This document shows, in pieces, positions 1 through 64,000 of a stretch of 64,000 nucleotides of DNA. Numbering within the stretch: position 1 is the first letter of the stretch; each line of letters opens with the position of its first letter. The stretch covers positions 64,495 through 128,494 of the forward strand of contig JBJKYL010000013.1 of NCBI GenBank assembly GCA_045561055.1, read 5' to 3'. A program made the translations under genes and the position numbers. Origin of the DNA: Candidatus Rariloculaceae bacterium. GTDB lineage: Bacteria > Pseudomonadota > Gammaproteobacteria > Steroidobacterales > Rariloculaceae. The notes under the pieces were generated by a model that worked only from the letters and a program-made list of their open reading frames with translations, did no database searches and was not told the origin of the DNA.

Positions 1-870
1 ACCTAGCTGTTGGCAAATCTTGGAGACGTCAAGATACTGGTGCAGCCCCCGGCCATTGACACGCATAAGATCACGGGTTGGTGACGCAAACTGATCAGGC
101 GCCGACAGGATCTCCAGCGGCCACTCCATCGCCTCTGCAATCAGGCCGACCCATTGGGCGAAAGAAAACTGGCGCTCATCGCCACAGTTATATATTTGCC
201 CCGCTGAAGTTTGAGGTTGATCGACCGCGAGCAGAACCGCGTGCGCTAAATTCTCCGAATAACCTCGAGAGGTTATCGCCAGCCCGCTATTAGGCAATAT
301 CGCGTAGGATCGTTGGTCGAGACAGCGTTGCATTACCCACCAAAAACTTGTCGGGGCAACTTGCCAAGGTCCATACACAAGTGGATAGCGGTAATGGGTG
401 ACATTCATTGTCCCCGCCGTGTGTTGTGCCATGACCGCATCTTCGGTCGTGCGAACTAGATAGCTGAAGCGACTCTCTTCTTCCGTCTCGACTAAGGGAG
501 CATCCTCAGACGTGGGAATCGGCATCCCTGATGGAGTATATTCTTTTGGCGTTCCAGGCAAACCGAACCCACTATAACTCGCCATGCCGCCCACCGAAAT
601 AAGCCGGTCCGTCTTCTTTGAAACAACTTCCGCGACGTAGCGTAGTCGACCATATGTGGCTATCACGATGTCGAATGTCCGTGCTCTGAGCGCCGCCTCA
701 AGGCTTTCGGTAAAATGCGGATCGCCAACGACTCGTTCAACGCTTGGCGGAATCGCGTTTGAGTCACGACTTCCCCGGTTCAGCATTACGACATCGTAGC
801 CCCGGGCGATTAATCCACCAATGATGTGCGGTCCAGTAGGTCCGGTGCCACCGATTATCAATGCCTTCAT
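1..870 (-). CDS. NAD(P)-binding Rossmann-fold protein, NAD-dependent epimerase/dehydratase (extended SDR) family; C-terminus runs off the left edge
   Basis: Absent from the ORF track because it has no stop inside the window. Reverse complement of 841-870 reads ATG AAG GCA TTG ATA ATC GGT GGC ACC GGA, giving MKALIIGGTGPTGPHIIGGL (GxxGxxG loop). I checked that the frame stays open at 781-870 and at 1-60 (VNGRGLHQYLDVSKICQQLG). Confidence 0.6.
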   Translation of the reverse strand, partial: MKALIIGGTGPTGPHIIGGLIARGYDVVMLNRGSRDSNAIPPSVERVVGDPHFTESLEAALRARTFDIVIATYGRLRYVAEVVSKKTDRLISVGGMASYSGFGLPGTPKEYTPSGMPIPTSEDAPLVETEEESRFSYLVRTTEDAVMAQHTAGTMNVTHYRYPLVYGPWQVAPTSFWWVMQRCLDQRSYAILPNSGLAITSRGYSENLAHAVLLAVDQPQTSAGQIYNCGDERQFSFAQWVGLIAEAMEWPLEILSAPDQFASPTRDLMRVNGRGLHQYLDVSKICQQLG

Positions 871-1077
871 TTCTGAATCCTCAGGTTTTTTGGTTATGTA
901 GACAGCTCGTTCTGGAAAGAATTTCCTATTCTTCATTACTCTTGTTCTACTAACCAGTAGAAGATTAGTCGAGAAATTATGGGTATTCTTTGCATATAGT
1001 TAATGTGCTTAAACACGCCACCTGTATGTACCATATGCGATACTGGGACTTACATATAAATAACCTATTGTTTTTAT

Positions 1078-1154
1078 TGGTCGGGGTGAGAGGATTTGAA
1101 CCTCCGGCCCCTGCCTCCCGAAGACAGTGCTCTACCAGGCTGAGCTACACCCCG
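1078..1154 (-). tRNA. tRNA-Pro, anticodon CGG
   Basis: Reverse complement is CGGGGTGTAGCTCAGCCTGGTAGAGCACTGTCTTCGGGAGGCAGGGGCCGGAGGTTCAAATCCTCTCACCCCGACCA. Acceptor stem CGGGGTG/CACCCCG, anticodon stem CTGTC/GGCAG with loop TTCGGGA, T-arm GGAGG-TTCAAAT-CCTCT, encoded CCA; 77 nt. Very similar to the E. coli tRNA-Pro(CGG) as I remember it. Confidence 0.9.
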
Positions 1155-1607
1155 TTACAAGAAGAAACAATAGAATCAATTATATGATGGACAGCTTCGG
1201 GAGAGTTGTTCGCGATCTTGATTCAGTATGCCTGATTTCTGATGTGAATCGACGTCTCACGATCATCTAATACTGTTTCCGTGAGACAGACCCATATTGT
1301 CACGAAACGTGGATAGAGTATAGACACTATGGTTTGTGCATATCTAGTGGTTTCAGACCGGAACTCAAAGGGATCTTCGTTTTATCCTCTATATAGATAA
1401 AATCGTTTTTACATTACAGCAGAATTTTCGTATTGGGTAGACAGCCCTAGGCCTTATAGTCAGAGGGTTTTCCGTGTTTTTTGTTCCCCAATAGTTGAAA
1501 GAAAGGAAAGCATGGTGTGTATAAGTGCTTATGTTATTTGGGAAGCTATGGCTATAATTAGTGAGTTGCCAGTAACCCTGTCTGGATCAAAAAATTGGGC
1601 GAATGAG

Positions 1608-2693
1608 ATGACCATCAGAATGCTTTTGTGTCGGCTAGTTAAATCACTTGCGTCTGAAATTGTTTTTTTCGGCATCCTAAGTTTGCCTATCGTGAGTAGT
1701 GCTCATCATGCTATTGCTGGTAACTACGATTCCCAAACCGTCGTTGAGGTAGAAGGGGAAATTACGTCAATCTTGATGCGAAATCCGCATCCACAAATAG
1801 CGATGCGTGTCACGACAGAAAATGGTGAAGTACAGGATTGGCAGATGGCAACTACGGCGCTTAGCAATATGCGTAGGTGGCAGATTGATCCTGATTTTAT
1901 CCAAGTTGGCGATATTATTCGGGCGGCTGGAAATCCTTCTGTTCGAGTAGACTATGGGCTCTATATCAGTAACCTTTTGACCGCGGAAGGTGAAGAAGTC
2001 CTGTTAGGTGGCAACGTTCAGCCGATATGGACTGACCGTACGATCGAAATGTCTACAAGTAGACGTGCAGGGCTTGGCGATACCTCTTCACCGGAGCTGG
2101 GGATCTTTCGGGTCTGGAGTACAGTCGACAACATCCCCATGCTCATGCCGAGAAATATCGGCCGAACACCTGCAGGTCGCGCTAATCTTACCGAAGCCGC
2201 ACTTGTAGCGGTCGATGATTTTGATTGGGTGCGTGACAATCCACTAAAAAACTGTGCTGAAAAAGGTATGCCACTTATCATGGAAGCGCCCTATCCGTTT
2301 GAATTTCTGCAGGACGGTGAGAATATTCTCTGGCATAACGAGGAGTTCGATACCTATCGGACAATTCATATGTCGCCTAATGCTTCCACAGGTGGACAGC
2401 CAAACTCGCTACTCGGCTACTCGTTAGGGTACTGGGAGGACGAATTCACACTGGTCGTTAATACGAGCCACGTTAACTGGGGGCATTTCGACGGTCAGGG
2501 TGTTCCGGCAAGTACACAGTTAGAATCTATCGAGCGTTTTGAGCTAAGTCCACAAGGGGACCGGCTAGATTACAGCATCACAATCTCTGATCCGGTGTAC
2601 CTAATTGAACCAATGACTTTCGGTAAGCATTGGGTCTGGTACCCCGACGCTGAGGTCGGCGTCTACGATTGTTTGGTCGCAGCAGAAGATTAA
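1608..2693 (+). CDS. Exported fused N+C two-module protein (His-His/NPH N-module plus Cys-bracketed C-module), function unknown; paralog L1
   Basis: ORF track gives 1512-2693. I prefer the internal ATG at 1608 (MTIRMLLCRLV...PIVSSA|HHAIAG) because it yields a normal signal peptide. HH lies at 1704-1709, then LMRNPHPQI. Linker GIFRVWS; C-module NCAEKGMP, LGYSLGYWEDEFTLVVNTSH, ISDPVYLIEP, YDC near the end. Confidence 0.8.
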   Translation: MTIRMLLCRLVKSLASEIVFFGILSLPIVSSAHHAIAGNYDSQTVVEVEGEITSILMRNPHPQIAMRVTTENGEVQDWQMATTALSNMRRWQIDPDFIQVGDIIRAAGNPSVRVDYGLYISNLLTAEGEEVLLGGNVQPIWTDRTIEMSTSRRAGLGDTSSPELGIFRVWSTVDNIPMLMPRNIGRTPAGRANLTEAALVAVDDFDWVRDNPLKNCAEKGMPLIMEAPYPFEFLQDGENILWHNEEFDTYRTIHMSPNASTGGQPNSLLGYSLGYWEDEFTLVVNTSHVNWGHFDGQGVPASTQLESIERFELSPQGDRLDYSITISDPVYLIEPMTFGKHWVWYPDAEVGVYDCLVAAED

Positions 2694-2765
2694 TCTCAGC
2701 GCAAAGTTAATATCGTCTTTCGTATCGTTTTGGGTACCGTTCTTTTACTAAAAATAGTTGGGCTT

Positions 2766-3974
2766 CTATTCCATTAGTATAAATTTTTGTACGCGCTTAC
2801 CCGTCAGTACTTCGCCTGTATAAATATTGCCTTGCGAATCGCTCGCTATACCGTCGATCCAATAGAATTGACCCGCATTTCTTCCTGGGCTACCGAACTG
2901 TCCAACGTGGTCTCCCGTCATGCGGTCATGAATCCATACTCTATGATTTGTACCATCAGCGATAAACATGTATTTCTGTGCGTCGTCGTGAGAGAACGCC
3001 AAGCTGTAAGTTGTTCCACACATTGGTAGGGTTGCATGACCGGGCCCACCGCACATCGGACCACGTGCCGGTGTGTTCGGTGCTACATGGATGTCTTGAA
3101 CGTGTTCACCTTGCTTTGTGAAAACTTGAATGCGATTCATGCCGCGTTCACAGATGTAGACCAAACCGTCGTTAGAAATCATAGTGCAGTGAAGAGCTGG
3201 TGCGAACGCTTCTTGATAAGGCGGTGGGCCACCATTCCAATCATATGCCGGAGTGCGTTCGTTACTGATCTCGCTTAGCGGCATACCATGACCGCCCCAG
3301 CCGCGCTTAAAATCGCCGTTATCCATATCATAGACAAGCACGCGTTTGCCCTCAGTTAGATAAATCTCTCGGGCTTCGTTATCGAGCGTGAAGTTGTGCA
3401 CCCCGTTTACGAGTACGTCAGTCGCTTGATTGTCTTGAAAGTTTCTCGGTATCGGTATTTCGCCTGGTGCGGGCCTCGGGCCGCGAAAGGGAGCATCCCA
3501 GAGAAATTCTCCTTCGCGTGTAAACTTCATCAAGCCCTCACCCTGTCCGAACGCTGAAACCCAGACGTTGAAATCACTATCGACTACAACTGACTGTGGA
3601 CGTCGTGCCCACTGTGGATGAAAGCCAGGACCGCCCCATGCATTGTGTATATTCCCCTCGGCGTCGAATTCGATTATTTCGGGTGCCGGGATACAGCAGT
3701 CGCCACGAGGCGGTGAGTAAGTTGCCATTGCTTCGTCAGGGCGCATGTCATCAGCACGACTTACGGCCCATATGTGATCGTTCTTATCTGTAGTTATGAA
3801 GGGCACGCCTTGTATTAGCCAGGCGTTTGGAAACGGAACCTTCGGCCAGAATGGATCAACGGTGTATTCGGGTACAGCTATATCCTGTGCATAGGTGACT
3901 AGAGGAAGTGAGCTTAGTGTTACTAGTCCAATGAGAGAAAAGAAGTAATTTTCGCGTCGAAAAAATGTTTTCAT
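2766..3974 (-). CDS. Secreted NHL-repeat six-bladed beta-propeller, PAL-like (peptidyl-alpha-hydroxyglycine alpha-amidating lyase-like) with partly degenerate active-site positions
   Basis: Signal peptide MKTFFRRENYFFSLIGLVTLSSLPLVTYA|QD. VDPFWPKVPFP start, and the blade motifs LHCTMISNDGLVYICERGMNRIQVF and GIASDSQGNIYTGEVLTGKRVQKF, align to the paralog at 11601-12656 and to animal PAL as I recall it. Confidence 0.8.
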   Translation of the reverse strand: MKTFFRRENYFFSLIGLVTLSSLPLVTYAQDIAVPEYTVDPFWPKVPFPNAWLIQGVPFITTDKNDHIWAVSRADDMRPDEAMATYSPPRGDCCIPAPEIIEFDAEGNIHNAWGGPGFHPQWARRPQSVVVDSDFNVWVSAFGQGEGLMKFTREGEFLWDAPFRGPRPAPGEIPIPRNFQDNQATDVLVNGVHNFTLDNEAREIYLTEGKRVLVYDMDNGDFKRGWGGHGMPLSEISNERTPAYDWNGGPPPYQEAFAPALHCTMISNDGLVYICERGMNRIQVFTKQGEHVQDIHVAPNTPARGPMCGGPGHATLPMCGTTYSLAFSHDDAQKYMFIADGTNHRVWIHDRMTGDHVGQFGSPGRNAGQFYWIDGIASDSQGNIYTGEVLTGKRVQKFILME

Positions 3975-4285
3975 CTGCTACTCCCGAGAATTGTTATTGC
4001 ACTGCCTCTTAGCTAGTTTGAGGTTTTTTGAGTCAAAAATTATTTATATCAATGTTATCAGTTTCTAAAGTAGAGAGAGTGCACTGCTAGTTTAGGGTAA
4101 CTGGAATGTTATGAGTATCGAGATAAAAAAAACGTTACCGATAGCTAGCGATATCAGAAATTAAAGCTACTAAAAATAGCGATTGTTTTTGGTCTGGTAT
4201 ACGCTACCTACAATAAAGTTAGGGTCCTCAGAGGACAATTTCTCAATACTATAGTTCGCCAAATCAGCAATTTGTTGGAGATGAG

Positions 4286-5875
4286 ATGAGGTATTGGCTT
4301 GTTTTTTTAACCGTGTTTGGTCTCAGTATTCCTGCAGCCTATTCTCAAGAAAACCGTCGTCCGAATATTCTTTACATTGTCGCGGATGATCTGGGATTCA
4401 CCGATATTGGCGCATTTGGTAGCGAAATATCAACGCCTAATCTTGATGCATTAGCTTACGAAGGCGTTAGGTTGACGAACTTTCACACGGACCGTTCTTG
4501 CCAGGCTACCCGCACGATGTTGATGACCAGCACTGGAACAGGAAGATCACTGCAACTCATTGGGAATCCTATGAGCGGTAGGCGTGGGCATCTGTTGCGA
4601 CAGGATTGGGCAATTCTTCCAGAATTTCTGCAGGACGCTGGTTACACGACGTTTATGACGGGAAAATGGGATCTTGGTATTGGCGAAAATTATACGCCAC
4701 ACACGCGTGGATTTGATCGTTCCTTCGTGCTCCTTGACGCTTCGGCTAGTCATTTTGCAGAAAAATTCTGGGAGGACCCGACACCGTATCGGGACGAAGG
4801 TGTCATAGTGACGATTGATGACTTGCCTGAGAACTTTTACTCCACCGAGTACTACACGGACAAAATGATCGAGTACCTACAGGCCCACGGTAGCGATGAG
4901 CCTTGGTTCGCATACGTCCCCTATACCGCGCCGCATTGGCCTTTACAACTTCCTGATGCTTGGCTGGACCGTTACGCTGGAAGATACGATGAAGGGTACG
5001 ACGTATTACGCGAAGAGCGCATGGTGAAAGCCGAAGAACTGGGCGTGTTGCCGCCGAATGCTGACCCAGATAGCTATACGTTCTCCGAAAGTTCCTGGGC
5101 AACACTCAGTGCAGAAGACAAAGTGAAGCATGCGCGTGCCCAGGAGATATATGCCGGTATGGTTGAGTACATGGATATGAGTGTCGGCCGGCTCGTAGAT
5201 TATTTAGAGCAAAGCGGTCAAATTGACGATACCGTGATCATGTTTTCTTCCGATCATGGTGGTTCCGACAGTGCGGCTGGTCTAGTGGAAGGTGCACAGA
5301 CGGGTAACGTGCCGAATCTTGACCGTCGCGTCGAGAATTACGGTCGTAAGCGTTCTTATATCGACCATGGGCCCGGATTTGCTTCAGCGTCGACGGCGCC
5401 GCTCAAGGGTTATAAAGGAATGCATACGGAAGGGGGGCTGACTGCTGCCGCGTTCCTTTGGTATCCGGCGCAGATCCTGGCCGGTACGGTGAATAACACC
5501 TACATGACTGTTATGGACGTATTACCAACTTTTCTTGAAATAGCGGAAACTGAACACCCCGGCGCGTCTGAGTATAAGGGGCGTCAAATTAAAGGTATCG
5601 TTGGTCGATCGTTTTGGCCACATCTGATCGGTGAAGCCGATTTAGTTCATCCCCCGACTGATATTACTGGATGGGTGAACCGCGAATTCGGCGCGTTGAT
5701 TCGCGGTAACTTCAAACTTGTTAATGGAGAATCGTTAAATGCCGACGGTGTATCGCCATGGCAGCTCTACGATCTTTCAATTGATCGTGGTGAGACACGA
5801 GATATCTCCGCCGAGCATCCCGAATTGACTGCAGAACTTGCCGCTGAATGGCAAGAGAATTGGAGTCAGCGTTAG
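4286..5875 (+). CDS. Exported Cys-type (formylglycine) arylsulfatase, AtsA-like
   Basis: Signal peptide, then PNILYIVADDLGFTDIGAFGSEISTPNLD and the FGly motif SCQATRTMLMTS (C-x-A-x-R); later SSDHGG. Shine-Dalgarno-like GGAG lies 5 nt upstream of the ATG. About 60 percent identical by eye to the broken paralog at 29975-31670. Confidence 0.9.
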   Translation: MRYWLVFLTVFGLSIPAAYSQENRRPNILYIVADDLGFTDIGAFGSEISTPNLDALAYEGVRLTNFHTDRSCQATRTMLMTSTGTGRSLQLIGNPMSGRRGHLLRQDWAILPEFLQDAGYTTFMTGKWDLGIGENYTPHTRGFDRSFVLLDASASHFAEKFWEDPTPYRDEGVIVTIDDLPENFYSTEYYTDKMIEYLQAHGSDEPWFAYVPYTAPHWPLQLPDAWLDRYAGRYDEGYDVLREERMVKAEELGVLPPNADPDSYTFSESSWATLSAEDKVKHARAQEIYAGMVEYMDMSVGRLVDYLEQSGQIDDTVIMFSSDHGGSDSAAGLVEGAQTGNVPNLDRRVENYGRKRSYIDHGPGFASASTAPLKGYKGMHTEGGLTAAAFLWYPAQILAGTVNNTYMTVMDVLPTFLEIAETEHPGASEYKGRQIKGIVGRSFWPHLIGEADLVHPPTDITGWVNREFGALIRGNFKLVNGESLNADGVSPWQLYDLSIDRGETRDISAEHPELTAELAAEWQENWSQR

Positions 5876-5965
5876 ACCCTATATTTATACGTATTTGTTA
5901 TAGCATTGGTAGATGGTGAAGTGATCACTGACTGCATACCAAGATAAATCACTGACTATAATCTT

Positions 5966-5990
5966 ATATCATAACTTCAAGTTATGATAT
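5966..5990. promoter_or_regulatory. Perfect AT-rich palindrome containing a T-N11-A LysR-type box, about 40 bp upstream of the LysR gene
   Basis: ATATCATAACT-TCA-AGTTATGATAT: 11-bp arms with a 3-nt centre. The core TAACTTCAAGTTA is T-N11-A with dyad symmetry. Two copies of ATCACTGACT (5924-5933 and 5948-5957) lie just upstream. Confidence 0.35.
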
Positions 5991-6028
5991 GGTTGTTGAT
6001 TCTGAGTTAATTAGAGGAATCGAGAGCC

Positions 6029-6946
6029 ATTATCCAGTCAAGAAAAATTAGATATTTTCTTGTCGCTGCGGAGCATCTGCATTTTACCGCGGCCGCAGAG
6101 GAGCTATGTATCAGTCAACCAGCCCTATCTCGCAGTATGGGTCTACTCGAAGAGCAAATTGGTGAGCGGCTGTTTGAGCGAGCGGCAAATGGAGTTGCGT
6201 TGACGCGCTATGGAAAGATTCTCCAAAGACGCGCTCGGCTAATGGAGCTCGAAGCCAAGTACGCGCTTGATGAGATAAAAGCGACCAAGATGGGTTCGGG
6301 TGGCTCCCTTAAAATCGGTGCTGGGCCCGCATGGCTTAGAGTTATTCTTCCGCAAGCGATTCTCGAATTACAACGGGAGTATCTGAAACTCCAGTTAGAT
6401 TTAGTGACAGGTGTTGTTGAGACTCATTTAACTGCACTAATGTCTGGAAAGATAGATCTGTTATGTGGTGATCTGGATTTTCCAAATCATCCTGAATTGG
6501 TTTCTGTGCATTTAACTGATTTTGAGTTTGTCGTTGTCGCGAGTAGGAATCACCCGCTCGCGAAAAAATCTAAGGTAATCGCGGCAGACTTGGTGGCCTA
6601 TCAGTGGATTACGCTCAGAGGAGATTACCTTGGAAACAATCGGTTCACCACGTTTTTTTCAGCACAGGGTCACTCCAGCCCCGAAATCAGTATTTTTGTA
6701 AGTCCTGGTGTTTCGATATTCGGAATACTGGAGGATAGTGATTATCTTACCTGCATTCCTAAACAATTTTTAGAGATAGCGCAAGGTGCTGGATGTCTAG
6801 CTATTGATATAGAGCCACTCTGGCGCGCATCGCACGGCATTGTTTATAGGAAGAGGAGTGTACCGGAGCCAGCTATTTCTTCGTTGGTGTCTATTCTAAA
6901 AAAACAGTTTGTAGATTTAATTGAGAGATCGACTTCTGCTAGTTAG
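6029..6946 (+). CDS. LysR-family transcriptional regulator; start codon uncertain (apparent ATT or ATC)
   Basis: The ORF track starts at ATG 6137, but the same frame is open from the stop at 6008-6010. It encodes IIQSRKIRYFLVAAEHLHFTAAAEELCISQPALSRSM, the LysR winged-HTH. No ATG, GTG or TTG exists in that stretch. GAGGAA at 6014-6019 sits 9 nt before ATT 6029. Confidence 0.75.
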   Translation: MIQSRKIRYFLVAAEHLHFTAAAEELCISQPALSRSMGLLEEQIGERLFERAANGVALTRYGKILQRRARLMELEAKYALDEIKATKMGSGGSLKIGAGPAWLRVILPQAILELQREYLKLQLDLVTGVVETHLTALMSGKIDLLCGDLDFPNHPELVSVHLTDFEFVVVASRNHPLAKKSKVIAADLVAYQWITLRGDYLGNNRFTTFFSAQGHSSPEISIFVSPGVSIFGILEDSDYLTCIPKQFLEIAQGAGCLAIDIEPLWRASHGIVYRKRSVPEPAISSLVSILKKQFVDLIERSTSAS

Positions 6947-6977
6947 CACCGACCTGGGCTCGGCCATACTTGGCACT

Positions 6978-7604
6978 CTAGACTTCGATACGAACTAGGT
7001 CTTCCCGCGGCACTCCTTCTTGGTATTTTTTTAGAAATTCTGCTGGATCGACCTCGACGCCATCGAAATTTTTCTGGTAAGCCTCTGTCTGAAAGTATGC
7101 GAGATAGTCCTCTTGATTATCGAAATTCGGCGTAGATATTTCTGCAAAGTTGTTGTCCGGATCCTGAAAATAAAAACTCGTTCCTGGGCCGTGATTAAAT
7201 GACTGCGTTGGTTCGATGCCGCATTTACTTAGTGCTGCGTATTTCTTCATAAAATCGTCAAAGACAGGGATGCGTACTTGAAAATGGTGTATTCCAGGGC
7301 CTTTGTAACCGACCTTATCTCGATCGGATGTATCCATTTCCGGAAACTCAAATATTCCGAAGACCTCGGTCCATGGAAAATCTGCATAGATTCTAAAGAA
7401 GGCGACTCCTTTGTTTCCCTCCCATGCGACGGCACCGGAGTCCGTGGTTAGAACGCTTGGTTCTTGGCCTAGGAATACCTCATACCAGTCGACCATCGTT
7501 TTGAATTGCTGCGTATAGATTACGACTTCGCTCAAACGCATCGGAGTTAAACCAGCGTTTAATTCCTTTTGTGCTGTGACATTAGCGATAATTTTTTTTG
7601 GCAT
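6978..7604 (-). CDS. VOC (glyoxalase/bleomycin-resistance/extradiol dioxygenase) superfamily protein
   Basis: 208 aa and no signal peptide. MRLSEVVIYTQQFKTMVDWYEVFLG and GIHHFQVRIPVFDDF resemble paired beta-alpha-beta-beta-beta VOC modules. Family-level call only. Confidence 0.65.
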   Translation of the reverse strand: MPKKIIANVTAQKELNAGLTPMRLSEVVIYTQQFKTMVDWYEVFLGQEPSVLTTDSGAVAWEGNKGVAFFRIYADFPWTEVFGIFEFPEMDTSDRDKVGYKGPGIHHFQVRIPVFDDFMKKYAALSKCGIEPTQSFNHGPGTSFYFQDPDNNFAEISTPNFDNQEDYLAYFQTEAYQKNFDGVEVDPAEFLKKYQEGVPREDLVRIEV

Positions 7605-7717
7605 TCCAATAACTCCAATGTATATGAGGCAAGATAAACTATCTTAATAATAATCTATAATTATACTCACAGTCCGAAATTCGGTTTTTATAAAATCTAG
7701 CGGGAATACTATCAATT

Positions 7718-8728
7718 ATGAAGGTCTTAATAGTTCTGTTTTGTTTTATGTTAGCGCCGACGCTTGGTTTTTCGCACCATTCGCGAGCTGAGTTTTCAGA
7801 TGAAGTCGAAGAGATTACCGGTGAGCTCATTAGTGCGCGTTGGACTAATCCTCATCCAGAGCTGACATTGCTTGTTACTGGGGCGGACGGACTACAGGAG
7901 ACGCTCGTCGTCCAGGTATATGGTGCCGCTAACAATTTACGGCAAGCTGGCGTCACCGACGAGTTGTTCGATATTGGGGATGAGGTGACGATTGCTGGTC
8001 AGCGTTCCTCCCGTCGCGAAGACTTAATCCTCGGCACACATATGCTATTGGTTGATGGTAGACAGGCTATTTTTCATCGCACGTTAGAGCCGTTTTGGTC
8101 GACCGAAATCGTCGGCGGCATGGAAAATTTTCTCGAAGCTGGTTCGGGGCTTGCGGATGGGTTGGCGGAGAATCGAGGATTGTTTCGGATGTGGAGCATT
8201 GTGCAGGGTCCCGGTGGTGATCGTCGTAGTCTGCATATGCTATTGACTGAAGCTGGGATAGCCCGACAGGCTGAGTTCGATGAGGAAAACAGCTGGATTG
8301 GTCGCCTTGAAAAACCTGGCATGCCCGCTTTTATGAACAGTCGCAATAATTTCGAATTCTTTGACGATGGTGACACGATTCGTTACGAGCAAGGCGTGTT
8401 TGATGTCGTACGAACTATCTATCTCCCGGAATCAGAGGGGTTAGAGGACCCTTCCCACTCACCACTAGGTTACTCGACCGGACGGATGGAAGGTAGGACT
8501 TTAATTGTTGAGACAACTCGGCTTAATTGGCCTTACTTTAATCGCGAAGGGATTCCGTTAAGTGAAGATGTGCATATTACTGAGAGATTTACCGTAAGTG
8601 ACGACCAGACAAGTCTCGATTATCACATGACCATTGTCGATCCTGTTAACTTTTCGGAGCCAGTAACTTTGACGCGCCATTGGGTAGCGCTAGAGAACCC
8701 GACGCCTGACGAACGCTACGTTCGATAG
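7718..8728 (+). CDS. Exported fused N+C two-module protein, paralog L2 (the only Cys-free member)
   Basis: MKVLIVLFCFMLAPTLGFS|HHSRAEF, then RWTNPHPEL. Linker GLFRMWS. C-module has EKPGMP (no Cys), LGYSTGRMEGRTLIVETTRLNWPYF, TERFTVSDD, VDPVNFSEP, and a C-terminus ENPTPDERYVR with no Cys. Confidence 0.85.
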   Translation: MKVLIVLFCFMLAPTLGFSHHSRAEFSDEVEEITGELISARWTNPHPELTLLVTGADGLQETLVVQVYGAANNLRQAGVTDELFDIGDEVTIAGQRSSRREDLILGTHMLLVDGRQAIFHRTLEPFWSTEIVGGMENFLEAGSGLADGLAENRGLFRMWSIVQGPGGDRRSLHMLLTEAGIARQAEFDEENSWIGRLEKPGMPAFMNSRNNFEFFDDGDTIRYEQGVFDVVRTIYLPESEGLEDPSHSPLGYSTGRMEGRTLIVETTRLNWPYFNREGIPLSEDVHITERFTVSDDQTSLDYHMTIVDPVNFSEPVTLTRHWVALENPTPDERYVR

Positions 8729-8752
8729 GTTAGTCAGAGAGTCTGTAGTTAC

Positions 8753-9859
8753 TTAAATACCAAATACACGCTCGGCAGTGCGGTGAAATATTTTTGCTCT
8801 ATCGCTACTTGATAGCGGCGCATCCTCGATCATCTTAACTAATGGTTCATTGATGCCATAGGGATAGTCGACAGCGAACATGATTCGGTCTGCGCCAAGT
8901 ACTTCCATGCAGAGATTCAACGTAGGGGGTGAGTTCATGCCACTAGTTGTTATTACAAAGTTGTCGAGAAAGTATTCACTCGGCATGCGTTGTGCGATCC
9001 AGTTAGGCGACTGATAGAAACGTCTTAACGTCGAGTCGAGTCGGTCAAGCCAGAAGGGCACGCCTTCTCCCATATGTCCAAGAATCACGGTGAGATTGGG
9101 GAACTGGTCGAATACGCCACCTAACATCATCCGCACGGCGTGCAGTGAGCTTTCCATATGAAAACCCCAGGTGGCGCCTTCTAACGGATATTCCGTAAAC
9201 GGATCCAACATGCCAGCCGGCGGCGTACGCGGGTGCAAGTAAACAGGTGCGCCAGCGGCTTCCGCACTTTCCAGTATCGGCCAGAATTTTTGGTTATCCA
9301 GAAACTCGCCCTTCGTATGCGAATTAATAACAATGCCGTGAAGGCCGAGGGTCCCAACGGCGCGTTCTAATTCTAGTGCGGCACCCTCGATATCCTGTGG
9401 CGCGAGTGTCGCTAGGGCCGCAAATCGTGTTGGGTGCTTCTCAACGATTTCAGCAGCACGGTCATTGGCAAGGCGGGCAAGCTCAGTTGCTTGCTCTGCG
9501 CCGAAGGCCTGCACTCCAGGTGAGGTTAGCGATAAGACTTGCATATCGATACCAGCCGCATCCATGGCATCCAGCCGCTCGCCCTCCAGATCGGCAAGCC
9601 GATCCCAGATTCCTGCGAAGGGCGTACCGATAATACGGTTATAGAAGGTTGTATAACCCGGTTCATCCGCTGCACCGGTTGCCATTAGTTCGTGTATAGC
9701 CGCGGTTATTTCCGGGATAATAAAGGCTTCTTCGGTTGTGATTCGACGGAATGCTGTTTCACTTTGGGACCATGCTGTGCGCCCCGGCCCGATGAAAGCT
9801 AGGGAAGCGAGTGATGCTTTCTGCAGGAAATCTCGTCTATTGTTATTCAATGGAGCCAC
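8753..9859 (-). CDS. Tat-exported amidohydrolase-2 (ACMSD/LigW-like metal-dependent hydrolase/decarboxylase) family protein
   Basis: Twin-arginine signal MAPLNNNRRDFLQKASLASLAFIG. Then ITTEEAFIIPEI, INSHTKGEFLD, LHPRTPP, ILGHMGEGVPFW and FAVDYPY, typical of Amidohydro_2 TIM barrels. The start lies 1 nt after the upstream YceI stop. Confidence 0.75.
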   Translation of the reverse strand: MAPLNNNRRDFLQKASLASLAFIGPGRTAWSQSETAFRRITTEEAFIIPEITAAIHELMATGAADEPGYTTFYNRIIGTPFAGIWDRLADLEGERLDAMDAAGIDMQVLSLTSPGVQAFGAEQATELARLANDRAAEIVEKHPTRFAALATLAPQDIEGAALELERAVGTLGLHGIVINSHTKGEFLDNQKFWPILESAEAAGAPVYLHPRTPPAGMLDPFTEYPLEGATWGFHMESSLHAVRMMLGGVFDQFPNLTVILGHMGEGVPFWLDRLDSTLRRFYQSPNWIAQRMPSEYFLDNFVITTSGMNSPPTLNLCMEVLGADRIMFAVDYPYGINEPLVKMIEDAPLSSSDRAKIFHRTAERVFGI

Positions 9860-9860
9860 T

Positions 9861-10481
9861 CTAGTTAGATGTTAGTTGTTCGGAATCAATGCGTTTCGCT
9901 TCTACGGTAATTTTTAGGTTGACATACATCAGGTGACCATTCTCTATGCCGTAGGTAACGCCATAGTCGTCGCGATTGAAGGTGCCGGAGGCGTCAGCTC
10001 CACAAATCATTTCTTCAGCACGACGGTGGTGTGGTTGGCATCGAAAATGTTCAATCGTTAGTGATAGCGGGTTCGTAACGCCGTGCAGCGTTAGTTCGCC
10101 TTCAATTCCGGTCGGATCGCCATATCTCGTAAACGATGAAATGATGCCGGTATAGCTAGCTGTCGGAAATTGGGCAACGTCGAGGATGTCTTCGGCTTTC
10201 GCATGCCTATTCATGTCGTCTAGACCGAAATTAATGGAATCCATATCGAATGTTAGGTCGACAGAGCCCGTCTTCGCTTCTTGATCAAGGATTATCGTGC
10301 CGGCTGTCCGTTCAATTTTTCCGCGCCAAATAGAGAGTCCACCCTGATGGTCTGCCTCAAAAGTCGGGAACGTATGTCGCGGGTCGACTTCGTAGAGAAC
10401 TGGTTCCGCAGAAATTACAGTCATCGCAATAGTGCAAAAACAACCGAGTGTTGCGCTAAGAAATTTCGTATTACCAATCAT
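9861..10481 (-). CDS. YceI-like periplasmic lipid/polyisoprenoid-binding protein
   Basis: Signal peptide, then YEVDPRHTFPTFEADHQGGLSIWRGKIERTAGTIILD and ELTLHGVTNPLSL, which is the YceI family signature. Confidence 0.8.
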   Translation of the reverse strand: MIGNTKFLSATLGCFCTIAMTVISAEPVLYEVDPRHTFPTFEADHQGGLSIWRGKIERTAGTIILDQEAKTGSVDLTFDMDSINFGLDDMNRHAKAEDILDVAQFPTASYTGIISSFTRYGDPTGIEGELTLHGVTNPLSLTIEHFRCQPHHRRAEEMICGADASGTFNRDDYGVTYGIENGHLMYVNLKITVEAKRIDSEQLTSN

Positions 10482-10493
10482 TAGGCTATACCT

Positions 10494-11546
10494 CTATCGA
10501 GTAGTGTAAGTTTCGTAGTATTCGTTTCTAGCATTGGTGATTGTGAAGCGACTACCGTCTGCTTCAATCTCCGCTTTGATCCAGTGAGCTTGATCGTTTT
10601 CCACAGTTAGGTTAGCAGTTTTTCGGGCCTCGGTGTTATGGGCGTCGTCCGTTCCTGTCGCGCGATGCATTTGCCAGAAGCCCTCAAGACCGGGGCTTGC
10701 CGCGGCTGTTTCGTAACCGTCGGGATTACCGCCCTTTGTCGCGCCGGTACTGGAGACTGCAGCAATCGGCGCCAGCGACCATACGAACTGTGGCGCAATA
10801 TTGTTGCCATGATGCGGGTAGTCGAGTAGATCGATTGTGCCAACGTTATTGGTTGGGCAGACAAGTGTGTGCAAACCACCCCACGACAGATCGCCGACGT
10901 TGACGTACTGAAAGTCGCCCATCGAGAGATGGAAGCCTAGGCTGTATATGTCCTCGCCATCCGTATCGAGCCCGGTTGGCGCGCAGTCGTCGCCTCTACA
11001 GTACAGGCCATTCGGATCTGTATTTTCGCAAACGGGGTTCGGACCCGGTGATCCGGCCAGAGGTGCGCCAAGGAATTGCTTGTCTCCGGCTATAATTGTT
11101 ACATCGACGCCGCTGAGCGGTAGGATATCTCCCGGCGAGACTGAAGTTCTCTTTCCGGTCTCCGCTGCGGTCAGGTAACGCTCGAAGTTCTCGACTTGGC
11201 GGCCGGAAGTCAGGGTGCTGTCTCCGTAGTCGATAAACTCGATGATCGGCACCATTTCCGCTAGCGCGTAAACCCCGCCCACATGATCGCCGTGAAAATG
11301 AGTCGCGACGAAGTAGTCGAGCTGTCCGACCGCGGCGTCGTCCATGGCGGCTTTGATGCGGTGCGAGTAGATGTCGCCCGGCCGGTCGAATGCGGCGTCT
11401 ACCAGGATCGCCTGGCGCTCCGGCGTCACGATCAGCGTGGCTGCGGCACCGTCGGCGTCGATCCAATAGATATCCATATGTTGTCCATAAACAGCTGATG
11501 TCAAGCAAAGTAGGAGGAGTCCTAACCAGATGTTTACGTTTTTCAT
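10494..11546 (-). CDS. Secreted MBL-fold metallo-hydrolase with intact metal motif
   Basis: Signal peptide MKNVNIWLGLLLLCLTSAVYG. Intact motif VATHFHGDHVGGV (HxHxDH) and a later YPHHGN. Confidence 0.8.
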   Translation of the reverse strand: MKNVNIWLGLLLLCLTSAVYGQHMDIYWIDADGAAATLIVTPERQAILVDAAFDRPGDIYSHRIKAAMDDAAVGQLDYFVATHFHGDHVGGVYALAEMVPIIEFIDYGDSTLTSGRQVENFERYLTAAETGKRTSVSPGDILPLSGVDVTIIAGDKQFLGAPLAGSPGPNPVCENTDPNGLYCRGDDCAPTGLDTDGEDIYSLGFHLSMGDFQYVNVGDLSWGGLHTLVCPTNNVGTIDLLDYPHHGNNIAPQFVWSLAPIAAVSSTGATKGGNPDGYETAAASPGLEGFWQMHRATGTDDAHNTEARKTANLTVENDQAHWIKAEIEADGSRFTITNARNEYYETYTTR

Positions 11547-11600
11547 TAATTATTCTCCGTCATTAGTTATAGGACGAAAAGTTCTAGACAGCGTATAGGG

Positions 11601-12656
11601 TTAATCAGATACGAGATTAAAACGCTGGACTCTTCGTCCACTAGACGTTTCGGCAACGTACAGGTTGCCATGTGAGTCGGTATCAAGGGTATGACCATGA
11701 GTAAAGTAGCCGAGCTGGTGTCCCGGTCGTCCGAAGTGTGACAAGTTTTCTCCAGTCTCATGGTCTAAGACGTGTACCTGCTCTTGAGCGCCGTTCATGA
11801 TGTAAAGGTATTCTTGATCTTCGTCTGGTGAAAAAGCCACCCACCAGGTCGTTCCTCGGTTGATTGGGTCTTCGATGTAATCGTCAGTCCTAGCAACGCG
11901 GATGTCTCTAATGTGGTTGCCAGTTTTATCAAAAACCTGAACACGACTAGCCTGTCGATCACAGACATAGATAAGTCCTTCGTTGCTCATGGCGATACAG
12001 TGAACGACTTCTGCAAAGGCACCTGGTGGTGGGTTACTCCGTTCTTGTGCGGTAGCGTGGCGTCCCCATTGGCGGAGATAGTTTCCCTCTGAATCAAATA
12101 CTACAACGCGTTTATTACCGTAACCGTCAGAGATATAGATGTCCCCATTTTCTGGGTCAACAACGGCACCAGAGGGTCGGTGTAGTAGGGTGCGGCTAGA
12201 ATTTTTAAGTTCTGTTTCCCGAGTACCATCCTCAGTATCAAACAATCGTTTTGTGCCAATCTGCAATAGCAATTCACCGTCATGACTATACTTTTGGACG
12301 ATAGCATCCTGATTACCGCCTATGTAGACATTGTCATCGGTGTCGAAACTACAACCGTGTACAGCTTGCGGTACGAGATTGGGATCACCCCATGAATTCA
12401 CGAGGTTGCCTTCCATATCAAACATCATAAGCGTGTCTGCTGGTCGGCCAGTTTGCATTTCTTCGTCGTTGATATTACGGCGGTCCACAATAACGATATG
12501 ATCGTGAGAGTCGACGCACACGCCACCAATTTGACCATTAATCCAGGTTTCTGGGAGAGGTTTCGGCCAAGTTGGGTCAACCTCAAATTGGGGTTGGGCC
12601 TCTGTTGTAAGTGACCAGAAGAGAAGCATTAGAAGCGGTGACATCAACTTTCGCAT
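11601..12656 (-). CDS. Secreted NHL-repeat beta-propeller, PAL-like with complete catalytic residue set
   Basis: ORF track gives 11601-12689. The internal ATG at 12656 gives MRKLMSPLLMLLFWSLTTEA|QPQFEVDPTWPKPLP. AVHGCSFDTDDNVYIG, ISDGYGNKRVVVFDSEGNYLRQWG, VVHCIAMSNEGLIYVCDRQASRVQVF and FTHGHTLDTDSHGNLYVAE align with PAL YLPHGLSIDTDGNYWV, SDGYCNSRIVQF, VPHSLAL..CVADRENGRIQCF and MPHDIVASEDGTVYIGD. Confidence 0.85.
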   Translation of the reverse strand: MRKLMSPLLMLLFWSLTTEAQPQFEVDPTWPKPLPETWINGQIGGVCVDSHDHIVIVDRRNINDEEMQTGRPADTLMMFDMEGNLVNSWGDPNLVPQAVHGCSFDTDDNVYIGGNQDAIVQKYSHDGELLLQIGTKRLFDTEDGTRETELKNSSRTLLHRPSGAVVDPENGDIYISDGYGNKRVVVFDSEGNYLRQWGRHATAQERSNPPPGAFAEVVHCIAMSNEGLIYVCDRQASRVQVFDKTGNHIRDIRVARTDDYIEDPINRGTTWWVAFSPDEDQEYLYIMNGAQEQVHVLDHETGENLSHFGRPGHQLGYFTHGHTLDTDSHGNLYVAETSSGRRVQRFNLVSD

Positions 12657-13051
12657 TTTTTTCTCCATCAGAATGGGTATGGATAGCATAATTTTTCTAC
12701 GGATGTGCTTTTTTCAAAGTGATCTTATTATTCTACTAGAGATTGGCTATGTGTATACAATTTGAGAGCCAGTCATTACCAAGGGTTAGTTAGCAGTAAC
12801 GAAAGGTTATGGGCACTGCTCAACTGTGCCTACATCGGTGGAGTTAAATAATCACGTTACACATTGCTATGAAGTTTCTTATTAGATTGGATGTTATTGA
12901 ATGTTGCCTATATCAATCTATTCTTTTATTTTTTTTAATGAGGTAGTAACTGATGCTGGGTAGTATATTATGGTGTTTAATATAATTAAAATAGTAGCGT
13001 CTTAGGTTTAGTCAAAAGCTGCTTAAACTCAACGGGGAGAAATACGCAATA

Positions 13052-13966
13052 ATGCTGAATGTTTATCGATTCGGATTTTATTGGGATCCATGTTCGCTAT
13101 TGGTGGTCGCCGGGTTTTCTGCACTAGTTAGTGCGCCAGTATCTGGACAAGTTGATATTGATAATATGTGGCGTCCTCTGCCTCACAATCAGGACGGTAG
13201 CGGCATGATTGGCGATGCTGCTGGTGTGCCGCTAAATGACGATGGTAAATCGCGAGCAGAGACCTGGTCGCCTGACCAATTCGACATGGCTGAGTGGGTC
13301 TGCCGGCCGCACGCTTGGGACGTTTCTCTGGAAGGTCCGTTAGCTCAAGTACGGTTCTCGTCACAATACGATGCCGCAACGCAAGGGGTTGATGCATACC
13401 TTGGCCACATCTACATGCAGTGGCAGCAACAGACCATCTGGATGGATGGCCGCCCACATCCATCGAAGAACGCGCCACATACATGGAGCGGCTTTACGAC
13501 CGGTGAATGGCAAGGCGATGTCCTGGTGACAACCACCACGCATGTCAAGGAAGATTATGTTCGACGTTGGGGCTTGCCGCGCAGTGATCAAACAACCCTG
13601 AGGACACACTGGCGCAGAATGGGCGACTACCTTCAGGCGACTGTCATCATGTATGACCCGATCTACATGACGGAGCCTTACACCCGTAGCTCGCTGATGT
13701 GGATTAGGGATCCCGGGCTGAACATGGATCCATACCCTTGCGAAGAGGCAACGGAGACTGCGGTACCAAAAGGCACTACGGCGCATTTTTTGCCCGGACA
13801 GTCATATATGCCGGCGTACGATCCCGAGCGATCGGATTCTTTCGCGACGCCGTATGAAGCGAGAAGAGGGGGAGCAGAGTCTATGTACCCGGACTACATC
13901 CGAAAGATGGAAACAATGGCTGCTCCCTCGTTAACTTTAGATCCCGCCGATATTCGAAGCAACTAG
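13052..13966 (+). CDS. Exported C-module-only protein (paralog C1), function unknown
   Basis: Signal peptide ending VSAPVSG|QVD. EWVCRPHAWD, WSGFTTGEWQGDVLVTTTTHVKEDY, MYDPIYMTEP and DPYPCEEA match the C-module pattern of the fused paralogs. First gene of a tight plus-strand operon. Confidence 0.7.
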   Translation: MLNVYRFGFYWDPCSLLVVAGFSALVSAPVSGQVDIDNMWRPLPHNQDGSGMIGDAAGVPLNDDGKSRAETWSPDQFDMAEWVCRPHAWDVSLEGPLAQVRFSSQYDAATQGVDAYLGHIYMQWQQQTIWMDGRPHPSKNAPHTWSGFTTGEWQGDVLVTTTTHVKEDYVRRWGLPRSDQTTLRTHWRRMGDYLQATVIMYDPIYMTEPYTRSSLMWIRDPGLNMDPYPCEEATETAVPKGTTAHFLPGQSYMPAYDPERSDSFATPYEARRGGAESMYPDYIRKMETMAAPSLTLDPADIRSN

Positions 13967-13970
13967 TGAT

Positions 13971-14981
13971 ATGTTGAAAGTTACACGTTTCGGAGTTAGC
14001 CGCCTAACGATCAGTCTATGTCTGGCGAGCTTGCTTGCGTCTGGAGCCCAAGCACAGATATGGCCGACGTCAGTAATTGGGGTGCCTGAAGGGGAGATAG
14101 AGGTTCTCCACGTCAAAGGTAACGTCTACATGTTAGCGGGTTCCGCTGGCAACATTGCGGTGCAGGTCGGTCCTTCAGGTGTGTTAATGGTGGACACCGG
14201 TAGTGCTGCGCTGGCCGATAAGGTATTAGCAGCGGTCGAGACGATCACGAGCGAGCCAATCCGCTACATCGTTAATACCAGTTACCCGGAGGATTATACC
14301 GGTGGCAATGGGACGATTTCGGCGGCTGGACGGTTAGCGACCCCGTTTCGCGGCAGCGGAAGTAGTTCTGTGCAGGGCCAATTCGGTGGGGACAGATCTT
14401 CTGTCATCTCCTACTACACCGTGTTTCATCAGATGGCGGCACCCTCCGATGAGGCGCTAGTCAGAGAGGAAAATTCGTGGCCGGATAATACATTCTCGAC
14501 GCCATTGAAGCGATTGTATTTTAACGACGAGCCAGTGATGATGATGCACCAACCGTCGACGACCGACGGTAACACGATCGTGCTATTCCGAAAATCGGAT
14601 GTCATTGCGGCGGGCGCTGCGCTTAATTTGGAAACCTATCCCGTTATCGATATTGAGGCCGGCGGCAGTATTCAGGCAGTGGTTGTTGCGTTAAATCGGG
14701 TGATTGATATGGCGGTGCCTTCCGAGCGTTCTGAAGGCGGAACGCTGGTGATCCCAGGCCGTGGCAGAATCTCTGATTTTGCAGAGGTGGCACAGCAACG
14801 GGATATGATTTCAATTATCCGCGACCGTGTTCAGAGCATGATTAACGAGGGTATGTCCTTGGCCGATGTGCTCGAAGCAAGACCAACCGAAGGCTATGAT
14901 GTTCGCTATGGAAGTGATAGTGGTCCATGGACAACAGACATGTTTGTCGAAGCAGCCTATTTGAGCCTGGTGGGGCAGTGA
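13971..14981 (+). CDS. Secreted MBL-fold protein with degenerate metal-binding motif (probable pseudoenzyme or binding protein)
   Basis: Signal peptide ...LLASGAQA|QIW. NVYMLAGSAGNIAVQVGPSGVLMVDTGS is the MBL beta-hairpin start. Where HxHxDHxGG is expected the sequence reads IVNTSYPEDYTGGNG, so only the Asp is kept. Starts 4 nt after the upstream stop. Confidence 0.7.
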   Translation: MLKVTRFGVSRLTISLCLASLLASGAQAQIWPTSVIGVPEGEIEVLHVKGNVYMLAGSAGNIAVQVGPSGVLMVDTGSAALADKVLAAVETITSEPIRYIVNTSYPEDYTGGNGTISAAGRLATPFRGSGSSSVQGQFGGDRSSVISYYTVFHQMAAPSDEALVREENSWPDNTFSTPLKRLYFNDEPVMMMHQPSTTDGNTIVLFRKSDVIAAGAALNLETYPVIDIEAGGSIQAVVVALNRVIDMAVPSERSEGGTLVIPGRGRISDFAEVAQQRDMISIIRDRVQSMINEGMSLADVLEARPTEGYDVRYGSDSGPWTTDMFVEAAYLSLVGQ

Positions 14982-15000
14982 TTAAGCAGGGAGTTTTCTG

Positions 15001-15399
15001 ATGAAACAATTTAGATTGATGCTACCGTTTGTGATTGGCGGAATTGTTTTTCTGGCAATTACTGGACGCGTACTGGCACACCATTCGTTCTCAGCGACTT
15101 ACCTGCAAGGCAATCAAATCGAAGTCCAAGGCGCAGTTAAGGAACTAGTATGGCGTAATCCGCATTCCTTCTTAAGAATCGATGTTGAGGATGAGAATGG
15201 TGTGTTGCAGACGTGGTCATTGGAATGGACTTCTGCAAATCGGCTGGCCGGTACTGAGATGACCCGAACGACGCTCCGTCCGAAAGACGTCGTTATTGCA
15301 ACTGGAGATCCAGCACGAACCCCGGGAGCGCCACGTCTTTTGCTTCGCCAGTTGAGGCGGCCTAGCGATGGTTGGGAGTGGATTGGTGATATCGACTAG
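15001..15399 (+). CDS. Exported N-module-only protein (His-His/NPH; DUF6152-like by recollection), paralog S1
   Basis: MKQFRLMLPFVIGGIVFLAITGRVLA|HHSFSATYLQGNQIEVQGAVKELVWRNPHSFLRIDVEDENG...WSLEW...; 132 aa. Its end overlaps the next gene. Confidence 0.85.
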   Translation: MKQFRLMLPFVIGGIVFLAITGRVLAHHSFSATYLQGNQIEVQGAVKELVWRNPHSFLRIDVEDENGVLQTWSLEWTSANRLAGTEMTRTTLRPKDVVIATGDPARTPGAPRLLLRQLRRPSDGWEWIGDID

Positions 15400-16189
15400 T
15401 ACTATAACTTCGTTCCGATCTGGGGTTATCCAGGCACTGTTGCTTTGCTTTGCAGGGTGCTCGGCCTTTGCGCAAGACGGAGGCGAGATCACCGGACGTC
15501 AGCGCATGTCGGAGTCGCAAAATTTGACAGGCTACTGGGTCTCAGTTGTGACACAGCATTGGCACTATCGAATGCGAATGCCGCCGAAGGGGGCGACGGC
15601 CAAGATCCCACTTAATGAGACAGGGCGCCGAATTCTTGAGTCTTGGAATCCTGAGGCTGATGCTGCCAATGGCCATGCCTGCCGTGCCTATGGCGCTGGT
15701 AATATCATGCGTATACCAGGCCGCTTTCATATACATTGGGCGGATGACAATACGCTACAGATTGATACCGATTCTGGTACTCAGACGCGTCTTCTACAAT
15801 TCGCTCCGCAAACGTCAGCTTCCGAGGTAGAACCATCGTTACAGGGGCGGTCTGCAGCAGCATGGGTTGGAAGGGAAGGTGCGCCAGAGGGTAGTCGTAA
15901 CGCGGATCAGAACGATCCTAATGCAGTTCGATACTTGGTTGCGTCTACCTCTCGCCTGCTTCCAGGGTATCTGTTGAAAAATGGAGTTCCCTACAGCGGT
16001 AGTACGACTCTTGAGGAATATTTTTACACGTTCACAGAGCCAAATGGTGACGAATGGCTCGTCGTGACAACATTGATCGATGACCCAGAGTTTCTAGCTC
16101 GGCAGCATGTCACCACTAACCAATATAAGAGAGAGCCAGACGACTCTGGGTGGGACCCAACGCCTTGCCAGGTTGATAAGCCTCGTTAG
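15368..16189 (+). CDS. C-module-only protein, probable lipoprotein (paralog C2)
   Basis: ATG at 15368 or in-frame GTG at 15386. Signal with LLLCFAGC lipobox-like end. NLTGYWVS, GHACRAYGAGN, VVTTLIDDPEFLARQ and WDPTPCQ match the C-module in a diverged form. Overlaps the upstream N-module gene by 32 nt (or 14 nt). Confidence 0.65.
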   Translation: MVGSGLVISTSTITSFRSGVIQALLLCFAGCSAFAQDGGEITGRQRMSESQNLTGYWVSVVTQHWHYRMRMPPKGATAKIPLNETGRRILESWNPEADAANGHACRAYGAGNIMRIPGRFHIHWADDNTLQIDTDSGTQTRLLQFAPQTSASEVEPSLQGRSAAAWVGREGAPEGSRNADQNDPNAVRYLVASTSRLLPGYLLKNGVPYSGSTTLEEYFYTFTEPNGDEWLVVTTLIDDPEFLARQHVTTNQYKREPDDSGWDPTPCQVDKPR

Positions 16190-16245
16190 GATGGCTTTTG
16201 AGGGGTGAGTGCTGGCGATTACAAACAACGGACCGAGGATAAAAA

Positions 16246-17745
16246 ATGTCATACCGTAATCATTCCCCTAAATATATTGCCTTAATTGCATTTATCAGTA
16301 TGGCTTTGCCCGTATCGGTTTTGGCTGAATTTAAGTTTCCTGTGCACATTGAAACCCCATCTGAGGGGATGTTTCTCAGGAATCTTCAGAGTCTCGATGA
16401 CGAAGGGAGAGGCTACTGTCTCGATATTCCTGGTGCTCGCCAGAATATTAATCGCGATAACCCGATCGGTTCTCGGGCGTGCAAATATCTCGAGAACAAC
16501 ATTGATCAGCTATTCCAGTGGGTTGCTCCTGATAGGATTCTTGCGCCCGAATACGAAAACGCTTGTTTGACCGCTGATAATCTTTCTGAGGGTGGTCGAC
16601 TATTCATTCGGGTTTGCTCGGGAGCAGCGGAGCAGTCCTGGTCTATCAGTGCCGGCGGTAGGGTAATTCCAACCGCTAGTCCTAACCTGTGCCTAACATT
16701 TGCCACTGAGCGCGGCATTTCGAACAGTCCAGCATGGCTCTCTACCGTCTACCACAATAGGGCAGTGTCATTAACAGCTTGTTCTGACGCGACGGCGGCT
16801 AGACAGCAATTTCGCTGGGGTACTCAGGACGAAAGAGTACGCGAAGAAGCGCATCAGGTAGGCGACGATATGCCGTCGGATCTGGCGGCTGATCTTCGTC
16901 GGGTTTATGAGGCAGGCGTCGCCTTCGCTGAAACAAACCCACTTTATGCTGACCAGCCAAGGACTTATGAGCTAGAAGAGATTGATGTTGTCAAAAATAT
17001 CTCCTATGGCCCTCACGAACGGCACATGCTCGATGTACACACTGATTCGCATCGCAATGGAGACGGCCGGCCCGTCATTATGTATTTCCATGGTGGCGGA
17101 TTTGTGCGTGGTAACAAGGATGGTAGTCGTAATGTTGCCGACTACTTTGCCAGTTTAGGACTCGTTGGTGTCAACGCTACTTACCGATTGGCACCAGAGG
17201 CTAAATGGCCTGACGGAGCGAACGATGTAGGTGCAGCGGTTGCCTGGGTTAAAGCTAATATTAGCGACTACGGCGGTGATCCTGATCAGATCTTTGTCGT
17301 TGGTAAATCGGCCGCCGCCGCCCATGCAGCGACCTATGCATTTCGACCGGGGGTATTGGATTCGGGAATTCCGGAAGCTGCCGGCGTAATATTGGTTTCC
17401 GGTAATTATGGTGCCGATACGGCTAACCCAGGCGAAAATCGTATCGCCTACTTTGGGGATGACCTCTCGCGATGGGCCAATATATCGACGATCGGGAATG
17501 TTGAGCGTACGAGTATTCCTGTCATGCTAACGGTATCCGAATTTGATAATCCGGGAGTAGATTTATCGCTTGTTTCATTGATGGGCGAGTTGGCCAAGAA
17601 ACAAGGGGAGATGCCGAGAGTCGTCCAGCTTATCGGACATAATCACTATTCGCCCAATCCGAGTATCGGCACCCAAGATACGCAATTGAGCTCTGCGATA
17701 CTTCAGTTTGTAGTATCGACTGCGGGTATCGTCGCTGATCATTAG
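16246..17745 (+). CDS. Secreted ricin-B-type lectin domain fused to an alpha/beta-hydrolase (carbohydrate esterase/lipase-like)
   Basis: N-terminal half has three beta-trefoil-like repeats with CLD/CLT and QxW motifs (YCLDI...QLFQW, ACLTA...EQSWS, LCLTF...QQFRW). C-terminal half has the HGGGF oxyanion motif (VIMYFHGGGFVRG) and the nucleophile elbow VGKSAAA. Confidence 0.75.
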   Translation: MSYRNHSPKYIALIAFISMALPVSVLAEFKFPVHIETPSEGMFLRNLQSLDDEGRGYCLDIPGARQNINRDNPIGSRACKYLENNIDQLFQWVAPDRILAPEYENACLTADNLSEGGRLFIRVCSGAAEQSWSISAGGRVIPTASPNLCLTFATERGISNSPAWLSTVYHNRAVSLTACSDATAARQQFRWGTQDERVREEAHQVGDDMPSDLAADLRRVYEAGVAFAETNPLYADQPRTYELEEIDVVKNISYGPHERHMLDVHTDSHRNGDGRPVIMYFHGGGFVRGNKDGSRNVADYFASLGLVGVNATYRLAPEAKWPDGANDVGAAVAWVKANISDYGGDPDQIFVVGKSAAAAHAATYAFRPGVLDSGIPEAAGVILVSGNYGADTANPGENRIAYFGDDLSRWANISTIGNVERTSIPVMLTVSEFDNPGVDLSLVSLMGELAKKQGEMPRVVQLIGHNHYSPNPSIGTQDTQLSSAILQFVVSTAGIVADH

Positions 17746-17834
17746 CGCCTGTTGGCTGGTTGTTTTGTTGCTGTTAAGACGAAACTAGCCGAAGGCCGAA
17801 TGTTCTGGCTCGTACAGTGCTATGGAGAATAATA

Positions 17835-18458
17835 ATGGCATATAAATTGAAAGTGATTTCGTTGGTTCTGGCCTTTGTAGTAGGTTCCGGTATCTTCACC
17901 GTACGGGCGCAGGACTTGAATGATTGGGTTACGTTGTTCGATGGCAGCAACCTGGATAGCTTTATCCTTACCGGCGATGCCAATTGGCATACCGTTGGTG
18001 ACATCGTCGAGGCGACGGAAGGTAGGGGCTATATGGTTGTTAAAGAGCCCTATGCAGATTTTGTTTTAACCCTGGATTTTTGGGTTTCGAGTAGCGTTAA
18101 TAGCGGCGTTTATATACGTTGTCCAGCACCAGAAGAGCACGGCGGTAGGATCTGTTACGAAGTGCAAATTCACGACTATCGGCCGAACCAGATCTACCGT
18201 ACGGGTGGTATAGTCCGTCATCGATCCCCAGCCGAACACATTACCTCACTGGGGCGTTGGAATACCTACGAGATTAGAGCCGAAGGAGAGCATATTACTA
18301 TCACGTTAAACGACATCGTTACCGCAGAAATCGAGCACAGCGATTATGTTTGCGACCAGCCCTGCGCGCATCGATCCGATGGTTATATCTCGTTCCAGTA
18401 CGTCGATGATAGTGGCGGGATTCTTAGGTTCAGAAATATTAAGATCCAGCAACTTTAA
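17835..18458 (+). CDS. Secreted DUF1080 / 3-keto-disaccharide-hydrolase-like (LamG-fold) protein
   Basis: ORF track starts at 17817. ATG 17835 gives MAYKLKVISLVLAFVVGSGIFTVRA|QD. WVTLFDGSNLDSFILTGDANWHTV, FVLTLDFWVSSSVNSGVYIR and ILRFRNIKIQ are typical DUF1080 signatures. Confidence 0.75.
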   Translation: MAYKLKVISLVLAFVVGSGIFTVRAQDLNDWVTLFDGSNLDSFILTGDANWHTVGDIVEATEGRGYMVVKEPYADFVLTLDFWVSSSVNSGVYIRCPAPEEHGGRICYEVQIHDYRPNQIYRTGGIVRHRSPAEHITSLGRWNTYEIRAEGEHITITLNDIVTAEIEHSDYVCDQPCAHRSDGYISFQYVDDSGGILRFRNIKIQQL

Positions 18459-18540
18459 CGCGAAACTTTTGTAGAATTTCGTCGGTGGTTAGCTTGACCT
18501 GTCGATAGAGGCGATTGCCCTAATGTCGCCGTGAGATTGT

Positions 18541-19641
18541 TTAGGGTCCAGCGAATGCGGCTTCAAATTGCAAATGGCGTCGTGAAGTCTCTTCGTCACA
18601 GACTTCACTGCTGAACTCATAATCCGGAACTTTCATCGTCATTTTTCTGAGAGTGAAGGGTTCTCTCAAGAATACGGGGTCCTCTATTGTGTACGAGTAA
18701 TCCATACGCAGCCCACCGTCAACTAACTTATAGCGCTCTGTGACTATCATTTGATCACTGGAATTGATCCCTCGGACTATACCCCAGGGCATCGCCCGGA
18801 ATGCATGCGTTTCCACCACGAGGGTATCGTCACTTTCGAAGTGGCCGACCGAATAACCGAGTTCGGTCAGTTCGTAGTCATTAGGCGGCTGCCACGGGCC
18901 ATTCAGATGGATGACCCGAACCTGGCCAGTCGTGTCCTGAGTGATGCGAATTTCACTTTCCGTTCGGGTCCATAGGCGTGGGAACGGCCAATCGATGATT
19001 CTTGGTAACGCCATCGGCACGCAATCGAAATATGGATCAGTATTGGCATCATAATCTTCCGTCAATTCCTGCCCCCTTTGCGTGAGCGCCATGTCTGCCC
19101 ACGGGGTTTCAAAGTTGCTCACTAGCATCCTTCTGAGATCTTCCGCCCGAGGTAAACCGGAATACCTTGTCCATGTCCCCGAGAAGTCGGTGGAAGGTTC
19201 AAGGGTCACAGATTCGGATTCATCTCGCTGATCCGTTGGCAGTACTGCTTGCTGGAAAGAGTAGAGCAACGTCCCATCGTCGCGTCTGACCGAGTCGAGA
19301 AGCGCGAGCCTTATGCCTTGAGTACGACTCGGGTTCGCTACGACGACGAGGTGGTCTCCTAGTTTTAATGCGTCTCTACTCCAGCCGTTTCTCTCCAACC
19401 CAGAAACGGAGTGTGACTCCAGCGTCCATTCTTCAGATTGGCTACCTTGTTCAGTGGAATTTACCACGAGGTAAACATGCGGATTGCGCCAAGTTATTTC
19501 GGTGACTGTGCCCTCAATCTCGATTGTCTCATCCAGTAAGAAACCTGAGCGAGAATGATGCCCCAGAGTCTGGAAACTTTGTAAAAAAGCTAGACAGAAA
19601 AACGAGGAAAGGCCAAGACTAATTATTCTTGATCTATTCAT
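18541..19641 (-). CDS. Exported fused N+C two-module protein, paralog L3
   Basis: ...FLQSFQTLG|HHSRSGF, TWRNPHVYL, GDHLVVVANP. C-module has FSGTWTRYS, YFDCVPMALP, LGYSVGHFESDDTLVVETHAF, TERYKLVDGG, IEDPVFLREP and SEVCDE. Confidence 0.85.
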   Translation of the reverse strand: MNRSRIISLGLSSFFCLAFLQSFQTLGHHSRSGFLLDETIEIEGTVTEITWRNPHVYLVVNSTEQGSQSEEWTLESHSVSGLERNGWSRDALKLGDHLVVVANPSRTQGIRLALLDSVRRDDGTLLYSFQQAVLPTDQRDESESVTLEPSTDFSGTWTRYSGLPRAEDLRRMLVSNFETPWADMALTQRGQELTEDYDANTDPYFDCVPMALPRIIDWPFPRLWTRTESEIRITQDTTGQVRVIHLNGPWQPPNDYELTELGYSVGHFESDDTLVVETHAFRAMPWGIVRGINSSDQMIVTERYKLVDGGLRMDYSYTIEDPVFLREPFTLRKMTMKVPDYEFSSEVCDEETSRRHLQFEAAFAGP

Positions 19642-19749
19642 TACTTTTTTATTCGAAAGTTAAGTAAAAGTCACCCTGAAAAGATCGCTATTATCGAATT
19701 GGATATGCACGGATATCCTTTATATACGAGCCTTACTTGTTAAAGAGTT

Positions 19750-20817
19750 TTAAAGTTCCCATTCGGGCACACAATCGAATTCGTATAGGTTTACTCCAGG
19801 TATCCATCTACGGGGCATCTCTAGCGTCACGGGTTCTGCCAGCATGACCGGGTCTGTCATTGTAAATGTATAGTCTAACCACTCCCCATTTTCCCGTGTC
19901 GAGAATCGTTCAAGATAAGTCATTTGATCGGATTGTGGCATTGAACCCTCTAAGGCAATGGGATGATCGATATGACTTGTGTTCACAATGAGATCATCTC
20001 CCTCCCAGTGGCCTAGCGAGTAGCCAACATTCGAATAGGTCGGTTCAGGAGCGGTCTCAGCGTTCATGTAGACGTAGCGATGCGTGTTGTACTGTTCAAT
20101 CCAAATATGGACTATATCGTCCTGATTTTCGATTAGGATTCTAGATCGTTCGAACATTGCCGTCGGCATGCCAGTCTGGCACTGCAGTTCGGTAGCATCG
20201 TTACCCCCCGGATCTAGCGTGGCGGCGATCGCATGGCCCTGGTCTGAAAGATATGGCTGATATGCAGAGAGCGGTGGTTGCGAGGCTTGCCGTATACTCC
20301 ATAGACGGAATATGCCGTCTGCATTCGCTCTGTCCTCTGCGATTCTAGCTTCGGTAGCCGCCATCTCGCTAGGTTCCCAGAGTTGACCCCATCGTGCCGT
20401 CGTTACGCCAGCCATCCCGCCTATATGTTCTAAACCATTGGGCAATAGAAGGTTAGTTAGTCCTAAGGCTGATGGATCACGTCTGGAGACAAAGCCCGCC
20501 GCCCTAACAAAATCTCCAACCTGCACAAATTCTTCCTGGGTAACACCAGCTCGAAGGAATGTGGTGGGGCTTGGGCTCGCTTCGAGCTCCCAAACTTTTC
20601 CGTCCACATCCTCCATACGATAACGTATATGTGGAGCACGCCAGAAAACATCGGTGATTGTGCCTTCGACCTCAACTGGATCGTCTGGATTAGGTGCGAT
20701 ATATAGCGCTTGATTAGTGACGCCACCGTGATGGGCATTAACGACGGCTGCAAGGAATACGCCGAATACACCAACGATGGACCAAATAACGGATCTGAAG
20801 CTTTTTAGAATCGACAT
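19750..20817 (-). CDS. Exported fused N+C two-module protein, paralog L4
   Basis: ...FLAAVVNA|HHGGVTNQ, FWRAPHIRY, GDFVRAAG. C-module has GIFRLWSI, ELQCQTGMP, VGYSLGHWEGDDLIVNTSHIDH, LERFSTRENG, MTDPVMLAEP and YEFDC. Confidence 0.85.
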   Translation of the reverse strand: MSILKSFRSVIWSIVGVFGVFLAAVVNAHHGGVTNQALYIAPNPDDPVEVEGTITDVFWRAPHIRYRMEDVDGKVWELEASPSPTTFLRAGVTQEEFVQVGDFVRAAGFVSRRDPSALGLTNLLLPNGLEHIGGMAGVTTARWGQLWEPSEMAATEARIAEDRANADGIFRLWSIRQASQPPLSAYQPYLSDQGHAIAATLDPGGNDATELQCQTGMPTAMFERSRILIENQDDIVHIWIEQYNTHRYVYMNAETAPEPTYSNVGYSLGHWEGDDLIVNTSHIDHPIALEGSMPQSDQMTYLERFSTRENGEWLDYTFTMTDPVMLAEPVTLEMPRRWIPGVNLYEFDCVPEWEL

Positions 20818-20971
20818 CAGGATGTTCTCCTTAATCTTATATTAGTCACTAGCTGAGTTAGTGCATATCGTGCGTCTCTGACATTAGTGTATTGTCATAG
20901 AGGCACAGAAGCTTTTTAAGTAGCCATTTTTCTAATTATCTTTAAAGTTGTCTGTTCTATAAATCGGTTAA

Positions 20972-22714
20972 TCATCGGCTAAACATATACACAGCGCCTG
21001 AGTCGGGTATCGAGTTGTCATCCTGATCACCATCTACTCCAACGGCATTACTATCCTCTAAATATGCACCTACGACAAAAACGGAACCATCCTTACTAAT
21101 GCTAACCGAGCTTCCAAATTCATCAAACATTTCTGTATTTGAGCCTTTAACGTAGGCTTCTTGCAGCCAGGTTTGACCTTCTCGGGTGAATACATACACG
21201 GCACCCGCCTCTTGCGCAGAGTCGTTATCCTGTAATCCATTAATTCCTTGCGCGGAGCTATCCTCATATTGAGCGCCTACCACTAGCACATTTCCATCAC
21301 CACTGACGGCAAGCCGGGAGCCAAAGACATCGCCTGATCCAGTATTAGAAGCCTTGATATAAGCCTGCTGTGACCAGCTACCATCATTATTTTCAACGAA
21401 CGCATACACTGCGCCCGTCGTTGGTCGGATGTCGTCTTGGTAGTCGGGGCCGGGAATATTGTTGATTCCGGTCGTTAGCCCATCCTCATCTTGGGCGGTT
21501 CCGATGACTGTTTTTCCGTCATCACTGATTGCTACTGCGACACCCAAAGAATCACCCCGCTCAGCGTTAGAAGCCTTCAGATAACCGATCTGATCCCAGG
21601 TATCACCATCAAAGTCAAATACATAAATAGCGCCGGTACCGCGGACTAAACCATCTTGATACTCGTTAGTAGAAGCAGGCGAACCGTCCTCGTCGTAGCC
21701 ACCAATTGCGACACGCCGGCCATCACCGGTGATGGCTAGCGAATAACCGAATAATGCATCAACCTCGGGATTCGATGGCTTTAGATAGGCTGTTTGAGTC
21801 CAAGTTTCTCCCTCACGTTCAAATACGTAGGCAGCACCAGCCGATCGCTTGGAGTTGTTGAGTTGGTCGCCGTTCATGCCGGTAGCATTGCTATCTTCCG
21901 CTGTGGCAGAGACGATCAGTTTATTACCGTCATCACTCAGTGCCAGGGCAGCGCCGAACTGATCACCGTCGTCGAATTCTTCACCATAGGAGTTTTCATA
22001 GGAATATTCGCCAGCATTTATATTTCCGAAATTTTCAGTTGCCAACGGCGGCGCGTCTGCGGGAACTTCTGTGGCCACATGCCCAGTATTTGACGCTTTG
22101 ATATAGGCCTCCTGAGTCCAGGTCGTTCCGTTGCGGACAAAAACATAGGCAGCACCAGACTGACCGATTGAATCGTCGTTCTGATCTCCGTTGATACCGG
22201 TCGCTGCACTAGACTCGAAATGAGCTGATACGGCTAGTGTGTTACCGTCAGCGCTCAGAGAGGTAGCAAATCCGAAGTTATCGGTTACGCCAGGGTTAGA
22301 CGCTTTAATATAAGCTTGCCGAACCCAGCTACCGCTTTCATTAGCAAATATATAGACCGCGCCAGAACCGAACAAGGATTCGTCGTCTTGGTCGCCGTTA
22401 ATACCTGATGAGCTACTACTTTCGAATGGTGCGCCAACGGCGAGTGTCATACCGTCGTCACTCAGCGACACTGCATTATCACCAATAGCTGAGCCGCCCG
22501 AACCGAAATTAGCGCCGAACGAAGGGTTAGAGGCTTTAAAATATGCAATCTGAGTGATACCGCTGCTTTGAATTGCGGACGGTGCGGCTTGCTGTTCAAC
22601 CTCTAGAGGATCCGTTAAGTTCTGTGCGGCAGAGTCAGTGGGCTCGTCTCTCGGCCCTGTACAAGCGGCGACGAACGCATAGCTGATTAGCAGCGCATAT
22701 ATTTTGTTATTCAT
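20972..22714 (-). CDS. Lipoprotein with seven FG-GAP/integrin-alpha-like repeats (predicted 7-bladed beta-propeller)
   Basis: Lipobox LLISYAFVAAC. Seven units of the form [AG]Y[IFLV]K[APG]SN...FG..[LV]..S.DG..[LV].VGA..E.S...GING[DL]Q.[DN].S....GA[VA]Y[VM]F: AYFKASN, AYIKASN x3, AYLKPSN, GYLKASN, AYVKGSN. The start overlaps the upstream N-module stop as ATGA. Confidence 0.75.
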   Translation of the reverse strand: MNNKIYALLISYAFVAACTGPRDEPTDSAAQNLTDPLEVEQQAAPSAIQSSGITQIAYFKASNPSFGANFGSGGSAIGDNAVSLSDDGMTLAVGAPFESSSSSGINGDQDDESLFGSGAVYIFANESGSWVRQAYIKASNPGVTDNFGFATSLSADGNTLAVSAHFESSAATGINGDQNDDSIGQSGAAYVFVRNGTTWTQEAYIKASNTGHVATEVPADAPPLATENFGNINAGEYSYENSYGEEFDDGDQFGAALALSDDGNKLIVSATAEDSNATGMNGDQLNNSKRSAGAAYVFEREGETWTQTAYLKPSNPEVDALFGYSLAITGDGRRVAIGGYDEDGSPASTNEYQDGLVRGTGAIYVFDFDGDTWDQIGYLKASNAERGDSLGVAVAISDDGKTVIGTAQDEDGLTTGINNIPGPDYQDDIRPTTGAVYAFVENNDGSWSQQAYIKASNTGSGDVFGSRLAVSGDGNVLVVGAQYEDSSAQGINGLQDNDSAQEAGAVYVFTREGQTWLQEAYVKGSNTEMFDEFGSSVSISKDGSVFVVGAYLEDSNAVGVDGDQDDNSIPDSGAVYMFSR

Positions 22715-23133
22715 CGATTTGGGGGTTCCTCAGTAAATATGACCTCACCTGTGTCCGTGAGGATAACCTGCGCTCCGTTGGCACCACGCGAAAGTCTGAT
22801 ACTAGGGGCTCCATTCTTCATTGCTAAGCCGCGAACTGTCACTCTATCACCAGGTTTCAGGATATTTTTGTGCCAGCCTTCCGTGGCCATTAGCGGTGGG
22901 TTATTGAATTCGGCCATCCAGCGCACCGGATTGCCAGCTTCATCTTCTACTTCAACAGCGAGTAGCGCGTGGGGATTGATAAACATTAACTGAATGACTG
23001 TGCCGGAAATTTCTGATAGCTGATCTTCGTATCGACCAGCTGTGCCGTGATGCGCATATGCAACTGAGCTTACCAATACACTCACAGTCAGTACGTGAAG
23101 TGCGGCATGAAAGCGTCTATTTACTTTGTTCAT
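22711..23133 (-). CDS. Exported N-module-only protein (His-His/NPH), paralog S2
   Basis: MNKVNRRFHAALHVLTVSVLVSSVAYA|HHGTAGRYEDQLSEISGTVIQLMFINPHALLAVEVEDEAGNPVRW...GDRVTVRG; 140 aa. The stop overlaps the propeller start by 4 nt. Confidence 0.85.
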   Translation of the reverse strand: MNKVNRRFHAALHVLTVSVLVSSVAYAHHGTAGRYEDQLSEISGTVIQLMFINPHALLAVEVEDEAGNPVRWMAEFNNPPLMATEGWHKNILKPGDRVTVRGLAMKNGAPSIRLSRGANGAQVILTDTGEVIFTEEPPNR

Positions 23134-23166
23134 TCGGCTTTTCCTTAAAAATTGTGCTTGTGGAGT

Positions 23167-24667
23167 TCAACGACTCCTAATATCTGGGGCATTATCATCG
23201 GGCAGCCATGATGCGAGTTCTGATTTTATGTTAATTAACTGAGGATGATTTGCTAAGTTGTAAAATTCATGAGGATCTTCAATATAATCATAGAGTTCTT
23301 CTGAACCATCCGACCAGCTAACGTAGTGATAGCGGTCTCCGATTATCGCGTGATTTCTATAGCCGTTGGTTATAATCGTCGGCTGGTGCCAGTCGGTGTC
23401 CGGGTTTTTCAACAGTGGTAGAAGGCTAGTGCCCTCGACGTGTTCGGGTATTGGTAGGCCTGCCAGTTCCGCCAGCGTTGGATAAATATCAAGAAGGTTA
23501 ACTGGTATGTCGGTTCGTGTACCTGCTTGTGTGACTCCTGGAGCCACGATAAACATTGCGACCCGCGTCGATTCGCGCCACAGCGTTTTCTTTGCATAGG
23601 ATGATTTCTCACCGACGTGGAAGCCATGATCACCGAAAACGACTAATATCGTACTGTCGGCTCGGCCGCTGGCATCGAGCCCATCCAGAACGCGCCCTAA
23701 CATTGCATCGACATAGCTAATACTGGCCAGATTGCCTTGTACGGCTTCGTGCCATTGATCCGTGGCGAGAACAAATTGGTGCAGTGCCATGTTGGTCTGG
23801 CCACTGACTGAACTACCTTCTGTGACGAAATTACCTCGCAGTGCGGCATCGGGAACGTCACTCAAGTCATTTTCTATTATCGGAGGTAGCTCTATCTGTT
23901 CTATAGGATGCATGTCGAAGTATTTTTGTGGTACGTACCAGGGCTGGTGTGGCCGACGGAACCCCATCGCATCGAAACGGGGCATATCAGTTGGTTCATT
24001 TAGATGTTCCGCCATCCAATCGGCTAATTGACCGTCTCCAGTTTCCGAGTCGTAGGCATTGATCGGGCCCCAGTCGAAAGTATTGTTCCGGCCGCCAAAA
24101 CTAGCGCCGTTTAATGGCAGCTCACCATCGGGGTTCAAATCGGGGAAGCGTTCTTGGTCGAACGATGGAAAATACTCATTCCAGGCTGTTCTATCGTTGT
24201 GTCCGGTATGAAATATCTTGCCTCCGCCAATCGTGCGATAACCCGAGTCCATAAAATAGCCGGGTAGGGTACGTACGCTAGTTGCGACTGGGCTTTCTTC
24301 CCAGTCATTCTGGTTGAAATAGACGCCTGTCGTTGAAGTACGTAAGCCCGTGAGGAAAGCTGTTCGAGTAGCGTTGCACACTACCGCGGGAGCGTGAGCG
24401 TTAGTGAACAGTAGTCCTCGTTCGGCTAGCCGCCTCCATGTTAGGTGTCTTAGCTTGCGGGTGTCCGTCCAGTGGACTGATCCAATCGTTCATATCGTCG
24501 ATAACGATGAACAGGATATCGGGCCGTTCTGGGGTTTGAGCAAAGAGAAGGCCTGGAAGAGCGAATAATAGAGCTATCAGGGTAGCTCCAGGTAACGCTA
24601 AATTGAAATTTTCTTCCACGTTATTCATCACATTGCTCATGACTGGAGTAACCGCCATTATCTCCAT
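23167..24667 (-). pseudogene. Cys-type sulfatase interrupted by a single frameshift (pseudogene or assembly error)
   Basis: ORF 24401-24667 encodes the signal peptide plus PDILFIVIDDMNDWISPLDGHPQAKTPNME, then goes out of frame. The adjacent frame continues RLAERGLLFTNAHAPAVVCNATRTAFLTG into ORF 23167-24381. One extra nt lies near 24433 (GGAGGCGG). FGly motif is CNATR. Confidence 0.8.
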
Positions 24668-24690
24668 CGACTACATGAACGATCTAGTTG

Positions 24691-25118
24691 TTAGATTGGT
24701 GGTAATAACTCCTGCATAGGAAAACGCCAATCATTGGTGGTAATGCCATCGTCAAGTGGATGATCTCTGACCCTAAACTCGGTGCGGCGAGTTCGGCCAT
24801 GAATGGTGTTCCAACCCAGAAGAGGGGCGTAGAACCCTAATAGTAGAATTAACATTGACCACCCAGACAAGCGGTTGGCGCAGCTGCTGTGGCACATATA
24901 ACAAAAGAAGCACAACGATCATTGCCGCAGCATCACCGAACACTTCTCGGAAAAAATGGTGCCAGCTGTGTTCCACGGGAAGACGGCTCTCAGAAGTTAG
25001 TATCATTCCGGCATCGCCGATATGACCCCCACGTGTAACCTATGCTCTGTAGGCCAAGCAAGAATCCGATAATCGTCAGTACACGTGCGATGTTTAGTCG
25101 ATTTACAGCAGCAGGCAT
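24691..25118 (-). pseudogene. Fragments of a small membrane-protein gene spread over three reading frames
   Basis: ATG at 25118 preceded by AGGAGA gives MPAAVNRLNIARVLTIIGFLLGLQSIGYTWG, then a stop. The other two frames carry the ORFs 24773-25006 and 24691-24915 with hydrophobic stretches. The first shift window contains a C5/G5 run at 25026-25030. Family not recognised. Confidence 0.3.
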
Positions 25119-25387
25119 TTTAACTCTCCTAGGTAGAGGATTATCGTTCGATAGAAAAGCCGCTTGTTTGGGGTCACGATACCCTGTAATTATTAAATCT
25201 GACTATACAATAAAATAGGACTTAAGCCACGTTCATGTTCTTATTAAAGGTTTTAAATATTATTAACGTAAAATTTTATCGGGGTCATTCCAAGGTCCCT
25301 GTATAGATCAGATTGACCTATTGATGCTAAGTTTCGGTTTATCAAGTCCTGTAGCAGTGCTCGGATTGGATTGAAGGAAATCGTAGG

Positions 25388-26878
25388 ATGAACAGCATTT
25401 CGACTCTAAGCTTAATCGTGGTGATGGGAGCGTTATCTCAGATAATTGTTGCCCAGGAGTCAGCACAACCGAATGTGCTTGTGATCATTGTAGATGATCT
25501 TCGGCCAGAGATAGGGATATATGGAAACGAGATTGTACATACGCCGCATATCGATAGGCTCGCTACAACAGGAGTGGTGTTCGAAAATGCGTTTACTGCT
25601 GTACCTGTTTGTGGTGCATCACGTGCCGCTTTCTTATCAGGCAGAAAGCCCACTACCGCACGGTTTCTGAGTTTCAATACGCGTTTAGATGAAGACCTAC
25701 CGACTGCCTCTACTTTGCCTGGTTATTTTCGAGCGCATGGATATCGCACTGTTAGCAACGGTAAGGTCTTTGATGTTACCGCTGATTCTGCAAGCTCATG
25801 GAGCGAGTCTGCGTGGAATCCAAGCGGCGATTGGACAAGTTCCCTATCACGGAATCCACGCAGAGATGATTTGCAACGTGCCTATCGTGACAATCCGCCA
25901 GGAGTGACCGGTCCGACCTTCGAGCGCCTGGAGGTCAATGATGATCAGTATCCGGATGGCAAGGTTGCCGAGAAGACAATCGATGATCTAAGGCGATTGC
26001 AGGAACTCGGTTCGCCTTTTTTTATGATGGTCGGTTTTCGTAAGCCGCATCTTCCTTTTACCGCTCCTGATAAGTATTGGTCGCTGTACGACGCAATAGA
26101 TTTTTCCTTACCGTCTACCTATCACCAAACCCCAGATGGGGTCCCCTCTAATCCTATTCATAATTCATCGGAACTACGGGCCTATGCGGGAGTGCCAGCA
26201 GCAGGACCGTTGGACGAAACTCAGGCTTTAAATCTTATCCATGCCTACTATGCGGCGGTGAGTTACGCTGATGCCCAGGTTGGAAAAATACTTTCTGCTC
26301 TACTAACGGACTTAGGCCTTGATGATGAAACTGTTGTTGTTCTACTCGGTGACCATGGTTGGAATCTCGGCGATCATACGATGTGGAATAAGCACACGCT
26401 GTTCGATATTGCCTTACGGACACCGCTCATCATTAAGACTCCAAGTAAGGCAAGTGCTCGGGTCGATGCGATCGTAAGTCTTCTTGATTTGTTTCCTACG
26501 CTTGTAGACCTGGCAGGATTATCTGCTCCACCAGATTTAGATGGAGTAAGTCTCATTCCTGTACTCGACAATGTGGCTGATGAAGTTAGAACGGTAGCGA
26601 TAAGCCGTTATTTCGATGGCGCATCTGCGCGGACACGACAGTTTCGCTACACAGACTGGCGTGATGAGCAGGGTCAGGTGACAGCAAGAATGCTGTTCGA
26701 CTTAACTATTGACCCGGATGAAACAAGAAACGTTGCCGAAGATGGCGATTACAAGAAGGTCGTCGAAGAGTTAAGCGCCCTCATAATCGCGGATGAAAGT
26801 AATCAACCATGGTCTCCGTTACTAGATCGCTATATTGAATCCAGATTTACCTTCTCGCACAGTGCGGCTGTCGAGTAA
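25388..26878 (+). CDS. Exported Cys-type sulfatase, iduronate-2-sulfatase-like
   Basis: Signal peptide, then PNVLVIIVDDLRPEIGIYGNEIVHTPHIDRLA and the FGly motif VPVCGASRAAFLSGRKP (C-x-A-x-R). Later LLGDHGWNLGDH. Confidence 0.9.
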   Translation: MNSISTLSLIVVMGALSQIIVAQESAQPNVLVIIVDDLRPEIGIYGNEIVHTPHIDRLATTGVVFENAFTAVPVCGASRAAFLSGRKPTTARFLSFNTRLDEDLPTASTLPGYFRAHGYRTVSNGKVFDVTADSASSWSESAWNPSGDWTSSLSRNPRRDDLQRAYRDNPPGVTGPTFERLEVNDDQYPDGKVAEKTIDDLRRLQELGSPFFMMVGFRKPHLPFTAPDKYWSLYDAIDFSLPSTYHQTPDGVPSNPIHNSSELRAYAGVPAAGPLDETQALNLIHAYYAAVSYADAQVGKILSALLTDLGLDDETVVVLLGDHGWNLGDHTMWNKHTLFDIALRTPLIIKTPSKASARVDAIVSLLDLFPTLVDLAGLSAPPDLDGVSLIPVLDNVADEVRTVAISRYFDGASARTRQFRYTDWRDEQGQVTARMLFDLTIDPDETRNVAEDGDYKKVVEELSALIIADESNQPWSPLLDRYIESRFTFSHSAAVE

Positions 26879-26944
26879 TGACGGTTAAGTGAAAGCTTGT
26901 CCAATGCGCCGAGTACCGGTCTAGATTCCTCCGCTACCAAAAGT

Positions 26945-26987
26945 AAAAAACCCCGGCCGACTAGCGCCGACCGGGGTCCTCATTTTT
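26945..26987. terminator. Bidirectional rho-independent terminator between convergent sulfatase and TonB-receptor genes
   Basis: AAAAAA-CCCCGGCCGAC-TAGC-GCCGACCGGGG-TCCTCATTTTT. GC-rich stem 26951-26976 (6 bp plus 3 further pairs across two mismatches). On the minus strand it is followed directly by T6; on the plus strand a T5 tract follows 6 nt later. Confidence 0.6.
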
Positions 26988-27033
26988 CTACTCTTAGTTA
27001 GCTGAAAAAAGAAGCTAACATTATTTGTAGCCT

Positions 27034-29612
27034 TTAGAAGGTGTAGTTTATGCGTAAACCAACTTCTCGAGGAAGACGTGGACGGTACCGCCAGGTGTTA
27101 TCAGCCAAAGCTTTTTGGGTCCATCCACCCCCCCGCAATTACATTGCCAGTACGGTCTCTATAATCATCAACATCAAGGGGTACACTTGAGTTGGTGAGG
27201 TTATTGCCGAACACAATGACGTCCCAGTTGTCATTGGTAAAGCGGACTTGGCCTGTGACCGTGTTCGAAGCCGGTAGCGACATCAGGTTGGCGACATCAT
27301 AGTATCTTGAACTGGCATAACGTGTGCCCAATCGTCCGGACCATTCCCAACCACCGCCTAGTACCGCTGGCGCTGTGAACTGAGCTGAAAGCGAATATTG
27401 AAGCTCTGCATTTCTTTCGATTTCATTCCCGATGACGTCATAACACCCTGCGCCACCTTTCGGTTGTTCCAGTTGCCGTGTAACCGAAGCGGTCGACCAT
27501 GGAATAGTCACAGTTATGACCATATTTATTGTCTTGGAGTGACATGGTGTACCTGAATGACCAGTTATCGTTTAGCACGTAATTAGTCTCAAGCTCGATA
27601 CCCTTCAGGTCGCCCGTGCCAGAATTTTTTCGCACTCCATTGATGTCGGTATAGTCTTCGTCGTAGATAAGGCCGTTAGTATAGGTACCATCGTTCCAGC
27701 AAACTGTGGTTGGTTTACCCGCACAGCCACCCGCCTCCGTAACGATTTCACCCGTCCAGATAAACCGTTCGTTGATCATCATATCTTGCCAGTCAATTGC
27801 GTATATTGCGGCCGTTAGTTGCAGTCTACCGTCTAACGCGGAGCCTTTAACTCCAAACTCAAGGTTAGTCAGCGTTTGCTCTTTGGCCTTCGCAAAATCA
27901 GCAGCGGTATAGTTGATAAATCCTGCTTTCTTCGCGGCTTCACTCGCAGCCTGAACTGTTGGATTGATCATCTCCGGTGTAGCAGTGGCAGGACCGCCAC
28001 CCTGGGCTAGCTGGCCATAAAGAGAAAAGCTGTCATTGAGCATGTAATTAAATGACAGGCGTGGTTGGAATGAATCCGTTACCTGAACAATTGTTTCAGT
28101 GCTAACAATATCTCTTGTCAACTGTTCGTCTCTTTGAACGCGGCCCTCAGCGCCGAGGGTTAATCGATCATTAACATCGTAGGTGATGCTACCGTAGATA
28201 CCTTGCGCACTGGTATCGACGTTCTGTCGTCGGGCTGGCTCAAATGGTTTGCAGTCGTTTAGCAGACAAGCCAGACCGTGTTCCGGGTGTTCAACGTCCA
28301 TAAACTCGTTGATGGCAGCATCGCTATAGCCAAAGTCGAAACTAGAAAATCCAACCAACCAACGAAGTTGCTGGTCTCCTGGCGAGATCCACCGCACGTC
28401 AAGGTAGGTTTCCTTATCAGATCCACGGCGATTGCCCATTGTTGCCGGTATTTCGGGAACTAAAACCTTTCTTTCCTGCGGTTTTTGCATCCGACATATC
28501 GGAGTCTATCCACCGCCTTGCGACGTCCTCTGTCGATGAACCAACGATTTGTACCAAAGAGCCACCGCCTCAGGTTGAAATTAAATTCACCTGAAATCCT
28601 CTCGCGATCCTGAATTGCACCGGGGTTCGTGATGCTTTCTGCCCATTGCCTTGTTGTAATCGGTGGTGCCTTTCGTGTATTCACTACGGAGGTCATGATT
28701 CCGCGGGTTCGGACCTGAATTTAGCGTACAGTTGAACTCCCCTTTTATATAAGGCCGACCGTTAGCTAGGGTGTGATTGTTACAAAGGTGTACTGTATCC
28801 CCGGGGATCAGATATTCACTACCCGGTCCGTCATCCACATCCGTCATCTGCGCCATGATCTCCATGTCGAAGAAATCGCTAGGAGCCCACTTCAGTTTGC
28901 CAGATACAAACTTGGTGCTCGTGGATCCAAATTTATAGCCGTCGGTAGTAACCCACTCGTCAGGAGCGTCGAATGTTTCATTCGCAACATCTAACGTAAA
29001 GCCTAAGTTATCTGTGATCGGACCACCGAGCGCCGCGCCGAGTATTGAGCGGTTCTGGTCGGAAACAGTCATCTTCACTTTAGACTCAAACTCTTCGCCC
29101 GGATCTCGCGTCACATAGTTGACGGCACCGGCGAATGTCGCACGGCCAAAAGCAGCGCTTTGGGGGCCACGCAAGACTTCAACGCGCTCTAGATCGGTAA
29201 AAGCCATCGAGGCGTTTGTACCGAAGAGGGGAGCGCCGTCGATGAAGATGGAAACGAGTTGGTTAATTGGATTCTGCGATCCCGGGTTAATGCCCCGCAT
29301 CGTTGTCCTGCCGCCTTGTCGTTCCCGGGTCTGCTCATAGTCGACGCCTGGTGTTTCGGCATAGAGATCGAAAGTGTCCAAGATATTCGCTTCTTCGGCA
29401 AAATCGGCGGTTAGTACCGAAATCGCAACAGGGACATCAAGAAGAGTCTCTTGTCGTCTTCGGGCTGTGACCACGACTTCTTCAAGAGATTCTGAAGCGC
29501 CTATCTGTGCTTGGGTGTTCGTTGTCGGAGCGATTGTTAAACCGAACGCTAGTGTAATCGCGAACGGAATCCCAATAACCGATTTTCTAAGTAAATGCCC
29601 GCAAGTAAACAT
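27034..29612 (-). pseudogene. TonB-dependent outer-membrane receptor broken by at least three or four frameshifts
   Basis: N-terminal ORF 28587-29612 has the signal peptide and plug (LEEVVVTARRRQETLLDVPVAISV). Barrel pieces continue in 28460-28696, 27438-28490 and 27101-27523. A final frame ends GLRINYTF-stop at 27034-27036, the canonical TBDR C-terminus. The last shift coincides with a C7 run at 27128-27134. Confidence 0.85.
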
Positions 29613-29805
29613 AAAACTCTCCCACGCTGATTATCAAAGCATTAAATGTAAGTCTAAATAGATTTTAAAATTATTTAGTCCAGATTGTATATGTATTATT
29701 GATTGGACCTATAGTCGTATTGCATCAAATAATAGTTAACTTTCATGAAGAAGTCTCATGAGAGAGAAAAATATTGTTGGCTTAAAACAACAAAAAGTGT
29801 TTTTC

Positions 29806-29856
29806 ATCACCGGGCAATCTGATCACCGGGCAATCTGATCACCGGGCAATCTGATC
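29806..29856. repeat. Perfect 16-bp tandem repeat, 3.2 copies (ATCACCGGGCAATCTG)
   Basis: Units at 29806-29821, 29822-29837 and 29838-29853, plus a partial ATC. Lies in the 350-bp divergent region between the TBDR start (29612, minus) and the sulfatase start (29975, plus). Confidence 0.9.
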
Positions 29857-29974
29857 TAAGAAAATTAGCTGGATGCGCACATCAATATTTGCTTATAGGT
29901 AAACTCCTTGCAAACTAGATCTGTTATCTTCCTGGTGTAAAGCGCTCGCAAAATAATAATAGGTGAGGAGTCAT

Positions 29975-31670
29975 ATGATGACATTAGTAAAGAGTGTATT
30001 TGGATTTTTGGTGCTGGGTGCGCTGTGCGCTTGCACCCCAGAAACACCGATTAGTTTCTCCGTAGATCCTGAAACAGTAGCCGCTACGGACGGTCAGCCG
30101 AATATCCTTTTTGTCGTCCTTGATGATCTTGGCTTTACAGATATGGGCGCGTTCGGCAGCGAGATACCGACACCAAATATCGATCGGCTAGCATTTGAAG
30201 GCGTGCGGTTAACCAATCTGCATGCTGCCGCGAACTGTCAATCGGCTCGTATCATGTGGATGGCAAGCACGAGTATCGCAAATGGTATCGGTATCTATCC
30301 GAGAGATGTTGAGCGGCCGGCGGGTATTCGTGGGTCCTATTTAAGCCTGGAATACGCGACGATTGCGGAGCTCCTGCAGGATGCCGGATACCAAACCTTT
30401 ATGGCGGGTAAGTGGGATCTAGGGGGTTTAGAGCACTCGCCAGCAAGGCGTGGATTTGACCGTAGTTTTGCACTCCTTCCCGCATCAGCCGATTATTTCG
30501 GCAACAATCAACGCCCGATTTCTTACGAGGAGGACGGCCGGCCGGTAGCGCTAGACGAACTACCGGATGACTTTTATACGACTAATTATTTCACTGATAA
30601 AACGCTCGAGCATCTACAGGCAAGTGATCCAGATTCACCCTGGTTTGCATACTTATCTTTCAATGCTCCCCATTGGCCGCTCATGGCACCAAGACGACTG
30701 GCTCGACCGTCACGCTGGCCGTTACGATGACGGTTACGACGTGCTTCGTGAGCAACGCGTCGGGCGAGCGAGTGAGTTAGGGGTCGTGCCAGCAGGTTTG
30801 TCACTTGATTCTTTCGTTCCGGTTGCGGAGCCCTGGGATCAATTAAGCCAAGTTGAACAGCGGCGCTATTCACGTGCTCAGGAAATCTACGCGGCTATCG
30901 TTGAGCATACTGATATGAACATCGGTCGAGTTATCGATTACCTTGAAGAAACTGGACAGCTTGAAAACACAGTGGTCATGCTGATGTCGGACCATGGTGG
31001 TTCAGCTGCCGAATCCGGAGTGTCTACAGGCCGGCTACCGACCGAAGAAAATATCCGCGGCCTTGATCCCTCTGAGATTGATAATAGTTTGGAAAATTTT
31101 GGTCGTGGTAATTCATTTATCGATCATGGCATAGGTTTTGGCGAAGCGGCGAGCGCGCCATTTCGACAGTTTAAAGCGACCTTGAGTGAGGGTGGGTTAA
31201 CCGCTGCCGCGTACGTTCGTTACCCGAGTGTGGTGCCTGCCGGCGGAGTCAGCGATACGTTCTTGACTGTAATGGATATCTTGCCAACTTTTCTTGAGAT
31301 CGGCGGGACCGAGCATCCCGGTGCGGGTGAGTATCGTGGACGTTCCATTCACGGTATTCTCGGTCGGTCGTTCCTACCCATGCTAGTAGGCGAGACAGAG
31401 GTAGTTCATCCGCCGACCGAACCGTTTGGTTGGTATCGTGGCATTTCTGGCGCTCTAATTCGCGGTGACTATAAAATCATTAATGATATAGAGCTAAGTC
31501 CGGTAGCCGGTTTATCAGGGGAACGGGCCGGATTACCGTGGCGATTGTATAATTTGGCAACCGATCGCGGCGAAACTAATGATTTGGCGCTAGAATTTCC
31601 AGACCTTACAGCTGAGCTCGCGGCAGAATGGGAAGCGAATTGGCGTAGCCGAGAGGCTAGACATAATTAA
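29975..31670 (+). pseudogene. Cys-type arylsulfatase (paralog of 4286-5875) interrupted by one frameshift
   Basis: ORF 29963-30730 (likely ATG 29975 or 29978 after AGGTGAGGAG) carries PNILFVVLDDLGFTDMGAFGSEIPTPNID, NCQSARIMWMAS and FNAPHWPLMAP. The frame is then lost near 30686-30692. ORF 30567-31670 resumes DDWLDRHAGRYDDGYDVLREQR, colinear with the intact paralog (APHWPLQLPDAWLDRYAGRYDEGYDVLREER). Confidence 0.85.
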
Positions 31671-31701
31671 TTATCGAATAATACGTTGTGGAGAGAAATA
31701 T

Positions 31702-32715
31702 ATGACTCGTTTGGGCTTATTTTTAATGGTAGTTTTCGGTTCGACCGCAGCATTAGCCCATCATGCATTCAGTGCGTTCTATGACACTAATAATGTTGGT
31801 GATATCGAGGGCGAGCTGATTGAGACGTTCTGGATCAACCCACACGCGGGTTTCAGAATTCGTACCGACGACGGTGAAATTTGGAATATCGAGACAGCGC
31901 CCGTCAATCGCTTACAGCGGTTAGGACTTGCTGAAGCTATAGTAGTGGGCGATCGGGTTACTTTTTCTGGTGCCTTTTCGCGGCTGGGACGAAATGAAGT
32001 GCTCGCTACTAACGCGATTTTGGCGGATGGTCGGGAGGTTCTGCTAGATCCCGGTTTTGCCAATCGACTCGGACTTGCGGACCGCGTAACTTCTGGTGGA
32101 AGTGATGGAGCAGATCCCGTTGCGGTTGCTGGGGGTGCTGAGCCAGAAGGTATCTACCGTGTTTGGTCGCGCGCGCGCGGGCCGAACGATCAGGACCCTG
32201 AACGCACGTTTACATCAGCCGCTCTGGCAGCCAGAGCGGCTTGGGATCCGGTCGTTGATGATCCGGCACTTCGCTGTATTGCTCCGGGGATGCCGGTTGT
32301 GATGGATACGCCTTTCCCGATGGCGTTCGAAGAAGGAGATGGTCGAATTATTCTTCGTATAGAGCAATGGGACAGTGTCCGTAGTATTCACATCGATAGC
32401 GACCTGGACCCGCAAGCGCAACCTGACTCATTAATGGGGTATTCAGTCGGGCATTGGGAAGGACGGACGCTTGTTGTAGAGACGTCGAATATCAGCTGGC
32501 CTTATGTCGATGAGTTCGGTACGCCTAAAAGTGATGAGTTTACGATTGTTGAGCGCTTCACTTTTAGCGAGGACAGTCGTGGAATGACCTGGGAGGCGAC
32601 GTCCAATGATCCATTGACCTATGAGGGTTCTGCCTTTCTTGGTAGCGCTAGTTATGAATGGGTGCCTGGCGAAGAAATCAAGCCTTATAACTGTTCGCTT
32701 GGCGCTGCAGGCTAA
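31702..32715 (+). CDS. Exported fused N+C two-module protein, paralog L5
   Basis: MTRLGLFLMVVFGSTAALA|HHAFSAFYD, FWINPHAGF, GDRVTFSG. C-module has GIYRVWS, ALRCIAPGMP, MGYSVGHWEGRTLVVETSNISWPYV, VERFTFSED, SNDPLTYEG and PYNCS. Starts 31 nt after the broken sulfatase. Confidence 0.85.
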   Translation: MTRLGLFLMVVFGSTAALAHHAFSAFYDTNNVGDIEGELIETFWINPHAGFRIRTDDGEIWNIETAPVNRLQRLGLAEAIVVGDRVTFSGAFSRLGRNEVLATNAILADGREVLLDPGFANRLGLADRVTSGGSDGADPVAVAGGAEPEGIYRVWSRARGPNDQDPERTFTSAALAARAAWDPVVDDPALRCIAPGMPVVMDTPFPMAFEEGDGRIILRIEQWDSVRSIHIDSDLDPQAQPDSLMGYSVGHWEGRTLVVETSNISWPYVDEFGTPKSDEFTIVERFTFSEDSRGMTWEATSNDPLTYEGSAFLGSASYEWVPGEEIKPYNCSLGAAG

Positions 32716-32803
32716 CTAATTGATTTGAAATATGCTACTGCCGCAGCTCTTATAGAAGTTGCGGTTACTCTAGTTATTGCCAGTGAAAAATTAAGGGATA
32801 CTT

Positions 32804-33193
32804 ATGGTTGACTTAGAAACTCCGTTGGAAGAAATCCTTGCTTCTCGGCAACCCGGTATTAGGCTTTTCGGTGTGTTTATGAAGCCGACGCCGATGATGT
32901 TGGAAAAGCGCGGGACTGCGGAAATGGACGAGATGCGCCGGCAGGCGTTTATTTACATTTGGCAGCTGGAAGAACAGAAAAAACTTCTCTTGGCAGGTCC
33001 TTTTGAAGAAGGGACGCCAAATCAGGAGGGGATGCTGCTGCTAATGGTGGAGACACTCGAGGAAGCTGAAGCAATTGCGGCGAACGAGCCAATGCATGCT
33101 GGTGGATGGCGAGTCAATACCGTTAGGAGCTTTGCTTTGAATGAGGGTCTCGTCGTTGATACCGTGCGCAAACTGATTAGCGGGACTAGCTAG
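32804..33193 (+). CDS. YciI-like (YCII-related) small protein
   Basis: 129 aa. LLLAGPFEEG...EGMLLLMVETLEEAEAIAANEPMHAGGWRVNTVRSF resembles the YciI ferredoxin-like fold signature. Confidence 0.65.
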   Translation: MVDLETPLEEILASRQPGIRLFGVFMKPTPMMLEKRGTAEMDEMRRQAFIYIWQLEEQKKLLLAGPFEEGTPNQEGMLLLMVETLEEAEAIAANEPMHAGGWRVNTVRSFALNEGLVVDTVRKLISGTS

Positions 33194-33202
33194 GTAGTAA
33201 TA

Positions 33203-34783
33203 GTGTCTTTGAAAGACTCAAAACCATTTGAATCATCTGACAAATCTTCAGATGTCGAGCAGTTTCGTCTACGGAATTTCATCACCAAGTTGGAGGAACT
33301 CGGTGAGCTGGATATTTGCGATGAGGCGATCCAGACCGCTGATATTGCGGTGCGTCTTGAGGGTAACTCGCGGGCAGTGTTATTCAACAATGTTGGTGCA
33401 GAGCAGGTTGATATTGTTGGGAACGTCATGGCATCCCGGTCGCGAATTGCAGCCGCATTCGGTGTTGAGGAAGCTGATGTTCTTGATGAGATTCGTAGTC
33501 GCCTCAAGACACCACAAACTCTCGTGGAGCTGGAGTCATCTAAAGCACCAGTTCAGCAGGAGGTGTGGTTGGGGGATGAGGCAGACTTAACGCGGCTCCC
33601 AGTTCCGTTCCAACATAGCGGCGATGGTTCTCTATATCTGTCCTCACCTATTGACGTTGTGCAGGATGCTGCGACGGGATTACATAATATCGGTTGCAGG
33701 CGTCTTATGTTGCGCGGGCGGAGAGAATGTGGCGTCGACTTGAATGCGCCTAGCGACTTGAGAGCGATATACGAAGATGCCGTTAAGGTAGGTAAACCAC
33801 TCCCAGTTAGTTTCATCCTGGGCGCTCACCCAATTGATCATTTTACTGGGGCGATGCGTGCACCGGGAGATGAACTAGAACTGATGGCGAAGTTACGGGG
33901 CACCTCCTTGCCGGTTGTAAAATGCGTTAGCAACGATTTACGCGTGCCCGCCGATGCCGAGTACGTACTTGAAGGTTACTTAAGCCCAGAGGGGCACGTT
34001 GAAAAAGAAGGTCCATACGGTGAATTTCTCGGTTACTACGGTGGCGTAAAACAGAACCCTGTTTTTCATTTAACGGCGATTACACGACGTAAGGATGCGC
34101 TATTTCAGACGACGACGATCGCTGGTCGGCGGCTCGACTGCACGGACACCTCGCAGCTCGTTTCGTTGAAGGCTGAGCTCGGAATTTGGGAGGCGCTGCG
34201 TACTGCGGTTCGCGATCCCATCGCAGTTAATGCGACGACTGCAAGCGGCGGCTGCTTTCATGCTCGCGTTGCGCTCAGGCAGCGCGCACCTGGTGATGCG
34301 CGCAACGCAATTGCCGCAGTACTGGGTAGTTTCATGAATGTGAAGCACGTCTTTATCGTTGATGAGGATATCGATATTTTTGATGATGCGCAGATGGAAT
34401 GGGCGTTAGCATCGCGATTTCAGGCAGACCGCGACTTCGTGGTGTTCGAAGGTATGAGGTTGCCACCCGTAGATCCCTCGATGGGTAAAGCAAGAGTCAG
34501 CGCCAAAGCTGGCTTCGATTTGACTATTCCTTTTGCTCAGCGTGGCAATGACGATTGGTTAGTGCCAGTCCCGCCGAATTTATCATCGACCGAGAAGCAG
34601 TTCAGCTCAGTAGCGGATGCGCTTCGTGATGGACCGAAGAGTTTTGAGGGGTTACTTCGTAGCTTAGGTTCGCAGGATGGTAGAGAAATCGTGCTTGAGC
34701 TAGAGGTTCTGAACAATGGGGGACAACTAGATAGTAGAGCAGAAGATGGAGCGTATAGATTAAAGACGCGTGATAAAAAATAA
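33203..34783 (+). CDS. UbiD-family (prFMN-dependent) aromatic acid decarboxylase
   Basis: GTG start. FRLRNFITKLEELGELDICDEAIQTADIAVRLEGNSRAVLFNNV, HPIDHF and EGPYGEFLGYYGG (UbiD EGPFGE-type motif). 526 aa. Its stop TAA shares one base with the next ATG (TAATG at 34781-34785). Confidence 0.85.
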   Translation: MSLKDSKPFESSDKSSDVEQFRLRNFITKLEELGELDICDEAIQTADIAVRLEGNSRAVLFNNVGAEQVDIVGNVMASRSRIAAAFGVEEADVLDEIRSRLKTPQTLVELESSKAPVQQEVWLGDEADLTRLPVPFQHSGDGSLYLSSPIDVVQDAATGLHNIGCRRLMLRGRRECGVDLNAPSDLRAIYEDAVKVGKPLPVSFILGAHPIDHFTGAMRAPGDELELMAKLRGTSLPVVKCVSNDLRVPADAEYVLEGYLSPEGHVEKEGPYGEFLGYYGGVKQNPVFHLTAITRRKDALFQTTTIAGRRLDCTDTSQLVSLKAELGIWEALRTAVRDPIAVNATTASGGCFHARVALRQRAPGDARNAIAAVLGSFMNVKHVFIVDEDIDIFDDAQMEWALASRFQADRDFVVFEGMRLPPVDPSMGKARVSAKAGFDLTIPFAQRGNDDWLVPVPPNLSSTEKQFSSVADALRDGPKSFEGLLRSLGSQDGREIVLELEVLNNGGQLDSRAEDGAYRLKTRDKK

Positions 34784-37170
34784 TGCAAATTAAATCTAAC
34801 GGTCGCGCGATAGGTCAATCGCTACTTCGGCGCGAGGACCGACGTTTGATTACCGGGCAAGGCCGCTTCAGCGATGATTTTAATCTTCCAGGCCAGTGTT
34901 ACGCCCAGCTCCTTCGGTCCCCTTACGCTCATGCGACGATAGAAAATATTGATGTTAGCGAGGCGTCTCATTTGCCGGGCGTTGTTGCGATTCTGACAGG
35001 TCAACACTGGAAGGTAGACGGTCACCGTAACATTCCTCATGTTGCCGATCCGGCAGACGGATGTGACCCAAGTTTCAAGACGTTCGCGGGCCGTGGTGGA
35101 TTCGTATTTGATGACGGGCAGCCCGTTATCGCCATAGATAAAGTGCGTCATGTAGGTGAGCCTGTAGCGATTGTGATTGCGGAATCTATTGATGTTGCGA
35201 GGAACGCAGTCGAGCAGATTGAGGTGGACTATCATGAACTGCCCGCGCATTCCATGATTGAAGCTGCATTGAAGTCTGATACCGATCTGATTTGGGATGG
35301 TGCGCCTGAAAATGTTTGTCTCGATACGCATATGTGGGACGAAGAAGTGATAGTCGACGCGGCCTTTGGGAATGCGGCACACGTTATTGAGAAAAAATTC
35401 GTCACAAACCGAGTGGTAGGTGGGCAAACTGAACCCAGGAGTGGCATCGGTAGTTTCGACAAAAAAAGCGGGCAGTACTTTTTATATGCCGGTAGCCAGG
35501 GGTCCATTCGTTTGAGAAATGGTTTGGCGCATGTGTTTGGTGTTTCTCCTGACAAGGTACGTGTCGTATCAGAAGATGTCGGCGGTGGTTTTGGCCCACG
35601 AAATTTTCTTTATCCCGATTTCGCTTTGTTACCTTGGGCCGCGCGGCGTATCGGTCGACCGGTGAAGTGGACGTCGACGCGTAGCGAGGCTTTTCAAAGT
35701 GATACGCAAGGCCGAGATAATATTTTAAATCTTTCCTTCGCTTTCGACGAGCAGCATCGGTTCGTAGCCGTGAAACTGGATTTTCTCGCTAATATCGGTG
35801 CCGCACCTGTTTCGTATGCACCAGTACAAAATGTGGCGCGCCTTACGACGTCGACCTACGATGTTCCTCTTACGCATACGCGTGTTCGGGGCGTACTGTC
35901 AAATACCGTTCCGACAGGTCCGTATCGCGGTGCTGGTCGGCCCGAGCTTGTGTATGCATTCGAGAGATTATTAGATATTTATGCGAGAGAGCAGGGGATC
36001 GATCGGATTGAATTAAGACGTAACAATCTGATTAGCCCCGATGTATTGCCTTATCAGGGAAGGACGGGGCTCGTTATCGATTCCGGTGAGTTCGAAAAAA
36101 CGATGAATCTAGCGATGGAGAAAATTGATTGGACTGGTTTCGAACAGCGGCGCGCAGATTCGTTGGCTGCTGGGCGCTTTCGTGGTATCGGGCTCGCAAG
36201 CTTCATGGAAATTCCAGTTGGTTTTCCGCATGAATCGATAAGACTTACAGTTCGCGGTGATAATAGGGTTGAGATAGTTGTTGGTACCCAGTGTATGGGT
36301 ATGGGGCATGCTACGGTTTTCCCTCAAGTGCTTTCTGACCAGTTGGGTATTTCTGTGGAGTCGATCAATCTTGTGACCGGTGACACGGATCAGTCAACGG
36401 TTGGCGGCGGTTCGCACTCGGATCGATCTATGCGTCTAGTTGGCACGTTAATTCTTAAAGCGTCTGAAGCGCTCATTGAGAAGGCTATGCCGCTCGCCGC
36501 ACAGAGACTCTGCGCTGAAGAGTCTAGTATTCATTTTGAACAGGGCGGGTTCCGTAGTGACGATACGGGTTCAGTAATTGGCTTGTTCGAGTTGGTAGCC
36601 TCGTGTGAGGACATAAAAGCAAATGATGACGGGATTAGGGTTCTAGTAATCGATGCGGAGATTCATGATCGGCTGCCGGCATATCCGAATGGTTGCGCGT
36701 GCTCTGAAGTCGAGATTGATCCACAAACGGGGAAAATCGAGTTGCTCCGCCATACGCTCGTTCACGATGCGGGCTTGGAAATTAATCCGATGATCTTGGA
36801 GGGTCAGAGTCACGGCGGTATTGCCCAGGGAATTGGGCAGGCGATGTGTGAGAGTTTCGTCTATGCTGACGAGGGAGCGCAAATACTTTCCGGAAGCTTC
36901 ATGGATTATTGCCTGCCGCGAGCCGATGACTTGCCTAACTTTACTATTGGGTCAAACCCGACGGCTACGGACAGCAACCCGTTAGGGATAAAAGGTGGCG
37001 GTGAGAGTGGGACGACTGCGGCGTTAGGCGCGTTCTTTAATGCTGCCAGCGATGCTCTTGTTTCTATCGGTATAGAAGAGGTGCCAATGCCTGCAACATC
37101 GAGTCAAATATGGCAGCTAATTCAATCCGCGCGGGATGAATCTTCCAATGAGGATAGGTCGGTCGCGTAG
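34783..37170 (+). CDS. Xanthine dehydrogenase/aldehyde oxidase-family molybdopterin-binding large subunit (CoxL-like, not form I CODH)
   Basis: GQSLLRREDRRLITGQGRFSDD N-terminus. The active-site loop reads GPYRGAGRPE, i.e. the generic AYRGAGR type rather than the AYRCSFR of true CO dehydrogenases. GGGFG motif (DVGGGFGPR). 795 aa. Confidence 0.9.
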   Translation: MQIKSNGRAIGQSLLRREDRRLITGQGRFSDDFNLPGQCYAQLLRSPYAHATIENIDVSEASHLPGVVAILTGQHWKVDGHRNIPHVADPADGCDPSFKTFAGRGGFVFDDGQPVIAIDKVRHVGEPVAIVIAESIDVARNAVEQIEVDYHELPAHSMIEAALKSDTDLIWDGAPENVCLDTHMWDEEVIVDAAFGNAAHVIEKKFVTNRVVGGQTEPRSGIGSFDKKSGQYFLYAGSQGSIRLRNGLAHVFGVSPDKVRVVSEDVGGGFGPRNFLYPDFALLPWAARRIGRPVKWTSTRSEAFQSDTQGRDNILNLSFAFDEQHRFVAVKLDFLANIGAAPVSYAPVQNVARLTTSTYDVPLTHTRVRGVLSNTVPTGPYRGAGRPELVYAFERLLDIYAREQGIDRIELRRNNLISPDVLPYQGRTGLVIDSGEFEKTMNLAMEKIDWTGFEQRRADSLAAGRFRGIGLASFMEIPVGFPHESIRLTVRGDNRVEIVVGTQCMGMGHATVFPQVLSDQLGISVESINLVTGDTDQSTVGGGSHSDRSMRLVGTLILKASEALIEKAMPLAAQRLCAEESSIHFEQGGFRSDDTGSVIGLFELVASCEDIKANDDGIRVLVIDAEIHDRLPAYPNGCACSEVEIDPQTGKIELLRHTLVHDAGLEINPMILEGQSHGGIAQGIGQAMCESFVYADEGAQILSGSFMDYCLPRADDLPNFTIGSNPTATDSNPLGIKGGGESGTTAALGAFFNAASDALVSIGIEEVPMPATSSQIWQLIQSARDESSNEDRSVA

Positions 37171-37172
37171 CG

Positions 37173-38495
37173 TCAGGCGGTAGATTCCTGGGTCTCGGGT
37201 AGCCTGATCAAAAACATCAATAGTAATCCCAGTATCTGCGGGACTGCGAAGACCCAATAGACTATTTCACTACTCCAGCCGGCGGCAAATAATAGTCCAG
37301 CGAAGACTGGGCTTCCGGTAGAGCCTATTCGCCCGATTCCGATTGCCCAACCGACGCCAGTAGTACGAATGTTCGCGGGGTAGAGGCGTGCAGCGATTGC
37401 GAAGAGACCCGCAATACAACCATAAACGAAGAAACCAATTGCCGTTGCGAGGATGATAATCAGATTGAGTTGTGTTCCGACGAACGACAACGCCACGATG
37501 GCTAGCATGCAGCCAAAGAAGTACCATTTGATCATTCGGAAGAGCCCTATCCGCGTTGAATGATAGCCGAGCAGTAGCATACCGACAGCACCACCGATGC
37601 CATAGAAGATGTTTGCGGAGATACCCTGTGAGAGGGCTAATCCAGCCTCCGTAAGAATAGTCGGTAACCAGCTTTGGAAGAAGAACAGTGTTGCAAATGC
37701 GCAAAAGAAAGCGCCCCAGAGAGCAAAAGTTGAGCGCCGCGTTGCGGGTGAGAATAGTGTAGATAGCTTCGGACGTTTCTCAACTGTCTGTTTCGCCGGT
37801 AAGCTTGTTAACGCAGTCCGGCCTATACGAGCGAGAATTTCGTTTGCTTTTTTAAGTGCTTTTTTCGGTTGTTTTGTAAGTAGGAAGTCTATCGATTCTG
37901 GTAGGCCAAAAAAGACAACCGGAAGCATCAGCGTCGAGACCACACCAGCGAGCACGAAGATTGAGCGCCAACCATAGACGCCGATGATACTCGCCGCAAC
38001 TAATCCACCGAGAATTGCACCGGCCGTGAAGCCGAGATGCATAAAGCTGAGCGCGAAATTACGCCGCTCCTCTGATGAATATTCCGCGACTAGTGTGTTC
38101 AGGCTTGCGAGAATTGCTCCGATACCTAGCCCAGTCAGGAAGCGGGCGGCGATAACTAAATTGAGCGAGGGCGCTGCAGCCGTCGCGAATAATCCTACGG
38201 TTATAACCACTAAGAACGCGAGAATTGTATTGCGTCGTCCGTAGATATCTGCGAGCGGTGCAAGTAGAAAAGAGGCGACAGTCATTCCGGCAACGCCAGA
38301 ACTAAATAAGAGTCCGAGTTGTTCTGGTGTGACACCCCATTCGGTGCGAATCACTGGTGCAGCAAACGCAATAATGAACAGATCGAAACCGTCGAGTGTG
38401 TTCAGGATCCAGCAAATAATAACTACCCGTATTTGTAGCGGAGCCATTTTCTGTTGGCCTAGTGCATAAGTGACGCCGGTGTTTGACGTATTCAT
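37173..38495 (-). CDS. MFS transporter, aromatic acid:H+ symporter (PcaK/BenK-like) family
   Basis: LDGFDLFIIAFAAPVIRTEWGVTPEQLGLLFSSGVAGMTVASFLLAPLADIYGRRN matches the AAHS-family N-terminal signature. Twelve hydrophobic segments by eye. Confidence 0.85.
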   Translation of the reverse strand: MNTSNTGVTYALGQQKMAPLQIRVVIICWILNTLDGFDLFIIAFAAPVIRTEWGVTPEQLGLLFSSGVAGMTVASFLLAPLADIYGRRNTILAFLVVITVGLFATAAAPSLNLVIAARFLTGLGIGAILASLNTLVAEYSSEERRNFALSFMHLGFTAGAILGGLVAASIIGVYGWRSIFVLAGVVSTLMLPVVFFGLPESIDFLLTKQPKKALKKANEILARIGRTALTSLPAKQTVEKRPKLSTLFSPATRRSTFALWGAFFCAFATLFFFQSWLPTILTEAGLALSQGISANIFYGIGGAVGMLLLGYHSTRIGLFRMIKWYFFGCMLAIVALSFVGTQLNLIIILATAIGFFVYGCIAGLFAIAARLYPANIRTTGVGWAIGIGRIGSTGSPVFAGLLFAAGWSSEIVYWVFAVPQILGLLLMFLIRLPETQESTA

Positions 38496-38506
38496 CTATT
38501 CGTACC

Positions 38507-39367
38507 TCACTGATTTATTTTACTGTCGAGCTTTTCAACAGTATTTTTCAACGTGCCGATTCCTGTGATTTCTACTTCAACTGTGTCCCCGGGTTTCAGA
38601 TAGATAGGTGGATTATGTCCATGACCTACGCCGCCTGTTGTGCCCGTGGAGATGATATCCCCCGGATGGAGTTCTACAATACCTGAGAAATACGATACTA
38701 AGCTCGGAACATCGTGAATTAGGTCGCTAATACTAGCTGATTGCATTACCTCACCGTTAAGACGTGTTTCCAATCGCGTGTTCGACCAATTCGGTGCCGC
38801 ATCGCGTGTAACCATACAGGGCCCCACAGCTCCGGATCGCCAAAAGTTCTTGCCCTGGAACGTTGTGCGTTTCTGATAGTCCCTAACGGATCCGTCCATT
38901 AGGATTGTATATCCCGCAACGTATTCCATGGCATCAATTTTGGAGATGCGGTGGCAGCGTTTGCCAATCACGATACAGTACTCGCCTTCATAGTCGTATT
39001 GGACTGAGAGTGTCGGCATGGCAAGCGGCTGCATATGTCCGACAATGGCTTGCCGGCTCTTGGAAAAACCGCGTGGATAGGGTTCCGCTGTCCGTCCCAA
39101 CTCCTGAAGGTGATCACGGTAATTCAAGCCATGACAGATGAAATTAACTGGTTCTGAGGTAAGCGGCAGAAATGCCACGTCGGTAGGTTGAAAGTCTGGG
39201 ATTGTATTGGTGGCGGTATCTCCAGCAAGGTCAAGCGCATCGTTTTCGATGAGATTCACTAGGGTCGGATACTGATCGCCAATACGGCTACCCAGATCAA
39301 CGATTCCTTTCTCGTTGATTACACCATAAGAGTCGATGTTATCAAGCGTATAGCTACAAAGTTTCAT
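38507..39367 (-). CDS. Fumarylacetoacetate hydrolase (FAH) family protein
   Basis: FICHGLNYRDHLQE, YEGEYCIVIGK and ISTGTTGGVG are FAH-fold motifs. 286 aa, cytoplasmic. Confidence 0.85.
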   Translation of the reverse strand: MKLCSYTLDNIDSYGVINEKGIVDLGSRIGDQYPTLVNLIENDALDLAGDTATNTIPDFQPTDVAFLPLTSEPVNFICHGLNYRDHLQELGRTAEPYPRGFSKSRQAIVGHMQPLAMPTLSVQYDYEGEYCIVIGKRCHRISKIDAMEYVAGYTILMDGSVRDYQKRTTFQGKNFWRSGAVGPCMVTRDAAPNWSNTRLETRLNGEVMQSASISDLIHDVPSLVSYFSGIVELHPGDIISTGTTGGVGHGHNPPIYLKPGDTVEVEITGIGTLKNTVEKLDSKINQ

Positions 39368-39613
39368 ATCATAATCAAGTTTGACACGATTCCCTCACTA
39401 CAATCAGAGAGCGTGATTCAAAATAGTAATGAGTAAACGATAAAATATTATCACTTGCGTTAAAATCGCATCGGCTCTGCAAAATTGTGTCCATCTACAA
39501 TATCATCAAGACGGTACTACTTCCTGCTTGCCGTTATAATAAGTGATCACATTTGTGAATATGCTTCCGAATTTAGTGAGTAAATATTAATGAATCTTCG
39601 TGCAGAGTGGAAT

Positions 39614-40177
39614 ATGAAAAATAGGTTTCTACTCGCAGTTATTGCCAGTGGACTCGTTCTGTTTTCTGATTTAGCAATATCGCACCATTCTTTTGCGCAG
39701 AGACTTGCAGGCGAAATAGAGTCGCTTGAATTTTATGACGGTACGATTGATCTTTATAGGATGCTCAATCCTCACAGCGCGCTGTTTCTGACGCTCGAAA
39801 ATGAGGACGGGAGTAACGCCGAATGGCTTATAGAACTCAGTTCTGCGTCGACGCTAGGCCGCGAAGGCTGGACGCCAGAATTACTCAGTTCGGGAGATCG
39901 AGTCTCCGTCGCGATCTTAGCGTCACGGACACCGAATCGTGGGCGACTTCGCGCTATGCTGGTGCATGGAACGAGTGATACAGAATCATCGAGACTTATC
40001 GTCGCATACGGTATCCGGGGAGACACGCCGATCATGCGACGACTGCGAGATAGGCTTCCGACGTGCGTGGGTATGGAAGGAAAGCTTAATAGAGGCGAGT
40101 GTTTTGTTGTGTCGCATGCCGTTTTACAAGATTTAGAAAATGAGTTTCCAGGGCAGATGGGTTATGTGATGCCATGA
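39614..40177 (+). CDS. Exported N-module-only protein (His-His/NPH) with extra C-terminal tail, paralog S4
   Basis: ORF track starts at 39590. ATG 39614 gives MKNRFLLAVIASGLVLFSDLAIS|HHSFAQRL, then RMLNPHSALFLTLENEDG, WLIELS and GDRVSVAI. The stop overlaps the next start as ATGA (40174-40177). Confidence 0.75.
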   Translation: MKNRFLLAVIASGLVLFSDLAISHHSFAQRLAGEIESLEFYDGTIDLYRMLNPHSALFLTLENEDGSNAEWLIELSSASTLGREGWTPELLSSGDRVSVAILASRTPNRGRLRAMLVHGTSDTESSRLIVAYGIRGDTPIMRRLRDRLPTCVGMEGKLNRGECFVVSHAVLQDLENEFPGQMGYVMP

Positions 40178-40905
40178 AAATATTTATTGGTCAATTGTTA
40201 TCAGAGAGAGTAGCGTTTTTTCTTGTAGCAGTAATGGGTGGTTTCTTCAGTTCTATTGTTTTTTCGCAACCACCGGATTTCTTCGGTAGATATGTAGGTG
40301 TATTGACGATAGAAGAGCCGGCAGAATATCTCCTTACCGAGCTAGGCCAGGATTCTTACGACAACTATGATCCTAACTATGGGGATCCGCGACAGTGGGA
40401 TGACTGCGCACTAGAAGGGATCCCACCGCTTTTGTTTACGCCCGGCGTCGCGACCGTTGACCTGCTTGAGCTCGACGACGGTAATATTGAGATGCGATAC
40501 GAACGCGATGATGCGATACGCACCGTGCACATGAATTTAGAAGGATTTTCTGAGGATCAATCCGATTCTCCACTAGGTTACTCGCACGGATATTGGATCG
40601 ATAACATACTAACCATAGAAACTTCGAGTTTGGCGGGAGGCGTTGTCATTGCCCAGAAGCGCTATCCAATAAGTGTGGATGCTCATGTGACCGAGCGCTA
40701 TTGGCGTGAGCCAGGTGATAATGATTTAAAGATGGAGGTTGTGGTCGACGATCCCGTGAACTATAGAAAACCGATCAAGATCGGACGGACCTGGGTCTGG
40801 TCGCCAGATGCGCCGCTTTTGCCATGGGATTGTGTCGGCCTCGGACAAAGACATAGCGAAGATTTAGATATTAGTGAACTCAGACGCATGCTAGAAGAGC
40901 AATAA
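40174..40905 (+). CDS. Exported C-module-only protein, paralog C3
   Basis: Hydrophobic N-terminus, then WDDCALEGIPP, LGYSHGYWIDNILTIETSS, TERYWREPGD, VDDPVNYRKP and PWDCV. Ends 11 nt before the coxG-like gene. Confidence 0.75.
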   Translation: MKIFIGQLLSERVAFFLVAVMGGFFSSIVFSQPPDFFGRYVGVLTIEEPAEYLLTELGQDSYDNYDPNYGDPRQWDDCALEGIPPLLFTPGVATVDLLELDDGNIEMRYERDDAIRTVHMNLEGFSEDQSDSPLGYSHGYWIDNILTIETSSLAGGVVIAQKRYPISVDAHVTERYWREPGDNDLKMEVVVDDPVNYRKPIKIGRTWVWSPDAPLLPWDCVGLGQRHSEDLDISELRRMLEEQ

Positions 40906-40916
40906 ATTAGTTTCGG

Positions 40917-41483
40917 ATGGATATCTCTGGTGAATATCGTTTGTCGATGGGGCGTCAAGAAGTTTGGGATGCGCTCCTAGATCCATCGATTCTTCGTCGC
41001 TGTATCCCCGGTTGCGAGGAGTTAGAGCAGCTAGGGGACGATCGATATCGTGCGAAGGTCAGAGCCGCAATCGGTCCAGTCAAAGCGACCTTCACGAGTA
41101 CGCTCGAAATTACGAATTCAAATCCGCCGAATAGTTACCGGTTGGAAGGAGAAGGGAAGGCAGGCGCCATTGGTTTTGGCAAAGGTTTTTCAGACGTAAC
41201 GTTGATCGATGAAAATGGAGTCACAGTGCTTCGTTATTCGGCAGAGTTTCAGGTAGGGGGACGTCTCGCGCAACTCGGTTCTCGCCTAGTAGTTGCCGCA
41301 ACAAGAAAAATAGCGGACGAGTTTTTTAATCGATTGACTAACGATATTGATGATAGCGCAGAGCGTATAGTGCCAGACATAGCCGTGGGACCTAGCCGAA
41401 AAGCTTGGGCTTTTGTAGCGCTTGCAGGGGTAGTATTAGTAGTTGCTATTTGGTGCTTGTGGGGCTTTTGGGCTACGAATTAG
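40917..41483 (+). CDS. CoxG-like SRPBCC protein with C-terminal membrane anchor
   Basis: MDISGEYRLSMGRQEVWDALLDPSILRRCIPGCEELEQLGDDRYRAKV is the CoxG/SRPBCC signature. The C-terminus WAFVALAGVVLVVAIWCLWGFW is a single hydrophobic helix. Confidence 0.8.
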   Translation: MDISGEYRLSMGRQEVWDALLDPSILRRCIPGCEELEQLGDDRYRAKVRAAIGPVKATFTSTLEITNSNPPNSYRLEGEGKAGAIGFGKGFSDVTLIDENGVTVLRYSAEFQVGGRLAQLGSRLVVAATRKIADEFFNRLTNDIDDSAERIVPDIAVGPSRKAWAFVALAGVVLVVAIWCLWGFWATN

Positions 41484-41501
41484 ATCTTAAGGATGGGATG
41501 A

Positions 41502-41975
41502 GTGACAGTTTCAATTTCATTGACAGTGAACGGTGAATCGGTCTCCGCTGAAGTCGATTCCCGTATGCTTCTCGTAGAGTTACTACGCGAGGAACTCGGA
41601 CTGACCGGAACGCACGTTGGTTGTGATACTAGTCAATGTGGTTGCTGTGTCGTGCACATGGACGGTAGATCGGTAAAGAGCTGTTCGATTCTTGCTGTTA
41701 CTGCTAGAGATGCTGATGTGACTACAATCGAAGGTTTAGCATCGGGAGATACACTCCACCCGATGCAACAGGCATTCCACGAAAATCACGGTCTACAATG
41801 TGGTTTTTGTACGCCTGGGATGATCATGAGTGCAGTAGACCTTGTTGAGCGGAATCCGGATCCGAGCGAGGCTGAGATTCGTAAATGGCTCGACGGTAAT
41901 TTATGTAGGTGCACCGGTTACCATAATATTGTCAAATCTATAAAGGCTGCTGCTGCTGCCGTTCGGGGCGATTGA
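41502..41975 (+). CDS. [2Fe-2S]-binding small subunit of a molybdenum hydroxylase (CoxS-like)
   Basis: [11 protein letters not shown] (plant-type cluster), and [12 protein letters not shown] plus CRCTGY (second cluster). 157 aa. Confidence 0.9.
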
Positions 41976-41976
41976 A

Positions 41977-42777
41977 GTGTATCCGTTTGACTATCACCGG
42001 CCTACTTCATTGAAAGAGGCTACCAATCTGTTCCAGGCCGCGGATGATCCGCAGTGGTTGGCTGGTGGTATGACACTACTTCCCGCGATGAAGCTGCGGC
42101 TTACAGCGCCGTCAAATCTTATCGACTTAGCGGGATTAGATGATCTCAAAGGGTTGGAAAAAATAAACGGGAGTATTCATGTTGGTGCGATGACGCTTCA
42201 TGATGTTGTTGCGAGGTCACCCGATGTACGTCAGAACATACCCGCACTGGCGGCGTTAGCCAGTGGTATTGGTGATTCCCAGGTGAGGAATCGGGGTACT
42301 ATTGGCGGCTCAATATCTAACAGCGATCCAGCTGCTGATTATCCTGCCGCTATCCTGGGACTAGACGCTACTATCATCACGACATGCCGTCAGATTGCGA
42401 GCGACGATTTTTTTACCAATCTTTTTGAGACGGCTTTAGAGTCTGGGGAAATAGTCAAACAGGTTAGCTTCCCTATTCCCGACTGTGCCGGTTACGTTAA
42501 GTTTCCGAATCCCGCTTCCCGCTATGCAATCGTAGGTGTTATGGTTTCGAAAACTGGTTCTGCGGTTCGAGTCGCGATTACAGGTGCTGGCGCTTCGGCT
42601 TTTCGTGTTGCAGAGATGGAGCAGGCGCTGATGGCTGATTTTAGGCCTGAGGTATTGCACGAGATTCAAATTTCTTCTGACGATCTTAACGAGGATCTTC
42701 ATGCTAGCGCTGAATATCGAGCCCACCTCGTTAACGTCATGGCGCGACGGGCGGTCGGGCTGGCTTGCGGCGCTTAG
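41977..42777 (+). CDS. FAD-binding medium subunit of a molybdenum hydroxylase (CoxM-like)
   Basis: GTG start 1 nt after the CoxS stop. YHRPTSLKEATNLF, AGGMTLLPAMKLRL, RNRGTIGGSISNSDPAADYP and HASAEYRAHL. Confidence 0.85.
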   Translation: MYPFDYHRPTSLKEATNLFQAADDPQWLAGGMTLLPAMKLRLTAPSNLIDLAGLDDLKGLEKINGSIHVGAMTLHDVVARSPDVRQNIPALAALASGIGDSQVRNRGTIGGSISNSDPAADYPAAILGLDATIITTCRQIASDDFFTNLFETALESGEIVKQVSFPIPDCAGYVKFPNPASRYAIVGVMVSKTGSAVRVAITGAGASAFRVAEMEQALMADFRPEVLHEIQISSDDLNEDLHASAEYRAHLVNVMARRAVGLACGA

Positions 42778-42833
42778 CTTTCTGCCATTTGCGATTAATA
42801 TTAGCCCCTAACGGTTAACGACTGAGGAGAGGT

Positions 42834-44201
42834 ATGGATCCAAATACAGCAGTTGCCACTAGTCCGTTGGTTGCGCTCCTCGCCTTTCTAGGTGTCATCG
42901 TGCTCCTGTTATTCCTTATTGCGAAGTGGCGCTGGCATGTGTTTCTCGCGTTGCTGGTTCCGTTACTGTTGTTCGGGATCGTACCCGGCGTGCAGCAAAA
43001 TAATTTTATCAACGCGTTCGAGACAGGTTTTGGTTCGACGCTTGGTTCGATCGGGGTAGTAATTGTGCTTGGCTCGATTATCGCAGAGGCGTTACGTCAC
43101 ACTGGTGCTATACAAACGATTACTCGCACTATGGTGCAGGCCGTTGGCACTAAACGAATGCCGTTGGCGCTTACGCTGACCGGCTTCGTCTTAGGTATCG
43201 CGATTTTTTCTGACGTAGCCTACGTCATTCTAAATCCTCTCGTGCACTCTGCCGCTAAGATGATGGGCGTCACGGTCAGTGTTATGTCGATCGGACTCGT
43301 TGGTTCGCTGCAGTTAACTCATGCGATCGTCCCGCCGACCCCAGGTCCGCTAGCTGCAGCTGCTCTCGTCGGTGCAGATATAGGTAAGACAATTATTTGC
43401 GGTACCGTGGCCTGTCTCGCGGGCTCACTGGCTGGTTGGGTTTGGGGTCAGTACATCGTCGGTCCTCGGATTAAGACGATGCCCTCGGACGAGTATGCTG
43501 GCGAAAACTTTCTAGAGGAAGATGCGGAAGGAAAGTTGCCAGGTCCTTTGGGGTCCTATGCACCAATACTCGTGCCGATTTTGTTGATTTCTGCCCAGAG
43601 TATCTCGCGGTTATTTCTCGACGAGGGACATATCATTCGTTCAGGATTAGCTTATATAGGCTGGCCGGTCGTGGCACTAAGTGTTGGGGTAATTCTTGCT
43701 TACCGGAATATAAAAACTCCGGAACATCGTAAGGACTCCAAGAATGCATGGGTGGAAGAGGCATTAAGAGTGTCCGCTATGATTCTTGTGGTAACAGGTC
43801 TTGGTGGTTCGCTGAGTGAAATTTTGAAGGCCACTCCTGCTGTCGACTATATTAGCGGCTTCTTTGCTTCTTACGGACTCCCCTCGATTCTTTTGCCATT
43901 CGTTGTCGGAATTATTGGTAACATGATTACCGGCTCCACTACAGTTGGCGTAATTACAGCAGCGTCTCTCGTAGCACCTATGCTCGGTAGCCTAGATTTA
44001 TCTCCTGAAGCTGCGATGTTAGCCGGAGCCAGCGGTTCGGTTATGATTAAATACGTGAACTCGAGTTACTTTTGGGTTTGTACTTCACTTAGCCGAGTAC
44101 CTGTTAATGACGCGATTCTTGGTTACGGAGGAGCTACGTTCGTTGGAGGTATTGCTTCTTTTCTTATGGTTTGCCTAATGTGGGCGATGGAATTTATTTA
44201 A
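42834..44201 (+). CDS. GntP-family (gluconate/organic acid:H+) permease
   Basis: 455 aa and highly hydrophobic. N-terminus LLFLIAKWRWHVFLALLV and the internal LGSIIAEALRHTGA are GntP-like. Confidence 0.75.
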   Translation: MDPNTAVATSPLVALLAFLGVIVLLLFLIAKWRWHVFLALLVPLLLFGIVPGVQQNNFINAFETGFGSTLGSIGVVIVLGSIIAEALRHTGAIQTITRTMVQAVGTKRMPLALTLTGFVLGIAIFSDVAYVILNPLVHSAAKMMGVTVSVMSIGLVGSLQLTHAIVPPTPGPLAAAALVGADIGKTIICGTVACLAGSLAGWVWGQYIVGPRIKTMPSDEYAGENFLEEDAEGKLPGPLGSYAPILVPILLISAQSISRLFLDEGHIIRSGLAYIGWPVVALSVGVILAYRNIKTPEHRKDSKNAWVEEALRVSAMILVVTGLGGSLSEILKATPAVDYISGFFASYGLPSILLPFVVGIIGNMITGSTTVGVITAASLVAPMLGSLDLSPEAAMLAGASGSVMIKYVNSSYFWVCTSLSRVPVNDAILGYGGATFVGGIASFLMVCLMWAMEFI

Positions 44202-44254
44202 GAACTATTTTGTACTGCGTTGCGTAGTTCGATAGTTTTAGATGGTGCTCAAAC

Positions 44255-45322
44255 GTGTCTGATAAATACAATATTCTTTTCCTTGGTGCTTCATACGGTT
44301 CGTTGTTTGCAGCGAAAGCCGCGCTCGCGGGCCATTCGGCTCACTTGATTTGTCTTCCGGAAGAGGTTGAGCTCATCAATAGTGAAGGTGCGGTTGTTCG
44401 TCTGCCGGTTCGCAGTATTGATTCGCCAGTGGAGCTCAATAGTAAGACAATGGTTGGTAGGGTCTCGGCGGGTGCTCCAGAAGATACCGATCCTGCTGAT
44501 TATGACCTGGTTGTTTTGGCTATGCAGGAGCCACAGTACCGGTTTCCCGCTGTGAAGGACCTACTTCAGAAGGTTGGTGCTGCGGCTAAACCGTGTATGT
44601 CGATAATGAATATGCCACCGCTCGCTTACTTAAAGCGAATTCCGAGCATAAATACGGATGTTCTCAGGGACTGCTATACAGATGCTTCTGTATGGGACAG
44701 TTTTAATCCAGCACTAATAACATTGTGTAGCCCGGATCCACAGGCATACCGGCCGCCGGACGAGAAATGTAATGTGCTTCAGGTAGGACTGCCGACCAAC
44801 TTCAAAGCGGCCCGTTTCGAGTCCGACGAACATACCGCGCTTCTCCGTCAGATCGAAGACGATATTCAAAACATTCGTTACGAAGTTGATGGTAATGAAG
44901 TCGAGTTGCCTGTGAAGCTACGTGTGCATGAGTCGTTATTTGTGCCACTTGCTAAATGGGCCATGCTTATGACCGGTAATTACCGCTGTGTGCAGGAAGA
45001 GAAGATGATTCCGATTAAGCAGGCCGTTCATTCCGATACAGAAGTGTCTGCCGAGATTTATAATCTGATTGCTGAGCTCTGCGTTAGTCTTGGCGGTGAT
45101 CGTAACGATCTCGTACCGTTCGAGAAATACGGGAATGCAGCGTTATCGTTACAGAAACCTTCATCGGCCGCGCGCGCATTGCTAGCTGGGGCGCCTTACA
45201 TTGAGCGCGTTGACAGACTTATACAGACGTTAGCGTCGGCCCAGGGGATGCGGTCGGCACACATTGATCGAACGGTAACGTTTGTCGATAGTTGGTTAGG
45301 TAAAAATAGAGCATCTGACTGA
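44255..45322 (+). CDS. Putative NAD(P)-binding oxidoreductase, ketopantoate-reductase (ApbA/PanE)-like fold; weak call
   Basis: GTG start. YNILFLGASYGSLFAAKAALAGHSAHLI resembles the GxGxxG-type start of ApbA-family reductases. The remainder I could not assign. Confidence 0.35.
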   Translation: MSDKYNILFLGASYGSLFAAKAALAGHSAHLICLPEEVELINSEGAVVRLPVRSIDSPVELNSKTMVGRVSAGAPEDTDPADYDLVVLAMQEPQYRFPAVKDLLQKVGAAAKPCMSIMNMPPLAYLKRIPSINTDVLRDCYTDASVWDSFNPALITLCSPDPQAYRPPDEKCNVLQVGLPTNFKAARFESDEHTALLRQIEDDIQNIRYEVDGNEVELPVKLRVHESLFVPLAKWAMLMTGNYRCVQEEKMIPIKQAVHSDTEVSAEIYNLIAELCVSLGGDRNDLVPFEKYGNAALSLQKPSSAARALLAGAPYIERVDRLIQTLASAQGMRSAHIDRTVTFVDSWLGKNRASD

Positions 45323-45496
45323 GTAACTTATTGTTGGCTATTGCTATATAAAACAGGCGATAGCTGTTTTCGATAATGTTTTGTGGATAGCTATTCCTAA
45401 TTAACGCTCCACTCGGGCGATTAAATCGAGACTCGTACGCATCTGTCTCGCGGACTCAGCTATTGAATTATCAGTTCGACGGCGGGTTCCTTTTCC

Positions 45497-46291
45497 TTAA
45501 TTTACATCTTCGTCAAGGAAACTTTCAAACGAGCTAAAATCTAGGTAGTCGCCCGAACAACTAATCTCGCTTAACTCCCAGTTTACAGGTGCAAGCCGAT
45601 AGTAAAGCGTCTCTGCAATCCATGGCTCGGCCAGCGCGATTGGGTCTTCCATTGTGATATCGATTTCGAGATTGAGATTGTCAATGCGGCGGAAAACTTC
45701 TGTTACTTTCAATTGGTCGCTGTGTTGGTAGCCAGAACGATCCATCCATGTTCTTTCGTCGATACCGACAGTCGTCACGATGAAGGTCGTATCGTTTTGC
45801 CATTCGCCTACTGAGTTTCCGAGCCACAGCATTACGGGGTCCTCTGGGCTCTCGCGCCCGTCCGTATAAATGCGTCGAATAGTGTGGTCGTACTCATAGA
45901 GTAGAATGGTCTCTTTTTCTGTGTAAACGACTTCGAAGGGATATGGATGGAAATAGACACGCGGTACCCCGGGTGGATAGCAGCGAGTAAGGACCGGATC
46001 GTTAGTTTCGCCCAATGCGAAGGCGCCCGCGTTAGAGTTTTTCGCCTGTTCAAAGAGTGTCTGTCCCCATTCCGTCAGAATCGGTGGCTCGGGTGTCCAG
46101 GTTGAGCCGCTACGGAAAGTCCCTTCAGGGCTGATTCTCGTCCAGACTCCAGTGAGATCACGAGCAGGCGCTGGACCGTCTACATGGGGGGTAACTGTCG
46201 TTGGAGATCCGGTACCGAACTGGGCGGAGCTGCCTTGGGAAAACCCAAGCGCCACTGCGGCTAGTAAAATCGTTATTGTTATTAGGCGCAT
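45497..46291 (-). CDS. Exported C-module-only protein, paralog C4
   Basis: Signal peptide MRLITITILLAAVALGFSQGSSA|QF. LTGVWTRIS, LTRCYPPGVP, LGNSVGEWQNDTTFIVTTVG, TEVFRRIDN, MEDPIALAEP and EISCSG. Confidence 0.75.
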   Translation of the reverse strand: MRLITITILLAAVALGFSQGSSAQFGTGSPTTVTPHVDGPAPARDLTGVWTRISPEGTFRSGSTWTPEPPILTEWGQTLFEQAKNSNAGAFALGETNDPVLTRCYPPGVPRVYFHPYPFEVVYTEKETILLYEYDHTIRRIYTDGRESPEDPVMLWLGNSVGEWQNDTTFIVTTVGIDERTWMDRSGYQHSDQLKVTEVFRRIDNLNLEIDITMEDPIALAEPWIAETLYYRLAPVNWELSEISCSGDYLDFSSFESFLDEDVN

Positions 46292-46425
46292 GCTATTAAC
46301 TCTCCGTAGCAGTAATTAGGTCTTTCTGGATTTGAGTCGCAGAGATGAGATATTCGTTGCATTTACAGAGATTGTAGCTACTACTCTAACGGGTGAGTAT
46401 GCCGATTTAGCTACGCTCATAAATA

Positions 46426-46851
46426 TTATCGTAACGAGTGTGTTCCGATGCTTTCACCAGTCGTCAGGTCGATTGATTCCCAAAGCGCGATGTTTTCACC
46501 ATTAGGCATGATTATTTCCCTAATATGAACCGCGTGACCGCCATTTCGGGCTTGGGCCCCACTGATACGAATTTTGCTTCCTGGTACGAGTGTGTTCTTT
46601 GTCCAGCCGCCTCGTGCTAGTTTATTCGGAGCGGTTAGCTCGCCCGACCAATGTTGAATTTCGCCATTTTCAAGGGTCACGTCGAAGTAAACCTGCGAAT
46701 GCGGGTTAATGAATTTGAACTCGGTAACAGTGGCATCGAGTTTTACCATGTGCTCGCCGTAGGCAGCTCTACCGTGATGGGCGAACGCCGCAGCACTAAT
46801 GAGCAACGCGGTGAAGCTAGCCGCAATTAGCAAAAATTTGTGATTAGTCAT
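46426..46851 (-). CDS. Exported N-module-only protein (His-His/NPH), paralog S3
   Basis: MTNHKFLLIAASFTALLISAAAFA|HHGRAAYGEHMVKLDATVTEFKFINPHSQVYFDVTLENGEIQHW...GSKIRISG; 141 aa. Lies 134 nt upstream of C4 on the same strand. Confidence 0.85.
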   Translation of the reverse strand: MTNHKFLLIAASFTALLISAAAFAHHGRAAYGEHMVKLDATVTEFKFINPHSQVYFDVTLENGEIQHWSGELTAPNKLARGGWTKNTLVPGSKIRISGAQARNGGHAVHIREIIMPNGENIALWESIDLTTGESIGTHSLR

Positions 46852-47140
46852 AAGTCCAAACTCCTTTAGTTATCTATTTTACTAAAGTTTCTGATGGTGT
46901 TCCAAGCGAGAGCTTAACCAGCTGCGTATTCTAAGTCAGGTCGACACCAGGCTTCCACTTTACCTGCTACTGGCTATTATGGTAGCTCAACAAGCCCTTC
47001 GTCACGATCTCTCAACACAAAATCGCCATGGATAGCCTCAAGGCTATTGTGTAATTGTTCCTATTGCTTTCGAGCAGGAAAGAGGATTTGTCTATAAAAG
47101 ACAGTAGCTTATCTTACGGGTTTCGCATCTTTTGTTGATG

Positions 47141-49033
47141 TTAGTAGGCCGCGGCGTAACAGTCACGGCGCGGGTCCGCGCCTGCAATGCGGGTCTTCGT
47201 ATTTGGATCGAGCATTACGATCGAAGCGCAGCCCGCTAGGCCAAGCGGTGGAGCTTGATATACCTCATGGCCCCTCGAAGCGAGATCACGCAATGTCGAA
47301 ATCGGCACGGTTGATTCGGCATTGAGCCGGTTGAAACCAGTATCGTGGGGCCAAAACGATTCGTAAAAATGTAGAGTCTGCACGCGCGGTAACGCGATCG
47401 CGTCGTGCATATTCGGATACCAGGCATCTTCGAACTCAACGATATTTAGGAAAGTCTGCAGAATAGTTTGTTCCTGGTTGTCGCCACCCGGGGTGCCAAT
47501 TGCCAAAAACGGTTCGCCGTCTCGCAACACGATACTTGGTGTAAGCGAATAACGTGGACGTGAACGCGGCCTGAGCTGCGCAGCTCTCGTCTCGTCTAGC
47601 CAAAACTGCTCTCCCCGGACACTTATCGCAATACCAGTAGCACCAAGTATTACGGAGCCGCCAATCCATCCGCCACTAGGCGTGCTATCGAACACATTAC
47701 CATCCTTATCGATGATCGCGATATGAGTTGTGTCTTTCCACGCGCTCGGATAGTCGAGACCTGCTAGGAGTTGATCGTCGTAGGGTTTCTTTACACCTGC
47801 GACCCAGAATTGCCAGTTGTTGACTTCATCGTCAAAACGGAGCGGGTTCCCAGCGATATGTGTCGTGGATGCTTTGTCCATGTCGATAAGTTGCGCGCGT
47901 TCTGCCGCATAGTCCTTCGAAAGTAAGCCCACGGCTGGTATTTCGACGAAGTCTGGGTCCGCGTAGTATGTATCGCGATCGGCATAGGCGAGTTTCATGG
48001 TTTCGACTATCGTGTGAATGTAGTCTGCGCTGTTATGCCCCATAGCCTGCAGATCAAAGTTTTCGAGGATGTTAAGCATCTGTAATAGTGAGGGGCCCTG
48101 GCTATTGAAAGATTGTTTGTAAACCGTATACCCCCGGTAAGTTGTGCTAGTCGGTTCTTCTACCCGTGCGTAGAATTCGGCAAAGTCAGCCATTTCGAAT
48201 GGTGTAGCATGGGATTTGAGGAATGCGGTCATTTCTGCGGCAATGTCCCCTTTATAGAATCGATCTCTGGCAGCAATTATCCCAGCTTCACGTCCTTTCG
48301 ATGATGCGGTACGCTCAGCCTCGATCATTCTCTGCAGCGTATATGCCAATGTGGGCATTTTGATGACTTCGCCGGCTACATAAGGTAGGCCGTTTGGTTT
48401 AAGCCAGAAGCTCTTATTGTCTGGCCATTGCTGAATAAATGCATATTCCCGCTGCAATGCCTGCGCCGTTCGTGGGATAAGTGCAAAGCCGTTCTCGGCA
48501 TATTCTATTGCTCGCGCTGCGACCGATTCGAAACTCATAGTCCCCCAACGTTCTAGTACCGTTAGTGCTCCGTGAATAGCACCCGGAACAACCGCCGGGT
48601 CGAGCCCCTCGCCATTTAACGTTTTGCCTCGTGCGCGATACCATTCGATCGTTGCCGCTTGTGCTGCCCAACCCTGTCCAGTGATCGAAGTAACTCGGCC
48701 CTCAGCTTTTGGATAGACGAGTACCAGAGCTTCTCCACCGAGACTGTAGAGGTCCTGTTCTACAACACCGCCGACGAGTAGTGCAGCGACACCCGCATCA
48801 AAGGCGTTGCCGCCGTCATGCAATACCTCTAGCGCTGCGGCTGTTGTTAACGGATGGCCCGCTGCGACGCCAGCGTTAGGTCCGAGGATAGGTGGCCGGA
48901 GTCCGTCTGGAACTGTGGTCACACGCTCAATGCGTACCTCAGGGGGAGGAATAGGGTCTGATGTCGTGCAGGACGAAAGAGGTCCGAAAAGCAGCGGTAG
49001 GAGTGCAGTGGTCAAAATCCAGCGTGTCATCAT
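47141..49033 (-). CDS. ggt: Gamma-glutamyltransferase family lipoprotein
   Basis: Lipobox LFGPLSSC. GGNAFDAGVAA. The autoprocessing/catalytic threonine context is DTTHIAIIDKDGNVF. Later GTPGGDNQ. 630 aa. Confidence 0.9.
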   Translation of the reverse strand: MMTRWILTTALLPLLFGPLSSCTTSDPIPPPEVRIERVTTVPDGLRPPILGPNAGVAAGHPLTTAAALEVLHDGGNAFDAGVAALLVGGVVEQDLYSLGGEALVLVYPKAEGRVTSITGQGWAAQAATIEWYRARGKTLNGEGLDPAVVPGAIHGALTVLERWGTMSFESVAARAIEYAENGFALIPRTAQALQREYAFIQQWPDNKSFWLKPNGLPYVAGEVIKMPTLAYTLQRMIEAERTASSKGREAGIIAARDRFYKGDIAAEMTAFLKSHATPFEMADFAEFYARVEEPTSTTYRGYTVYKQSFNSQGPSLLQMLNILENFDLQAMGHNSADYIHTIVETMKLAYADRDTYYADPDFVEIPAVGLLSKDYAAERAQLIDMDKASTTHIAGNPLRFDDEVNNWQFWVAGVKKPYDDQLLAGLDYPSAWKDTTHIAIIDKDGNVFDSTPSGGWIGGSVILGATGIAISVRGEQFWLDETRAAQLRPRSRPRYSLTPSIVLRDGEPFLAIGTPGGDNQEQTILQTFLNIVEFEDAWYPNMHDAIALPRVQTLHFYESFWPHDTGFNRLNAESTVPISTLRDLASRGHEVYQAPPLGLAGCASIVMLDPNTKTRIAGADPRRDCYAAAY

Positions 49034-49066
49034 GAAGATATCCTATATTATTGATTTTTAAATTAA

Positions 49067-49106
49067 ATATTGCCAAGCAATATAGATTCAGATGGTTGCC
49101 AGGCAA
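49067..49106. promoter_or_regulatory. Two related short palindromes (TTGCCA-N-GCAA core) in the ggt / DUF5916 divergent region
   Basis: ATATTGC-CAA-GCAATAT at 49067-49083 and TTGCC-A-GGCAA at 49096-49106, centres 26 bp apart. Candidate operator pair; no regulator assigned. Confidence 0.3.
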
Positions 49107-49316
49107 TAGTGAGGATAACAGAATGTTCGTGGTGTATAAGGGAGGACCGATGTTGTAAAATAAGCATAAGAAAGGTTGTCAGGATGACACACAATTAATT
49201 AAAGCTGTTTGCTTTTTATTACTGATAATTAATCTTTTTTGCCGGATATTTCTGGCAGACTGTTACTTAAATATCGCGTTCGCGATTGTCTCGGTTGGAA
49301 ACCGCTAGACTTTTTA

Positions 49317-51485
49317 ATGATTAGATTTATTTCACTTGTATTTGTGTTGCTAGTAGTGGCAACTCCCATTATTGCGCAGGACACATCTGGTCGCGCATTT
49401 TCTAGGGATAACAAACGTGCGGTGATTTCGCGCATAGCTACGGCACCAATTATCGATGGCGTATTGGACGATATGGTGTGGGCCCAGGTGATCCCTTTGG
49501 ACGATTTCCATCAATACGACCCCATCGACCATGCCGAACCAACAGAACGAATGCAGGTGTATCTCGCTTACGATGAAGATAACCTTTACGTAGCAGCAAG
49601 GATGTGGGATAGCGAACCGGACCAAATTCGAGCACTTCAACTGGCTCAGGGTGGCAGTGGGCGCTGGGATGATGGTTTTGCTATTTACCTAGACCCGTTT
49701 AACAACAAACGCACTGGATATTGGTTTCAAACTAACCCGAACGGCGTACGGGCCGATGGCTACTTTGAGAGCGCGACAACGTTGAATCGTGAATGGGAAG
49801 GCATTTGGTTTAATGGTGCGCGGATTAACGATGAAGGATGGGTTGCTGAGATGGCGATCCCATTCAAGACGTTAAACTTCGAGGTAAACAATACCGATTG
49901 GGGTTTTTCAGCTGAGAGAGTAATAGCCCGTAAACAAGAGCGTATTTCTTGGTCTTCCTATAACCGGGCGGTTGATCCGGGTTCAATTGGAGTAGTTTCA
50001 GGATTTTCAGATCTGCGTCAGGGCAGGGGGCTCGATATTGTTCCGTCGCTAGTTACTAGCGGGGCGAAAGACTTTAAGGCGGGGGTAAAAAAGAGCGATA
50101 CGGAGCCTGCGCTCGATGTGTTCTACAATTTCACACCTTCGCTTACCGGTGTGTTGACACTTAATACGGATTTCTCATCGACCGAAGTCGACGACCAACG
50201 CGTGAATCTAACGCGCTTCAGCCTGTTTTTTCCAGAAAAGCGAGATTTTTTCCTGCAGGACGTTGATATCTTTTCGTTCGGTGGGCTAGACCGTAACGCT
50301 ATACCCTTCCATTCTCGTCGAATTGGCCTAAGTTCCCGTGGGCAGCCAGTGGATATGGAGTTTGGCGCTAAAGTCACCGGTCGTGTTGGTCGCTTCAATA
50401 TCGGTGTGCTTGGGGTAGAGCAAGAAGGATTCGAGAATATAAATAGTAGCAATCTGTTCGTTGGAAGAATTGCGGCCAATGTGCTAAGTGAATCCAGCGT
50501 GGGTCTTATTATGACGGACGGCGATCCGCGAACGAACATGAGTAATTCAGTATTCGGTGCGGACTTTCGCTATCGGAATACGAACCTCCCTTCTGGCCAT
50601 AGCCTTGAGGGAGAGGCGTGGTATCAGAGTAGCGATACTCAAGGGGTGAAGACTGATCAGGATGCTTGGGGCATAAGATTAGAGTCTCCCAATAACGATG
50701 GTTTTTCAGGTGAGTTTGAATATCAACATATCGAAGAAAACTATAATCCGGCATTAGGCTTTGTTAATAGAAAAGGTATCGAAAATACGGATGTAAGCAT
50801 CGGTTATACGAATCGATTTACCAACCATCGTTGGCTTAGAGCCATTGAGAGCCAGATGATCTCCCGCAATTATGCTTTGATTTCGGGCGGTCTCGAGAGT
50901 CGCCTCGTTTTTATTGAGCCGTTCGAGCTAGAAACTAATAACGGTGATCAATTCGGAATGCAGCTTTCGTACGAACGTGAAGTTTTGCTTGAACCATTCG
51001 AAATATTTGACGGCGTCGTCATCCCGGTTGGGGATTACGAGTTTGCTCGTTTCGGATTCGAAGCAACGGGTGCTCAAGAGCGAGCTTTCGGGCCGATGTT
51101 CGAAATCACGAACGGAGAGTTTTTTAACGGGGATAGATCTGAGATTTCGGTTGGTGGGGAATGGCGGCCGAATAATAGGCTGCGATTCGGCCTCGGGTAT
51201 GAGTACAACGACATTGATCTGCTGGAAGGAAGCTTTATTACTCGGCAGATTCGGATTAACGTTGATTTCTCCTTTAACTCCCGATGGTCTTGGGCGAATC
51301 TCCTACAGTATGACAATGAATCAGGTTCTGCGGGAGTCAATAGTAGATTACGCTGGAATCCGCGTGCGGGCCAAGATCTTTTCATCGTGTTGAATCATGG
51401 CTTCAGTGCAATGAGGACATTCCGAGATCTCGCGTCGACGCAGTCTCAATTTTCTGTTAAGTACACCCAAACCTTCCGTTTCTAA
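49317..51485 (+). CDS. Outer-membrane protein with N-terminal CBM9-like domain and DUF5916-like beta-barrel
   Basis: ORF track starts at 49239. ATG 49317 gives MIRFISLVFVLLVVATPIIA|QD. IATAPIIDGVLDDMVWAQVIPLDDFHQYDP...LYVAARMWDSEP is CBM9-like. The C-terminus VKYTQTFRF ends in the aromatic OMP signature. Confidence 0.7.
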   Translation: MIRFISLVFVLLVVATPIIAQDTSGRAFSRDNKRAVISRIATAPIIDGVLDDMVWAQVIPLDDFHQYDPIDHAEPTERMQVYLAYDEDNLYVAARMWDSEPDQIRALQLAQGGSGRWDDGFAIYLDPFNNKRTGYWFQTNPNGVRADGYFESATTLNREWEGIWFNGARINDEGWVAEMAIPFKTLNFEVNNTDWGFSAERVIARKQERISWSSYNRAVDPGSIGVVSGFSDLRQGRGLDIVPSLVTSGAKDFKAGVKKSDTEPALDVFYNFTPSLTGVLTLNTDFSSTEVDDQRVNLTRFSLFFPEKRDFFLQDVDIFSFGGLDRNAIPFHSRRIGLSSRGQPVDMEFGAKVTGRVGRFNIGVLGVEQEGFENINSSNLFVGRIAANVLSESSVGLIMTDGDPRTNMSNSVFGADFRYRNTNLPSGHSLEGEAWYQSSDTQGVKTDQDAWGIRLESPNNDGFSGEFEYQHIEENYNPALGFVNRKGIENTDVSIGYTNRFTNHRWLRAIESQMISRNYALISGGLESRLVFIEPFELETNNGDQFGMQLSYEREVLLEPFEIFDGVVIPVGDYEFARFGFEATGAQERAFGPMFEITNGEFFNGDRSEISVGGEWRPNNRLRFGLGYEYNDIDLLEGSFITRQIRINVDFSFNSRWSWANLLQYDNESGSAGVNSRLRWNPRAGQDLFIVLNHGFSAMRTFRDLASTQSQFSVKYTQTFRF

Positions 51486-51630
51486 AGGACCGCGGTGTGC
51501 GGGAATGGTAGCTGTATCACTATTCTCTGTAGTTAAGAAAGGGATTTTTATCTGGACAAGAGTCCCATAATTTCCCTAAATACATAGTAGGCAACCGTGA
51601 CGAAACCGTCGAGCCTGAAAAATTATGTCT

Positions 51631-52587
51631 TTATCGGGCAAGCGCGCTACTTATCGCTTCGAGATTGCTACGTAGTATTTTTTGCAGGCCATCGTTGACC
51701 AGCAGACGGTTCTCGACGATGCCGGGATCAGCCGAGTTCAGTACGACCAGTATGGCTCCCGCGGCTTTGATGGCATTCTGAATTGCGTCGCTAGGTTCCC
51801 ACTTGTGGAGAACGACCTGAATATTCCGTTCTAGTAGGTGGCCGGTTAACCTGACTAGGTCTTCCTCGGTCCAGCGTATGTCCTGCTTAATGAAATAGCC
51901 GTCCACATACAGGCCCATATCATTAGTTAGGTAGACGAAGTCTCCAGTGAGGGCGAAGACTGTATCGTTACCGGCTTCGATAAGTTTTCCTTGGTACTCG
52001 TTACGCATATTGAGAAGTGACCGCTTCAAGTTATCTAGATTCGTTTGAATCGTGTTTATATGGTCAGGGAAAAGCTTAATTAGATCGTGCGCTATGTTAT
52101 CGGCCATACGTATCGAATTAGACACGCTAAGCCAGAAATAAGGAGCAACGATGGAGTTGATTGGATTCGTGTCAGTACCCCAGTCGACGTTTGAAACTGG
52201 TAAATCCGCTAGCCCGACTCCGGCTCGATTTAATGACCAGGGCAAGGCGGCATCAATATTCACGACGCGTATGTTGACGTCTCGAGCGAAACGATACAAC
52301 GGGTCTCCTGGGAGTACATTCGTGAGTGATATGACAGCAGTTGCGGTGGCAAAAGCACCTTCCAGACTACCCGTACGCCTCGCGATGTAATCTCTTAGTA
52401 TTGACATCTGCCGGCCGTCTTCAGGGACGTTGATTATCTCGATTGGAGTTTCACGCGTTAACGCAGTTGCCAGTGAATAGGTTGCCTGCATGCTGGTCAG
52501 AATCGTGTCGGCTGCCTGCACTTTTGCGGATAGCAAAATGAGAAGCGCTATAAATCCAGGGAATAATGTGATAGCTAATCTAATCAT
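51631..52587 (-). CDS. TroA/ZnuA-fold substrate-binding-protein paralog lacking the canonical metal ligands
   Basis: Signal peptide ...SAKVQA|ADTIL, and colinear with cluster A-I binding proteins. The ligand motifs are substituted: VPEDGRQ in place of DPHxYEP, APYFWLS in place of NPHxWL, LTGDFVYL in place of [HE]xAFxY. Last gene of the minus-strand metal operon. Confidence 0.55.
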   Translation of the reverse strand: MIRLAITLFPGFIALLILLSAKVQAADTILTSMQATYSLATALTRETPIEIINVPEDGRQMSILRDYIARRTGSLEGAFATATAVISLTNVLPGDPLYRFARDVNIRVVNIDAALPWSLNRAGVGLADLPVSNVDWGTDTNPINSIVAPYFWLSVSNSIRMADNIAHDLIKLFPDHINTIQTNLDNLKRSLLNMRNEYQGKLIEAGNDTVFALTGDFVYLTNDMGLYVDGYFIKQDIRWTEEDLVRLTGHLLERNIQVVLHKWEPSDAIQNAIKAAGAILVVLNSADPGIVENRLLVNDGLQKILRSNLEAISSALAR

Positions 52588-52605
52588 TGATATAGATGCT
52601 GAAAA

Positions 52606-53511
52606 CTACACGCTGGCTTCCCGGTAACGGGGGAGGACCATGCGGATGATCATTGTAACCACAAAGATCATCGCTGCCGTTAGGATGATAGCCCCACCCG
52701 ACGGTATCGGTAGATTCCATCGCATCGGTGCATAGATACCGATCAGGCAACTAGTAGTGGAAAAGATAATGCTCCAGGTGACGAATCCTCTAATCGTTCG
52801 ATTGAGATTGCGCGCGGCTGCAGCAGGAATAAGTAGTAGGGCTTCAACCAATACGGCACCTACAATTTTGACACAGGCAACAGTCAAGATCGTTATAAGT
52901 AATACGAACACATACTCTAGCAAGTGAACATTAATACCACGGACGTGCGCAAGACTTGGGTTAAGACTAGCCAGCAGCATTTGATTGTAGAGTGGTATAG
53001 CGATCGCAGCAGTAATAATTGCCGTCGCCATAAGGACGTTCATGTCAGTATCATTAACCGTGAGTATCGAGCCGAACATAACCGTGTCGAGTATATGCGT
53101 GTTCACTCGTGCCGAGACCCAGAGGAGCGCAGTGGCACCTATTGCCAGCGATATCGACAGGAAGACGCCTATCAACGTGTCCGTAGACATCTTCGTGCGA
53201 TTCTTAGAGAAGTTAAGAAATAGAGCGAACAGAATGCAAAAGCTGAACATTGAGAAATAAGGAGCTGTGTAGGATTCGCCTATGATCACACCGATAGCGA
53301 TACCAGTTAATGCCGCGTGACCAATGGCCTGAGAAAAAAACGCCATACGCTTGATTACTACCATTGTTCCGATGCCACCTAGAAGTGGTCCGATCAAAAG
53401 GGCACAGAGAAATCCGTTCGCGACGAACGCATAGCTGAACGTATAATGGATTACACCGTCGTTGGCTAGACCAATGACGAACTGGCGCAGTATTTCGTAT
53501 AGTGCTTCCAT
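52606..53511 (-). CDS. Metal ABC transporter permease (ABC-3, ZnuB/TroC-like)
   Basis: 301 aa with about 8-9 hydrophobic segments. FSQAIGHAALTGIAIG is typical of ABC-3 permeases. Confidence 0.85.
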   Translation of the reverse strand: MEALYEILRQFVIGLANDGVIHYTFSYAFVANGFLCALLIGPLLGGIGTMVVIKRMAFFSQAIGHAALTGIAIGVIIGESYTAPYFSMFSFCILFALFLNFSKNRTKMSTDTLIGVFLSISLAIGATALLWVSARVNTHILDTVMFGSILTVNDTDMNVLMATAIITAAIAIPLYNQMLLASLNPSLAHVRGINVHLLEYVFVLLITILTVACVKIVGAVLVEALLLIPAAAARNLNRTIRGFVTWSIIFSTTSCLIGIYAPMRWNLPIPSGGAIILTAAMIFVVTMIIRMVLPRYREASV

Positions 53512-53515
53512 CGTC

Positions 53516-54244
53516 TTAGTTTGCTTCTACGTCGGAAGTGTTTTGGAATATAGGATTTGGGAAGAGTTGTCCGGCGATGGTACTTTTTAGGACATCTCGT
53601 GGCGGACCGTCCAGGAAAACTTTTCGGTCGATATACGTTAGTGTTTGTGCGAGCTCGCGGACTTGAGCGATATCGTGGTTGATCCACACGACCGTCCCAC
53701 CGGTTTGAGAGAACTCTACGATCAGCTGTTCTAGGATTTCTCTACCCTCAAGATCTAGTCCCGTCATGGGTTCGTCGAGTACGAGTAGTGAAGGCTCGGG
53801 TATCAATGCCTGTGCGAATAGAACACGCTGACGTTCCCCGCCGGAGAGGCTGCCCAGTTTCGATTTCCCCTTCTCCCCCATCCCAACGCGGTCTAGGACT
53901 TTGTTAATCTCGGCAAGGGGTTGGCGAGTGATACCTAAGAAAACCGGTTTTCGTTGGCGAGCCATCCCCATAAAATCGAGTACCGTGACCGGGAGTGTTT
54001 GATCAAAATTGAGGGTTTGCGGGACGTAGCCAATAGCTTGGCTATCGTTCCATTGGATTAAAATTTTACCTGAGTGGGGCATCTGGCCCAGCATCGCACG
54101 GACAAGCGATGTCTTACCGCCGCCGTTAGCCCCAACAATACAGTGGATCTCGCCGGACCGAATGGCGAAACTGACGCCCTGTAATATCCGAGTGCTACCG
54201 AGACTTAGATTGACGTCTTCAAACTCGATTGATGGTCCTCGCAT
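53516..54244 (-). CDS. Metal ABC transporter ATP-binding protein (ZnuC-like)
   Basis: Walker A GANGGGKTS, Q-loop, signature LSGGERQR, Walker B LLVLDEP and H-loop INHD. Confidence 0.9.
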   Translation of the reverse strand: MRGPSIEFEDVNLSLGSTRILQGVSFAIRSGEIHCIVGANGGGKTSLVRAMLGQMPHSGKILIQWNDSQAIGYVPQTLNFDQTLPVTVLDFMGMARQRKPVFLGITRQPLAEINKVLDRVGMGEKGKSKLGSLSGGERQRVLFAQALIPEPSLLVLDEPMTGLDLEGREILEQLIVEFSQTGGTVVWINHDIAQVRELAQTLTYIDRKVFLDGPPRDVLKSTIAGQLFPNPIFQNTSDVEAN

Positions 54245-54274
54245 TAAAGCTTCCTAATAATTTCTACGATTCGA

Positions 54275-55189
54275 TTACGATGCATCCTGAGCGACGTCGT
54301 TAATAGCTTGCGCCAGTGTGTCTAAGTTTTCGCGCATTTCATTGACAAATTTGTCGGACGTGTAGGGACCGCTACTGATATGAGATATCGAATACATTCC
54401 GACATCGGTCGCCTCCTGAATCGTGTCTGATAAACGGCTAGCAAAATATTTTTCGGCGAACAGCACGTTTACATTGGCGAGGTTGATCCGGTCGATAGTG
54501 TCAGCCATTTGCCGCGCCGTTGGTTCTACGCCATGCCGTGGTTCTATGACCGCCGATACCTGTAGGCCAAGTTCTTGGAGGATATAGTCATAGCCGCTAT
54601 GCATGGTTGCGGAAACAAAGTTTGATAGGTTCGTGCCTGAGACTTTAGTGTCGAAATCTGCGCGTAGCTTGCGGATTTCTAGTGCGTATTGACGTGCGTT
54701 GTTACGAAAAAAATCGGCGTTATTCGGATCTAGTTCGCCTAGTACGCGCGCGATAGAATAGATCTGCTGGATGGCGGCTGTCGTGGATATAAACGTGTGT
54801 GGATTGACCACTTTTTCGCCGCTGTTATCTCCTGTTACTGGTATAAGAGAAACGCCGTCATTGGCATATATCAGTGGAATCTTATCCCGCATACCAGCAG
54901 CATCAAGAATCTCGAACGCCCAAGAGTCATGGCCGATACCGTTGACGACGAGGACGTCCATTGATGTCGTACGCATCATATCGGCCGGTTGCGGTGTATA
55001 GCCATGCGGGTTCGCATCCCCATCAATCATCGGGATAGTCTCTGCACGGTCACCTACAATATTAGCGACGAAGCTGTAATAAGGATGTAGCGTAATACCT
55101 ATACGCAGTGTTTGAGCGCACGCTTCATTACCGACTATAGCTAGTAACAAGCTGATAGCGATTCCGAGTTTCTTAGATATCATAAACAT
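54275..55189 (-). CDS. Metal (Zn/Mn-type) ABC transporter substrate-binding protein with intact His ligand motifs
   Basis: ORF track runs to 55258. ATG 55189 (MFMISKKLGIAISLLLAIVGNEACA) avoids overlap with the upstream gene. LRIGITLHPYYSF, ANPHGYTPQP, VNPHTFIS and TMHSGYDYILQELGL correspond to the cluster A-I ligand motifs. Confidence 0.85.
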   Translation of the reverse strand: MFMISKKLGIAISLLLAIVGNEACAQTLRIGITLHPYYSFVANIVGDRAETIPMIDGDANPHGYTPQPADMMRTTSMDVLVVNGIGHDSWAFEILDAAGMRDKIPLIYANDGVSLIPVTGDNSGEKVVNPHTFISTTAAIQQIYSIARVLGELDPNNADFFRNNARQYALEIRKLRADFDTKVSGTNLSNFVSATMHSGYDYILQELGLQVSAVIEPRHGVEPTARQMADTIDRINLANVNVLFAEKYFASRLSDTIQEATDVGMYSISHISSGPYTSDKFVNEMRENLDTLAQAINDVAQDAS

Positions 55190-55202
55190 AGAGAAACACC
55201 GG

Positions 55203-55847
55203 TTACTCTCCGAAGATCCTTTCAACTTCTTGATCACCACTGTAGGCGACGACTTCACGCCAACCTTGAAGAATCAATGAATCGCGAAATCCGCTCTCTG
55301 GCATTTCCGCATGATTACTCGGTCTCCACCAGACAAGGCCTGAGTTCGTGTTAGTAAATCCAGCATGGACATGGTGGATAACGAGCAGGAAGGAACCCTG
55401 ATCCGGAAGTTGCCCATCTGTTCCTAAGTACATTGTGGATCCCTGCATTTCACCTTCTGGAAGTGGTTCGTGTAGTGACCATTTCAATGAACCGTTCTGT
55501 TCCCAGCTTGTATCTTGGAAAAACGGTGGCAACAAATAATCTTGAAAGTCCTGAAGGTTTGGCCAGCGAAATTTTACGCCCGGTTCGTTAAAAAGATTGA
55601 TGTCATCGTAGATGTATGGAATCTCGTCCTTGACCGTATAAAGCGAGTTGTAGATTGCCTGATCCGCGCCGGTTAAAGTATTAAATGCGCTGATCTGCCA
55701 GTCGTAGATGGCCTCAGGTTGTCCGGTTTGCTCACGGCTTCCGAGGTAAAAACCTAGGGCGCTACCTATGATTATTGTCGCCGCGAATATTATAACTCCT
55801 TCGAGGCGACTTCCGGATGGTCGGACATAATAAGTCGTGGAAGTCAC
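55203..55847 (-). CDS. Membrane-anchored periplasmic protein of unknown function (possibly DUF6162-type, recollection only)
   Basis: One N-terminal TM helix (GVIIFAATIIIGSALGFYLG) followed by a soluble domain with LLVIHHVHAGF. Gaps to both neighbours are 8 and 13 nt. Confidence 0.5.
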   Translation of the reverse strand: MTSTTYYVRPSGSRLEGVIIFAATIIIGSALGFYLGSREQTGQPEAIYDWQISAFNTLTGADQAIYNSLYTVKDEIPYIYDDINLFNEPGVKFRWPNLQDFQDYLLPPFFQDTSWEQNGSLKWSLHEPLPEGEMQGSTMYLGTDGQLPDQGSFLLVIHHVHAGFTNTNSGLVWWRPSNHAEMPESGFRDSLILQGWREVVAYSGDQEVERIFGE

Positions 55848-55855
55848 CGGAATAG

Positions 55856-56701
55856 TTAGTTACTCATTTCTGTGGCTTTTATCCACAGTACAGCATCGAG
55901 GGATAAATCTTTTTCGTTGTGCTTTACCTCGTTGTCTAGATCGAGTGCGCAGATCCCCCACCATCCTGCCTTCGGTAATCCGATCGTTACCTCACCTTGT
56001 GCATTAGCTCTGATGCTAAGCGTGATGAATGAGTTTTGTGGCGGGATTATTTTTGCGTTGGCAGAGAAGCGGTGTTGTTCAATTTGTGGTTCGTGATTTA
56101 GATATTCAACTTCTATCTCGGCATGGGGGACCGGCTGTCCTTCCGCTAGCACGACAGCGCGAAAGACGCCGCCAACCCAGTTGGCATAAGGCTTATCAAG
56201 CGGAACGATTTCAACCGGTAAACCGAGAGGCTTATCCCAGTTACCCGGTATACCGCCGACGTTAATTACGGTTTTTGTTATCTGCTGTATGTACTTGTCT
56301 TCCGCCTCTTCGTAGTAAGGGGAGGGATGAAGGACGAAAGTGTAGTCACCCAGAGAGCGCGTAACGTTTCTCGGTGGATAGGCGACATATGCGGCTGCCG
56401 CGCTATCAACGCCAGACCATATAACAGGTTCAAGATACTGTAAAAGATCTGTCTCGCGCGGTGCGGTTTCTGAGCCGCGCTGGCTGATAACGTAGAAAGC
56501 TTCTGGTTCTCCCATATTCATTGTGTAACCGTTGTTAAAGGGATGAGAGAAAACTAGTGCGAGCGGCAGCGCATGCGATTCGGTGAGTGCCGCATCAGGG
56601 GTGTAAAGAAGTTGGAAATGCGAGAATGCTGGGGAACCGAATGCGCCGAACAGTAATGTACCTGACAGAATAATTGCAGGCTTTAGGCGGGTCGGGCGCA
56701 T
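55856..56701 (-). CDS. Periplasmic DUF4198-like protein
   Basis: ORF track runs to 56824 and overlaps the upstream gene. ATG 56701 gives MRPTRLKPAIILSGTLLFGAFGSPAFS|HFQLLYTPD, so the mature N-terminus is His. The all-beta-looking sequence is typical of DUF4198 proteins found with metal uptake genes. Confidence 0.6.
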   Translation of the reverse strand: MRPTRLKPAIILSGTLLFGAFGSPAFSHFQLLYTPDAALTESHALPLALVFSHPFNNGYTMNMGEPEAFYVISQRGSETAPRETDLLQYLEPVIWSGVDSAAAAYVAYPPRNVTRSLGDYTFVLHPSPYYEEAEDKYIQQITKTVINVGGIPGNWDKPLGLPVEIVPLDKPYANWVGGVFRAVVLAEGQPVPHAEIEVEYLNHEPQIEQHRFSANAKIIPPQNSFITLSIRANAQGEVTIGLPKAGWWGICALDLDNEVKHNEKDLSLDAVLWIKATEMSN

Positions 56702-56714
56702 GGCCTTTGTTGCT

Positions 56715-57101
56715 CTATTCCTCAATGTCACGACCATCGATCTGAACGATATGTCCATCGCCACCCTCGAATTCCACATGGAAGTTTTCTTGCGGCTTGG
56801 TAAAGGTAAAATCGCTTTGATCACTCATAGTTCCTTCTATCAATATTTTTCCGCTACCATTAAGGATACGCATTGGTACGCCCGCGGCGGTACCGCCGTC
56901 TGAAAAACCACCCTCGCATGTAATCGTACCATCGCCGTTGTCATAGCAGTCACAGATCGGCGTATGTGCATATACCAGTTGCAGTATGCTAGCGGATAGG
57001 AGCAGAGAAAACGCAACCTTTTGAGTCACTACTGTTGGCTTTTTAGTGCTTCGAGGCAATTTGTACCGTGATCCTTTCGTAGTTTCATCAATGCTATTCA
57101 T
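56715..57101 (-). CDS. Small secreted Cys/His/Asp/Gly-rich protein, first gene of the metal operon
   Basis: ...SILQLVYA|HTPICDCYDNGDGTITCEGGFSDGGTAAGVP...HVEFEGGDGHIVQIDG. The mature part is about 85 aa, begins with His and has three Cys within 15 residues. Confidence 0.5.
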   Translation of the reverse strand: MNSIDETTKGSRYKLPRSTKKPTVVTQKVAFSLLLSASILQLVYAHTPICDCYDNGDGTITCEGGFSDGGTAAGVPMRILNGSGKILIEGTMSDQSDFTFTKPQENFHVEFEGGDGHIVQIDGRDIEE

Positions 57102-57238
57102 TATGCATGATTGACTTGCTCAATGAACGAGTATAATCCGAAAAATAGGCTGCTTTCTAATGATTATACAAAAGCTTAGCCGTTTATTAACAGGTTAAAG
57201 ATTAGGTTGAACGTTTTCGAGAGGGTGAATTGATACGC

Positions 57239-58102
57239 ATGAAACCCACTTACCGAATGAATGGCGCGTTCCGGATGCCACTAGGTTTTCCGGCTGAAAA
57301 CTTCGCGTCGGCGATAGCATATGAGGCTCAGGCGGGAGATATTTTTGTGGCAACCTACCCTAAGAGTGGGACCACATGGGTGCAGTACATCGTGTACCTT
57401 CTTCTTAATGGAGGTGTGCCGCTACCAGCGGACCATCAGATTGGGAACAGCATTCCGCATCTCGAGGAGGTAGGTGCTGAGTGCGCAAAGGCATTACCTA
57501 TGCCTAGGGTTATCAAGACTCACTTCACGTTAGATTTTATGGTTACGAATCCGAAAGCTCGCTACATTACCGTAGCGCGAAATCCATTCGACTGTGCTGT
57601 GTCCTTTTATCACCACACGCGTGGTTTTGAACGTCACTACCAGTTTTCCAGAGGTACCTTTGATGATTTCTTCGAATGTTTTCTAGCCGGTGAGGTTGAC
57701 TGGGGTGATTATTTTGATTCGTTGGCATCGTGGTTCGGGCATCGCGAAGATAAAAATGTGCTATTTCTAACTTATGAAAGTATGAAGCTGGATTCGAAAA
57801 AGGTTATAGCGCAGATTGCGTCCTTTCTAGATCTCCCAAGCGCAAAGGATGAATTTAAGTTGGCTGAAATTGATTATCACAGTAGTTTCGACGAGATGTG
57901 TCAGAATCTAGAGCGCTGGTCTAGCCGACGTCCTGATGATATGCCTGCATTCATTCGTAAGGGGATAGTTGGTGATTGGCGTAATTATTTTTCAGTAAAT
58001 CAGGCACATCGTTTGGTGGAAAAGTTCGAACGCCGGGCGGCGATAGCAGGATTTGATAACCTATGGACAGATATTCTAGACGCTGCACGACGCATGACGT
58101 GA
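57239..58102 (+). CDS. Cytosolic PAPS-dependent sulfotransferase, eukaryote-like SULT (Sulfotransfer_1) family
   Basis: ORF track starts at TTG 57230. ATG 57239 follows GAGGGTG. 5-prime-PSB loop TYPKSGTTWVQYIV, catalytic KTH (PRVIKTHFT), 3-prime-PB RNPFDCAVSFYHH, and C-terminal RKGIVGDWRNYFS. All four align with mammalian SULT1 motifs as I recall them. Confidence 0.85.
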   Translation: MKPTYRMNGAFRMPLGFPAENFASAIAYEAQAGDIFVATYPKSGTTWVQYIVYLLLNGGVPLPADHQIGNSIPHLEEVGAECAKALPMPRVIKTHFTLDFMVTNPKARYITVARNPFDCAVSFYHHTRGFERHYQFSRGTFDDFFECFLAGEVDWGDYFDSLASWFGHREDKNVLFLTYESMKLDSKKVIAQIASFLDLPSAKDEFKLAEIDYHSSFDEMCQNLERWSSRRPDDMPAFIRKGIVGDWRNYFSVNQAHRLVEKFERRAAIAGFDNLWTDILDAARRMT

Positions 58103-58124
58103 TAAACCGTAATGGGAGAAGGAT

Positions 58125-58415
58125 ATGGAAACTCAAACAAATAAAGAACTAGAAGCAGCGGTTCTGCGACGTCTGTTGAAACATTTAGACGAACGTAAGG
58201 ATGTGCAAAATATAGAGTTGATGATCCTAGCCGGGTTCTGCCGAAATTGTTTGAGTAAGTGGTATGCCGAGGCTGCAGAGGAGAGGGGACTTGAAATGGA
58301 TCTTGATGAGGCCCGTCAGGAGATTTACGGCATGACCTACGACGAATGGAAAGAGCACTATCAGCAACCCGCGACAGACGAGCAGATGGCTCGCTTTAAG
58401 GCACTACCGAAGTAG
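58125..58415 (+). CDS. DUF1244-family small protein
   Basis: 96 aa. LKHLDERKDVQNIELMILAGFCRNCLSKWY...GMTYDEWKEHYQ matches the DUF1244 signature. Starts 22 nt after the sulfotransferase stop. Confidence 0.75.
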   Translation: METQTNKELEAAVLRRLLKHLDERKDVQNIELMILAGFCRNCLSKWYAEAAEERGLEMDLDEARQEIYGMTYDEWKEHYQQPATDEQMARFKALPK

Positions 58416-58529
58416 ATGATGCCTATAAGGTGCCGGTACTGTTAAGTGTAAGATCTACTATCTGAAGCGATCTAAGAATTGCGATGAAGATTTTGTTCCT
58501 AGATTTAACACGGGTTTCCGCCCTGCGAT

Positions 58530-59306
58530 CTATGCGGTGTCGAATTGGCAGCGAACCTTTCCTAGATCCTCCACGGTTGCTTCGAATGAATCGCCGGGTA
58601 GCACTGGGATAATGGGGATCAAACTACCGGCGAACACTATTTGCCCAGCGCGGAGCTGTTGGCCCGCTATGGCCAGCGCGTTTGCTAGCCAGACTAGGAC
58701 GTTAAGGGGGCTGCCCATACAATTAGCGCTTGTACCAGAGTCGACGATCCTGCCATTCTTTGACATCGTAAGACCAATATTCGATAGGTCAAAGTCGGCC
58801 CTTAGCGGAAATCGCTCACCTAATACGTAACCTGCGGCAGCTGCGTTTTCCGCGGCCATATCAACGGCGTTGAATTTACCACTGAAGCTGCTGTCAGGAA
58901 TCTCTAGAGCTGGATAAATGGCGCCAATCGAGGCACGCACACCTGCTTCGTCGAATGCATCGCCAGTTAGATCCTGAGATAGTTCCATGACTATCTCGCC
59001 TTCTAGTTTCGGGTTGGCCAAACTGCCCTCTGGTATCGTTGAGCCGTTGGCAAACTCCATGTCTTTAAAGAGCGTGCCGTAGACTGGTTCTTTGGTTCCA
59101 AAGAGTCGTTGCGATTCGAGCGTTGTGAATGCCACCTTGTATCCCGTTTGCTTCCGACCTGCCTGGAGCCAGATATTTCGGTTAATCGTCTGAATCTCAT
59201 AAGCTTCGGTAATATGAGGTATCTTGCTGTGTAAAGGTGGGATAGGCTCAAATCCGTTAGCAGAACGTACTTGAGCTGCCAGCTTAGTTTGTTCGGATGT
59301 ATTCAA
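58530..59306 (-). CDS. 2-keto-4-pentenoate hydratase / 2-oxohepta-3-ene-1,7-dioate hydratase family (MhpD/HpcG-like)
   Basis: ITEAYEIQTINRNIWLQAGRKQTGYKVAFT and EGEIVMEL...PALEIPDS are typical of the MhpD-type FAH-superfamily hydratases. Confidence 0.75.
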   Translation of the reverse strand: MNTSEQTKLAAQVRSANGFEPIPPLHSKIPHITEAYEIQTINRNIWLQAGRKQTGYKVAFTTLESQRLFGTKEPVYGTLFKDMEFANGSTIPEGSLANPKLEGEIVMELSQDLTGDAFDEAGVRASIGAIYPALEIPDSSFSGKFNAVDMAAENAAAAGYVLGERFPLRADFDLSNIGLTMSKNGRIVDSGTSANCMGSPLNVLVWLANALAIAGQQLRAGQIVFAGSLIPIIPVLPGDSFEATVEDLGKVRCQFDTA

Positions 59307-59439
59307 GATAACACTCCCTTTAACGGCTCTATTATAAGTTGGTTTCGTAGCCCATTTGGAGCGCGACTGTTATATCAGGATCAGGCGATGACAAATCGAT
59401 ACTAACGCAAATACAACTATGTATTTTCAGTTAATGCAA

Positions 59440-60438
59440 CTAGTAACGACGGTTGGTAGCAAAGTACGCTAGGCTAGACAATGCTGTTTTGTATTTGCTA
59501 TCCGGAAGGCTTTTTAGTGCCTCTACTGCAAGTTTCGCTTCGCTTAACGCACGCTCCGTCGTGTAGCGAAGCCCACCGGAAGCGTCAATAGCAATTTGGA
59601 TTGATGTTAGGTTTTGCGTTCCGCCTGTCTCGATGGCTTCTCGAATTAAGTGACGCTCGGCTGCGCTACCGTTATCCATCGCGTAGATTAACGGTAGTGT
59701 CGGTTTTCCTTCAGCCAAGTCGTCGCCGATGTTCTTGCCGAGTTCCTCAGTTGTCGCATCGTAGTCGAGTGCGTCGTCGACGAGTTGGAATGCTAGCCCT
59801 AGGTGGCGACCATAAGCGATGAGTGCCTTTTCGCCGATGTTATCTAAATTTGCCAGGATCGCGCCAATCTGAGTGCCGGCTTCGAATAATTTCGCAGTTT
59901 TTCGATAGACGATCTCGATATAGTCTGCTTCAGTAATGTCTGGGTTATTACAGTTCATCAGCTGTAAAACCTCGCCTTCTGCGATTGTGTTAGTCGCATT
60001 TGCAAGAATATCGAGAATTCTGAGTTCCTCAATTTCCACCATCATCTGGAAGGCACGCGAATATAGGAAATCGCCAACAAGCACGCTCGCTTGATTGCCG
60101 AACATTTCATTGGCAGTCTTGTGGCCGCGGCGGAGACTAGAGTCGTCTACTACGTCATCGTGGAGCAGGGTTGCTGTATGAATAAACTCGATAATGGCTG
60201 CCGATAGTATGTGCTCATCACCTTCGTACCCGCAGGCACGCGCGGCAAGAAGCGTGGTTAGTGGGCGTAAACGCTTTCCGCCTCCGTGAACAATATGGTG
60301 CGCAACTTGATTAACTAAGGCTACATCGCTCCCAAGCCGCTGGATAATCAGTCGGTTGACATTTGCCCATTCGTGCGCGACAGGTTCCCTGAACTCTTCC
60401 AGAGATGGAGCTGTGAGTTTTGAATCGGCTACGTGCAT
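59440..60438 (-). CDS. ispB: Octaprenyl-diphosphate synthase
   Basis: GGKRLRP, the first DDxxD in LLHDDVVDDSSLRRG, the second in FQLVDDALDY, GKPTLPLIYA. Conserved position divergent from rplU-rpmA. Confidence 0.9.
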   Translation of the reverse strand: MHVADSKLTAPSLEEFREPVAHEWANVNRLIIQRLGSDVALVNQVAHHIVHGGGKRLRPLTTLLAARACGYEGDEHILSAAIIEFIHTATLLHDDVVDDSSLRRGHKTANEMFGNQASVLVGDFLYSRAFQMMVEIEELRILDILANATNTIAEGEVLQLMNCNNPDITEADYIEIVYRKTAKLFEAGTQIGAILANLDNIGEKALIAYGRHLGLAFQLVDDALDYDATTEELGKNIGDDLAEGKPTLPLIYAMDNGSAAERHLIREAIETGGTQNLTSIQIAIDASGGLRYTTERALSEAKLAVEALKSLPDSKYKTALSSLAYFATNRRY

Positions 60439-60547
60439 TAAGAGTAAATAATGCCTGATAGATATCAGTTTAGCGATCTTGATGGCCTGGTTCCGATAAT
60501 AGATGTTTTGCTTAGCCCTCTATCTATATAGAATAGAGGTTGGCTCG

Positions 60548-60576
60548 TTGACCCGACCCGGCTAACTCACTACAAT
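60548..60576 (+). promoter_or_regulatory. Candidate sigma-70 promoter for rplU-rpmA
   Basis: TTGACC (60548-60553), a 17-nt spacer, then TACAAT (60571-60576), about 60 nt upstream of the rplU ATG. It is followed by a short GC hairpin GCGCG-N9-CGCGC. Confidence 0.4.
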
Positions 60577-60637
60577 TGCGCGCCTCTCTGACGCGCTTCA
60601 CGTAAGTCAAAATAGTCAAGCAGGAGCTTGCGCTTCA

Positions 60638-61087
60638 ATGTATGCGGTTTTTCGAACAGGCGGTAAACAATATCGCGCGAGGAAGGGGGATCGGCTGCAA
60701 GTCGAACGCCTCGAAGCGCGGGAAGGCACGACTGTGCAATTTGACGATGTGTTACTCGTGGGTGAGGGTACGGACGTTCAGTTAGGTTCGCCGATTCTTC
60801 CTGGTGGTTGTGTTAAGGCGAAAGTGACTGAGCAGGGACGGGGCAAGAAGATTGTTGTCCTGAAGTTCAAACGTCGCAAAAACTATAGGCGAACCAAGGG
60901 CCACCGGCAGTATTTTACCGAGATCGAGATTACATCGATTGTGGCGGGGGCGCCGGACAAAGCGGCGGAGCCTGCTACGAAGAAGACAGCCAAGAAGACA
61001 GCCAAGAAGATAGCGAAGAAAACAGCCAAGAAGACAGCCAAGAAGATAGCGAAGAAAACAGCCAAGAAGACAGCCAAGAAAACTTAG
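60638..61087 (+). CDS. rplU: 50S ribosomal protein L21 with a 45-aa Lys/Ala/Thr-rich C-terminal extension
   Basis: [25 protein letters not shown]...[26 protein letters not shown] is colinear with E. coli L21 (103 aa). The protein then continues [47 protein letters not shown]. Confidence 0.95.
60980..61084 (+). repeat. In-frame tandem repeat (12-nt KKTA/KKIA unit, 36-nt super-unit) inside rplU
   Basis: AAGAAGACAGCC AAGAAGACAGCC AAGAAGATAGCG AAGAAAACAGCC ... repeated. The 36-nt block [12 protein letters not shown] occurs nearly three times. Confidence 0.9.
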
Positions 61088-61125
61088 GGTCGAGTTTACG
61101 TCAAGAATTTCTGTGGAGAGAAACG

Positions 61126-61383
61126 ATGGCACACAAGAAAGCGGGCGGTAGTTCTAAGAACGGTCGTGACTCTGAGTCAAAACGGCTTGGTATCAAACGT
61201 TACGGCGGTGAGCATGTCCTTGCTGGGAATATTATCGTGCGGCAGCGTGGAACCCGTTTTCATGCGGGACTGAATGTAGGGCTGGGGAAGGACCACACCC
61301 TTTTCGCAACAGCCGAGGGCAGAGTACGGTTCGAAAAAAAAGGGCCTAACAGCCGTAAGTTTGTTAGTGTCACGATTGATTAG
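61126..61383 (+). CDS. rpmA: 50S ribosomal protein L27
   Basis: [48 protein letters not shown]; 85 aa. Confidence 0.95.
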
Positions 61384-61424
61384 ACGCTAAGCTAACTAAG
61401 CGGTGCATAGCTTTGGGGCTGTGA

Positions 61425-62486
<1,062 letters not shown>

Positions 62487-62495
62487 TTTCTTAAC

Positions 62496-62759
62496 TCAGG
62501 CCATCGCTTTGATCTTAGCGTTCAATCGGCTCTTGTAGCGAGCGGCCCGATTCTTCCGTAGTATTCCTTTACTTACTAACCGATCGATCTCGGGCGCTGT
62601 GGCTTTGTAAACTTGATTCGCGGCGTTTTGGTCGCCTACCTTGATGGCAGTCAGTATTTTTCTCAAAGCTCCGCGTAGTCGAGACCGTAACGCCATATTA
62701 CGATTACGTCGGACGACGTTTTGACGGGCTCGCTTCTTTGCTGATCGGATATTGGCCAC
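62496..62759 (-). CDS. rpsT: 30S ribosomal protein S20
   Basis: ORF track runs to 62846. The in-frame GTG at 62757-62759 gives (M)ANIRSAKKRARQNVVRRNRNMALRSRLR..., 87 aa, the canonical S20 length and N-terminus. Confidence 0.9.
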   Translation of the reverse strand: MANIRSAKKRARQNVVRRNRNMALRSRLRGALRKILTAIKVGDQNAANQVYKATAPEIDRLVSKGILRKNRAARYKSRLNAKIKAMA

Positions 62760-62901
62760 GAGTTGTACTCTGTTCCTTGAGAGGCTAAAAACGGACAGGT
62801 GCCCGGGGAAGGGCGGTATTATTGGGAGACGTCTAGCGCAAGTCAAGCTAAGACGAGCTTAAGTGGCGGAATTACGCATTGAACACGGAGTCAGGTAGGC
62901 A

Positions 62902-64000
62902 GTGAACGAAGATGTGAAAGATACAGAGGCGAAGCTGGAACAAAGTGGACTCTTGAAATCCGCCTCTGTTGTGAGCTCAATGACCCTTTTATCTCGCATG
63001 ACCGGACTTGGTCGCGACATTGGTTTCGCCCACTGGTTCGGAGCCGGAATCGTAATGGATGCTTTTTTCGTGGCATTCAAAATTCCTAATCTGTTAAGGC
63101 GATTCTTCGCTGAGGGGGCTTTTTCACAGGCATTTGTGCCTGTGATCTCGGAGTACCGAACGAGTTCATCTCGACAAGAGACTCAGGAGCTTCTGGACCG
63201 GGTGACCGGAACGCTAGGTTTTGTGCTTTTTGTTATTACCGCGCTTGGTGTTCTTTCTACGCCGGTTCTAATTGTCATTTTCGCGCCTGGGTTTTTGGGA
63301 GATGGTGGTCGCCAAGAACTTGCGAGCGACATGCTTCGTTTCACTTTTCCTTATCTATTCTTCATTTCTCTAACCGCTCTTGCGGGAGGGATTCTAAATA
63401 CCTATCGGCGTTTTGCTGTGCCTGCCTTTACTCCAGTTCTTCTAAATGTCGTATTGATCAGTTTCGCTGTTTGGGTCGCGCCGGCAATGGAGCGACCGGC
63501 AATGGGGCTCGCGTACGGGGTATTTGCAGCCGGAGTCGCGCAATTAGTTTTCCAGCTTCCGTTCCTGATTAACCTCAAGCTTCTGCCACGGCCGAAATGG
63601 GGGTGGGCGCATGCAGGCGTACGTAGAATCTTCAAGCTTATGCTGCCCGCGTTATTTGGTTCGTCCGTTGCTCAGATCAATCTGCTTTTCGACACGCTTA
63701 TCGCTTCGTTTCTCGCGGCGGGGAGTATTAGCTGGCTGTACTATTCGGATCGACTGATGGAGTTTCCGCTCGGCGTTTTTGGGATTGCTGTGGCGACAGT
63801 AATGTTGCCAAAGTTGTCCGAGCATCACGCGAAAGAATCCCCCCAGGCATTTGCTGCTTCGATGGATTGGGCGCTACGGCTAGTAGTGATGATTGCCGTA
63901 CCAGCTAGTCTCGGGCTATTGCTCTTGGCAGAACCACTACTGACAACGTTGTTCTTTGGTGGTGCCTTCAATGATATTGACGTAACAATGGCTACAGCAT
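62902..64000 (+). CDS. murJ: Lipid II flippase MurJ (MviN), N-terminal about 366 aa; runs off the right edge
   Basis: Not in the ORF track because it has no stop in the window. GTG 62902 (or ATG 62912) gives ...LLKSASVVSSMTLLSRMTGLGRDIGFAHWFGAGIVMDAFFVAFKIPNLLRRFFAEGAFSQAFVPVISEY, the MurJ signature. Divergent from rpsT, as in Pseudomonas-type genomes. Confidence 0.85.
   Translation, partial: MNEDVKDTEAKLEQSGLLKSASVVSSMTLLSRMTGLGRDIGFAHWFGAGIVMDAFFVAFKIPNLLRRFFAEGAFSQAFVPVISEYRTSSSRQETQELLDRVTGTLGFVLFVITALGVLSTPVLIVIFAPGFLGDGGRQELASDMLRFTFPYLFFISLTALAGGILNTYRRFAVPAFTPVLLNVVLISFAVWVAPAMERPAMGLAYGVFAAGVAQLVFQLPFLINLKLLPRPKWGWAHAGVRRIFKLMLPALFGSSVAQINLLFDTLIASFLAAGSISWLYYSDRLMEFPLGVFGIAVATVMLPKLSEHHAKESPQAFAASMDWALRLVVMIAVPASLGLLLLAEPLLTTLFFGGAFNDIDVTMATA

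Follow-up and report, generated by a model that had tools for sequence, protein, structure and literature searches.

Thirteen genes in the window, i.e. the whole 64-kb stretch of DNA that was analysed, encode a family of exported proteins built from two modules: an N-module of the Pfam family DUF6152, which carries a His-His doublet directly behind its predicted signal-peptidase site, and a C-module, for which a beta-barrel is predicted. That a metal site on the former and a ligand pocket in the latter work together in the periplasm is a general reading to which we give slightly better than an even chance.

The family and its genes in the window

All 13 ORFs that a sequence-only reading of this DNA had listed are present (Table 1), and its count of nine N- and nine C-modules was reproduced exactly with HMMs that were built from the window copies and run against the six-frame translation, the next-ranking ORF having an E-value >0.5. 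The genes comprise 10,356 nt of coding sequence or 16.2% of the window, in agreement with the earlier estimate of about 10.4 kb and one sixth, and all-vs-all BLASTP tied every one of them to the family, as the shared similarity claimed before implies. For g01 and g10, we prefer the shorter starts listed there (1608 and 39614), which result in normal signal peptides, over the longest-ORF starts at 1512 and 39590. Signal peptides are found on N-only, C-only and fused proteins, g11 bearing its own, which supports the export that had been assumed for the family. Identities among the window paralogs are 22-35%, as compared to 77-87% with orthologs in related genomes, and the window copies are therefore old duplicates, which substantiates the view that they are strongly diverged and not recent.

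The sequence motifs that had been described for both modules are real, but some copies depart from them: g02 lacks both conserved Cys (C192L, C331 absent), and g03 and g05 are divergent, with g05 being the most divergent C-module of the window. The g03 product lacks the Arg-Glu pair described below (R227Q, E284T) and reads GFTTG, and an ortholog with identical substitutions was found at another locus (L001). Two Cys are present in the mature C part of g01. For g12, 910 homologs were found, none of them with a Pfam domain, and for g13 there were 317, typically 125-131 aa in length.

Table 1. Family genes of the window and the MBL-like gene next to g03. C-module scores refer to an external profile.
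Gene	Position	Strand	Type, length	His-His codons	DUF6152 match	C-module score (bits)	Remarks
g01	1608..2693	+	fused N-C, 361 aa	1704-1709	E=9.7e-12	107	
g02	7718..8728	+	fused N-C, 336 aa	7775-7780	E=4.9e-10	85.7	
g03	13052..13966	+	C-only, 304 aa			74.7	divergent subtype
MBL-like	13971..14981	+	exported protein				degenerate metal motif; 5 nt downstream of g03
g04	15001..15399	+	N-only, 132 aa	15079-15084	E=2.4e-19		
g05	15368..16189	+	C-only, 273 aa				32-nt overlap with g04
g06	18541..19641	-	fused N-C, 366 aa	19555-19560	E=3.7e-21	125.6	
g07	19750..20817	-	fused N-C, 355 aa	20728-20733	22.7 bits	93.6	APH replaces NPH
g08	22711..23133	-	N-only, 140 aa	23047-23052	E=5.5e-21		4-nt overlap with downstream FG-GAP gene (20972-22714), which carries FG-GAP_2
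g09	31702..32715	+	fused N-C, 337 aa	31759-31764	E=1.6e-12		
g10	39614..40177	+	N-only, 187 aa	39683-39688	E=1.6e-15		C-terminal extension
g11	40174..40905	+	C-only, 243 aa			81.9	4-nt overlap with g10
g12	45497..46291	-	C-only, 264 aa				downstream of g13
g13	46426..46851	-	N-only, 141 aa	46774-46779	E=7.2e-23		

Predicted structures of the two modules

The resemblance of the N-module to DUF6152 that had been suggested turned out to be correct: Pfam PF19649 matches all nine copies, eight of them above the gathering threshold of 27 bits (39.8-81 bits, E 5e-10 to 7e-23). The N-module of g07 stays below this threshold and nevertheless is clearly a family member, judged from the family HMM (117.6 bits) and BLASTP. 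The Pfam entry carries no function, and the adjacent or fused C-module of about 220 aa is absent from Pfam and NCBIfam, although NCBI already labels fused homologs as “DUF6152 family protein”. Full-text literature searches gave no papers for DUF6152 or PF19649, and no mention of an invariant mature His-His or of an obligate C partner was found. No PDB chain with sequence or profile similarity to the family was detected either. The earlier statement that neither module belongs to a characterised family is thus borne out by searches of Pfam, NCBIfam and PDB sequences.

In all nine N-modules of the window, an A-x-A-type signal-peptidase site is predicted directly before the His-His. The same constellation, a canonical site followed by His-His, occurs in 93 of 96 N-modules at 80 loci of other genomes, the three exceptions being truncated or divergent ORFs. 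In these outside genomes, the -1 residues are Ala (84), Gly (6), Ser (2) or Thr (1), and position -3 is occupied by A, V, L, S or T; the sites are of the SPase I type. As the predicted cleavage site abuts the doublet, the mature N-module of about 100 aa would begin with His1-His2. H1, H2, P28 and H29 are invariant in 102/102 aligned copies from several phyla, and D9, N27-P28-H29 and E45 (mature numbering) were also scored as invariant. The His-His start probably is a metal-binding claw, and published work on other secreted proteins describes that an N-terminal His chelates metal after signal-peptide removal whatever the fold (PMC12537917; PMC10952591). A JGI record calls one N-only homolog an “uncharacterized cupredoxin-like copper-binding protein”, which is an automated name.

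In the AF2 model of the fused protein g09 (pLDDT 88.9, pTM 0.82), the N domain is an OB-fold, and Foldseek matches it to SSB, Stn1/Ten1 and the LysRS anticodon-binding OB domain; Pfam OB-family matches are weak only. An OB-fold is thus predicted for the N-module. The N-terminal tail of the model has low pLDDT. In the standard OB topology, such a tail and the L12 loop, which here contains the NPH motif, would lie at opposite ends of the barrel. Both aspects count against the metalloprotein mechanism considered below.

The C-modules of the window have no Pfam match at E<=1, which includes lipocalin, FABP and YceI profiles for all nine copies, and no NCBIfam match at E<=0.1; no PDB sequence matches at E<=10, and no Pfam family recurs at E<=0.5 among 149 representatives. 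The family is very large and comprises 17,589 clusters at the 50% identity level. In the predicted structure, about nine antiparallel strands form a barrel, and a helical segment is inserted behind strand A. With the AF2 model of the C-only protein g12 (pLDDT 84.7), the best PDB matches in Foldseek are CRABP/FABP/CRBP barrels, including CRABP2, FABP and Der f 13, and these matches are weak (E ~3e-3, TM ~0.5 on target). The invariant residues are polar (E221, R227, S248, E284, R285, D303), and a conserved polar core consists of the co-varying pair Arg227-Glu284 with Ser248, Trp252 and Asp303. R227 and E284 are lost jointly in three sequences, as are the two Cys in g02. The prediction for the module is a FABP/calycin-like beta-barrel that is stapled by a disulfide and buries the Arg-Glu pair; we read its polar core as a small-molecule pocket. 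With calycins (FABP/CRABP/CRBP, lipocalins, YceI) it would share the barrel, a first strand of the G-x-W type and a conserved Arg that is buried, whereas it is about twice the size of FABPs, periplasmic and disulfide-stapled, and its Arg pairs with a Glu that co-varies with it. An alpha/beta serine hydrolase, which the G-x-S-x-G string might suggest, was rejected: the G-Y-S-x-G lies within a predicted beta-strand, a conserved His is lacking, and the window copies have no hydrolase Pfam match.

Partnership of the modules across genomes

N and C are constant partners in Proteobacteria, Acidobacteriota and other phyla, while all other neighbours vary. Fusion and fission across phyla strongly support the modular build that had been proposed. 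Fused proteins are always N-C (at least 42) and never C-N, a single “NCN” architecture being a frameshift read-through, whereas split adjacent genes occur in either order (C->N 24, N->C 20). The exclusive fusion order agrees with an N-module that needs a free N-terminus. Operons are sometimes arranged as C-C-N, and arrays in other genomes reach seven family genes per 9 kb. C-only genes (101) outnumber N-only genes (54), and at some loci C occurs without any N within 8-15 kb (five C genes at L038, one at L086).

C has no constant partner other than N or a further C, and the one exception found concerns the g03 type. In the database protein P0376, C is fused to an MBL-like domain where N would stand, and this domain is homologous to the MBL-like product encoded beside g03 (E=8e-10), for which weak NCBIfam SoxH-related/MBL matches were obtained. 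The latter may tentatively be regarded as the partner of the g03-type C-module, and the fusion suggests that C is a pocket module that is served by a metal-bearing partner.

The sequence-only reading implied that the family is functionally linked with the sulfatases, propellers, MBL proteins and Mo-hydroxylase operon among which its genes lie, but such a link is not general: neighbours at 80 loci from other genomes belong to 132 Pfam families without any dominant partner, and a syntenic relative with 83% identity retains the Mo-hydroxylase genes without the g10/g11 pair.

Possible functions and related systems

How could these modules cooperate? If the signal peptide is cut right before the His-His, the mature chain would start with His1, whose alpha-amino group is free, and His2, a chelate of the type that binds Cu(II), or Ni/Zn, in histidine-brace and related secreted proteins. 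The barrel would take up an organic molecule, amphipathic or anionic, that has been imported, and the metal would do chemistry on it, most likely oxidative, with N and C acting as one unit, either fused or co-operonic. From the features described above we infer that a metal is bound and which one, that the barrel binds a ligand, and that catalysis takes place. For a periplasmic metalloprotein whose N-terminal His chelate acts on a barrel-held small molecule, with paralogs that differ in ligand, the probability falls somewhat short of even, and its catalytic part taken separately is at best equally tentative. In this metalloprotein, the diverged paralogs would be ligand-specific versions that may serve the periplasmic breakdown of complex organic matter. 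Copy number and arrays, together with the variable catabolic contexts, fit better with an enzyme or ligand family than with metal homeostasis. Several aspects count against the metalloprotein: no conserved His, Met or Tyr in the C-module could complete a redox site, C-only genes exceed N-only genes and some loci lack N, Foldseek matches the barrel only weakly, and no recurrent electron-donor or redox partner is nearby (Cytochrome_CBB3 in 2/117 neighbours).

Among known systems, histidine-brace and other secreted metalloproteins with N-terminal His (LPMOs, CopC, the PmoB CuB site, YcnI, DUF4198, DUF6702, “anglerases”; PMC12537917, PMC10952591) expose His1 by signal-peptide cleavage, as is predicted here, and our family likewise has a further invariant His, H29 of the NPH motif, as a candidate for the second His of a T-shaped brace. 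His1 is conserved to 100% in our family versus 65-79% in DUF6702/DUF4198 (PMC12537917). These proteins have Ig-like or beta-sandwich folds, in contrast to the OB-fold predicted here, and the His-His doublet and the separate barrel partner are further differences; with this fold prediction, which is neither an Ig-like nor a cupredoxin-like beta-sandwich, membership in the LPMO/CopC group was rejected. NlpE/CutF is an envelope lipoprotein with lipocalin-like and OB-fold domains and a CXXC motif. It thus has both fold types in one exported protein in reversed domain order, and membership was rejected, as no copy has a Pfam NlpE match, the order here is OB then barrel, and the sites are of the SPase I type.

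What alternatives exist for the metal-site-and-pocket mechanism? The proteins could be non-catalytic ligand carriers or solute receptors. Amphipathic or anionic molecules, once imported, would be anchored in the barrel by the buried Arg, as in FABPs, and handed on among TonB-dependent receptors, periplasmic enzymes and inner-membrane transporters, with the OB domain and the His-His tail serving for docking or gating. Bug/TctC solute receptors likewise have many diverged paralogs scattered by unrelated catabolic genes, and a carrier family may have expanded in this way, but they have a type II periplasmic binding protein fold, no N-terminal His and no two modules. The FABP/calycin-like barrel, the dispersal of diverged paralogs among differing catabolic genes and C-modules without nearby N agree with a carrier, as does a TonB-dependent receptor of the proteobacterial profile type that adjoins a family gene in at least 8 of the 80 loci, to which acidobacterial CarboxypepD_reg-type receptors add; in Croceibacterium atlanticum, the operon reads DUF6152-DUF6152-C-TBDR-MarR. 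However, a carrier gives no reason for the absolutely invariant mature His-His and the N-C-only fusion order, there is no conserved transporter partner at the 80 loci, and a polar core that is kept across paralogs of about 25% identity would be unusual for receptors of diverse ligands unless these had a common head-group. We regard the carrier as rather unlikely, and it is still more probable than metal capture or trafficking, in which a metallochaperone or “anglerase”-like protein would capture Cu, Ni or Zn by its His-His for periplasmic metalloenzymes or importers, while the barrel binds a metallophore or acts as scaffold.

Such trafficking, which we hold to be improbable, could draw on the fact that CopC and a number of bacterial N-terminal-His families characterised of late (DUF4198, DUF6702, Ang-1/2) bind metal and are not enzymes (PMC12537917), on metalloenzymes among the window neighbours (MBL, Amidohydro_2, glyoxalase), on the receptor adjacency at a minority of loci and on the copper-binding label in the JGI record. 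Nine N- and nine C-modules within 46 kb and the arrays elsewhere, however, far exceed the usual needs of metal homeostasis, metal regulators, P-type ATPases and Cop/Cus genes are not recurrent near the family at the 80 loci, and the metal-uptake cluster of the window (ZnuA/ABC/DUF4198, 51631-56824) contains no family member. Very improbable, finally, is that the proteins inhibit or regulate periplasmic metallohydrolases, with their N-terminal residue chelating the catalytic metal of the target. TIMPs combine an OB-fold with Cys1 chelation, and serralysin inhibitors (Inh) a calycin barrel with an N-terminal trunk. Both folds of these N-terminal-chelating protease inhibitors, of which two classes are known, are predicted here, and exported metallohydrolases are frequent window neighbours, but no enzyme family consistently co-occurs at the 80 loci, the g10/g11 cassette is gained or lost independently of its neighbours, and no PDB chain, inhibitors included, is similar by sequence or profile.

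Thirteen genes of an uncharacterised two-module family

The two-module family is real, as the sequence-only reading had described it, and it is both uncharacterised and widespread. All thirteen open reading frames proposed there were found at their coordinates, and the shorter starts that had been preferred for g01 (1608) and g10 (39614) yield normal signal peptides. The claimed relatedness of the genes was borne out by an all-versus-all BLASTP comparison that links each of them to the family: E-values run from 1e-15 to 1e-45 among the five fused proteins and from 1e-8 to 1e-20 between these and the C-only proteins, with g05 as the weakest member. The N-module had been likened to DUF6152, and the Pfam entry PF19649 indeed matches all nine copies, eight of them beyond the gathering threshold (E 5e-10 to 7e-23) and that of g07 with 22.7 bits at a threshold of 27; weak secondary Pfam matches are to the OB-fold families tRNA_anti-codon, DUF4131 and tRNA_anti-like. 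It also holds that no characterised family is involved, as DUF6152 is a functionless entry and the C-module has no sequence match in Pfam, NCBIfam or the PDB. The C-modules of the window gave no Pfam match at E<=1 and no NCBIfam match at E<=0.1, C-module profiles gave nothing among PDB sequences at E<=10, and a Pfam scan of 149 diverse C representatives returned only fusion partners (DUF6152 in four, Lactamase_B in one), so that a known family for C was rejected. In the literature, no mention of DUF6152 or PF19649 was found and the C-module family was not encountered, and DUF6152 is not listed in the signal-strapping paper or its supplements (PMC12537917).

A scan of the genome collection with a narrower family alignment (A3) gave at least 539 relatives, from which 80 loci were kept, the closest being from Ca. 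Rariloculaceae (77%). The kept loci come from Proteobacteria (Steroidobacterales, Woeseiaceae, Pseudohongiellaceae, SAR86, Rhodospirillaceae, sphingomonads, Caulobacteraceae) as well as from Vicinamibacterales, Bryobacteraceae and further Acidobacteriota, Chloroflexota and Verrucomicrobiia. The C-module profile alone finds 17,589 clusters (50% identity) at E<=1e-3, 10,343 of which also at E<=1e-10. Source databases name the homologs "hypothetical protein", or "DUF6152 family protein" in case of the fused forms, and one JGI record carries the automated name "uncharacterized cupredoxin-like copper-binding protein".

Family genes and neighbouring features of the window
Feature	Position	Strand	Remark
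tRNA-Pro(CGG)	1078-1154	-	about 450 nt upstream of g01
g01, fused N-C	1608-2693		
g02, fused N-C	7718-8728		
Other MBL gene	10494-11546		
g03, C-only	13052-13966		
MBL-like gene	13971-14981	+	begins 5 nt past g03
g04, N-only	15001-15399		then g05, overlap 32 nt
g05, C-only	15368-16189		
g06, fused N-C	18541-19641		
g07, fused N-C	19750-20817		
FG-GAP repeat gene	20972-22714	-	580 aa; overlaps g08 by 4 nt
g08, N-only	22711-23133		
TonB-dependent receptor, at least 3-4 pieces	27101-29612	-	Plug 28587-29612, barrel 27438-28490, further fragments 28460-28696 and 27101-27523
Sulfatase, two overlapping ORFs	29963-31670	+	29963-30730 and 30567-31670
g09, fused N-C	31702-32715		
g10/g11 segment	39614-40905		
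g10, N-only	39614-40177		then g11, overlap 4 nt
g11, C-only	40174-40905		
GntP permease and ORF 44255 segment	42834-45322		
ORF 44255	44255-45322		355 aa, unannotated; Rossmann-like N-terminus; no Pfam match
g12, C-only	45497-46291		
g13, N-only	46426-46851		then g12, gap 134 nt
CBM9/DUF5916 gene	49239-51485	+	just beyond the family region
Two ZnuA-like binding proteins, ABC-3 permease, ABC ATPase, DUF6162	51631-55847		
DUF4198 gene	55856-56824	-	signal peptide ends AFS|H, giving an N-terminal His

Sequence and predicted fold of the two modules

All N copies of the window begin with an n-region, followed by a hydrophobic h-region and a small-x-small site directly before HH, and conserved elements (F/Y-D, G, W-x-N-P-H, W..E, R-x-G and G-D) come thereafter. 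The same layout was found in 93 of the 96 N-modules at the 80 loci in other genomes, with A (84), G (6), S (2) or T (1) at position -1 and A, V, L, S or T at position -3, and the remaining three come from ORFs that are truncated or divergent. When 102 mature N-modules are aligned, H1, H2, P28 and H29 are invariant, and D9, G18, N27, G39, W42, E45 and G64 nearly so. From this layout and the invariance of H1 and H2, we infer that the mature N protein starts with His1-His2 after the predicted cleavage. In the AF2 model of the fused protein g09 (pLDDT 88.9, pTM 0.82), residues 27-114 fold into a barrel of five to six strands plus a single helix, with a disordered linker at 132-144, and the junction of signal peptide and HH is of low confidence. 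Foldseek matches this domain to OB-folds in the PDB (the LysRS anticodon-binding domain, Stn1/Ten1, the Rim1 SSB and the PolD OB domain), the compact ones with an rmsd of 2.7-3.2 A across some 80 residues. Nucleic-acid binding by the OB-fold can be dismissed, since the protein is exported. The OB topology may place the NPH loop at the barrel end opposite to the N-terminal tail.

In the C-module, conservation across 124 sequences falls on W155, C192, G196, P198, E221, R227, G246, S248, G250, W252, E/D253, G254, L257, E284, R285, D303, P304 and C331 (g09 numbering), and no conserved His, Met or Tyr is among them. The G-x-S-x-G string is no sign of a serine hydrolase, as it lies inside a predicted beta-strand and a conserved His is missing. 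Eight of the nine window copies have exactly two Cys in the mature module, while g02 has lost both jointly, which indicates a predicted disulfide joining the helical insert to the C-terminal tail. Similarly, R227 and E284 disappear together in g03, in its ortholog at locus L001 and in a further sequence (L027), which indicates a putative direct ion pair, and because both residues, by strand periodicity, share the face of the conserved hydrophobic ones, they probably point into the barrel. For the C-only protein g12, AF2 (pLDDT 84.7) predicts a first strand, then about 60 residues of helical insert, and eight strands after it. The best Foldseek matches of this model in the PDB belong without exception to the intracellular lipid-binding proteins (CRABP2, CRBP1, FABPs, Der f 13), with probabilities of 0.97-1.0, yet with E-values of about 3e-3 and a TM-score of about 0.5 on the target, and the fold of C may tentatively be called FABP/calycin-like.

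Pairing of the modules and gene neighbourhoods

Three N-only genes of the window lie immediately upstream of C-only genes. The 80 loci contain 43 fused N-C ORFs, 54 N-only and 101 C-only ORFs, frequently as arrays with as many as seven genes in 9 kb, and neighbouring same-strand genes follow each other as C then N (24), N then C (20) or C then C (24). Every fused protein has the order N-C, and no C-N fusion with an internal HH was found at these loci; the lone "NCN" ORF (L020) consists of two genes joined by frameshift read-through. Such a bias in order would be expected of an N-module that requires a free N-terminus. As the window contains a fragmented receptor and a split sulfatase, the separate N and C genes were also considered as frameshift artefacts, which is excluded by the C-only proteins carrying their own signal peptides and by hundreds of stand-alone homologs of the same length. 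Pairs are found in cultured bacteria as well: the order is hyp-C-DUF6152-TetR in Novosphingobium humi and DUF6152-DUF6152-C-TBDR-MarR in Croceibacterium atlanticum, N precedes C with an overlap of 4 nt in Sinorhizobium mexicanum, and Novosphingobium sp. PP1Y is a further cultured host.

C is more numerous than N and occasionally occurs without it. Three loci of Acidobacteriota and Micropepsaceae (L038, L037, L050) have three to five consecutive C-only genes for 330-430 aa and at most one N gene, and tandem C-C proteins of 480-530 aa exist among the database homologs; such arrays and fusions suggest hetero-oligomers of C-modules. The MBL-like gene next to g03 encodes an exported protein with a degenerate HxHxDH motif (NTSYPEDY) and weak NCBIfam matches to SoxH-related metallohydrolases of a "quinoprotein relay system". 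In a database protein (P0376), a C-module is fused to an MBL-like domain that is homologous to this product (E=8e-10) and has no homology to the other MBL gene of the window, and a different metal-type domain can therefore replace N as partner of C. Conversely, the FG-GAP repeat gene appears to be translationally coupled to g08 and to be a non-C downstream partner for an N-module.

Beyond that, little is constant. The 117 flanking ORFs of the 80 loci comprise 132 Pfam families, and no conserved neighbour that would reveal the function emerged among them, as even the commonest family, the TonB-dependent receptor Plug, is found in only six of them, followed by CarboxypepD_reg-type receptors (5), PQQ dehydrogenases (4), NHL propellers (4) and esterases (3). 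With the proteobacterial-type profile, 8 of the 80 loci show a receptor immediately beside a gene of the family. An 83%-identical relative retains the order sulfatase-g09-YCII-UbiD-MoCoBD ... CoxG-Fer2-FAD-g12-g13 and lacks g10/g11, GntP and ORF 44255. The two segments are thus recent gene-content differences within the Mo-hydroxylase region, g10/g11 are not integral to its operon, and the N/C pair acts as an independent cassette. A link of g12/g13 to GGT was rejected, since orthologs elsewhere lie among sulfatases or beside a TRAP transporter.

Some further observations concern the window itself. In the same relative the sulfatase is one protein of 559 aa, and the window copy therefore contains a frameshift, either genuine or a sequencing error; the broken receptor is either a pseudogene or the result of assembly frameshifts. 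tRNA genes are frequent integration sites of islands; one precedes g01, and the GC content varies little along the region (0.46-0.51). A second genome has the CBM9/DUF5916 combination close to a homolog of g12 (L086, 14607-14789). The DUF4198 gene clusters with the adjacent transport genes in what looks like a Ni/Zn/Co uptake system (51631-56824), and no N/C family member is part of this cluster.

Possible functions and significance

N-terminal X-His motifs such as that of GHK are high-affinity Cu(II) sites. It is established that an N-terminal His freed by signal-peptide cleavage chelates 3d metals via its amine and imidazole in any fold, with LPMOs, CopC and PmoB as examples (PMC12537917; PMC10952591). 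DUF4198, shown to bind Ni by means of its terminal His, joined them in 2025 together with DUF6702 and the "anglerases" (PMC12537917). The predicted His-His terminus unites the two chelate motifs, and because N-terminal-His chelation is known and both motifs are joined here, N may be read as a metal-binding module acting via His1-His2. C would contribute a putative small-molecule pocket, and both would cooperate as a periplasmic metalloprotein.

What could such a protein do? The reading that we favour, as a possible one, is that the N-C proteins are catalytic and probably oxidative; no recurrent redox partner was found near family genes among the 117 flanking ORFs. The many old paralogs beside catabolic genes fit ligand-specific enzymes and likewise carriers. 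A non-catalytic carrier or receptor, the first rival, seems rather unlikely to us. The same expansion speaks against pure metal homeostasis, and metal trafficking as the function is improbable, while a TIMP-like inhibitor would be a highly improbable role for these proteins. The catalytic reading can be extended to a proposal in which DUF6152 and the barrel would constitute a hitherto overlooked and very extensive group of copper enzymes in the periplasm. A His-brace-like His-His on an OB-fold would oxidise amphipathic or sulfated small molecules held in a calycin-type pocket, as a soluble small-molecule counterpart of LPMOs, and in marine and soil bacteria rich in TonB receptors the family would have radiated to tens of paralogs in each genome; in this full form we consider the proposal decidedly unlikely.

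With regard to known systems, the N-module belongs to DUF6152. The system does not belong to the LPMO or CopC families, because its predicted fold differs, nor is it NlpE, and the barrel is no member of the lipocalin, FABP or YceI profile families, because the sequence tests fail. In its presumed working the system comes nearest to N-terminal-His metalloproteins, with the calycins as the closest counterpart of the barrel. The system is a putative secreted N-terminal-His metalloprotein with a new scaffold and a new partner module.

DUF6152, the constant partner of C, provides the clearest sequence-only sign of a secreted metal site, namely an invariant His at the predicted mature N-terminus, doubled here to His-His, on a fold that was not linked to such chemistry before. 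The family is common in lineages that take the leading part in turning over complex organic matter (among them Ca. Rariloculaceae, Woeseiaceae, Steroidobacterales, SAR86, Pseudohongiellaceae, sphingomonads, Vicinamibacterales and Bryobacteraceae), and its cultured hosts make the biochemical hypothesis readily testable. If the proteins are metalloenzymes or metal-gated carriers, they would be a new component for periplasmic processing after TonB-dependent uptake, and the histidine-brace family would gain a new scaffold.

Follow-up and report, generated by a model that had tools for sequence, protein, structure and literature searches.

The locus

The window analysed here, a stretch of 64,000 nucleotides from the MAG of a marine gammaproteobacterium (Candidatus Rariloculaceae), carries two genes for exported proteins related to the peptide-amidating lyase (PAL) domain of peptidylglycine alpha-amidating monooxygenase (PAM), which we call Q1 and Q2 (Table 1). 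The longest ORF of Q1 extends from 11601 to 12689 on the minus strand (362 aa), and the 351-aa product that starts at 12656 is identical to the deposited NCBI model MFL2553868.1; residue numbers in this text follow the 362-aa ORF and are lowered by 11 in the 351-aa model. NHL repeats were found in Q1 by Pfam search, its C terminus lies immediately past blade 6, and its conserved cysteines are C58, C113, C231 and C243. Putative signal peptides were recognized by eye in the N-terminal sequences of Q1, Q2 and the operon neighbours, and the AF2 model of Q1 has a low-confidence helix at the N terminus.

Table 1. Features of the window discussed in the text (residues numbered as in the 362-aa ORF of Q1)
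Feature	Position	Strand	Remarks
Q1, PAL-like six-bladed NHL beta-propeller	11601..12656	-	351 aa; ORF, Pfam NHL repeats, PAL match, AF2, NCBI model
Predicted Sec-type signal peptide of Q1, MRKLMSPLLMLLFWSLTTEA	12597..12656	-	predicted cleavage before QPQFEV; read directly from the sequence
R70 of Q1	12480..12482	-	aligned to rat PAL R533; kept in 84/86; codon checked
H111 of Q1, blade 2 innermost strand	12357..12359	-	aligned to Zn ligand H585; kept in 84/86
Y190 of Q1, blade-3 DGYGN loop	12120..12122	-	aligned to catalytic Y654; 83/86, biased by scan pattern
H230 of Q1, blade 4 innermost strand	12000..12002	-	aligned to Zn ligand H690; kept in 85/86
R245 of Q1	11955..11957	-	aligned to substrate-carboxylate-binding R706; kept in 86/86
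H333 of Q1, blade 6 innermost strand	11691..11693	-	positional equivalent of Zn ligand H786; 83/86
Genes downstream of Q1, short gaps	8753..11546	-	same strand as Q1; likely one operon
MBL-fold protein	10494-11546	-	Pfam
YceI	9861-10481	-	Pfam
Tat-signal Amidohydro_2	8753-9859	-	Pfam, N-terminal sequence
Divergent operon beside Q1	13052..16189	+	listed as context
C-only N/C member	13052-13966	+	
SoxH-like MBL	13971-14981	+	
DUF6152 N-only	15001-15399	+	
C-only N/C member	15368-16189	+	
Q2, exported PAL-like paralogue	2766..3974	-	402 aa; NCBI MFL2553860.1; divergent conserved subfamily
Fused DUF6152 + C-domain protein	1512..2693	+	context; convergent with Q2

Relationship of Q1 to rat PAL

A preliminary description of this DNA, made from the letters alone, had proposed that Q1 is homologous to the PAL domain, and both sequence and structure comparisons bear this out. 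In a phmmer search against PDB sequences, Q1 matched rat PAL (3fvz) at E 1.2e-15 in a single colinear stretch (query 49-266), with only the repeat-rich NHL domain of fly Thin ranking above it; the identity to rat PAL is about 24%. The AF2 model of Q1 (pLDDT 90.6) folds into six blades of four strands each, and 3FVZ stood at the top of 1767 Foldseek matches, at E 1.4e-20, with TM 0.72/0.79 over 360 aligned columns. The homology of Q1 to PAL, with an intact site, is solid.

For the residues of the site, with rat numbering as in full-length PAM (5wm0), the phmmer alignment pairs R70 with R533, H111 with H585, Y190 with Y654, H230 with H690 and R245 with R706, all of them identical. We take H585, H690 and H786 of rat PAL to be its Zn ligands, Y654 to be catalytic, R533 and R706 to bind the substrate carboxylate, and D787 to be a Ca ligand. 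In the AF2 model, H111, H230 and H333 are each the second residue of the innermost strand, in blades 2, 4 and 6, respectively, and this strand placement matches that of the PAL segments LPHGLS, VPHSLA and MPHDIV. The pairing of H333 with H786 is based on the colinear order of the blades, the position in the strand and a weak local alignment of blade 6, the per-blade local alignments between Q1 and PAL being weak in general. Placing the third His by sequence alone was rejected, as HMMER put PAL blade 6 on Q1 blade 4 with an insignificant score; with the C-terminal 85 residues of Q1 as query, TRIM and Thin repeats only, and no PAL match, were returned. The proposed ligand positions are in line with the sequence alignment for the first two His and with the blade position for the third.

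Conservation of the active site

The translation of Q1 contains AVHGCSFD, VVHCIAMS, FTHGHTLD, SDGYGNKR, VDRRN and CDRQASR, the motifs in which the equivalents of the three Zn-binding His, the catalytic Tyr and the Arg residues had first been recognized, and the codons of H111, Y190, H230, R245 and H333 were confirmed in the DNA. This assignment stood, both in the pairing and blade positions described above and across 86 bacterial homologues (80 species, 33-83% identity, spanning Acidobacteriota, Alpha-, Beta- and Gammaproteobacteria and others), among which the six active-site residues are kept in about 96%. The count for the Tyr (Table 1) is inflated because DGYGN served as the search pattern of the genome scan. 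In an unbiased sample, 27 of 55 representatives of 50%-identity clusters have the complete residue set, and the remaining ones are mostly truncated fragments or Tyr-to-Glu variants; judged from these sequences the conservation picture appears the same, with the addition of a Tyr-to-Glu subgroup in which Glu is another possible general base.

H331 of Q1, which corresponds to rat M784, varies freely among the 86 homologues. Near-invariance of six polar residues next to such a variable neighbour is a signature that points to a working active site in Q1. At the position of the Ca ligand D787, Q1 has T334, and Thr, Ser, Asn or Ala are found there among the homologues.

Not every motif carries the same weight. 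The D-x-x-N-x-R and 'DR..N.R' parts of these motifs belong to the generic NHL-repeat consensus and are present in TRIM71 and Thin too; what is specific to PAL is the three His and the Gly-Tyr alone. The Arg at the Arg706 position discriminates weakly because it is common in non-catalytic NHL repeats. In the human enzyme, R703 is a substrate-binding residue of the active site (PMC10303134). The family of the Q1 type is large, with 512 clusters when grouped at 50% identity (E<=1e-30), and its members are labelled 'hypothetical', 'NHL repeat-containing' or 'YncE' in public records.

The second copy

Q2, which is 33% identical to Q1, presents a different site. Its key residues are R73, Q127, H262, R277, W372 and D374, the DGYGN loop is deleted, and its translation contains LHCTMIS, CERGMNR and WID. 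The preliminary description had called this copy degenerate; the Gln at the first His position, the deletion of the Tyr loop and the Asp at the third His position are all there as described, but the term itself is misleading, for the changes are conserved clade-wide. Among 118 cluster representatives of the Q2 subfamily (53-95% identical to Q2), Asp occupies the third-His position in all 118, Trp stands two residues ahead of that Asp in 117, the Tyr loop is deleted in 113, and the first His is present in 93. A decaying pseudo-enzyme was rejected on account of these substitutions, fixed across the clade, and the site of Q2 has been rewired rather than left to decay. The subfamily mostly has a His/His/Asp set, Q2 itself Gln/His/Asp, and Q2 should not catalyse the PAL reaction; it may perform a different metal chemistry or only bind a ligand.

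Gene context

The gene orientations given in the preliminary description are correct: Q2 is convergent with the fused gene (1512/1608-2693) and Q1 is divergent from the operon that starts at 13052. Of the genes downstream of Q1, YceI again adjoins a Q1 homologue in L165, and Amidohydro_2 does so in L161-L164. A promoter and terminator scan around the Q1 operon gave fewer sites than shuffled controls and was thus uninformative. Amidase, Asparaginase, Amidohydro_1/2/3, Peptidase_M24 and FmdA_AmdA recur near the close relatives of Q1, as soft hints of context.

Family-wide, ORF clustering over 80 loci gave a best real neighbour in 12/80 only, and when 123 genes directly flanking PAL-like genes were sorted by Pfam family, no family proved common, the most frequent (SDR, HupE_UreJ_2) reaching 7. 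Since the PAL-like genes have no conserved operon partner, their pathway cannot be inferred from the operon. A link with MBL was dropped: in the relative P0471 an MBL domain is fused to the propeller, and it is dissimilar to both MBL genes of the window.

Proposed function and alternatives

We propose, with moderate confidence, that Q1 is a metalloenzyme exported by the Sec route, with a six-bladed NHL propeller as its only domain and common ancestry with PAL, and that it performs PAL-type chemistry. The central channel would have at its mouth a divalent metal, most likely Zn, bound by H111, H230 and H333; the blade-3 loop would supply Y190 as the base; and the substrate carboxylate would be anchored by R245 together with R70. 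From the three-His metal site, the Tyr base and this Arg pair we infer that PAL-type chemistry is the most likely, namely a metal- and Tyr-assisted elimination across the N-C(OH) bond of an alpha-hydroxy-alpha-amido acid (carbinolamide), whose products, formed in the periplasm, would be an amide plus a carbonyl such as glyoxylate. The substrate need not be a peptide hormone precursor, nor need it come from an enzyme of the PHM type. In the literature searched, no bacterial PAL homologue was described, nor any activity, metal or substrate of a bacterial member.

The same three-His metal site might instead support a different reaction, Q1 being a Zn-dependent hydrolase of the periplasm (a lactonase, an esterase or an amidase) whose substrate would carry a carboxylate and stem from the catabolic island around the gene, and this we consider unlikely though well worth weighing. 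Propeller enzymes with a central metal are often lactonases, as in the SMP30 and PON families; neighbours in the window are hydrolases (MBL, Amidohydro_2, esterase, sulfatases); relatives occur fused to an SGL lactonase, MBL or FAH domain; and Q1 has a weak partial match to SMP-30/gluconolactonase/LRE-like PF08450 (SGL), of 31 bits. However, that match spans only about 35 residues (Q1 residues 232-266, 35 of 246 profile positions) and a full-length match failed, while the metal ligands of SGL and PON are Glu, Asn and Asp and not three His. Among solved structures, in contrast, PAL comes closest to Q1 and no other shares the constellation of three His, Tyr and Arg, and the strict co-conservation of the Tyr with the His triad mirrors PAL.

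Since PAL acts in animals after a copper monooxygenase (PHM), the preliminary description had further suggested that the DUF6152 N/C proteins encoded nearby are a PHM-like partner of the lyase: as periplasmic copper oxygenases they would hydroxylate the substrate, which the PAL-like lyase would then cleave, making up a bacterial analogue of PHM-PAL. We regard this as quite improbable. In its favour, the mature N/C proteins begin with His-His just past the predicted signal cleavage and also have a His (NPH) and an Asp that are invariant; of the 12 relatives at least 62% identical to Q1, 8 have an N/C gene within 10 kb; and in two cases, L003 and L166, an N/C gene lies directly upstream of the PAL-like gene on the same strand. 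A regional association does exist in the close marine relatives (8/12), read over an uncorrected base rate of N/C genes, but the two are rarely in the same operon, the arrangement and strand of the N/C genes vary, and the operon of Q1 itself has no N/C gene.

The co-occurrence that had been predicted, looked at as locus linkage, turned out to be rare: of the 80 PAL-like genome loci, no more than 4 (by the N domain) to 8 (by the C domain) have an N/C gene within 10 kb, and a PAL-like gene lies near only 3 of 80 N/C loci; the metagenome scan for N/C used a narrower alignment, and the broad N/C alignment has no conserved stretch. Within the window, 13 of 54 genes are N/C genes and, of the remaining genes in its first 47 kb, half have an N/C gene next to them, so that the adjacency of Q1 and Q2 to N/C genes is expected by chance and is uninformative. 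The N/C model consists of an OB fold and an FABP/lipocalin-like barrel, its matches among PDB structures being weak and none of them to PHM, LPMO or CopC. As for PHM itself, no Cu2_monooxygen domain was found in the window ORFs scanned, and no PHM in the Pfam-labelled contexts of the close relatives of Q1; the 25 families most often seen beside PAL-like genes include neither PHM nor DUF6152, and in a scan of 10 relatives, the longest or multi-domain ones, no fusion to PHM was seen; the literature searched made no mention of DUF6152. We give little credence to the wider idea that, in marine Gammaproteobacteria of the Rariloculaceae type, the expanded DUF6152 N/C proteins and the PAL-like lyase might be parts of one periplasmic oxidise-then-cleave system, built with an unrelated oxygenase, by which dissolved organic matter containing amides would be dealkylated or de-glycinated.

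It is very improbable, finally, that Q1 is a non-catalytic propeller for ligand or protein binding with a mere relic of the PAL site, because, even though most characterised NHL domains (TRIM, Brat, Thin, the PknD sensor) are binding modules with sequence scores near that of PAL, and ScyF, the best NCBIfam match although below its cutoff, has no assigned chemistry, the six polar residues are near-invariant over many phyla at about 35% identity while H331 varies freely, and NHL domains of the binding type lack the His triad, the alignments showing His at that position in one Thin blade only.

Comparison with known systems

Returning to Q1 as a PAL-type lyase, its nearest counterpart is rat PAL itself, likewise a six-bladed NHL propeller in an extracytoplasmic compartment, whose R533, H585, Y654, H690, R706 and H786 are identical in Q1. 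Rat PAL differs in having the Ca ligand D787 and a Cys after Tyr654 (DGYC) that forms a disulfide, whereas the DGYGN loop of Q1 lacks that Cys and Q1 has a different conserved Cys pair, C231/C243. Moreover, PAL resides in the secretory granule with PHM as its partner, while Q1 is assigned to the bacterial periplasm, with no PHM in the window or in the labelled neighbourhoods of its relatives. The replaced Ca ligand, the absent DGYC disulfide and the lack of a PHM-like gene in the window count against a PAL-type role. Standalone soluble PALs occur in insects and scorpions (PMC6669573).

Two other groups share the fold or the repeat family. ScyF (NF035926), the NHL protein of the cyanobacterial scytonemin cluster, is like Q1 a bacterial exported NHL propeller; Q1 scores 103.6 bits and Q2 37.1 bits against a curated NCBIfam cutoff of 350 bits, the match of Q1 is limited to blades 2-4, and, unlike ScyF, Q1 has neither a PEP-CTERM tail nor a scy gene context. 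Drosophila Thin, TRIM2/3/71 and Brat have the repeat family and fold of Q1 and reach comparable E-values through their repeated NHL motifs, but their NHL domains are RNA- or protein-binding modules of multidomain cytosolic proteins, without the His triad and the Gly-Tyr loop.

In terms of chemistry, ureidoglycolate lyase (EC 4.3.2.3) and the methylguanidine hemiaminal lyase MdgL (PMC12508155) break an N-C(OH) hemiaminal or carbinolamide into an amine or amide and a carbonyl, as proposed for Q1; their folds are unrelated to that of Q1, and they work in the cytoplasm, in pathways whose partners are defined. PAL is the only similar activity that the authors of the MdgL study say they know, and they state that it has no homology with MdgL (PMC12508155).

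Implications

A large bacterial family, ranging from soil Acidobacteriota and Bradyrhizobium to marine Gammaproteobacteria, appears from its sequences to keep the entire PAL active site, and a PAL-like lyase function of this family is a prediction from homology. To our knowledge, PAL chemistry is experimentally known only from the eukaryotic peptide-amidation pathway. The subfamily of Q2 (His/His/Asp, no Tyr) and the Tyr-to-Glu subgroup may serve as natural variants for the dissection of the mechanism. If the members of the family are active carbinolamide lyases, they would point to an unrecognised periplasmic step in the bacterial turnover of oxidised peptides, N-acylglycines or related amides, would make simple secreted enzymes that need no PHM available to biotechnology for C-terminal amidation, and would suggest a pre-eukaryotic origin of the lyase half of peptide amidation.

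A predicted PAL-type active site in a bacterial propeller

The 351-aa form of Q1, the PAL-like NHL propeller (PAL being the peptide-amidating lyase domain of PAM), matches exactly the deposited gene model MFL2553868.1 (locus tag ACJ0S4_04140), which comes from a Candidatus Rariloculaceae MAG; residue numbers below are those of the 362-aa ORF. Sec-type signal peptides were recognized from sequence at the N termini of both Q1 and its paralogue Q2, and all the motifs quoted in the preliminary description were found in the two translations. Pfam returned NHL repeats and short partial matches to propeller families and nothing else, the best NCBIfam match (ScyF) scored 103.6 bits, its cutoff being 350, and Q1 and its relatives are publicly named "hypothetical protein", "NHL repeat-containing protein" or "DNA-binding beta-propeller fold protein YncE".

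Coordinates of Q1, Q2 and other features in the window
Feature	Position	Strand	Remarks
Q1 ORF	11601-12689	-	362 aa; start 12656 of the preliminary description gives 351 aa
Q2	2766-3974	-	402 aa; equals MFL2553860.1, same MAG as MFL2553868.1
Amidohydro_2 protein	8753-9859	-	twin-arginine motif NRRDFLQKA at start
Sulfatase in two overlapping ORFs	29963-30730, 30567-31670	+	each 51% identical to halves of sulfatase 4286-5875
TonB-dependent receptor in two pieces	28587-29612, 27438-28490	-	plug and barrel ORFs
Metal-uptake locus	51631-56824	-	two ZnuA-type binding proteins, ABC-3 permease, ABC ATPase, DUF4198 protein
FG-GAP repeat protein	20972-22714	-	580 aa; follows N-only DUF6152 gene 22711-23133(-) with a 4-nt overlap
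N/C genes (13 in 64 kb: five fused, four N-only, four C-only)	1512-2693, 7718-8728, 13052-13966, 15001-16189, 18541-20817, 22711-23133, 31702-32715, 39590-40905, 45497-46851

In a phmmer search of all PDB sequences, rat PAL (3fvz) aligned with Q1 at E 1.2e-15 in a single colinear stretch over blades 1-4, pairing R70 with R533, H111 with H585, Y190 with Y654, H230 with H690 and R245 with R706 (rat numbering read from full-length rat PAM, 5wm0, in the same output). The AlphaFold2 model of Q1, built with 56 sequences (pLDDT 90.6), has six four-stranded blades, and its best Foldseek match in the PDB was 3FVZ (E 1.4e-20, TM 0.72/0.79, 360 columns), with the NHL domains of Thin and TRIM proteins ranking below. 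Sequence searches by themselves did not place the blade-6 His of Q1 against PAL. In the model, H111, H230 and H333 are each the second residue on the innermost strand of their blade (2, 4 and 6), the same strand position as the His of LPHGLS, VPHSLA and MPHDIV in PAL; the blade-6 equivalence (H333-H786, H331-M784, T334-D787) is drawn from blade order together with a weak local alignment. The earlier proposal that Q1 keeps the equivalents of the PAL His, Tyr and Arg residues is thus borne out, five of them being paired by phmmer and H333 by blade position. The catalytic and ligand roles given here to the rat residues are those reportedly described by Chufan et al. 2009. PAL is a six-bladed fold with Ca and Zn sites, in which human R703 (rat R706) binds the substrate (PMC10303134).

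Part of the similarity to PAL first quoted for Q1 is generic, D-x-x-N-x-R and "DR.N.R[IV]Q.F" being NHL-repeat consensus found in TRIM71 and Thin too; this does not hold for the His triad or the Gly-Tyr loop. Among 86 homologues (80 species representatives, 33-83% identity, including Vicinamibacterales, Bryobacterales, Bradyrhizobium, Burkholderiales and Gammaproteobacteria), R70 and H111 are each kept in 84, Y190 and H333 each in 83, H230 in 85 and R245 in all 86; H331, two residues before H333, is free to vary (W, A, H, G, F or S). Since DGYGN had served as one search pattern in the genome scan, the count was repeated on the output of an exhaustive HMMER search covering 1.84 billion cluster representatives, in which 512 PAL-like clusters reached E<=1e-30. 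The complete residue set was present in 27 of 55 single-domain cluster representatives, four more being C-terminally truncated and otherwise complete and six carrying Glu for Tyr. In both counts, the conservation of the six PAL-type residues is what one expects of a functional active site.

The Glu-for-Tyr subgroup (representatives P0442, P0454, P0478, P0483, P0489 and P0499; also L016:9989-11065) keeps the three His and both Arg, and at locus L016 a Tyr-type paralogue is found some 2 kb away from the Glu-type gene.

The Q2 subfamily

Q2 is 33% identical to Q1 and, just as first described, has Gln (Q127) at the first-His position, lacks the DGYGN loop through a deletion and reads W372-I-D374 at the H-G-H of Q1; H262 and R277 are kept. 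The label "degenerate" is misleading in view of its 118 most similar cluster representatives (P0323-P0441, 53-95% identity, Acidobacteria included), in which the Asp is present in 118, the Trp in 117 and the loop deletion in 113. The second His and both Arg occur in all 118 and the first His in 93, 25 members, Q2 among them, having Gln/His/Asp; two more Cys pairs are also conserved. Such clade-wide fixed residues rule out a decaying gene. Q2 belongs to a distinct subfamily with a predicted His/His/Asp site (Gln/His/Asp in Q2) and no Tyr, for which PAL-type catalysis is unlikely. Its members also share a "PPRxxCC" insertion and a second pair of Cys; Bradyrhizobium homologues have a similar "PPRSKCC" insertion, yet keep the full His3/Tyr site.

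Gene neighbourhood

Q1 is the first of four same-strand genes, followed by those for an MBL-fold protein, YceI and a Tat-signal Amidohydro_2 protein; at loci L161-L164 the Q1 homologue has an Amidohydro_2 gene (48% identical) immediately after it. As a whole the window forms an island of genes for exported proteins, among them four or five sulfatases, two MBLs, an esterase-ricin protein and a 3-keto-disaccharide-hydrolase-like protein. The split sulfatase and TonB-dependent receptor are frameshifts, pseudogenes or MAG assembly errors, and the metal-uptake locus stands at the edge of this island rich in predicted metalloenzymes.

PAL-like genes tend to occur two or three together: in 9 of the 91 sequences covered (fetched loci and the window), at least two PAL-family ORFs lie within 10 kb, as in L165:6577-7815 and L166:9725-10966, where a 412-413 aa paralogue adjoins the Q1 homologue, and in L033, L057 and L063. 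In three lineages about 62-65% identical to Q1 (L167:6961-7803, L169:8946-9977, L170:8954-9982), a same-strand YncE/cytochrome-d1-like propeller gene lies upstream of the PAL-like gene, its end some 20 bp away (in L167 as much as about 200 bp), and may be a lineage-specific operon partner. HupE/UreJ_2 metal-transporter-type membrane proteins fill 7 of 123 neighbour slots (L001-L071), tying with SDR as commonest; this may be clade-specific synteny and might relate to metal supply.

PAL-like and N/C proteins

N/C proteins carry DUF6152 (N) and an uncharacterised C domain, fused or single. Once the signal peptide is removed, the protein starts with His-His in all nine N-domain members of the window and all 50 aligned sequences; together with an NPH His and an Asp, both invariant, this makes a metal site plausible. 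The AF2 model of a fused member (pLDDT 89) combines an OB fold with an FABP/lipocalin-like barrel; its PDB matches were weak (E about 1e-3), with no PHM (the copper monooxygenase partner of PAL), LPMO or CopC among them. No sequence relative of the N/C profile was found in the PDB, nor any paper mentioning DUF6152 in a literature search. Next to one N-only gene, the FG-GAP repeat gene takes the place of the usual C-domain partner.

The suggestion that PAL-like and N/C proteins form a PHM-like/PAL pair, oxidising and then cleaving, is not backed by co-occurrence. Within 10 kb of the PAL-like gene, the N-domain HMM matched at 4 and the C-domain HMM at 8 of 80 genome loci; conversely, when 80 metagenome loci with an N/C gene at the centre were scanned (38 spanning 8 kb or more), 3 held a PAL-like gene, one of these loci being from the window's own organism. 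PAL-like genes have no general neighbour family: ORF clustering reached at most 12 of 80 loci, the Pfam tally of 123 immediate neighbours at most 7 (SDR, HupE_UreJ_2), and neither DUF6152 nor PHM was among the 25 commonest families. In the window ORFs scanned there was no PHM-like domain, and no PHM fusion among the long or multi-domain relatives scanned, whose extra domain was MBL (P0471), FAH (P0517), SGL lactonase propeller (P0466), periplasmic binding protein (P0527) or a second propeller (P0453, P0459, P0492).

N/C genes are so dense in the window (15 of 41 other genes touch one, 14 of 28 in the first 47 kb) that two PAL-like genes both beside N/C members are unremarkable. DUF6152 does lie within 10 kb in 8 of 12 lineages of Q1 relatives at least 62% identical (the window, L026, L003, L161, L165, L166, L169 and L171; not L001, L167, L168 or L170). 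Their layout differs from locus to locus, the two kinds of gene mostly do not share an operon, and N/C copies are abundant in these genomes; we read the proximity as shared residence in periplasmic catabolic islands rather than as evidence of coupling.

Proposed function of Q1

We lean, with moderate confidence, towards Q1 being a Zn-dependent lyase of the periplasm that acts in the manner of PAL. The metal held by the three His would polarise the hydroxyl of an alpha-hydroxy-alpha-amido acid, Tyr (Glu in the subgroup) would act as base, Arg245 and Arg70 would hold the substrate carboxylate, and the products would be an amide and glyoxylate. Amidase, asparaginase, Amidohydro_1/2/3, Peptidase_M24 and formamidase-type genes recur around close relatives of Q1, which hints softly at a role for amides. 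The main alternative to this lyase, though less probable, would be a hydrolase that works with the same His3-metal site.

CDD presumably groups bacterial sequences with PAL already, under "NHL_PAL_like"; our literature search found no experimental work on any bacterial PAL-like member. The authors of a 2025 hemiaminal-lyase paper were aware of PAL as the only comparable activity (PMC12508155). Q1 has the fold and catalytic residues of PAL. The Ca ligand and disulfide of PAL are absent, and no PHM association was seen in the window ORFs, relatives' neighbourhoods and fusions scanned.

What the first reader, a model, noticed from the sequence alone, without database searches (positions are those of the whole stretch)
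13971..14981. MBL-fold protein whose HxHxDH motif reads SYPEDY, embedded in the N/C-module operon
The secreted protein has the typical MBL opening strands (NVYMLAGSAGNIAVQVGPSGVLMVDTGS), but where the metal motif belongs it reads NTSYPEDYTGGN. Both histidines of HxH and the final His are replaced. The other MBL protein in the window (10494-11546) has a canonical HFHGDHVGG.

The degenerate copy is tightly packed between a C-module gene (4-nt gap) and an N-module gene (19-nt gap). A catalytically dead MBL scaffold retained in an operon suggests a binding, chaperone or regulatory role in the system.
Basis: seen in the sequence. Interest (0 to 1): 0.55.

Follow-up and report, generated by a model that had tools for sequence, protein, structure and literature searches.

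The report
Metal-site-less MBL protein in conserved cassette
This exported protein has the metallo-beta-lactamase fold but has lost six of its seven metal-binding residues, yet it is conserved as one gene of a widespread, uncharacterised four-gene periplasmic cassette, so it is probably a non-catalytic partner subunit rather than decaying junk.

Summary
ORF 13971-14981 (+) encodes a Sec-exported MBL-fold protein. Where a 45%-identical homologue has all seven canonical ligands (H116, H118, D120, H121, H196, D221, H263), this protein has S104, P106, D108, Y109, T197, A216 and R264. Only D120 survives. The mature protein has three His and no Cys, so no intact site can lie elsewhere.

This is not decay. 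The S[P/A]DYTAR pattern is shared by 22 homologues at 69-96% identity, from uncultured Ca. Rariloculaceae. dN/dS is 0.08-0.17, like the neighbouring genes.

The protein belongs to a large family known only from MAGs and metagenomes. Deep branches of that family keep the canonical site. Most close relatives keep only the mononuclear ligand set used by chlorothalonil dehalogenase. At least three clades independently replaced H121 with Tyr and D221 with Ala or Gly.

The gene sits in a conserved cassette: C-module, MBL-like, DUF6152, C'-module. That order occurs in 47 of 67 genome loci. The C-module and the MBL-like domain are naturally fused in 22 representative clusters. Relatives with a canonical site live in the same cassette.

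Best reading: a metal-free scaffold or ligand-binding subunit of a periplasmic complex. Loss of catalysis is inferred, not shown.

The parts
12690..13051 (.). AT-rich intergenic region between the divergent NHL-repeat gene (ends 12689, - strand) and the C-module gene. Presumed promoter region of the cassette.
   Evidence: Sequence read. The consensus promoter scan did not exceed shuffled controls, so this assignment is inferred from gene layout only.
13052..13966 (+). C-module gene (304 aa, exported, no Pfam family). It is the conserved upstream partner of the MBL-like gene and is fused to it in many relatives.
   Evidence: no Pfam hit; 1028 homologues; every source name shown is 'hypothetical protein'; mean column identity 70%. 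N-terminal halves of the ~600-aa representatives match it, E down to 1e-123. dN/dS 0.08-0.22.
13971..14981 (+). MBL-like gene (336 aa), the finding itself. MBL fold with only one of the seven canonical metal ligands retained.
13971..14054 (+). Signal peptide (aa 1-28; AQA|Q cleavage site read from the sequence).
   Evidence: Translation. Basic N-terminus, hydrophobic core and AXA motif, by inspection only.
14274..14309 (+). Degenerate motif 2, NTSYPEDYTGGN. S104 = H116, P106 = H118, D108 = D120 (kept), Y109 = H121.
14559..14561 (+). T197, at the position of ligand H196.
14616..14618 (+). A216, at the position of ligand D221.
14760..14762 (+). R264, at the position of ligand H263.
   Evidence: Chd PGHG aligned to PGRG.
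15001..15399 (+). N-module gene (DUF6152, 132 aa, exported). The predicted mature N-terminus is His-His-Ser.
   Evidence: PF19649, 69.7 bits; sequence ..VLA|HHSFSATY. AHH[SA] in 45 of 56 cassette copies.
15368..16189 (+). C'-module gene (273 aa, exported), a distant paralogue of the C-module. It overlaps the DUF6152 gene by 32 nt.
   Evidence: gene calls; 24% identity to the C-module, E 1e-5; conserved position in the cassette.

Best explanation
The gene encodes a periplasmic MBL-fold protein that no longer has a canonical metal centre. It persists as a structural or ligand-binding subunit of a four-protein periplasmic module: C-module, MBL-like, DUF6152 N-module and C'-module.

Shown:
- Six of the seven canonical ligands are replaced.
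- The clade is conserved and under purifying selection.
- The cassette is conserved across Gammaproteobacteria and Acidobacteriota.
- The C-module and the MBL-like domain occur as one polypeptide in many relatives.
- Canonical-site relatives occupy the same cassette.

Inferred:
- The ancestor was a Zn hydrolase working together with the C-module.
- In this lineage the hydrolytic step became dispensable while the MBL body stayed necessary for the complex.
- The former metal pocket was re-filled and charge-balanced. Tyr replaced H121, a small residue replaced the D221 carboxylate, and Arg replaced H263. That leaves a polar, anion-friendly pocket (Y105, Y109, R264, R266, D108) that could still bind a ligand.
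- The frequent adjacency of TonB-dependent receptor genes suggests the module handles a compound imported across the outer membrane.
For: Ligand loss:
- Searches give the ligand map S/P/D/Y/T/A/R and show only 3 His and 0 Cys in the mature protein.
- Chd's catalytic Zn ligands D116/H117/N216/H257 (PMC12784990) align to query D108/Y109/A216/R264. Three of the four ligands of even the mononuclear site are gone.

Conservation:
- 22 homologues at 69-96% identity share S[P/A]DYTA[R/H].
- dN/dS is 0.088, 0.171, 0.082 and 0.090 against four orthologues. This matches the neighbours, including the canonical MBL at 0.07-0.18.

Partnership:
- Cassette order C-M-N-C' occurs in 47 of 67 genome loci. The permuted order M-N-C'-C occurs in 7. 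It is also seen.
- Genes are 4 nt apart, or overlap by 4 nt in relatives.
- 22 of 150 representatives at 50% identity are ~600-aa C::MBL fusions.

Ancestry:
- Canonical-site members share the cassette. L081 has N-C-M-C'-C' with NTHVHNDH. L079 has C-M. Fusions P0207 and P0224 have all seven ligands.

Non-random remodelling:
- H121Y together with D221A/G arose in at least three clades. Each is sister to an H..D..H clade with the same residues at positions 116/118.

Context:
- TonB-receptor-type barrels make up 24 of 97 immediate neighbours.
Against: - No measurement of metal content, activity or complex formation exists.
- D108, the nearly invariant H193, and D199 lie in or next to the old site. 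They could form a new, weaker metal site. I could not measure distances because model coordinates are not exposed.
- Loops flanking the former ligands (TGGN, TDGN, PGxGR) stay highly conserved. This fits retained pocket function, which could be catalytic rather than merely binding.
- The partner folds are unknown. The C-module model is poor (pLDDT 45).
- Fusions show functional linkage but do not prove that the separate proteins form a stable complex.
Confidence: 0.55

Rival explanations
1. It is still an enzyme. The pocket was re-engineered for metal-independent catalysis, with Arg, Tyr and Asp replacing the Lewis-acid metal. Alternatively it binds a metal through a new ligand set such as D108, H193 and D199.
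For: - Strong purifying selection.
- High conservation of the loops around the former ligands, and of H193, T198, D199, R266 and D269.
- The same Tyr121 plus small-221 solution arose convergently at least three times. That looks like a defined alternative state rather than random loss.
- In most relatives Arg sits at position 118, inside the former Zn1 site.
Against: - I am not aware of any characterised MBL-fold enzyme that works without metal ligands (own knowledge).
- The flanking-loop motifs are equally conserved in canonical-site relatives, so they may be fold determinants.
- The residues at the substituted positions differ between degenerate clades: SPDYTAR, TFEYNGH, SGEYNAH, IWEYNPH. 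A single new catalytic constellation is therefore not conserved.
Confidence: 0.27
2. Lineage-specific decay: a gene on its way to becoming a pseudogene after loss of function.
For: Six of seven catalytic ligands are lost. Pfam scores below threshold.
Against: - The reading frame is intact.
- The identical protein is found on 6 independent contigs.
- dN/dS is 0.08-0.17 out to 70% identity, with dS above 2.
- The pattern is conserved in 22 homologues.
- The cassette position is conserved.
Confidence: 0.02
3. Alignment artefact: intact His ligands exist but sit elsewhere in the sequence.
For: The Pfam match covers only residues 59-121.
Against: - The mature protein has only three His and no Cys.
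- A 45%-identity gap-free alignment to a canonical-site homologue places all seven ligands opposite S, P, D, Y, T, A and R.
- Three PDB alignments agree.
Confidence: 0.01
4. The MBL-like protein is an inactive paralogue that pairs with the window's canonical MBL (10494-11546), in the manner of CPSF100/CPSF73.
For: Both are exported and lie in adjacent divergent operons. That adjacency is kept in close relatives L001 and L009-L011.
Against: - The two are only remotely related: 14.5 bits against the family HMM.
- The canonical MBL is absent next to the cassette in L005, L007 and most of the 67 loci.
- The conserved, and sometimes fused, partner is the C-module.
Confidence: 0.05

Closest known systems
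Chlorothalonil hydrolytic dehalogenase Chd (PDB 6UXU)
   Same: - Second-best PDB sequence match, with a Foldseek hit at E 2.8e-12, TMq 0.65.
- Shares the N-T-S-Y-x-x-D-x-x-x-G-N motif context and a C-terminal helical extension.
- Chd has Ser at position 116, as the query does. Its single catalytic Zn uses only D116/H117/N216/H257 (PMC12784990). That is the ligand set most members of this subfamily retain.
   Different: - The query has Y, A and R at three of those four positions.
- Identity is about 17%.
- Chd is not known to be encoded with C-module or DUF6152 partners.
Burkholderia cenocepacia MBL-superfamily protein (PDB 8D2Z, function unpublished)
   Same: Best structural and sequence match among solved structures. 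Foldseek E 1.6e-15, TMq 0.65, 320 aligned columns. Profile E 1.8e-8.
   Different: - 8D2Z keeps His at positions 116, 118 and 196 (SHYHAV..GHTKGD).
- Identity is 18%.
- No paper was found for it.
Subclass B2 metallo-beta-lactamases (CphA, Sfh-I)
   Same: The motif context aligns directly: NTNYHTDRAGGN against NTSYPEDYTGGN. B2 enzymes already show that position 116 can be a non-His residue in an active mono-zinc enzyme.
   Different: B2 enzymes keep H118, D120, H196, C221 and H263. The query keeps only D120. NCBIfam bla_subclass_B2 scores 18.6 bits against a cut-off of 240.
Non-catalytic MBL subunits of eukaryotic RNA-processing complexes (CPSF100, INTS9, N-terminal half of tRNase ZL/ELAC2)
   Same: Same logic: an MBL fold with degenerate metal ligands is kept under selection as an obligate partner within a complex (PMC7980224 and PMC3161902 found; details from own knowledge).
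   Different: - Those are cytosolic or nuclear beta-CASP or tRNase Z nucleases paired with an active MBL paralogue.
- Here the protein is bacterial and periplasmic, with no beta-CASP domain.
- The conserved partner is a non-MBL protein, the C-module.
SoxH-related 'quinoprotein relay system zinc metallohydrolase' 1/2 (TIGR04558/TIGR04559)
   Same: Best NCBIfam hits: E 5e-12 and 1e-10 over residues 57-125. These are also exported MBLs of unknown role encoded in periplasmic redox clusters. PQQ and cytochrome c genes occur near some cassette copies.
   Different: Scores of 45.7 and 41 bits lie far below the cut-offs of 280 and 300. Only the N-terminal third aligns.

Membership tests
Metallo-beta-lactamase superfamily (fold and homology) | alpha-beta/beta-alpha sandwich fold | tested here: met
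   AF2 model pLDDT 78.6. Foldseek prob 1.00 to 8D2Z, Chd, alkylsulfatases, BcII, VIM and NDM.
Metallo-beta-lactamase superfamily (fold and homology) | Pfam PF00753 Lactamase_B at or above gathering score (22.7 bits) | tested here: not met
   17.0 bits, residues 59-121 only. However, homologues at 45-60% identity pass: P0135 55.5 bits, P0022 49.3 bits. Homology to the family is therefore secure by transitivity.
Metallo-beta-lactamase superfamily (catalytic members) | Motif 2, H116-x-H118-x-D120-H121 | tested here: not met
   S104-Y-P106-E-D108-Y109.
Metallo-beta-lactamase superfamily (catalytic members) | Ligands H196, D/C221 and H263 | tested here: not met
   T197, A216 and R264.
Metallo-beta-lactamase superfamily (catalytic members) | Bound Zn, Fe or Mn and hydrolytic activity | not testable with these tools
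   Needs ICP-MS and enzyme assays.
Chd-type mononuclear-Zn MBL hydrolases | Zn ligands D116, H117, N216 and H257 (Chd numbering; PMC12784990) | tested here: not met
   The query has D108, Y109, A216 and R264 at the aligned positions. Most of the subfamility's other members (pattern x-x-[DE]-H-x-D-H) do meet it.
Subclass B2 metallo-beta-lactamase | NCBIfam NF033087 at or above 240 bits; N116, H118, D120, C221, H263 | tested here: not met
   18.6 bits. Only D120 is present.
SoxH-related quinoprotein relay MBL (TIGR04558/TIGR04559) | Score at or above 300 / 280 bits | tested here: not met
   41 and 45.7 bits.
Pseudo-MBL partner subunits (CPSF100/INTS9 type) | MBL fold with degenerate ligands, under selection | tested here: met
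Pseudo-MBL partner subunits (CPSF100/INTS9 type) | beta-CASP insertion and pairing with an active MBL paralogue | tested here: not met
   No beta-CASP Pfam hit. The only other MBL in the window is remote (14.5 bits) and is not conserved next to the cassette.
C-M-N-C' periplasmic cassette (defined here; no published name found) | MBL-like gene immediately downstream of, or fused to, a C-module gene | tested here: met
   Window 13052-13966 then 13971-14981. 47+ of 67 genome loci; 22 fusion clusters.
C-M-N-C' periplasmic cassette (defined here; no published name found) | DUF6152 gene with AHH[SA] mature N-terminus, followed by a C'-module gene | tested here: met
   Window 15001-15399 and 15368-16189.
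C-M-N-C' periplasmic cassette (defined here; no published name found) | Physical complex of the four proteins | not testable with these tools
   Inferred only from fusions, translational coupling and synteny.

The most novel reading that the evidence does not exclude
The C-module / MBL-like / DUF6152 / C'-module cassette is an undescribed periplasmic machine, often linked to a TonB-dependent receptor, in uncultured Rariloculaceae and Vicinamibacterales.

Its essential chemistry would sit in the partners: the invariant His-His N-terminus of DUF6152 (a His-brace-like metal site), or the His/Cys/Glu-rich C-module, or both. The MBL subunit began as a Zn hydrolase. It was then converted repeatedly and convergently (H121Y plus D221A/G, and here also H263R) into a metal-free ligand-presenting or scaffold subunit. 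This would be the first bacterial periplasmic example of an MBL pseudoenzyme, with a traceable stepwise path from 7 ligands to 4 to 1.
Probability: 0.25. Interest if true: 0.8.

Novelty: new variant of a known kind. Interest (0 to 1): 0.55.

Why it matters
Non-catalytic MBL-fold subunits are well known only in eukaryotic RNA-processing complexes. Here a large bacterial family shows every stage from a full di-metal site, to a Chd-like mononuclear set, to almost no ligands, all inside one conserved gene cassette. The family has roughly 340 clusters at 50% identity with E <= 1e-30 and thousands of sequences.

That makes it a natural series for asking how and why a metalloenzyme becomes a pseudoenzyme. 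The repeated Tyr121/small-221 solution gives a testable structural hypothesis.

It also flags a four-protein periplasmic system built from two families with no Pfam model and one DUF. No paper mentioning DUF6152 was found. The system is multi-copy in abundant uncultured sediment and soil bacteria, and its function is entirely unknown.

Tried and rejected
- The first ligand table used hmmalign --trim, which shifted the query numbering. The output was meaningless and was discarded. It was redone correctly.
- Promoter and terminator counts were no better than shuffles, so there is no operon boundary evidence.
- The AF2 model of the C-module is poor (pLDDT 45). Foldseek gave only weak FABP/calycin-like barrel matches (TMq about 0.3). 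I treat this as a hint, not a result.
- The C-module and DUF6152 have no significant PDB or Pfam relatives.
- Literature searches for 8D2Z and DUF6152 found nothing relevant. The single hit for 'quinoprotein relay system' was not followed up.
- The 'FAGC' in the window's C'-module looked like a lipobox, but only 3 of 60 homologues have one. I rejected it; these are ordinary signal peptides.
- The neighbour scan failed on size and was repeated with fewer sequences.
- The locus of canonical-site P0135 returned no DNA, so its two downstream genes could not be typed.
- The idea that the canonical MBL at 10494-11546 is the active partner was rejected.

Full report
**1. The observation**

The ORF listing finds an ATG-started ORF at 13971-14981 (+) of 336 aa. 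The C-module ORF upstream ends at 13966, so the gap is 4 nt (TGAT). The DUF6152 ORF downstream starts at 15001, so the gap is 19 nt and contains GGGAG. Nucleotides 14274-14309 translate to NTSYPEDYTGGN. The N-terminus (MLKVTRFGVSRLTISLCLASLLASGAQA|Q) is a typical Sec signal by inspection. The other MBL of the window (10494-11546, -) reads THFHGDHVGG.

**2. Register**

Pfam Lactamase_B matches only residues 59-121 at 17.0 bits, below the gathering score of 22.7. NCBIfam gives weak partial hits, best to the SoxH-related quinoprotein-relay MBLs at 45.7 bits against a cut-off of 280.

Four independent alignments fix the register:
- phmmer and profile searches of the PDB align NTSYPEDYTGGN to NTSYHGDHSYGN of chlorothalonil dehalogenase (6UXU).
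- The same searches align it to NTNYHTDRAGGN of the B2 enzyme CphA.
- They also align it to the motif of 8D2Z.
- BLASTP against P0135, a family member at 45% identity (E 2e-78), is gap-free through the motifs.

P0135 passes Pfam at 55.5 bits. It reads THAHPDHTGGN, PAGHTDGD, SAGD and PGHGR where the query reads TSYPEDYTGGN, PS-TTDGN, AAGA and PGRGR.

In standard MBL numbering the map is:

| Canonical ligand | Query residue |
|---|---|
| H116 | S104 |
| H118 | P106 |
| D120 | D108 (kept) |
| H121 | Y109 |
| H196 | T197 |
| D221 | A216 |
| H263 | R264 |

The mature protein has only three His (47, 153, 193) and no Cys. An AF2 model built on 38 homologues (pLDDT 78.6) has the MBL fold. Foldseek gives E 1.6e-15 to 8D2Z and about 1e-12 to alkylsulfatases, Chd, BcII, VIM and NDM.

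**3. Not decay**

- The exact protein occurs on six contigs, including a MAG assembly, GCA_964512575.1.
- Close homologues come from Ca. Rariloculaceae, an uncultured gammaproteobacterial family.
- 22 homologues at 69-96% identity share S[P/A]DYTA[R/H] at the seven positions.
- Nei-Gojobori dN/dS against four orthologues is 0.088, 0.171, 0.082 and 0.090, with dS up to about 2.4.
- That matches the three cassette neighbours (0.04-0.22) and the canonical MBL (0.07-0.18).

The protein is under ordinary purifying selection.

**4. The family and the path of ligand loss**

The word-indexed search returned 3176 hits. The exhaustive search of 50%-identity representatives gave 6734 at E <= 1e-3 and 340 at E <= 1e-30. 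I aligned 270 members to a family HMM and read the seven positions:
- 14 representatives have the full canonical set.
- About 25 have S-x-D-x-D-H with H196, D221 and H263.
- Most of the closer subfamily (50% identity or more to the query) has lost H116, H118 and H196, but keeps [D/E]120, H121, D221 and H263.

That retained set is exactly the single catalytic Zn site of Chd: D116, H117, N216 and H257 in Chd numbering (PMC12784990; alignment). Loss of HxH alone would therefore not imply an inactive protein.

The query clade has gone further and lost three of these four. In an NJ tree canonical-site members are scattered through the deep branches. The most degenerate states arise separately:
- The query clade (S[PA]DYTAR) is sister to TADHNDH sequences.
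- The TFEYNGH clade is sister to TFDHNDH sequences.
- The [ST]GEYNAH clade is sister to TGDHNDH sequences.

Across all members, H121 goes with D221 and H263 in 136 cases. Of the 51 members with Tyr121, 43 have Ala or Gly at 221.

The same double change occurring at least three times argues for a defined alternative state of the pocket. My inference is that Tyr fills the metal cavity and the now uncompensated carboxylate at 221 is removed. In the query clade Arg at 263 then adds back a positive charge next to D108.

**5. Genomic context**

In the window the order is C-module (13052-13966), MBL-like, DUF6152 N-module (15001-15399) and C'-module (15368-16189). The C'-module is a 24%-identical paralogue of the C-module.

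The same four genes in the same order flank homologues at 86%, 75%, 71% and 60% identity. A scan of one genome per GTDB species found 67 loci. All are MAGs, from Ca. Rariloculaceae and other Gammaproteobacteria and from Acidobacteriota, mainly Vicinamibacterales. There are often several copies per genome.

I built HMMs for the four modules and typed the loci:

| Gene order | Loci (of 67) |
|---|---|
| C-M-N-C' | 47 |
| M-N-C'-C | 7 |
| Lacking the N-module | 5 |
| Mostly cut by contig ends | remainder |

None of the 67 has H116 or H196. The scan patterns were derived from this subfamily, so that is partly by construction.

Among the 150 representatives, 22 are proteins of about 600 aa. Their N-terminal half is a C-module (BLASTP E down to 1e-123) and their C-terminal half is the MBL-like domain. 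Two of these fusions, P0207 and P0224, have all seven ligands.

Canonical-site relatives also sit in the cassette:
- L081 carries N, C, M (NTHVHNDH..AHTDGD..TGD..PGHGR), C', C'.
- L079 carries C then M.
- L082, a five-ligand member, carries M, C', C and a nearby N.

So the partnership with the C-module, and with DUF6152, predates the loss of the metal site and outlived it.

The commonest immediate neighbours of the cassette are TonB-dependent-receptor-type outer-membrane barrels, at 24 of 97 neighbours. c-type cytochromes come next. In the window itself the neighbours are other exported enzymes: sulfatases, an amidohydrolase, YceI, an NHL-repeat protein, an esterase and a 3-keto-disaccharide-hydrolase-like protein.

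**6. Mechanism**

The best-supported reading (confidence about 0.55) is a metal-free MBL-fold subunit kept for its body and pocket, not its chemistry. It would be made with, and bound to, the C-module within a four-protein periplasmic module.

Shown are ligand loss, selection, synteny, fusion and the ancestry of the cassette. Inferred are complex formation, absence of catalysis, and a ligand-binding role for the remodelled pocket (Y105, Y109, R264, R266, D108).

The main rival (about 0.27) is that the pocket still catalyses something, without a canonical metal centre or with a new one (D108, H193, D199):
- For it: the loops around the former ligands remain highly conserved.
- Against it: the same loops are equally conserved in canonical members, and the substituted residues differ between degenerate clades.

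Pseudogene decay and misalignment are refuted (sections 2 and 3). An active/inactive pairing with the window's other MBL is unlikely. It scores only 14.5 bits against the family HMM and is not conserved next to the cassette.

**7. Comparison with known systems**

By fold and sequence the nearest solved proteins are 8D2Z (function unpublished) and Chd. By motif context it also resembles the B2 beta-lactamases. The protein fails the defining ligand tests of every catalytic MBL group I considered. It also falls far below the NCBIfam cut-offs.

By logic it resembles CPSF100, INTS9 and the N-terminal half of tRNase ZL, which are degenerate MBL domains kept as partner subunits. But it has no beta-CASP domain, it is periplasmic, and its partner is not an MBL. 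I found no paper mentioning DUF6152. The C-module and C'-module have no Pfam family.

**8. Verdict**

The finding is real. The pseudoenzyme reading is well supported at the sequence level and unproven biochemically. It is a new variant of a known kind, a non-catalytic MBL-fold subunit, set in an uncharacterised and widespread cassette. Interest 0.55.

The most novel reading still open (probability about 0.25) is that the cassette is a new periplasmic machine, often TonB-linked, whose chemistry lies in the His-His N-terminus of DUF6152 or in the C-module. On that reading the MBL was repeatedly converted from a Zn hydrolase into a scaffold.

Noticed in passing
window 15001-15399 (+), and the N-module genes of L012-L078: The DUF6152 protein of the cassette has a signal peptide followed directly by His-His-Ser/Ala (..A|HHSF[ST]A[TA]Y) in 45 of 56 cassette copies read. 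A conserved WRNPH motif lies about 25 residues later. An N-terminal histidine pair this conserved suggests a His-brace-like metal site. No paper mentions DUF6152.
   Followed up: partly
window 1512-2693, 7718-8728, 18541-19641, 19750-20817, 22711-23133, 31702-32715, 39590-40177, 45497-46291, 46426-46851: At least nine further paralogues of the N-module (DUF6152) and the C-module lie in the same 64 kb. They occur fused (N+C, 336-393 aa) or split. This is a large local expansion of an uncharacterised exported protein family.
   Followed up: partly
window 13052-13966 (+): The C-module is more conserved than the MBL-like protein: 70% mean column identity between Gammaproteobacteria and Acidobacteriota. 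Invariant residues include H87, H119, H143, H164, H245, C84, C230, E231 and E232. It may be the catalytic or ligand-binding heart of the cassette. It has no Pfam family, the AF2 model is poor (pLDDT 45), and there is only a weak FABP/calycin-like barrel resemblance.
   Followed up: partly
family alignment (P0001-P0270); L024, L025, L036, L037, L075: H121->Tyr together with D221->Ala/Gly has arisen in at least three separate clades. Each is sister to an H..D..H clade with the same residues at positions 116/118. This is convergent remodelling of the former metal pocket.
   Followed up: partly
L014/L005 (two TonB receptors directly upstream); L021-L070 generally: TonB-dependent-receptor-type outer-membrane barrels (OMP_b-brl_4 / CarboxypepD_reg / TonB_dep_Rec) are the commonest immediate neighbour of the cassette, at 24 of 97 neighbours scanned. 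c-type cytochromes are next.
   Followed up: partly
L081 906-4881; L079 24-2038; L082 6001-9606: Relatives with a fully canonical HxHxDH/H196/D221/H263 site occur in the same cassette, together with the C-module, DUF6152 and C'-modules. The cassette therefore predates the loss of the metal site.
   Followed up: yes
window 8753-9859 (-): The Amidohydro_2 (ACMSD-type) protein starts MAPLNNNRRDFLQKASLASLAFIG. This is a twin-arginine-like export signal, which would put this usually cytosolic enzyme type in the periplasm.
   Followed up: no
P0077 (homologue, 376 aa): Its N-terminal extension (MAPYPCEEATETVVPRG..FETPYEARMGGADTMFPDY) is the C-terminal end of a C-module. This is either a partial fusion or a miscalled start that reads through from the upstream gene.
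   Followed up: no
window 15368-15399: The DUF6152 gene and the C'-module gene overlap by 32 nt. The N+C' pair looks like a split version of the fused N+C proteins found elsewhere in the window.
   Followed up: partly
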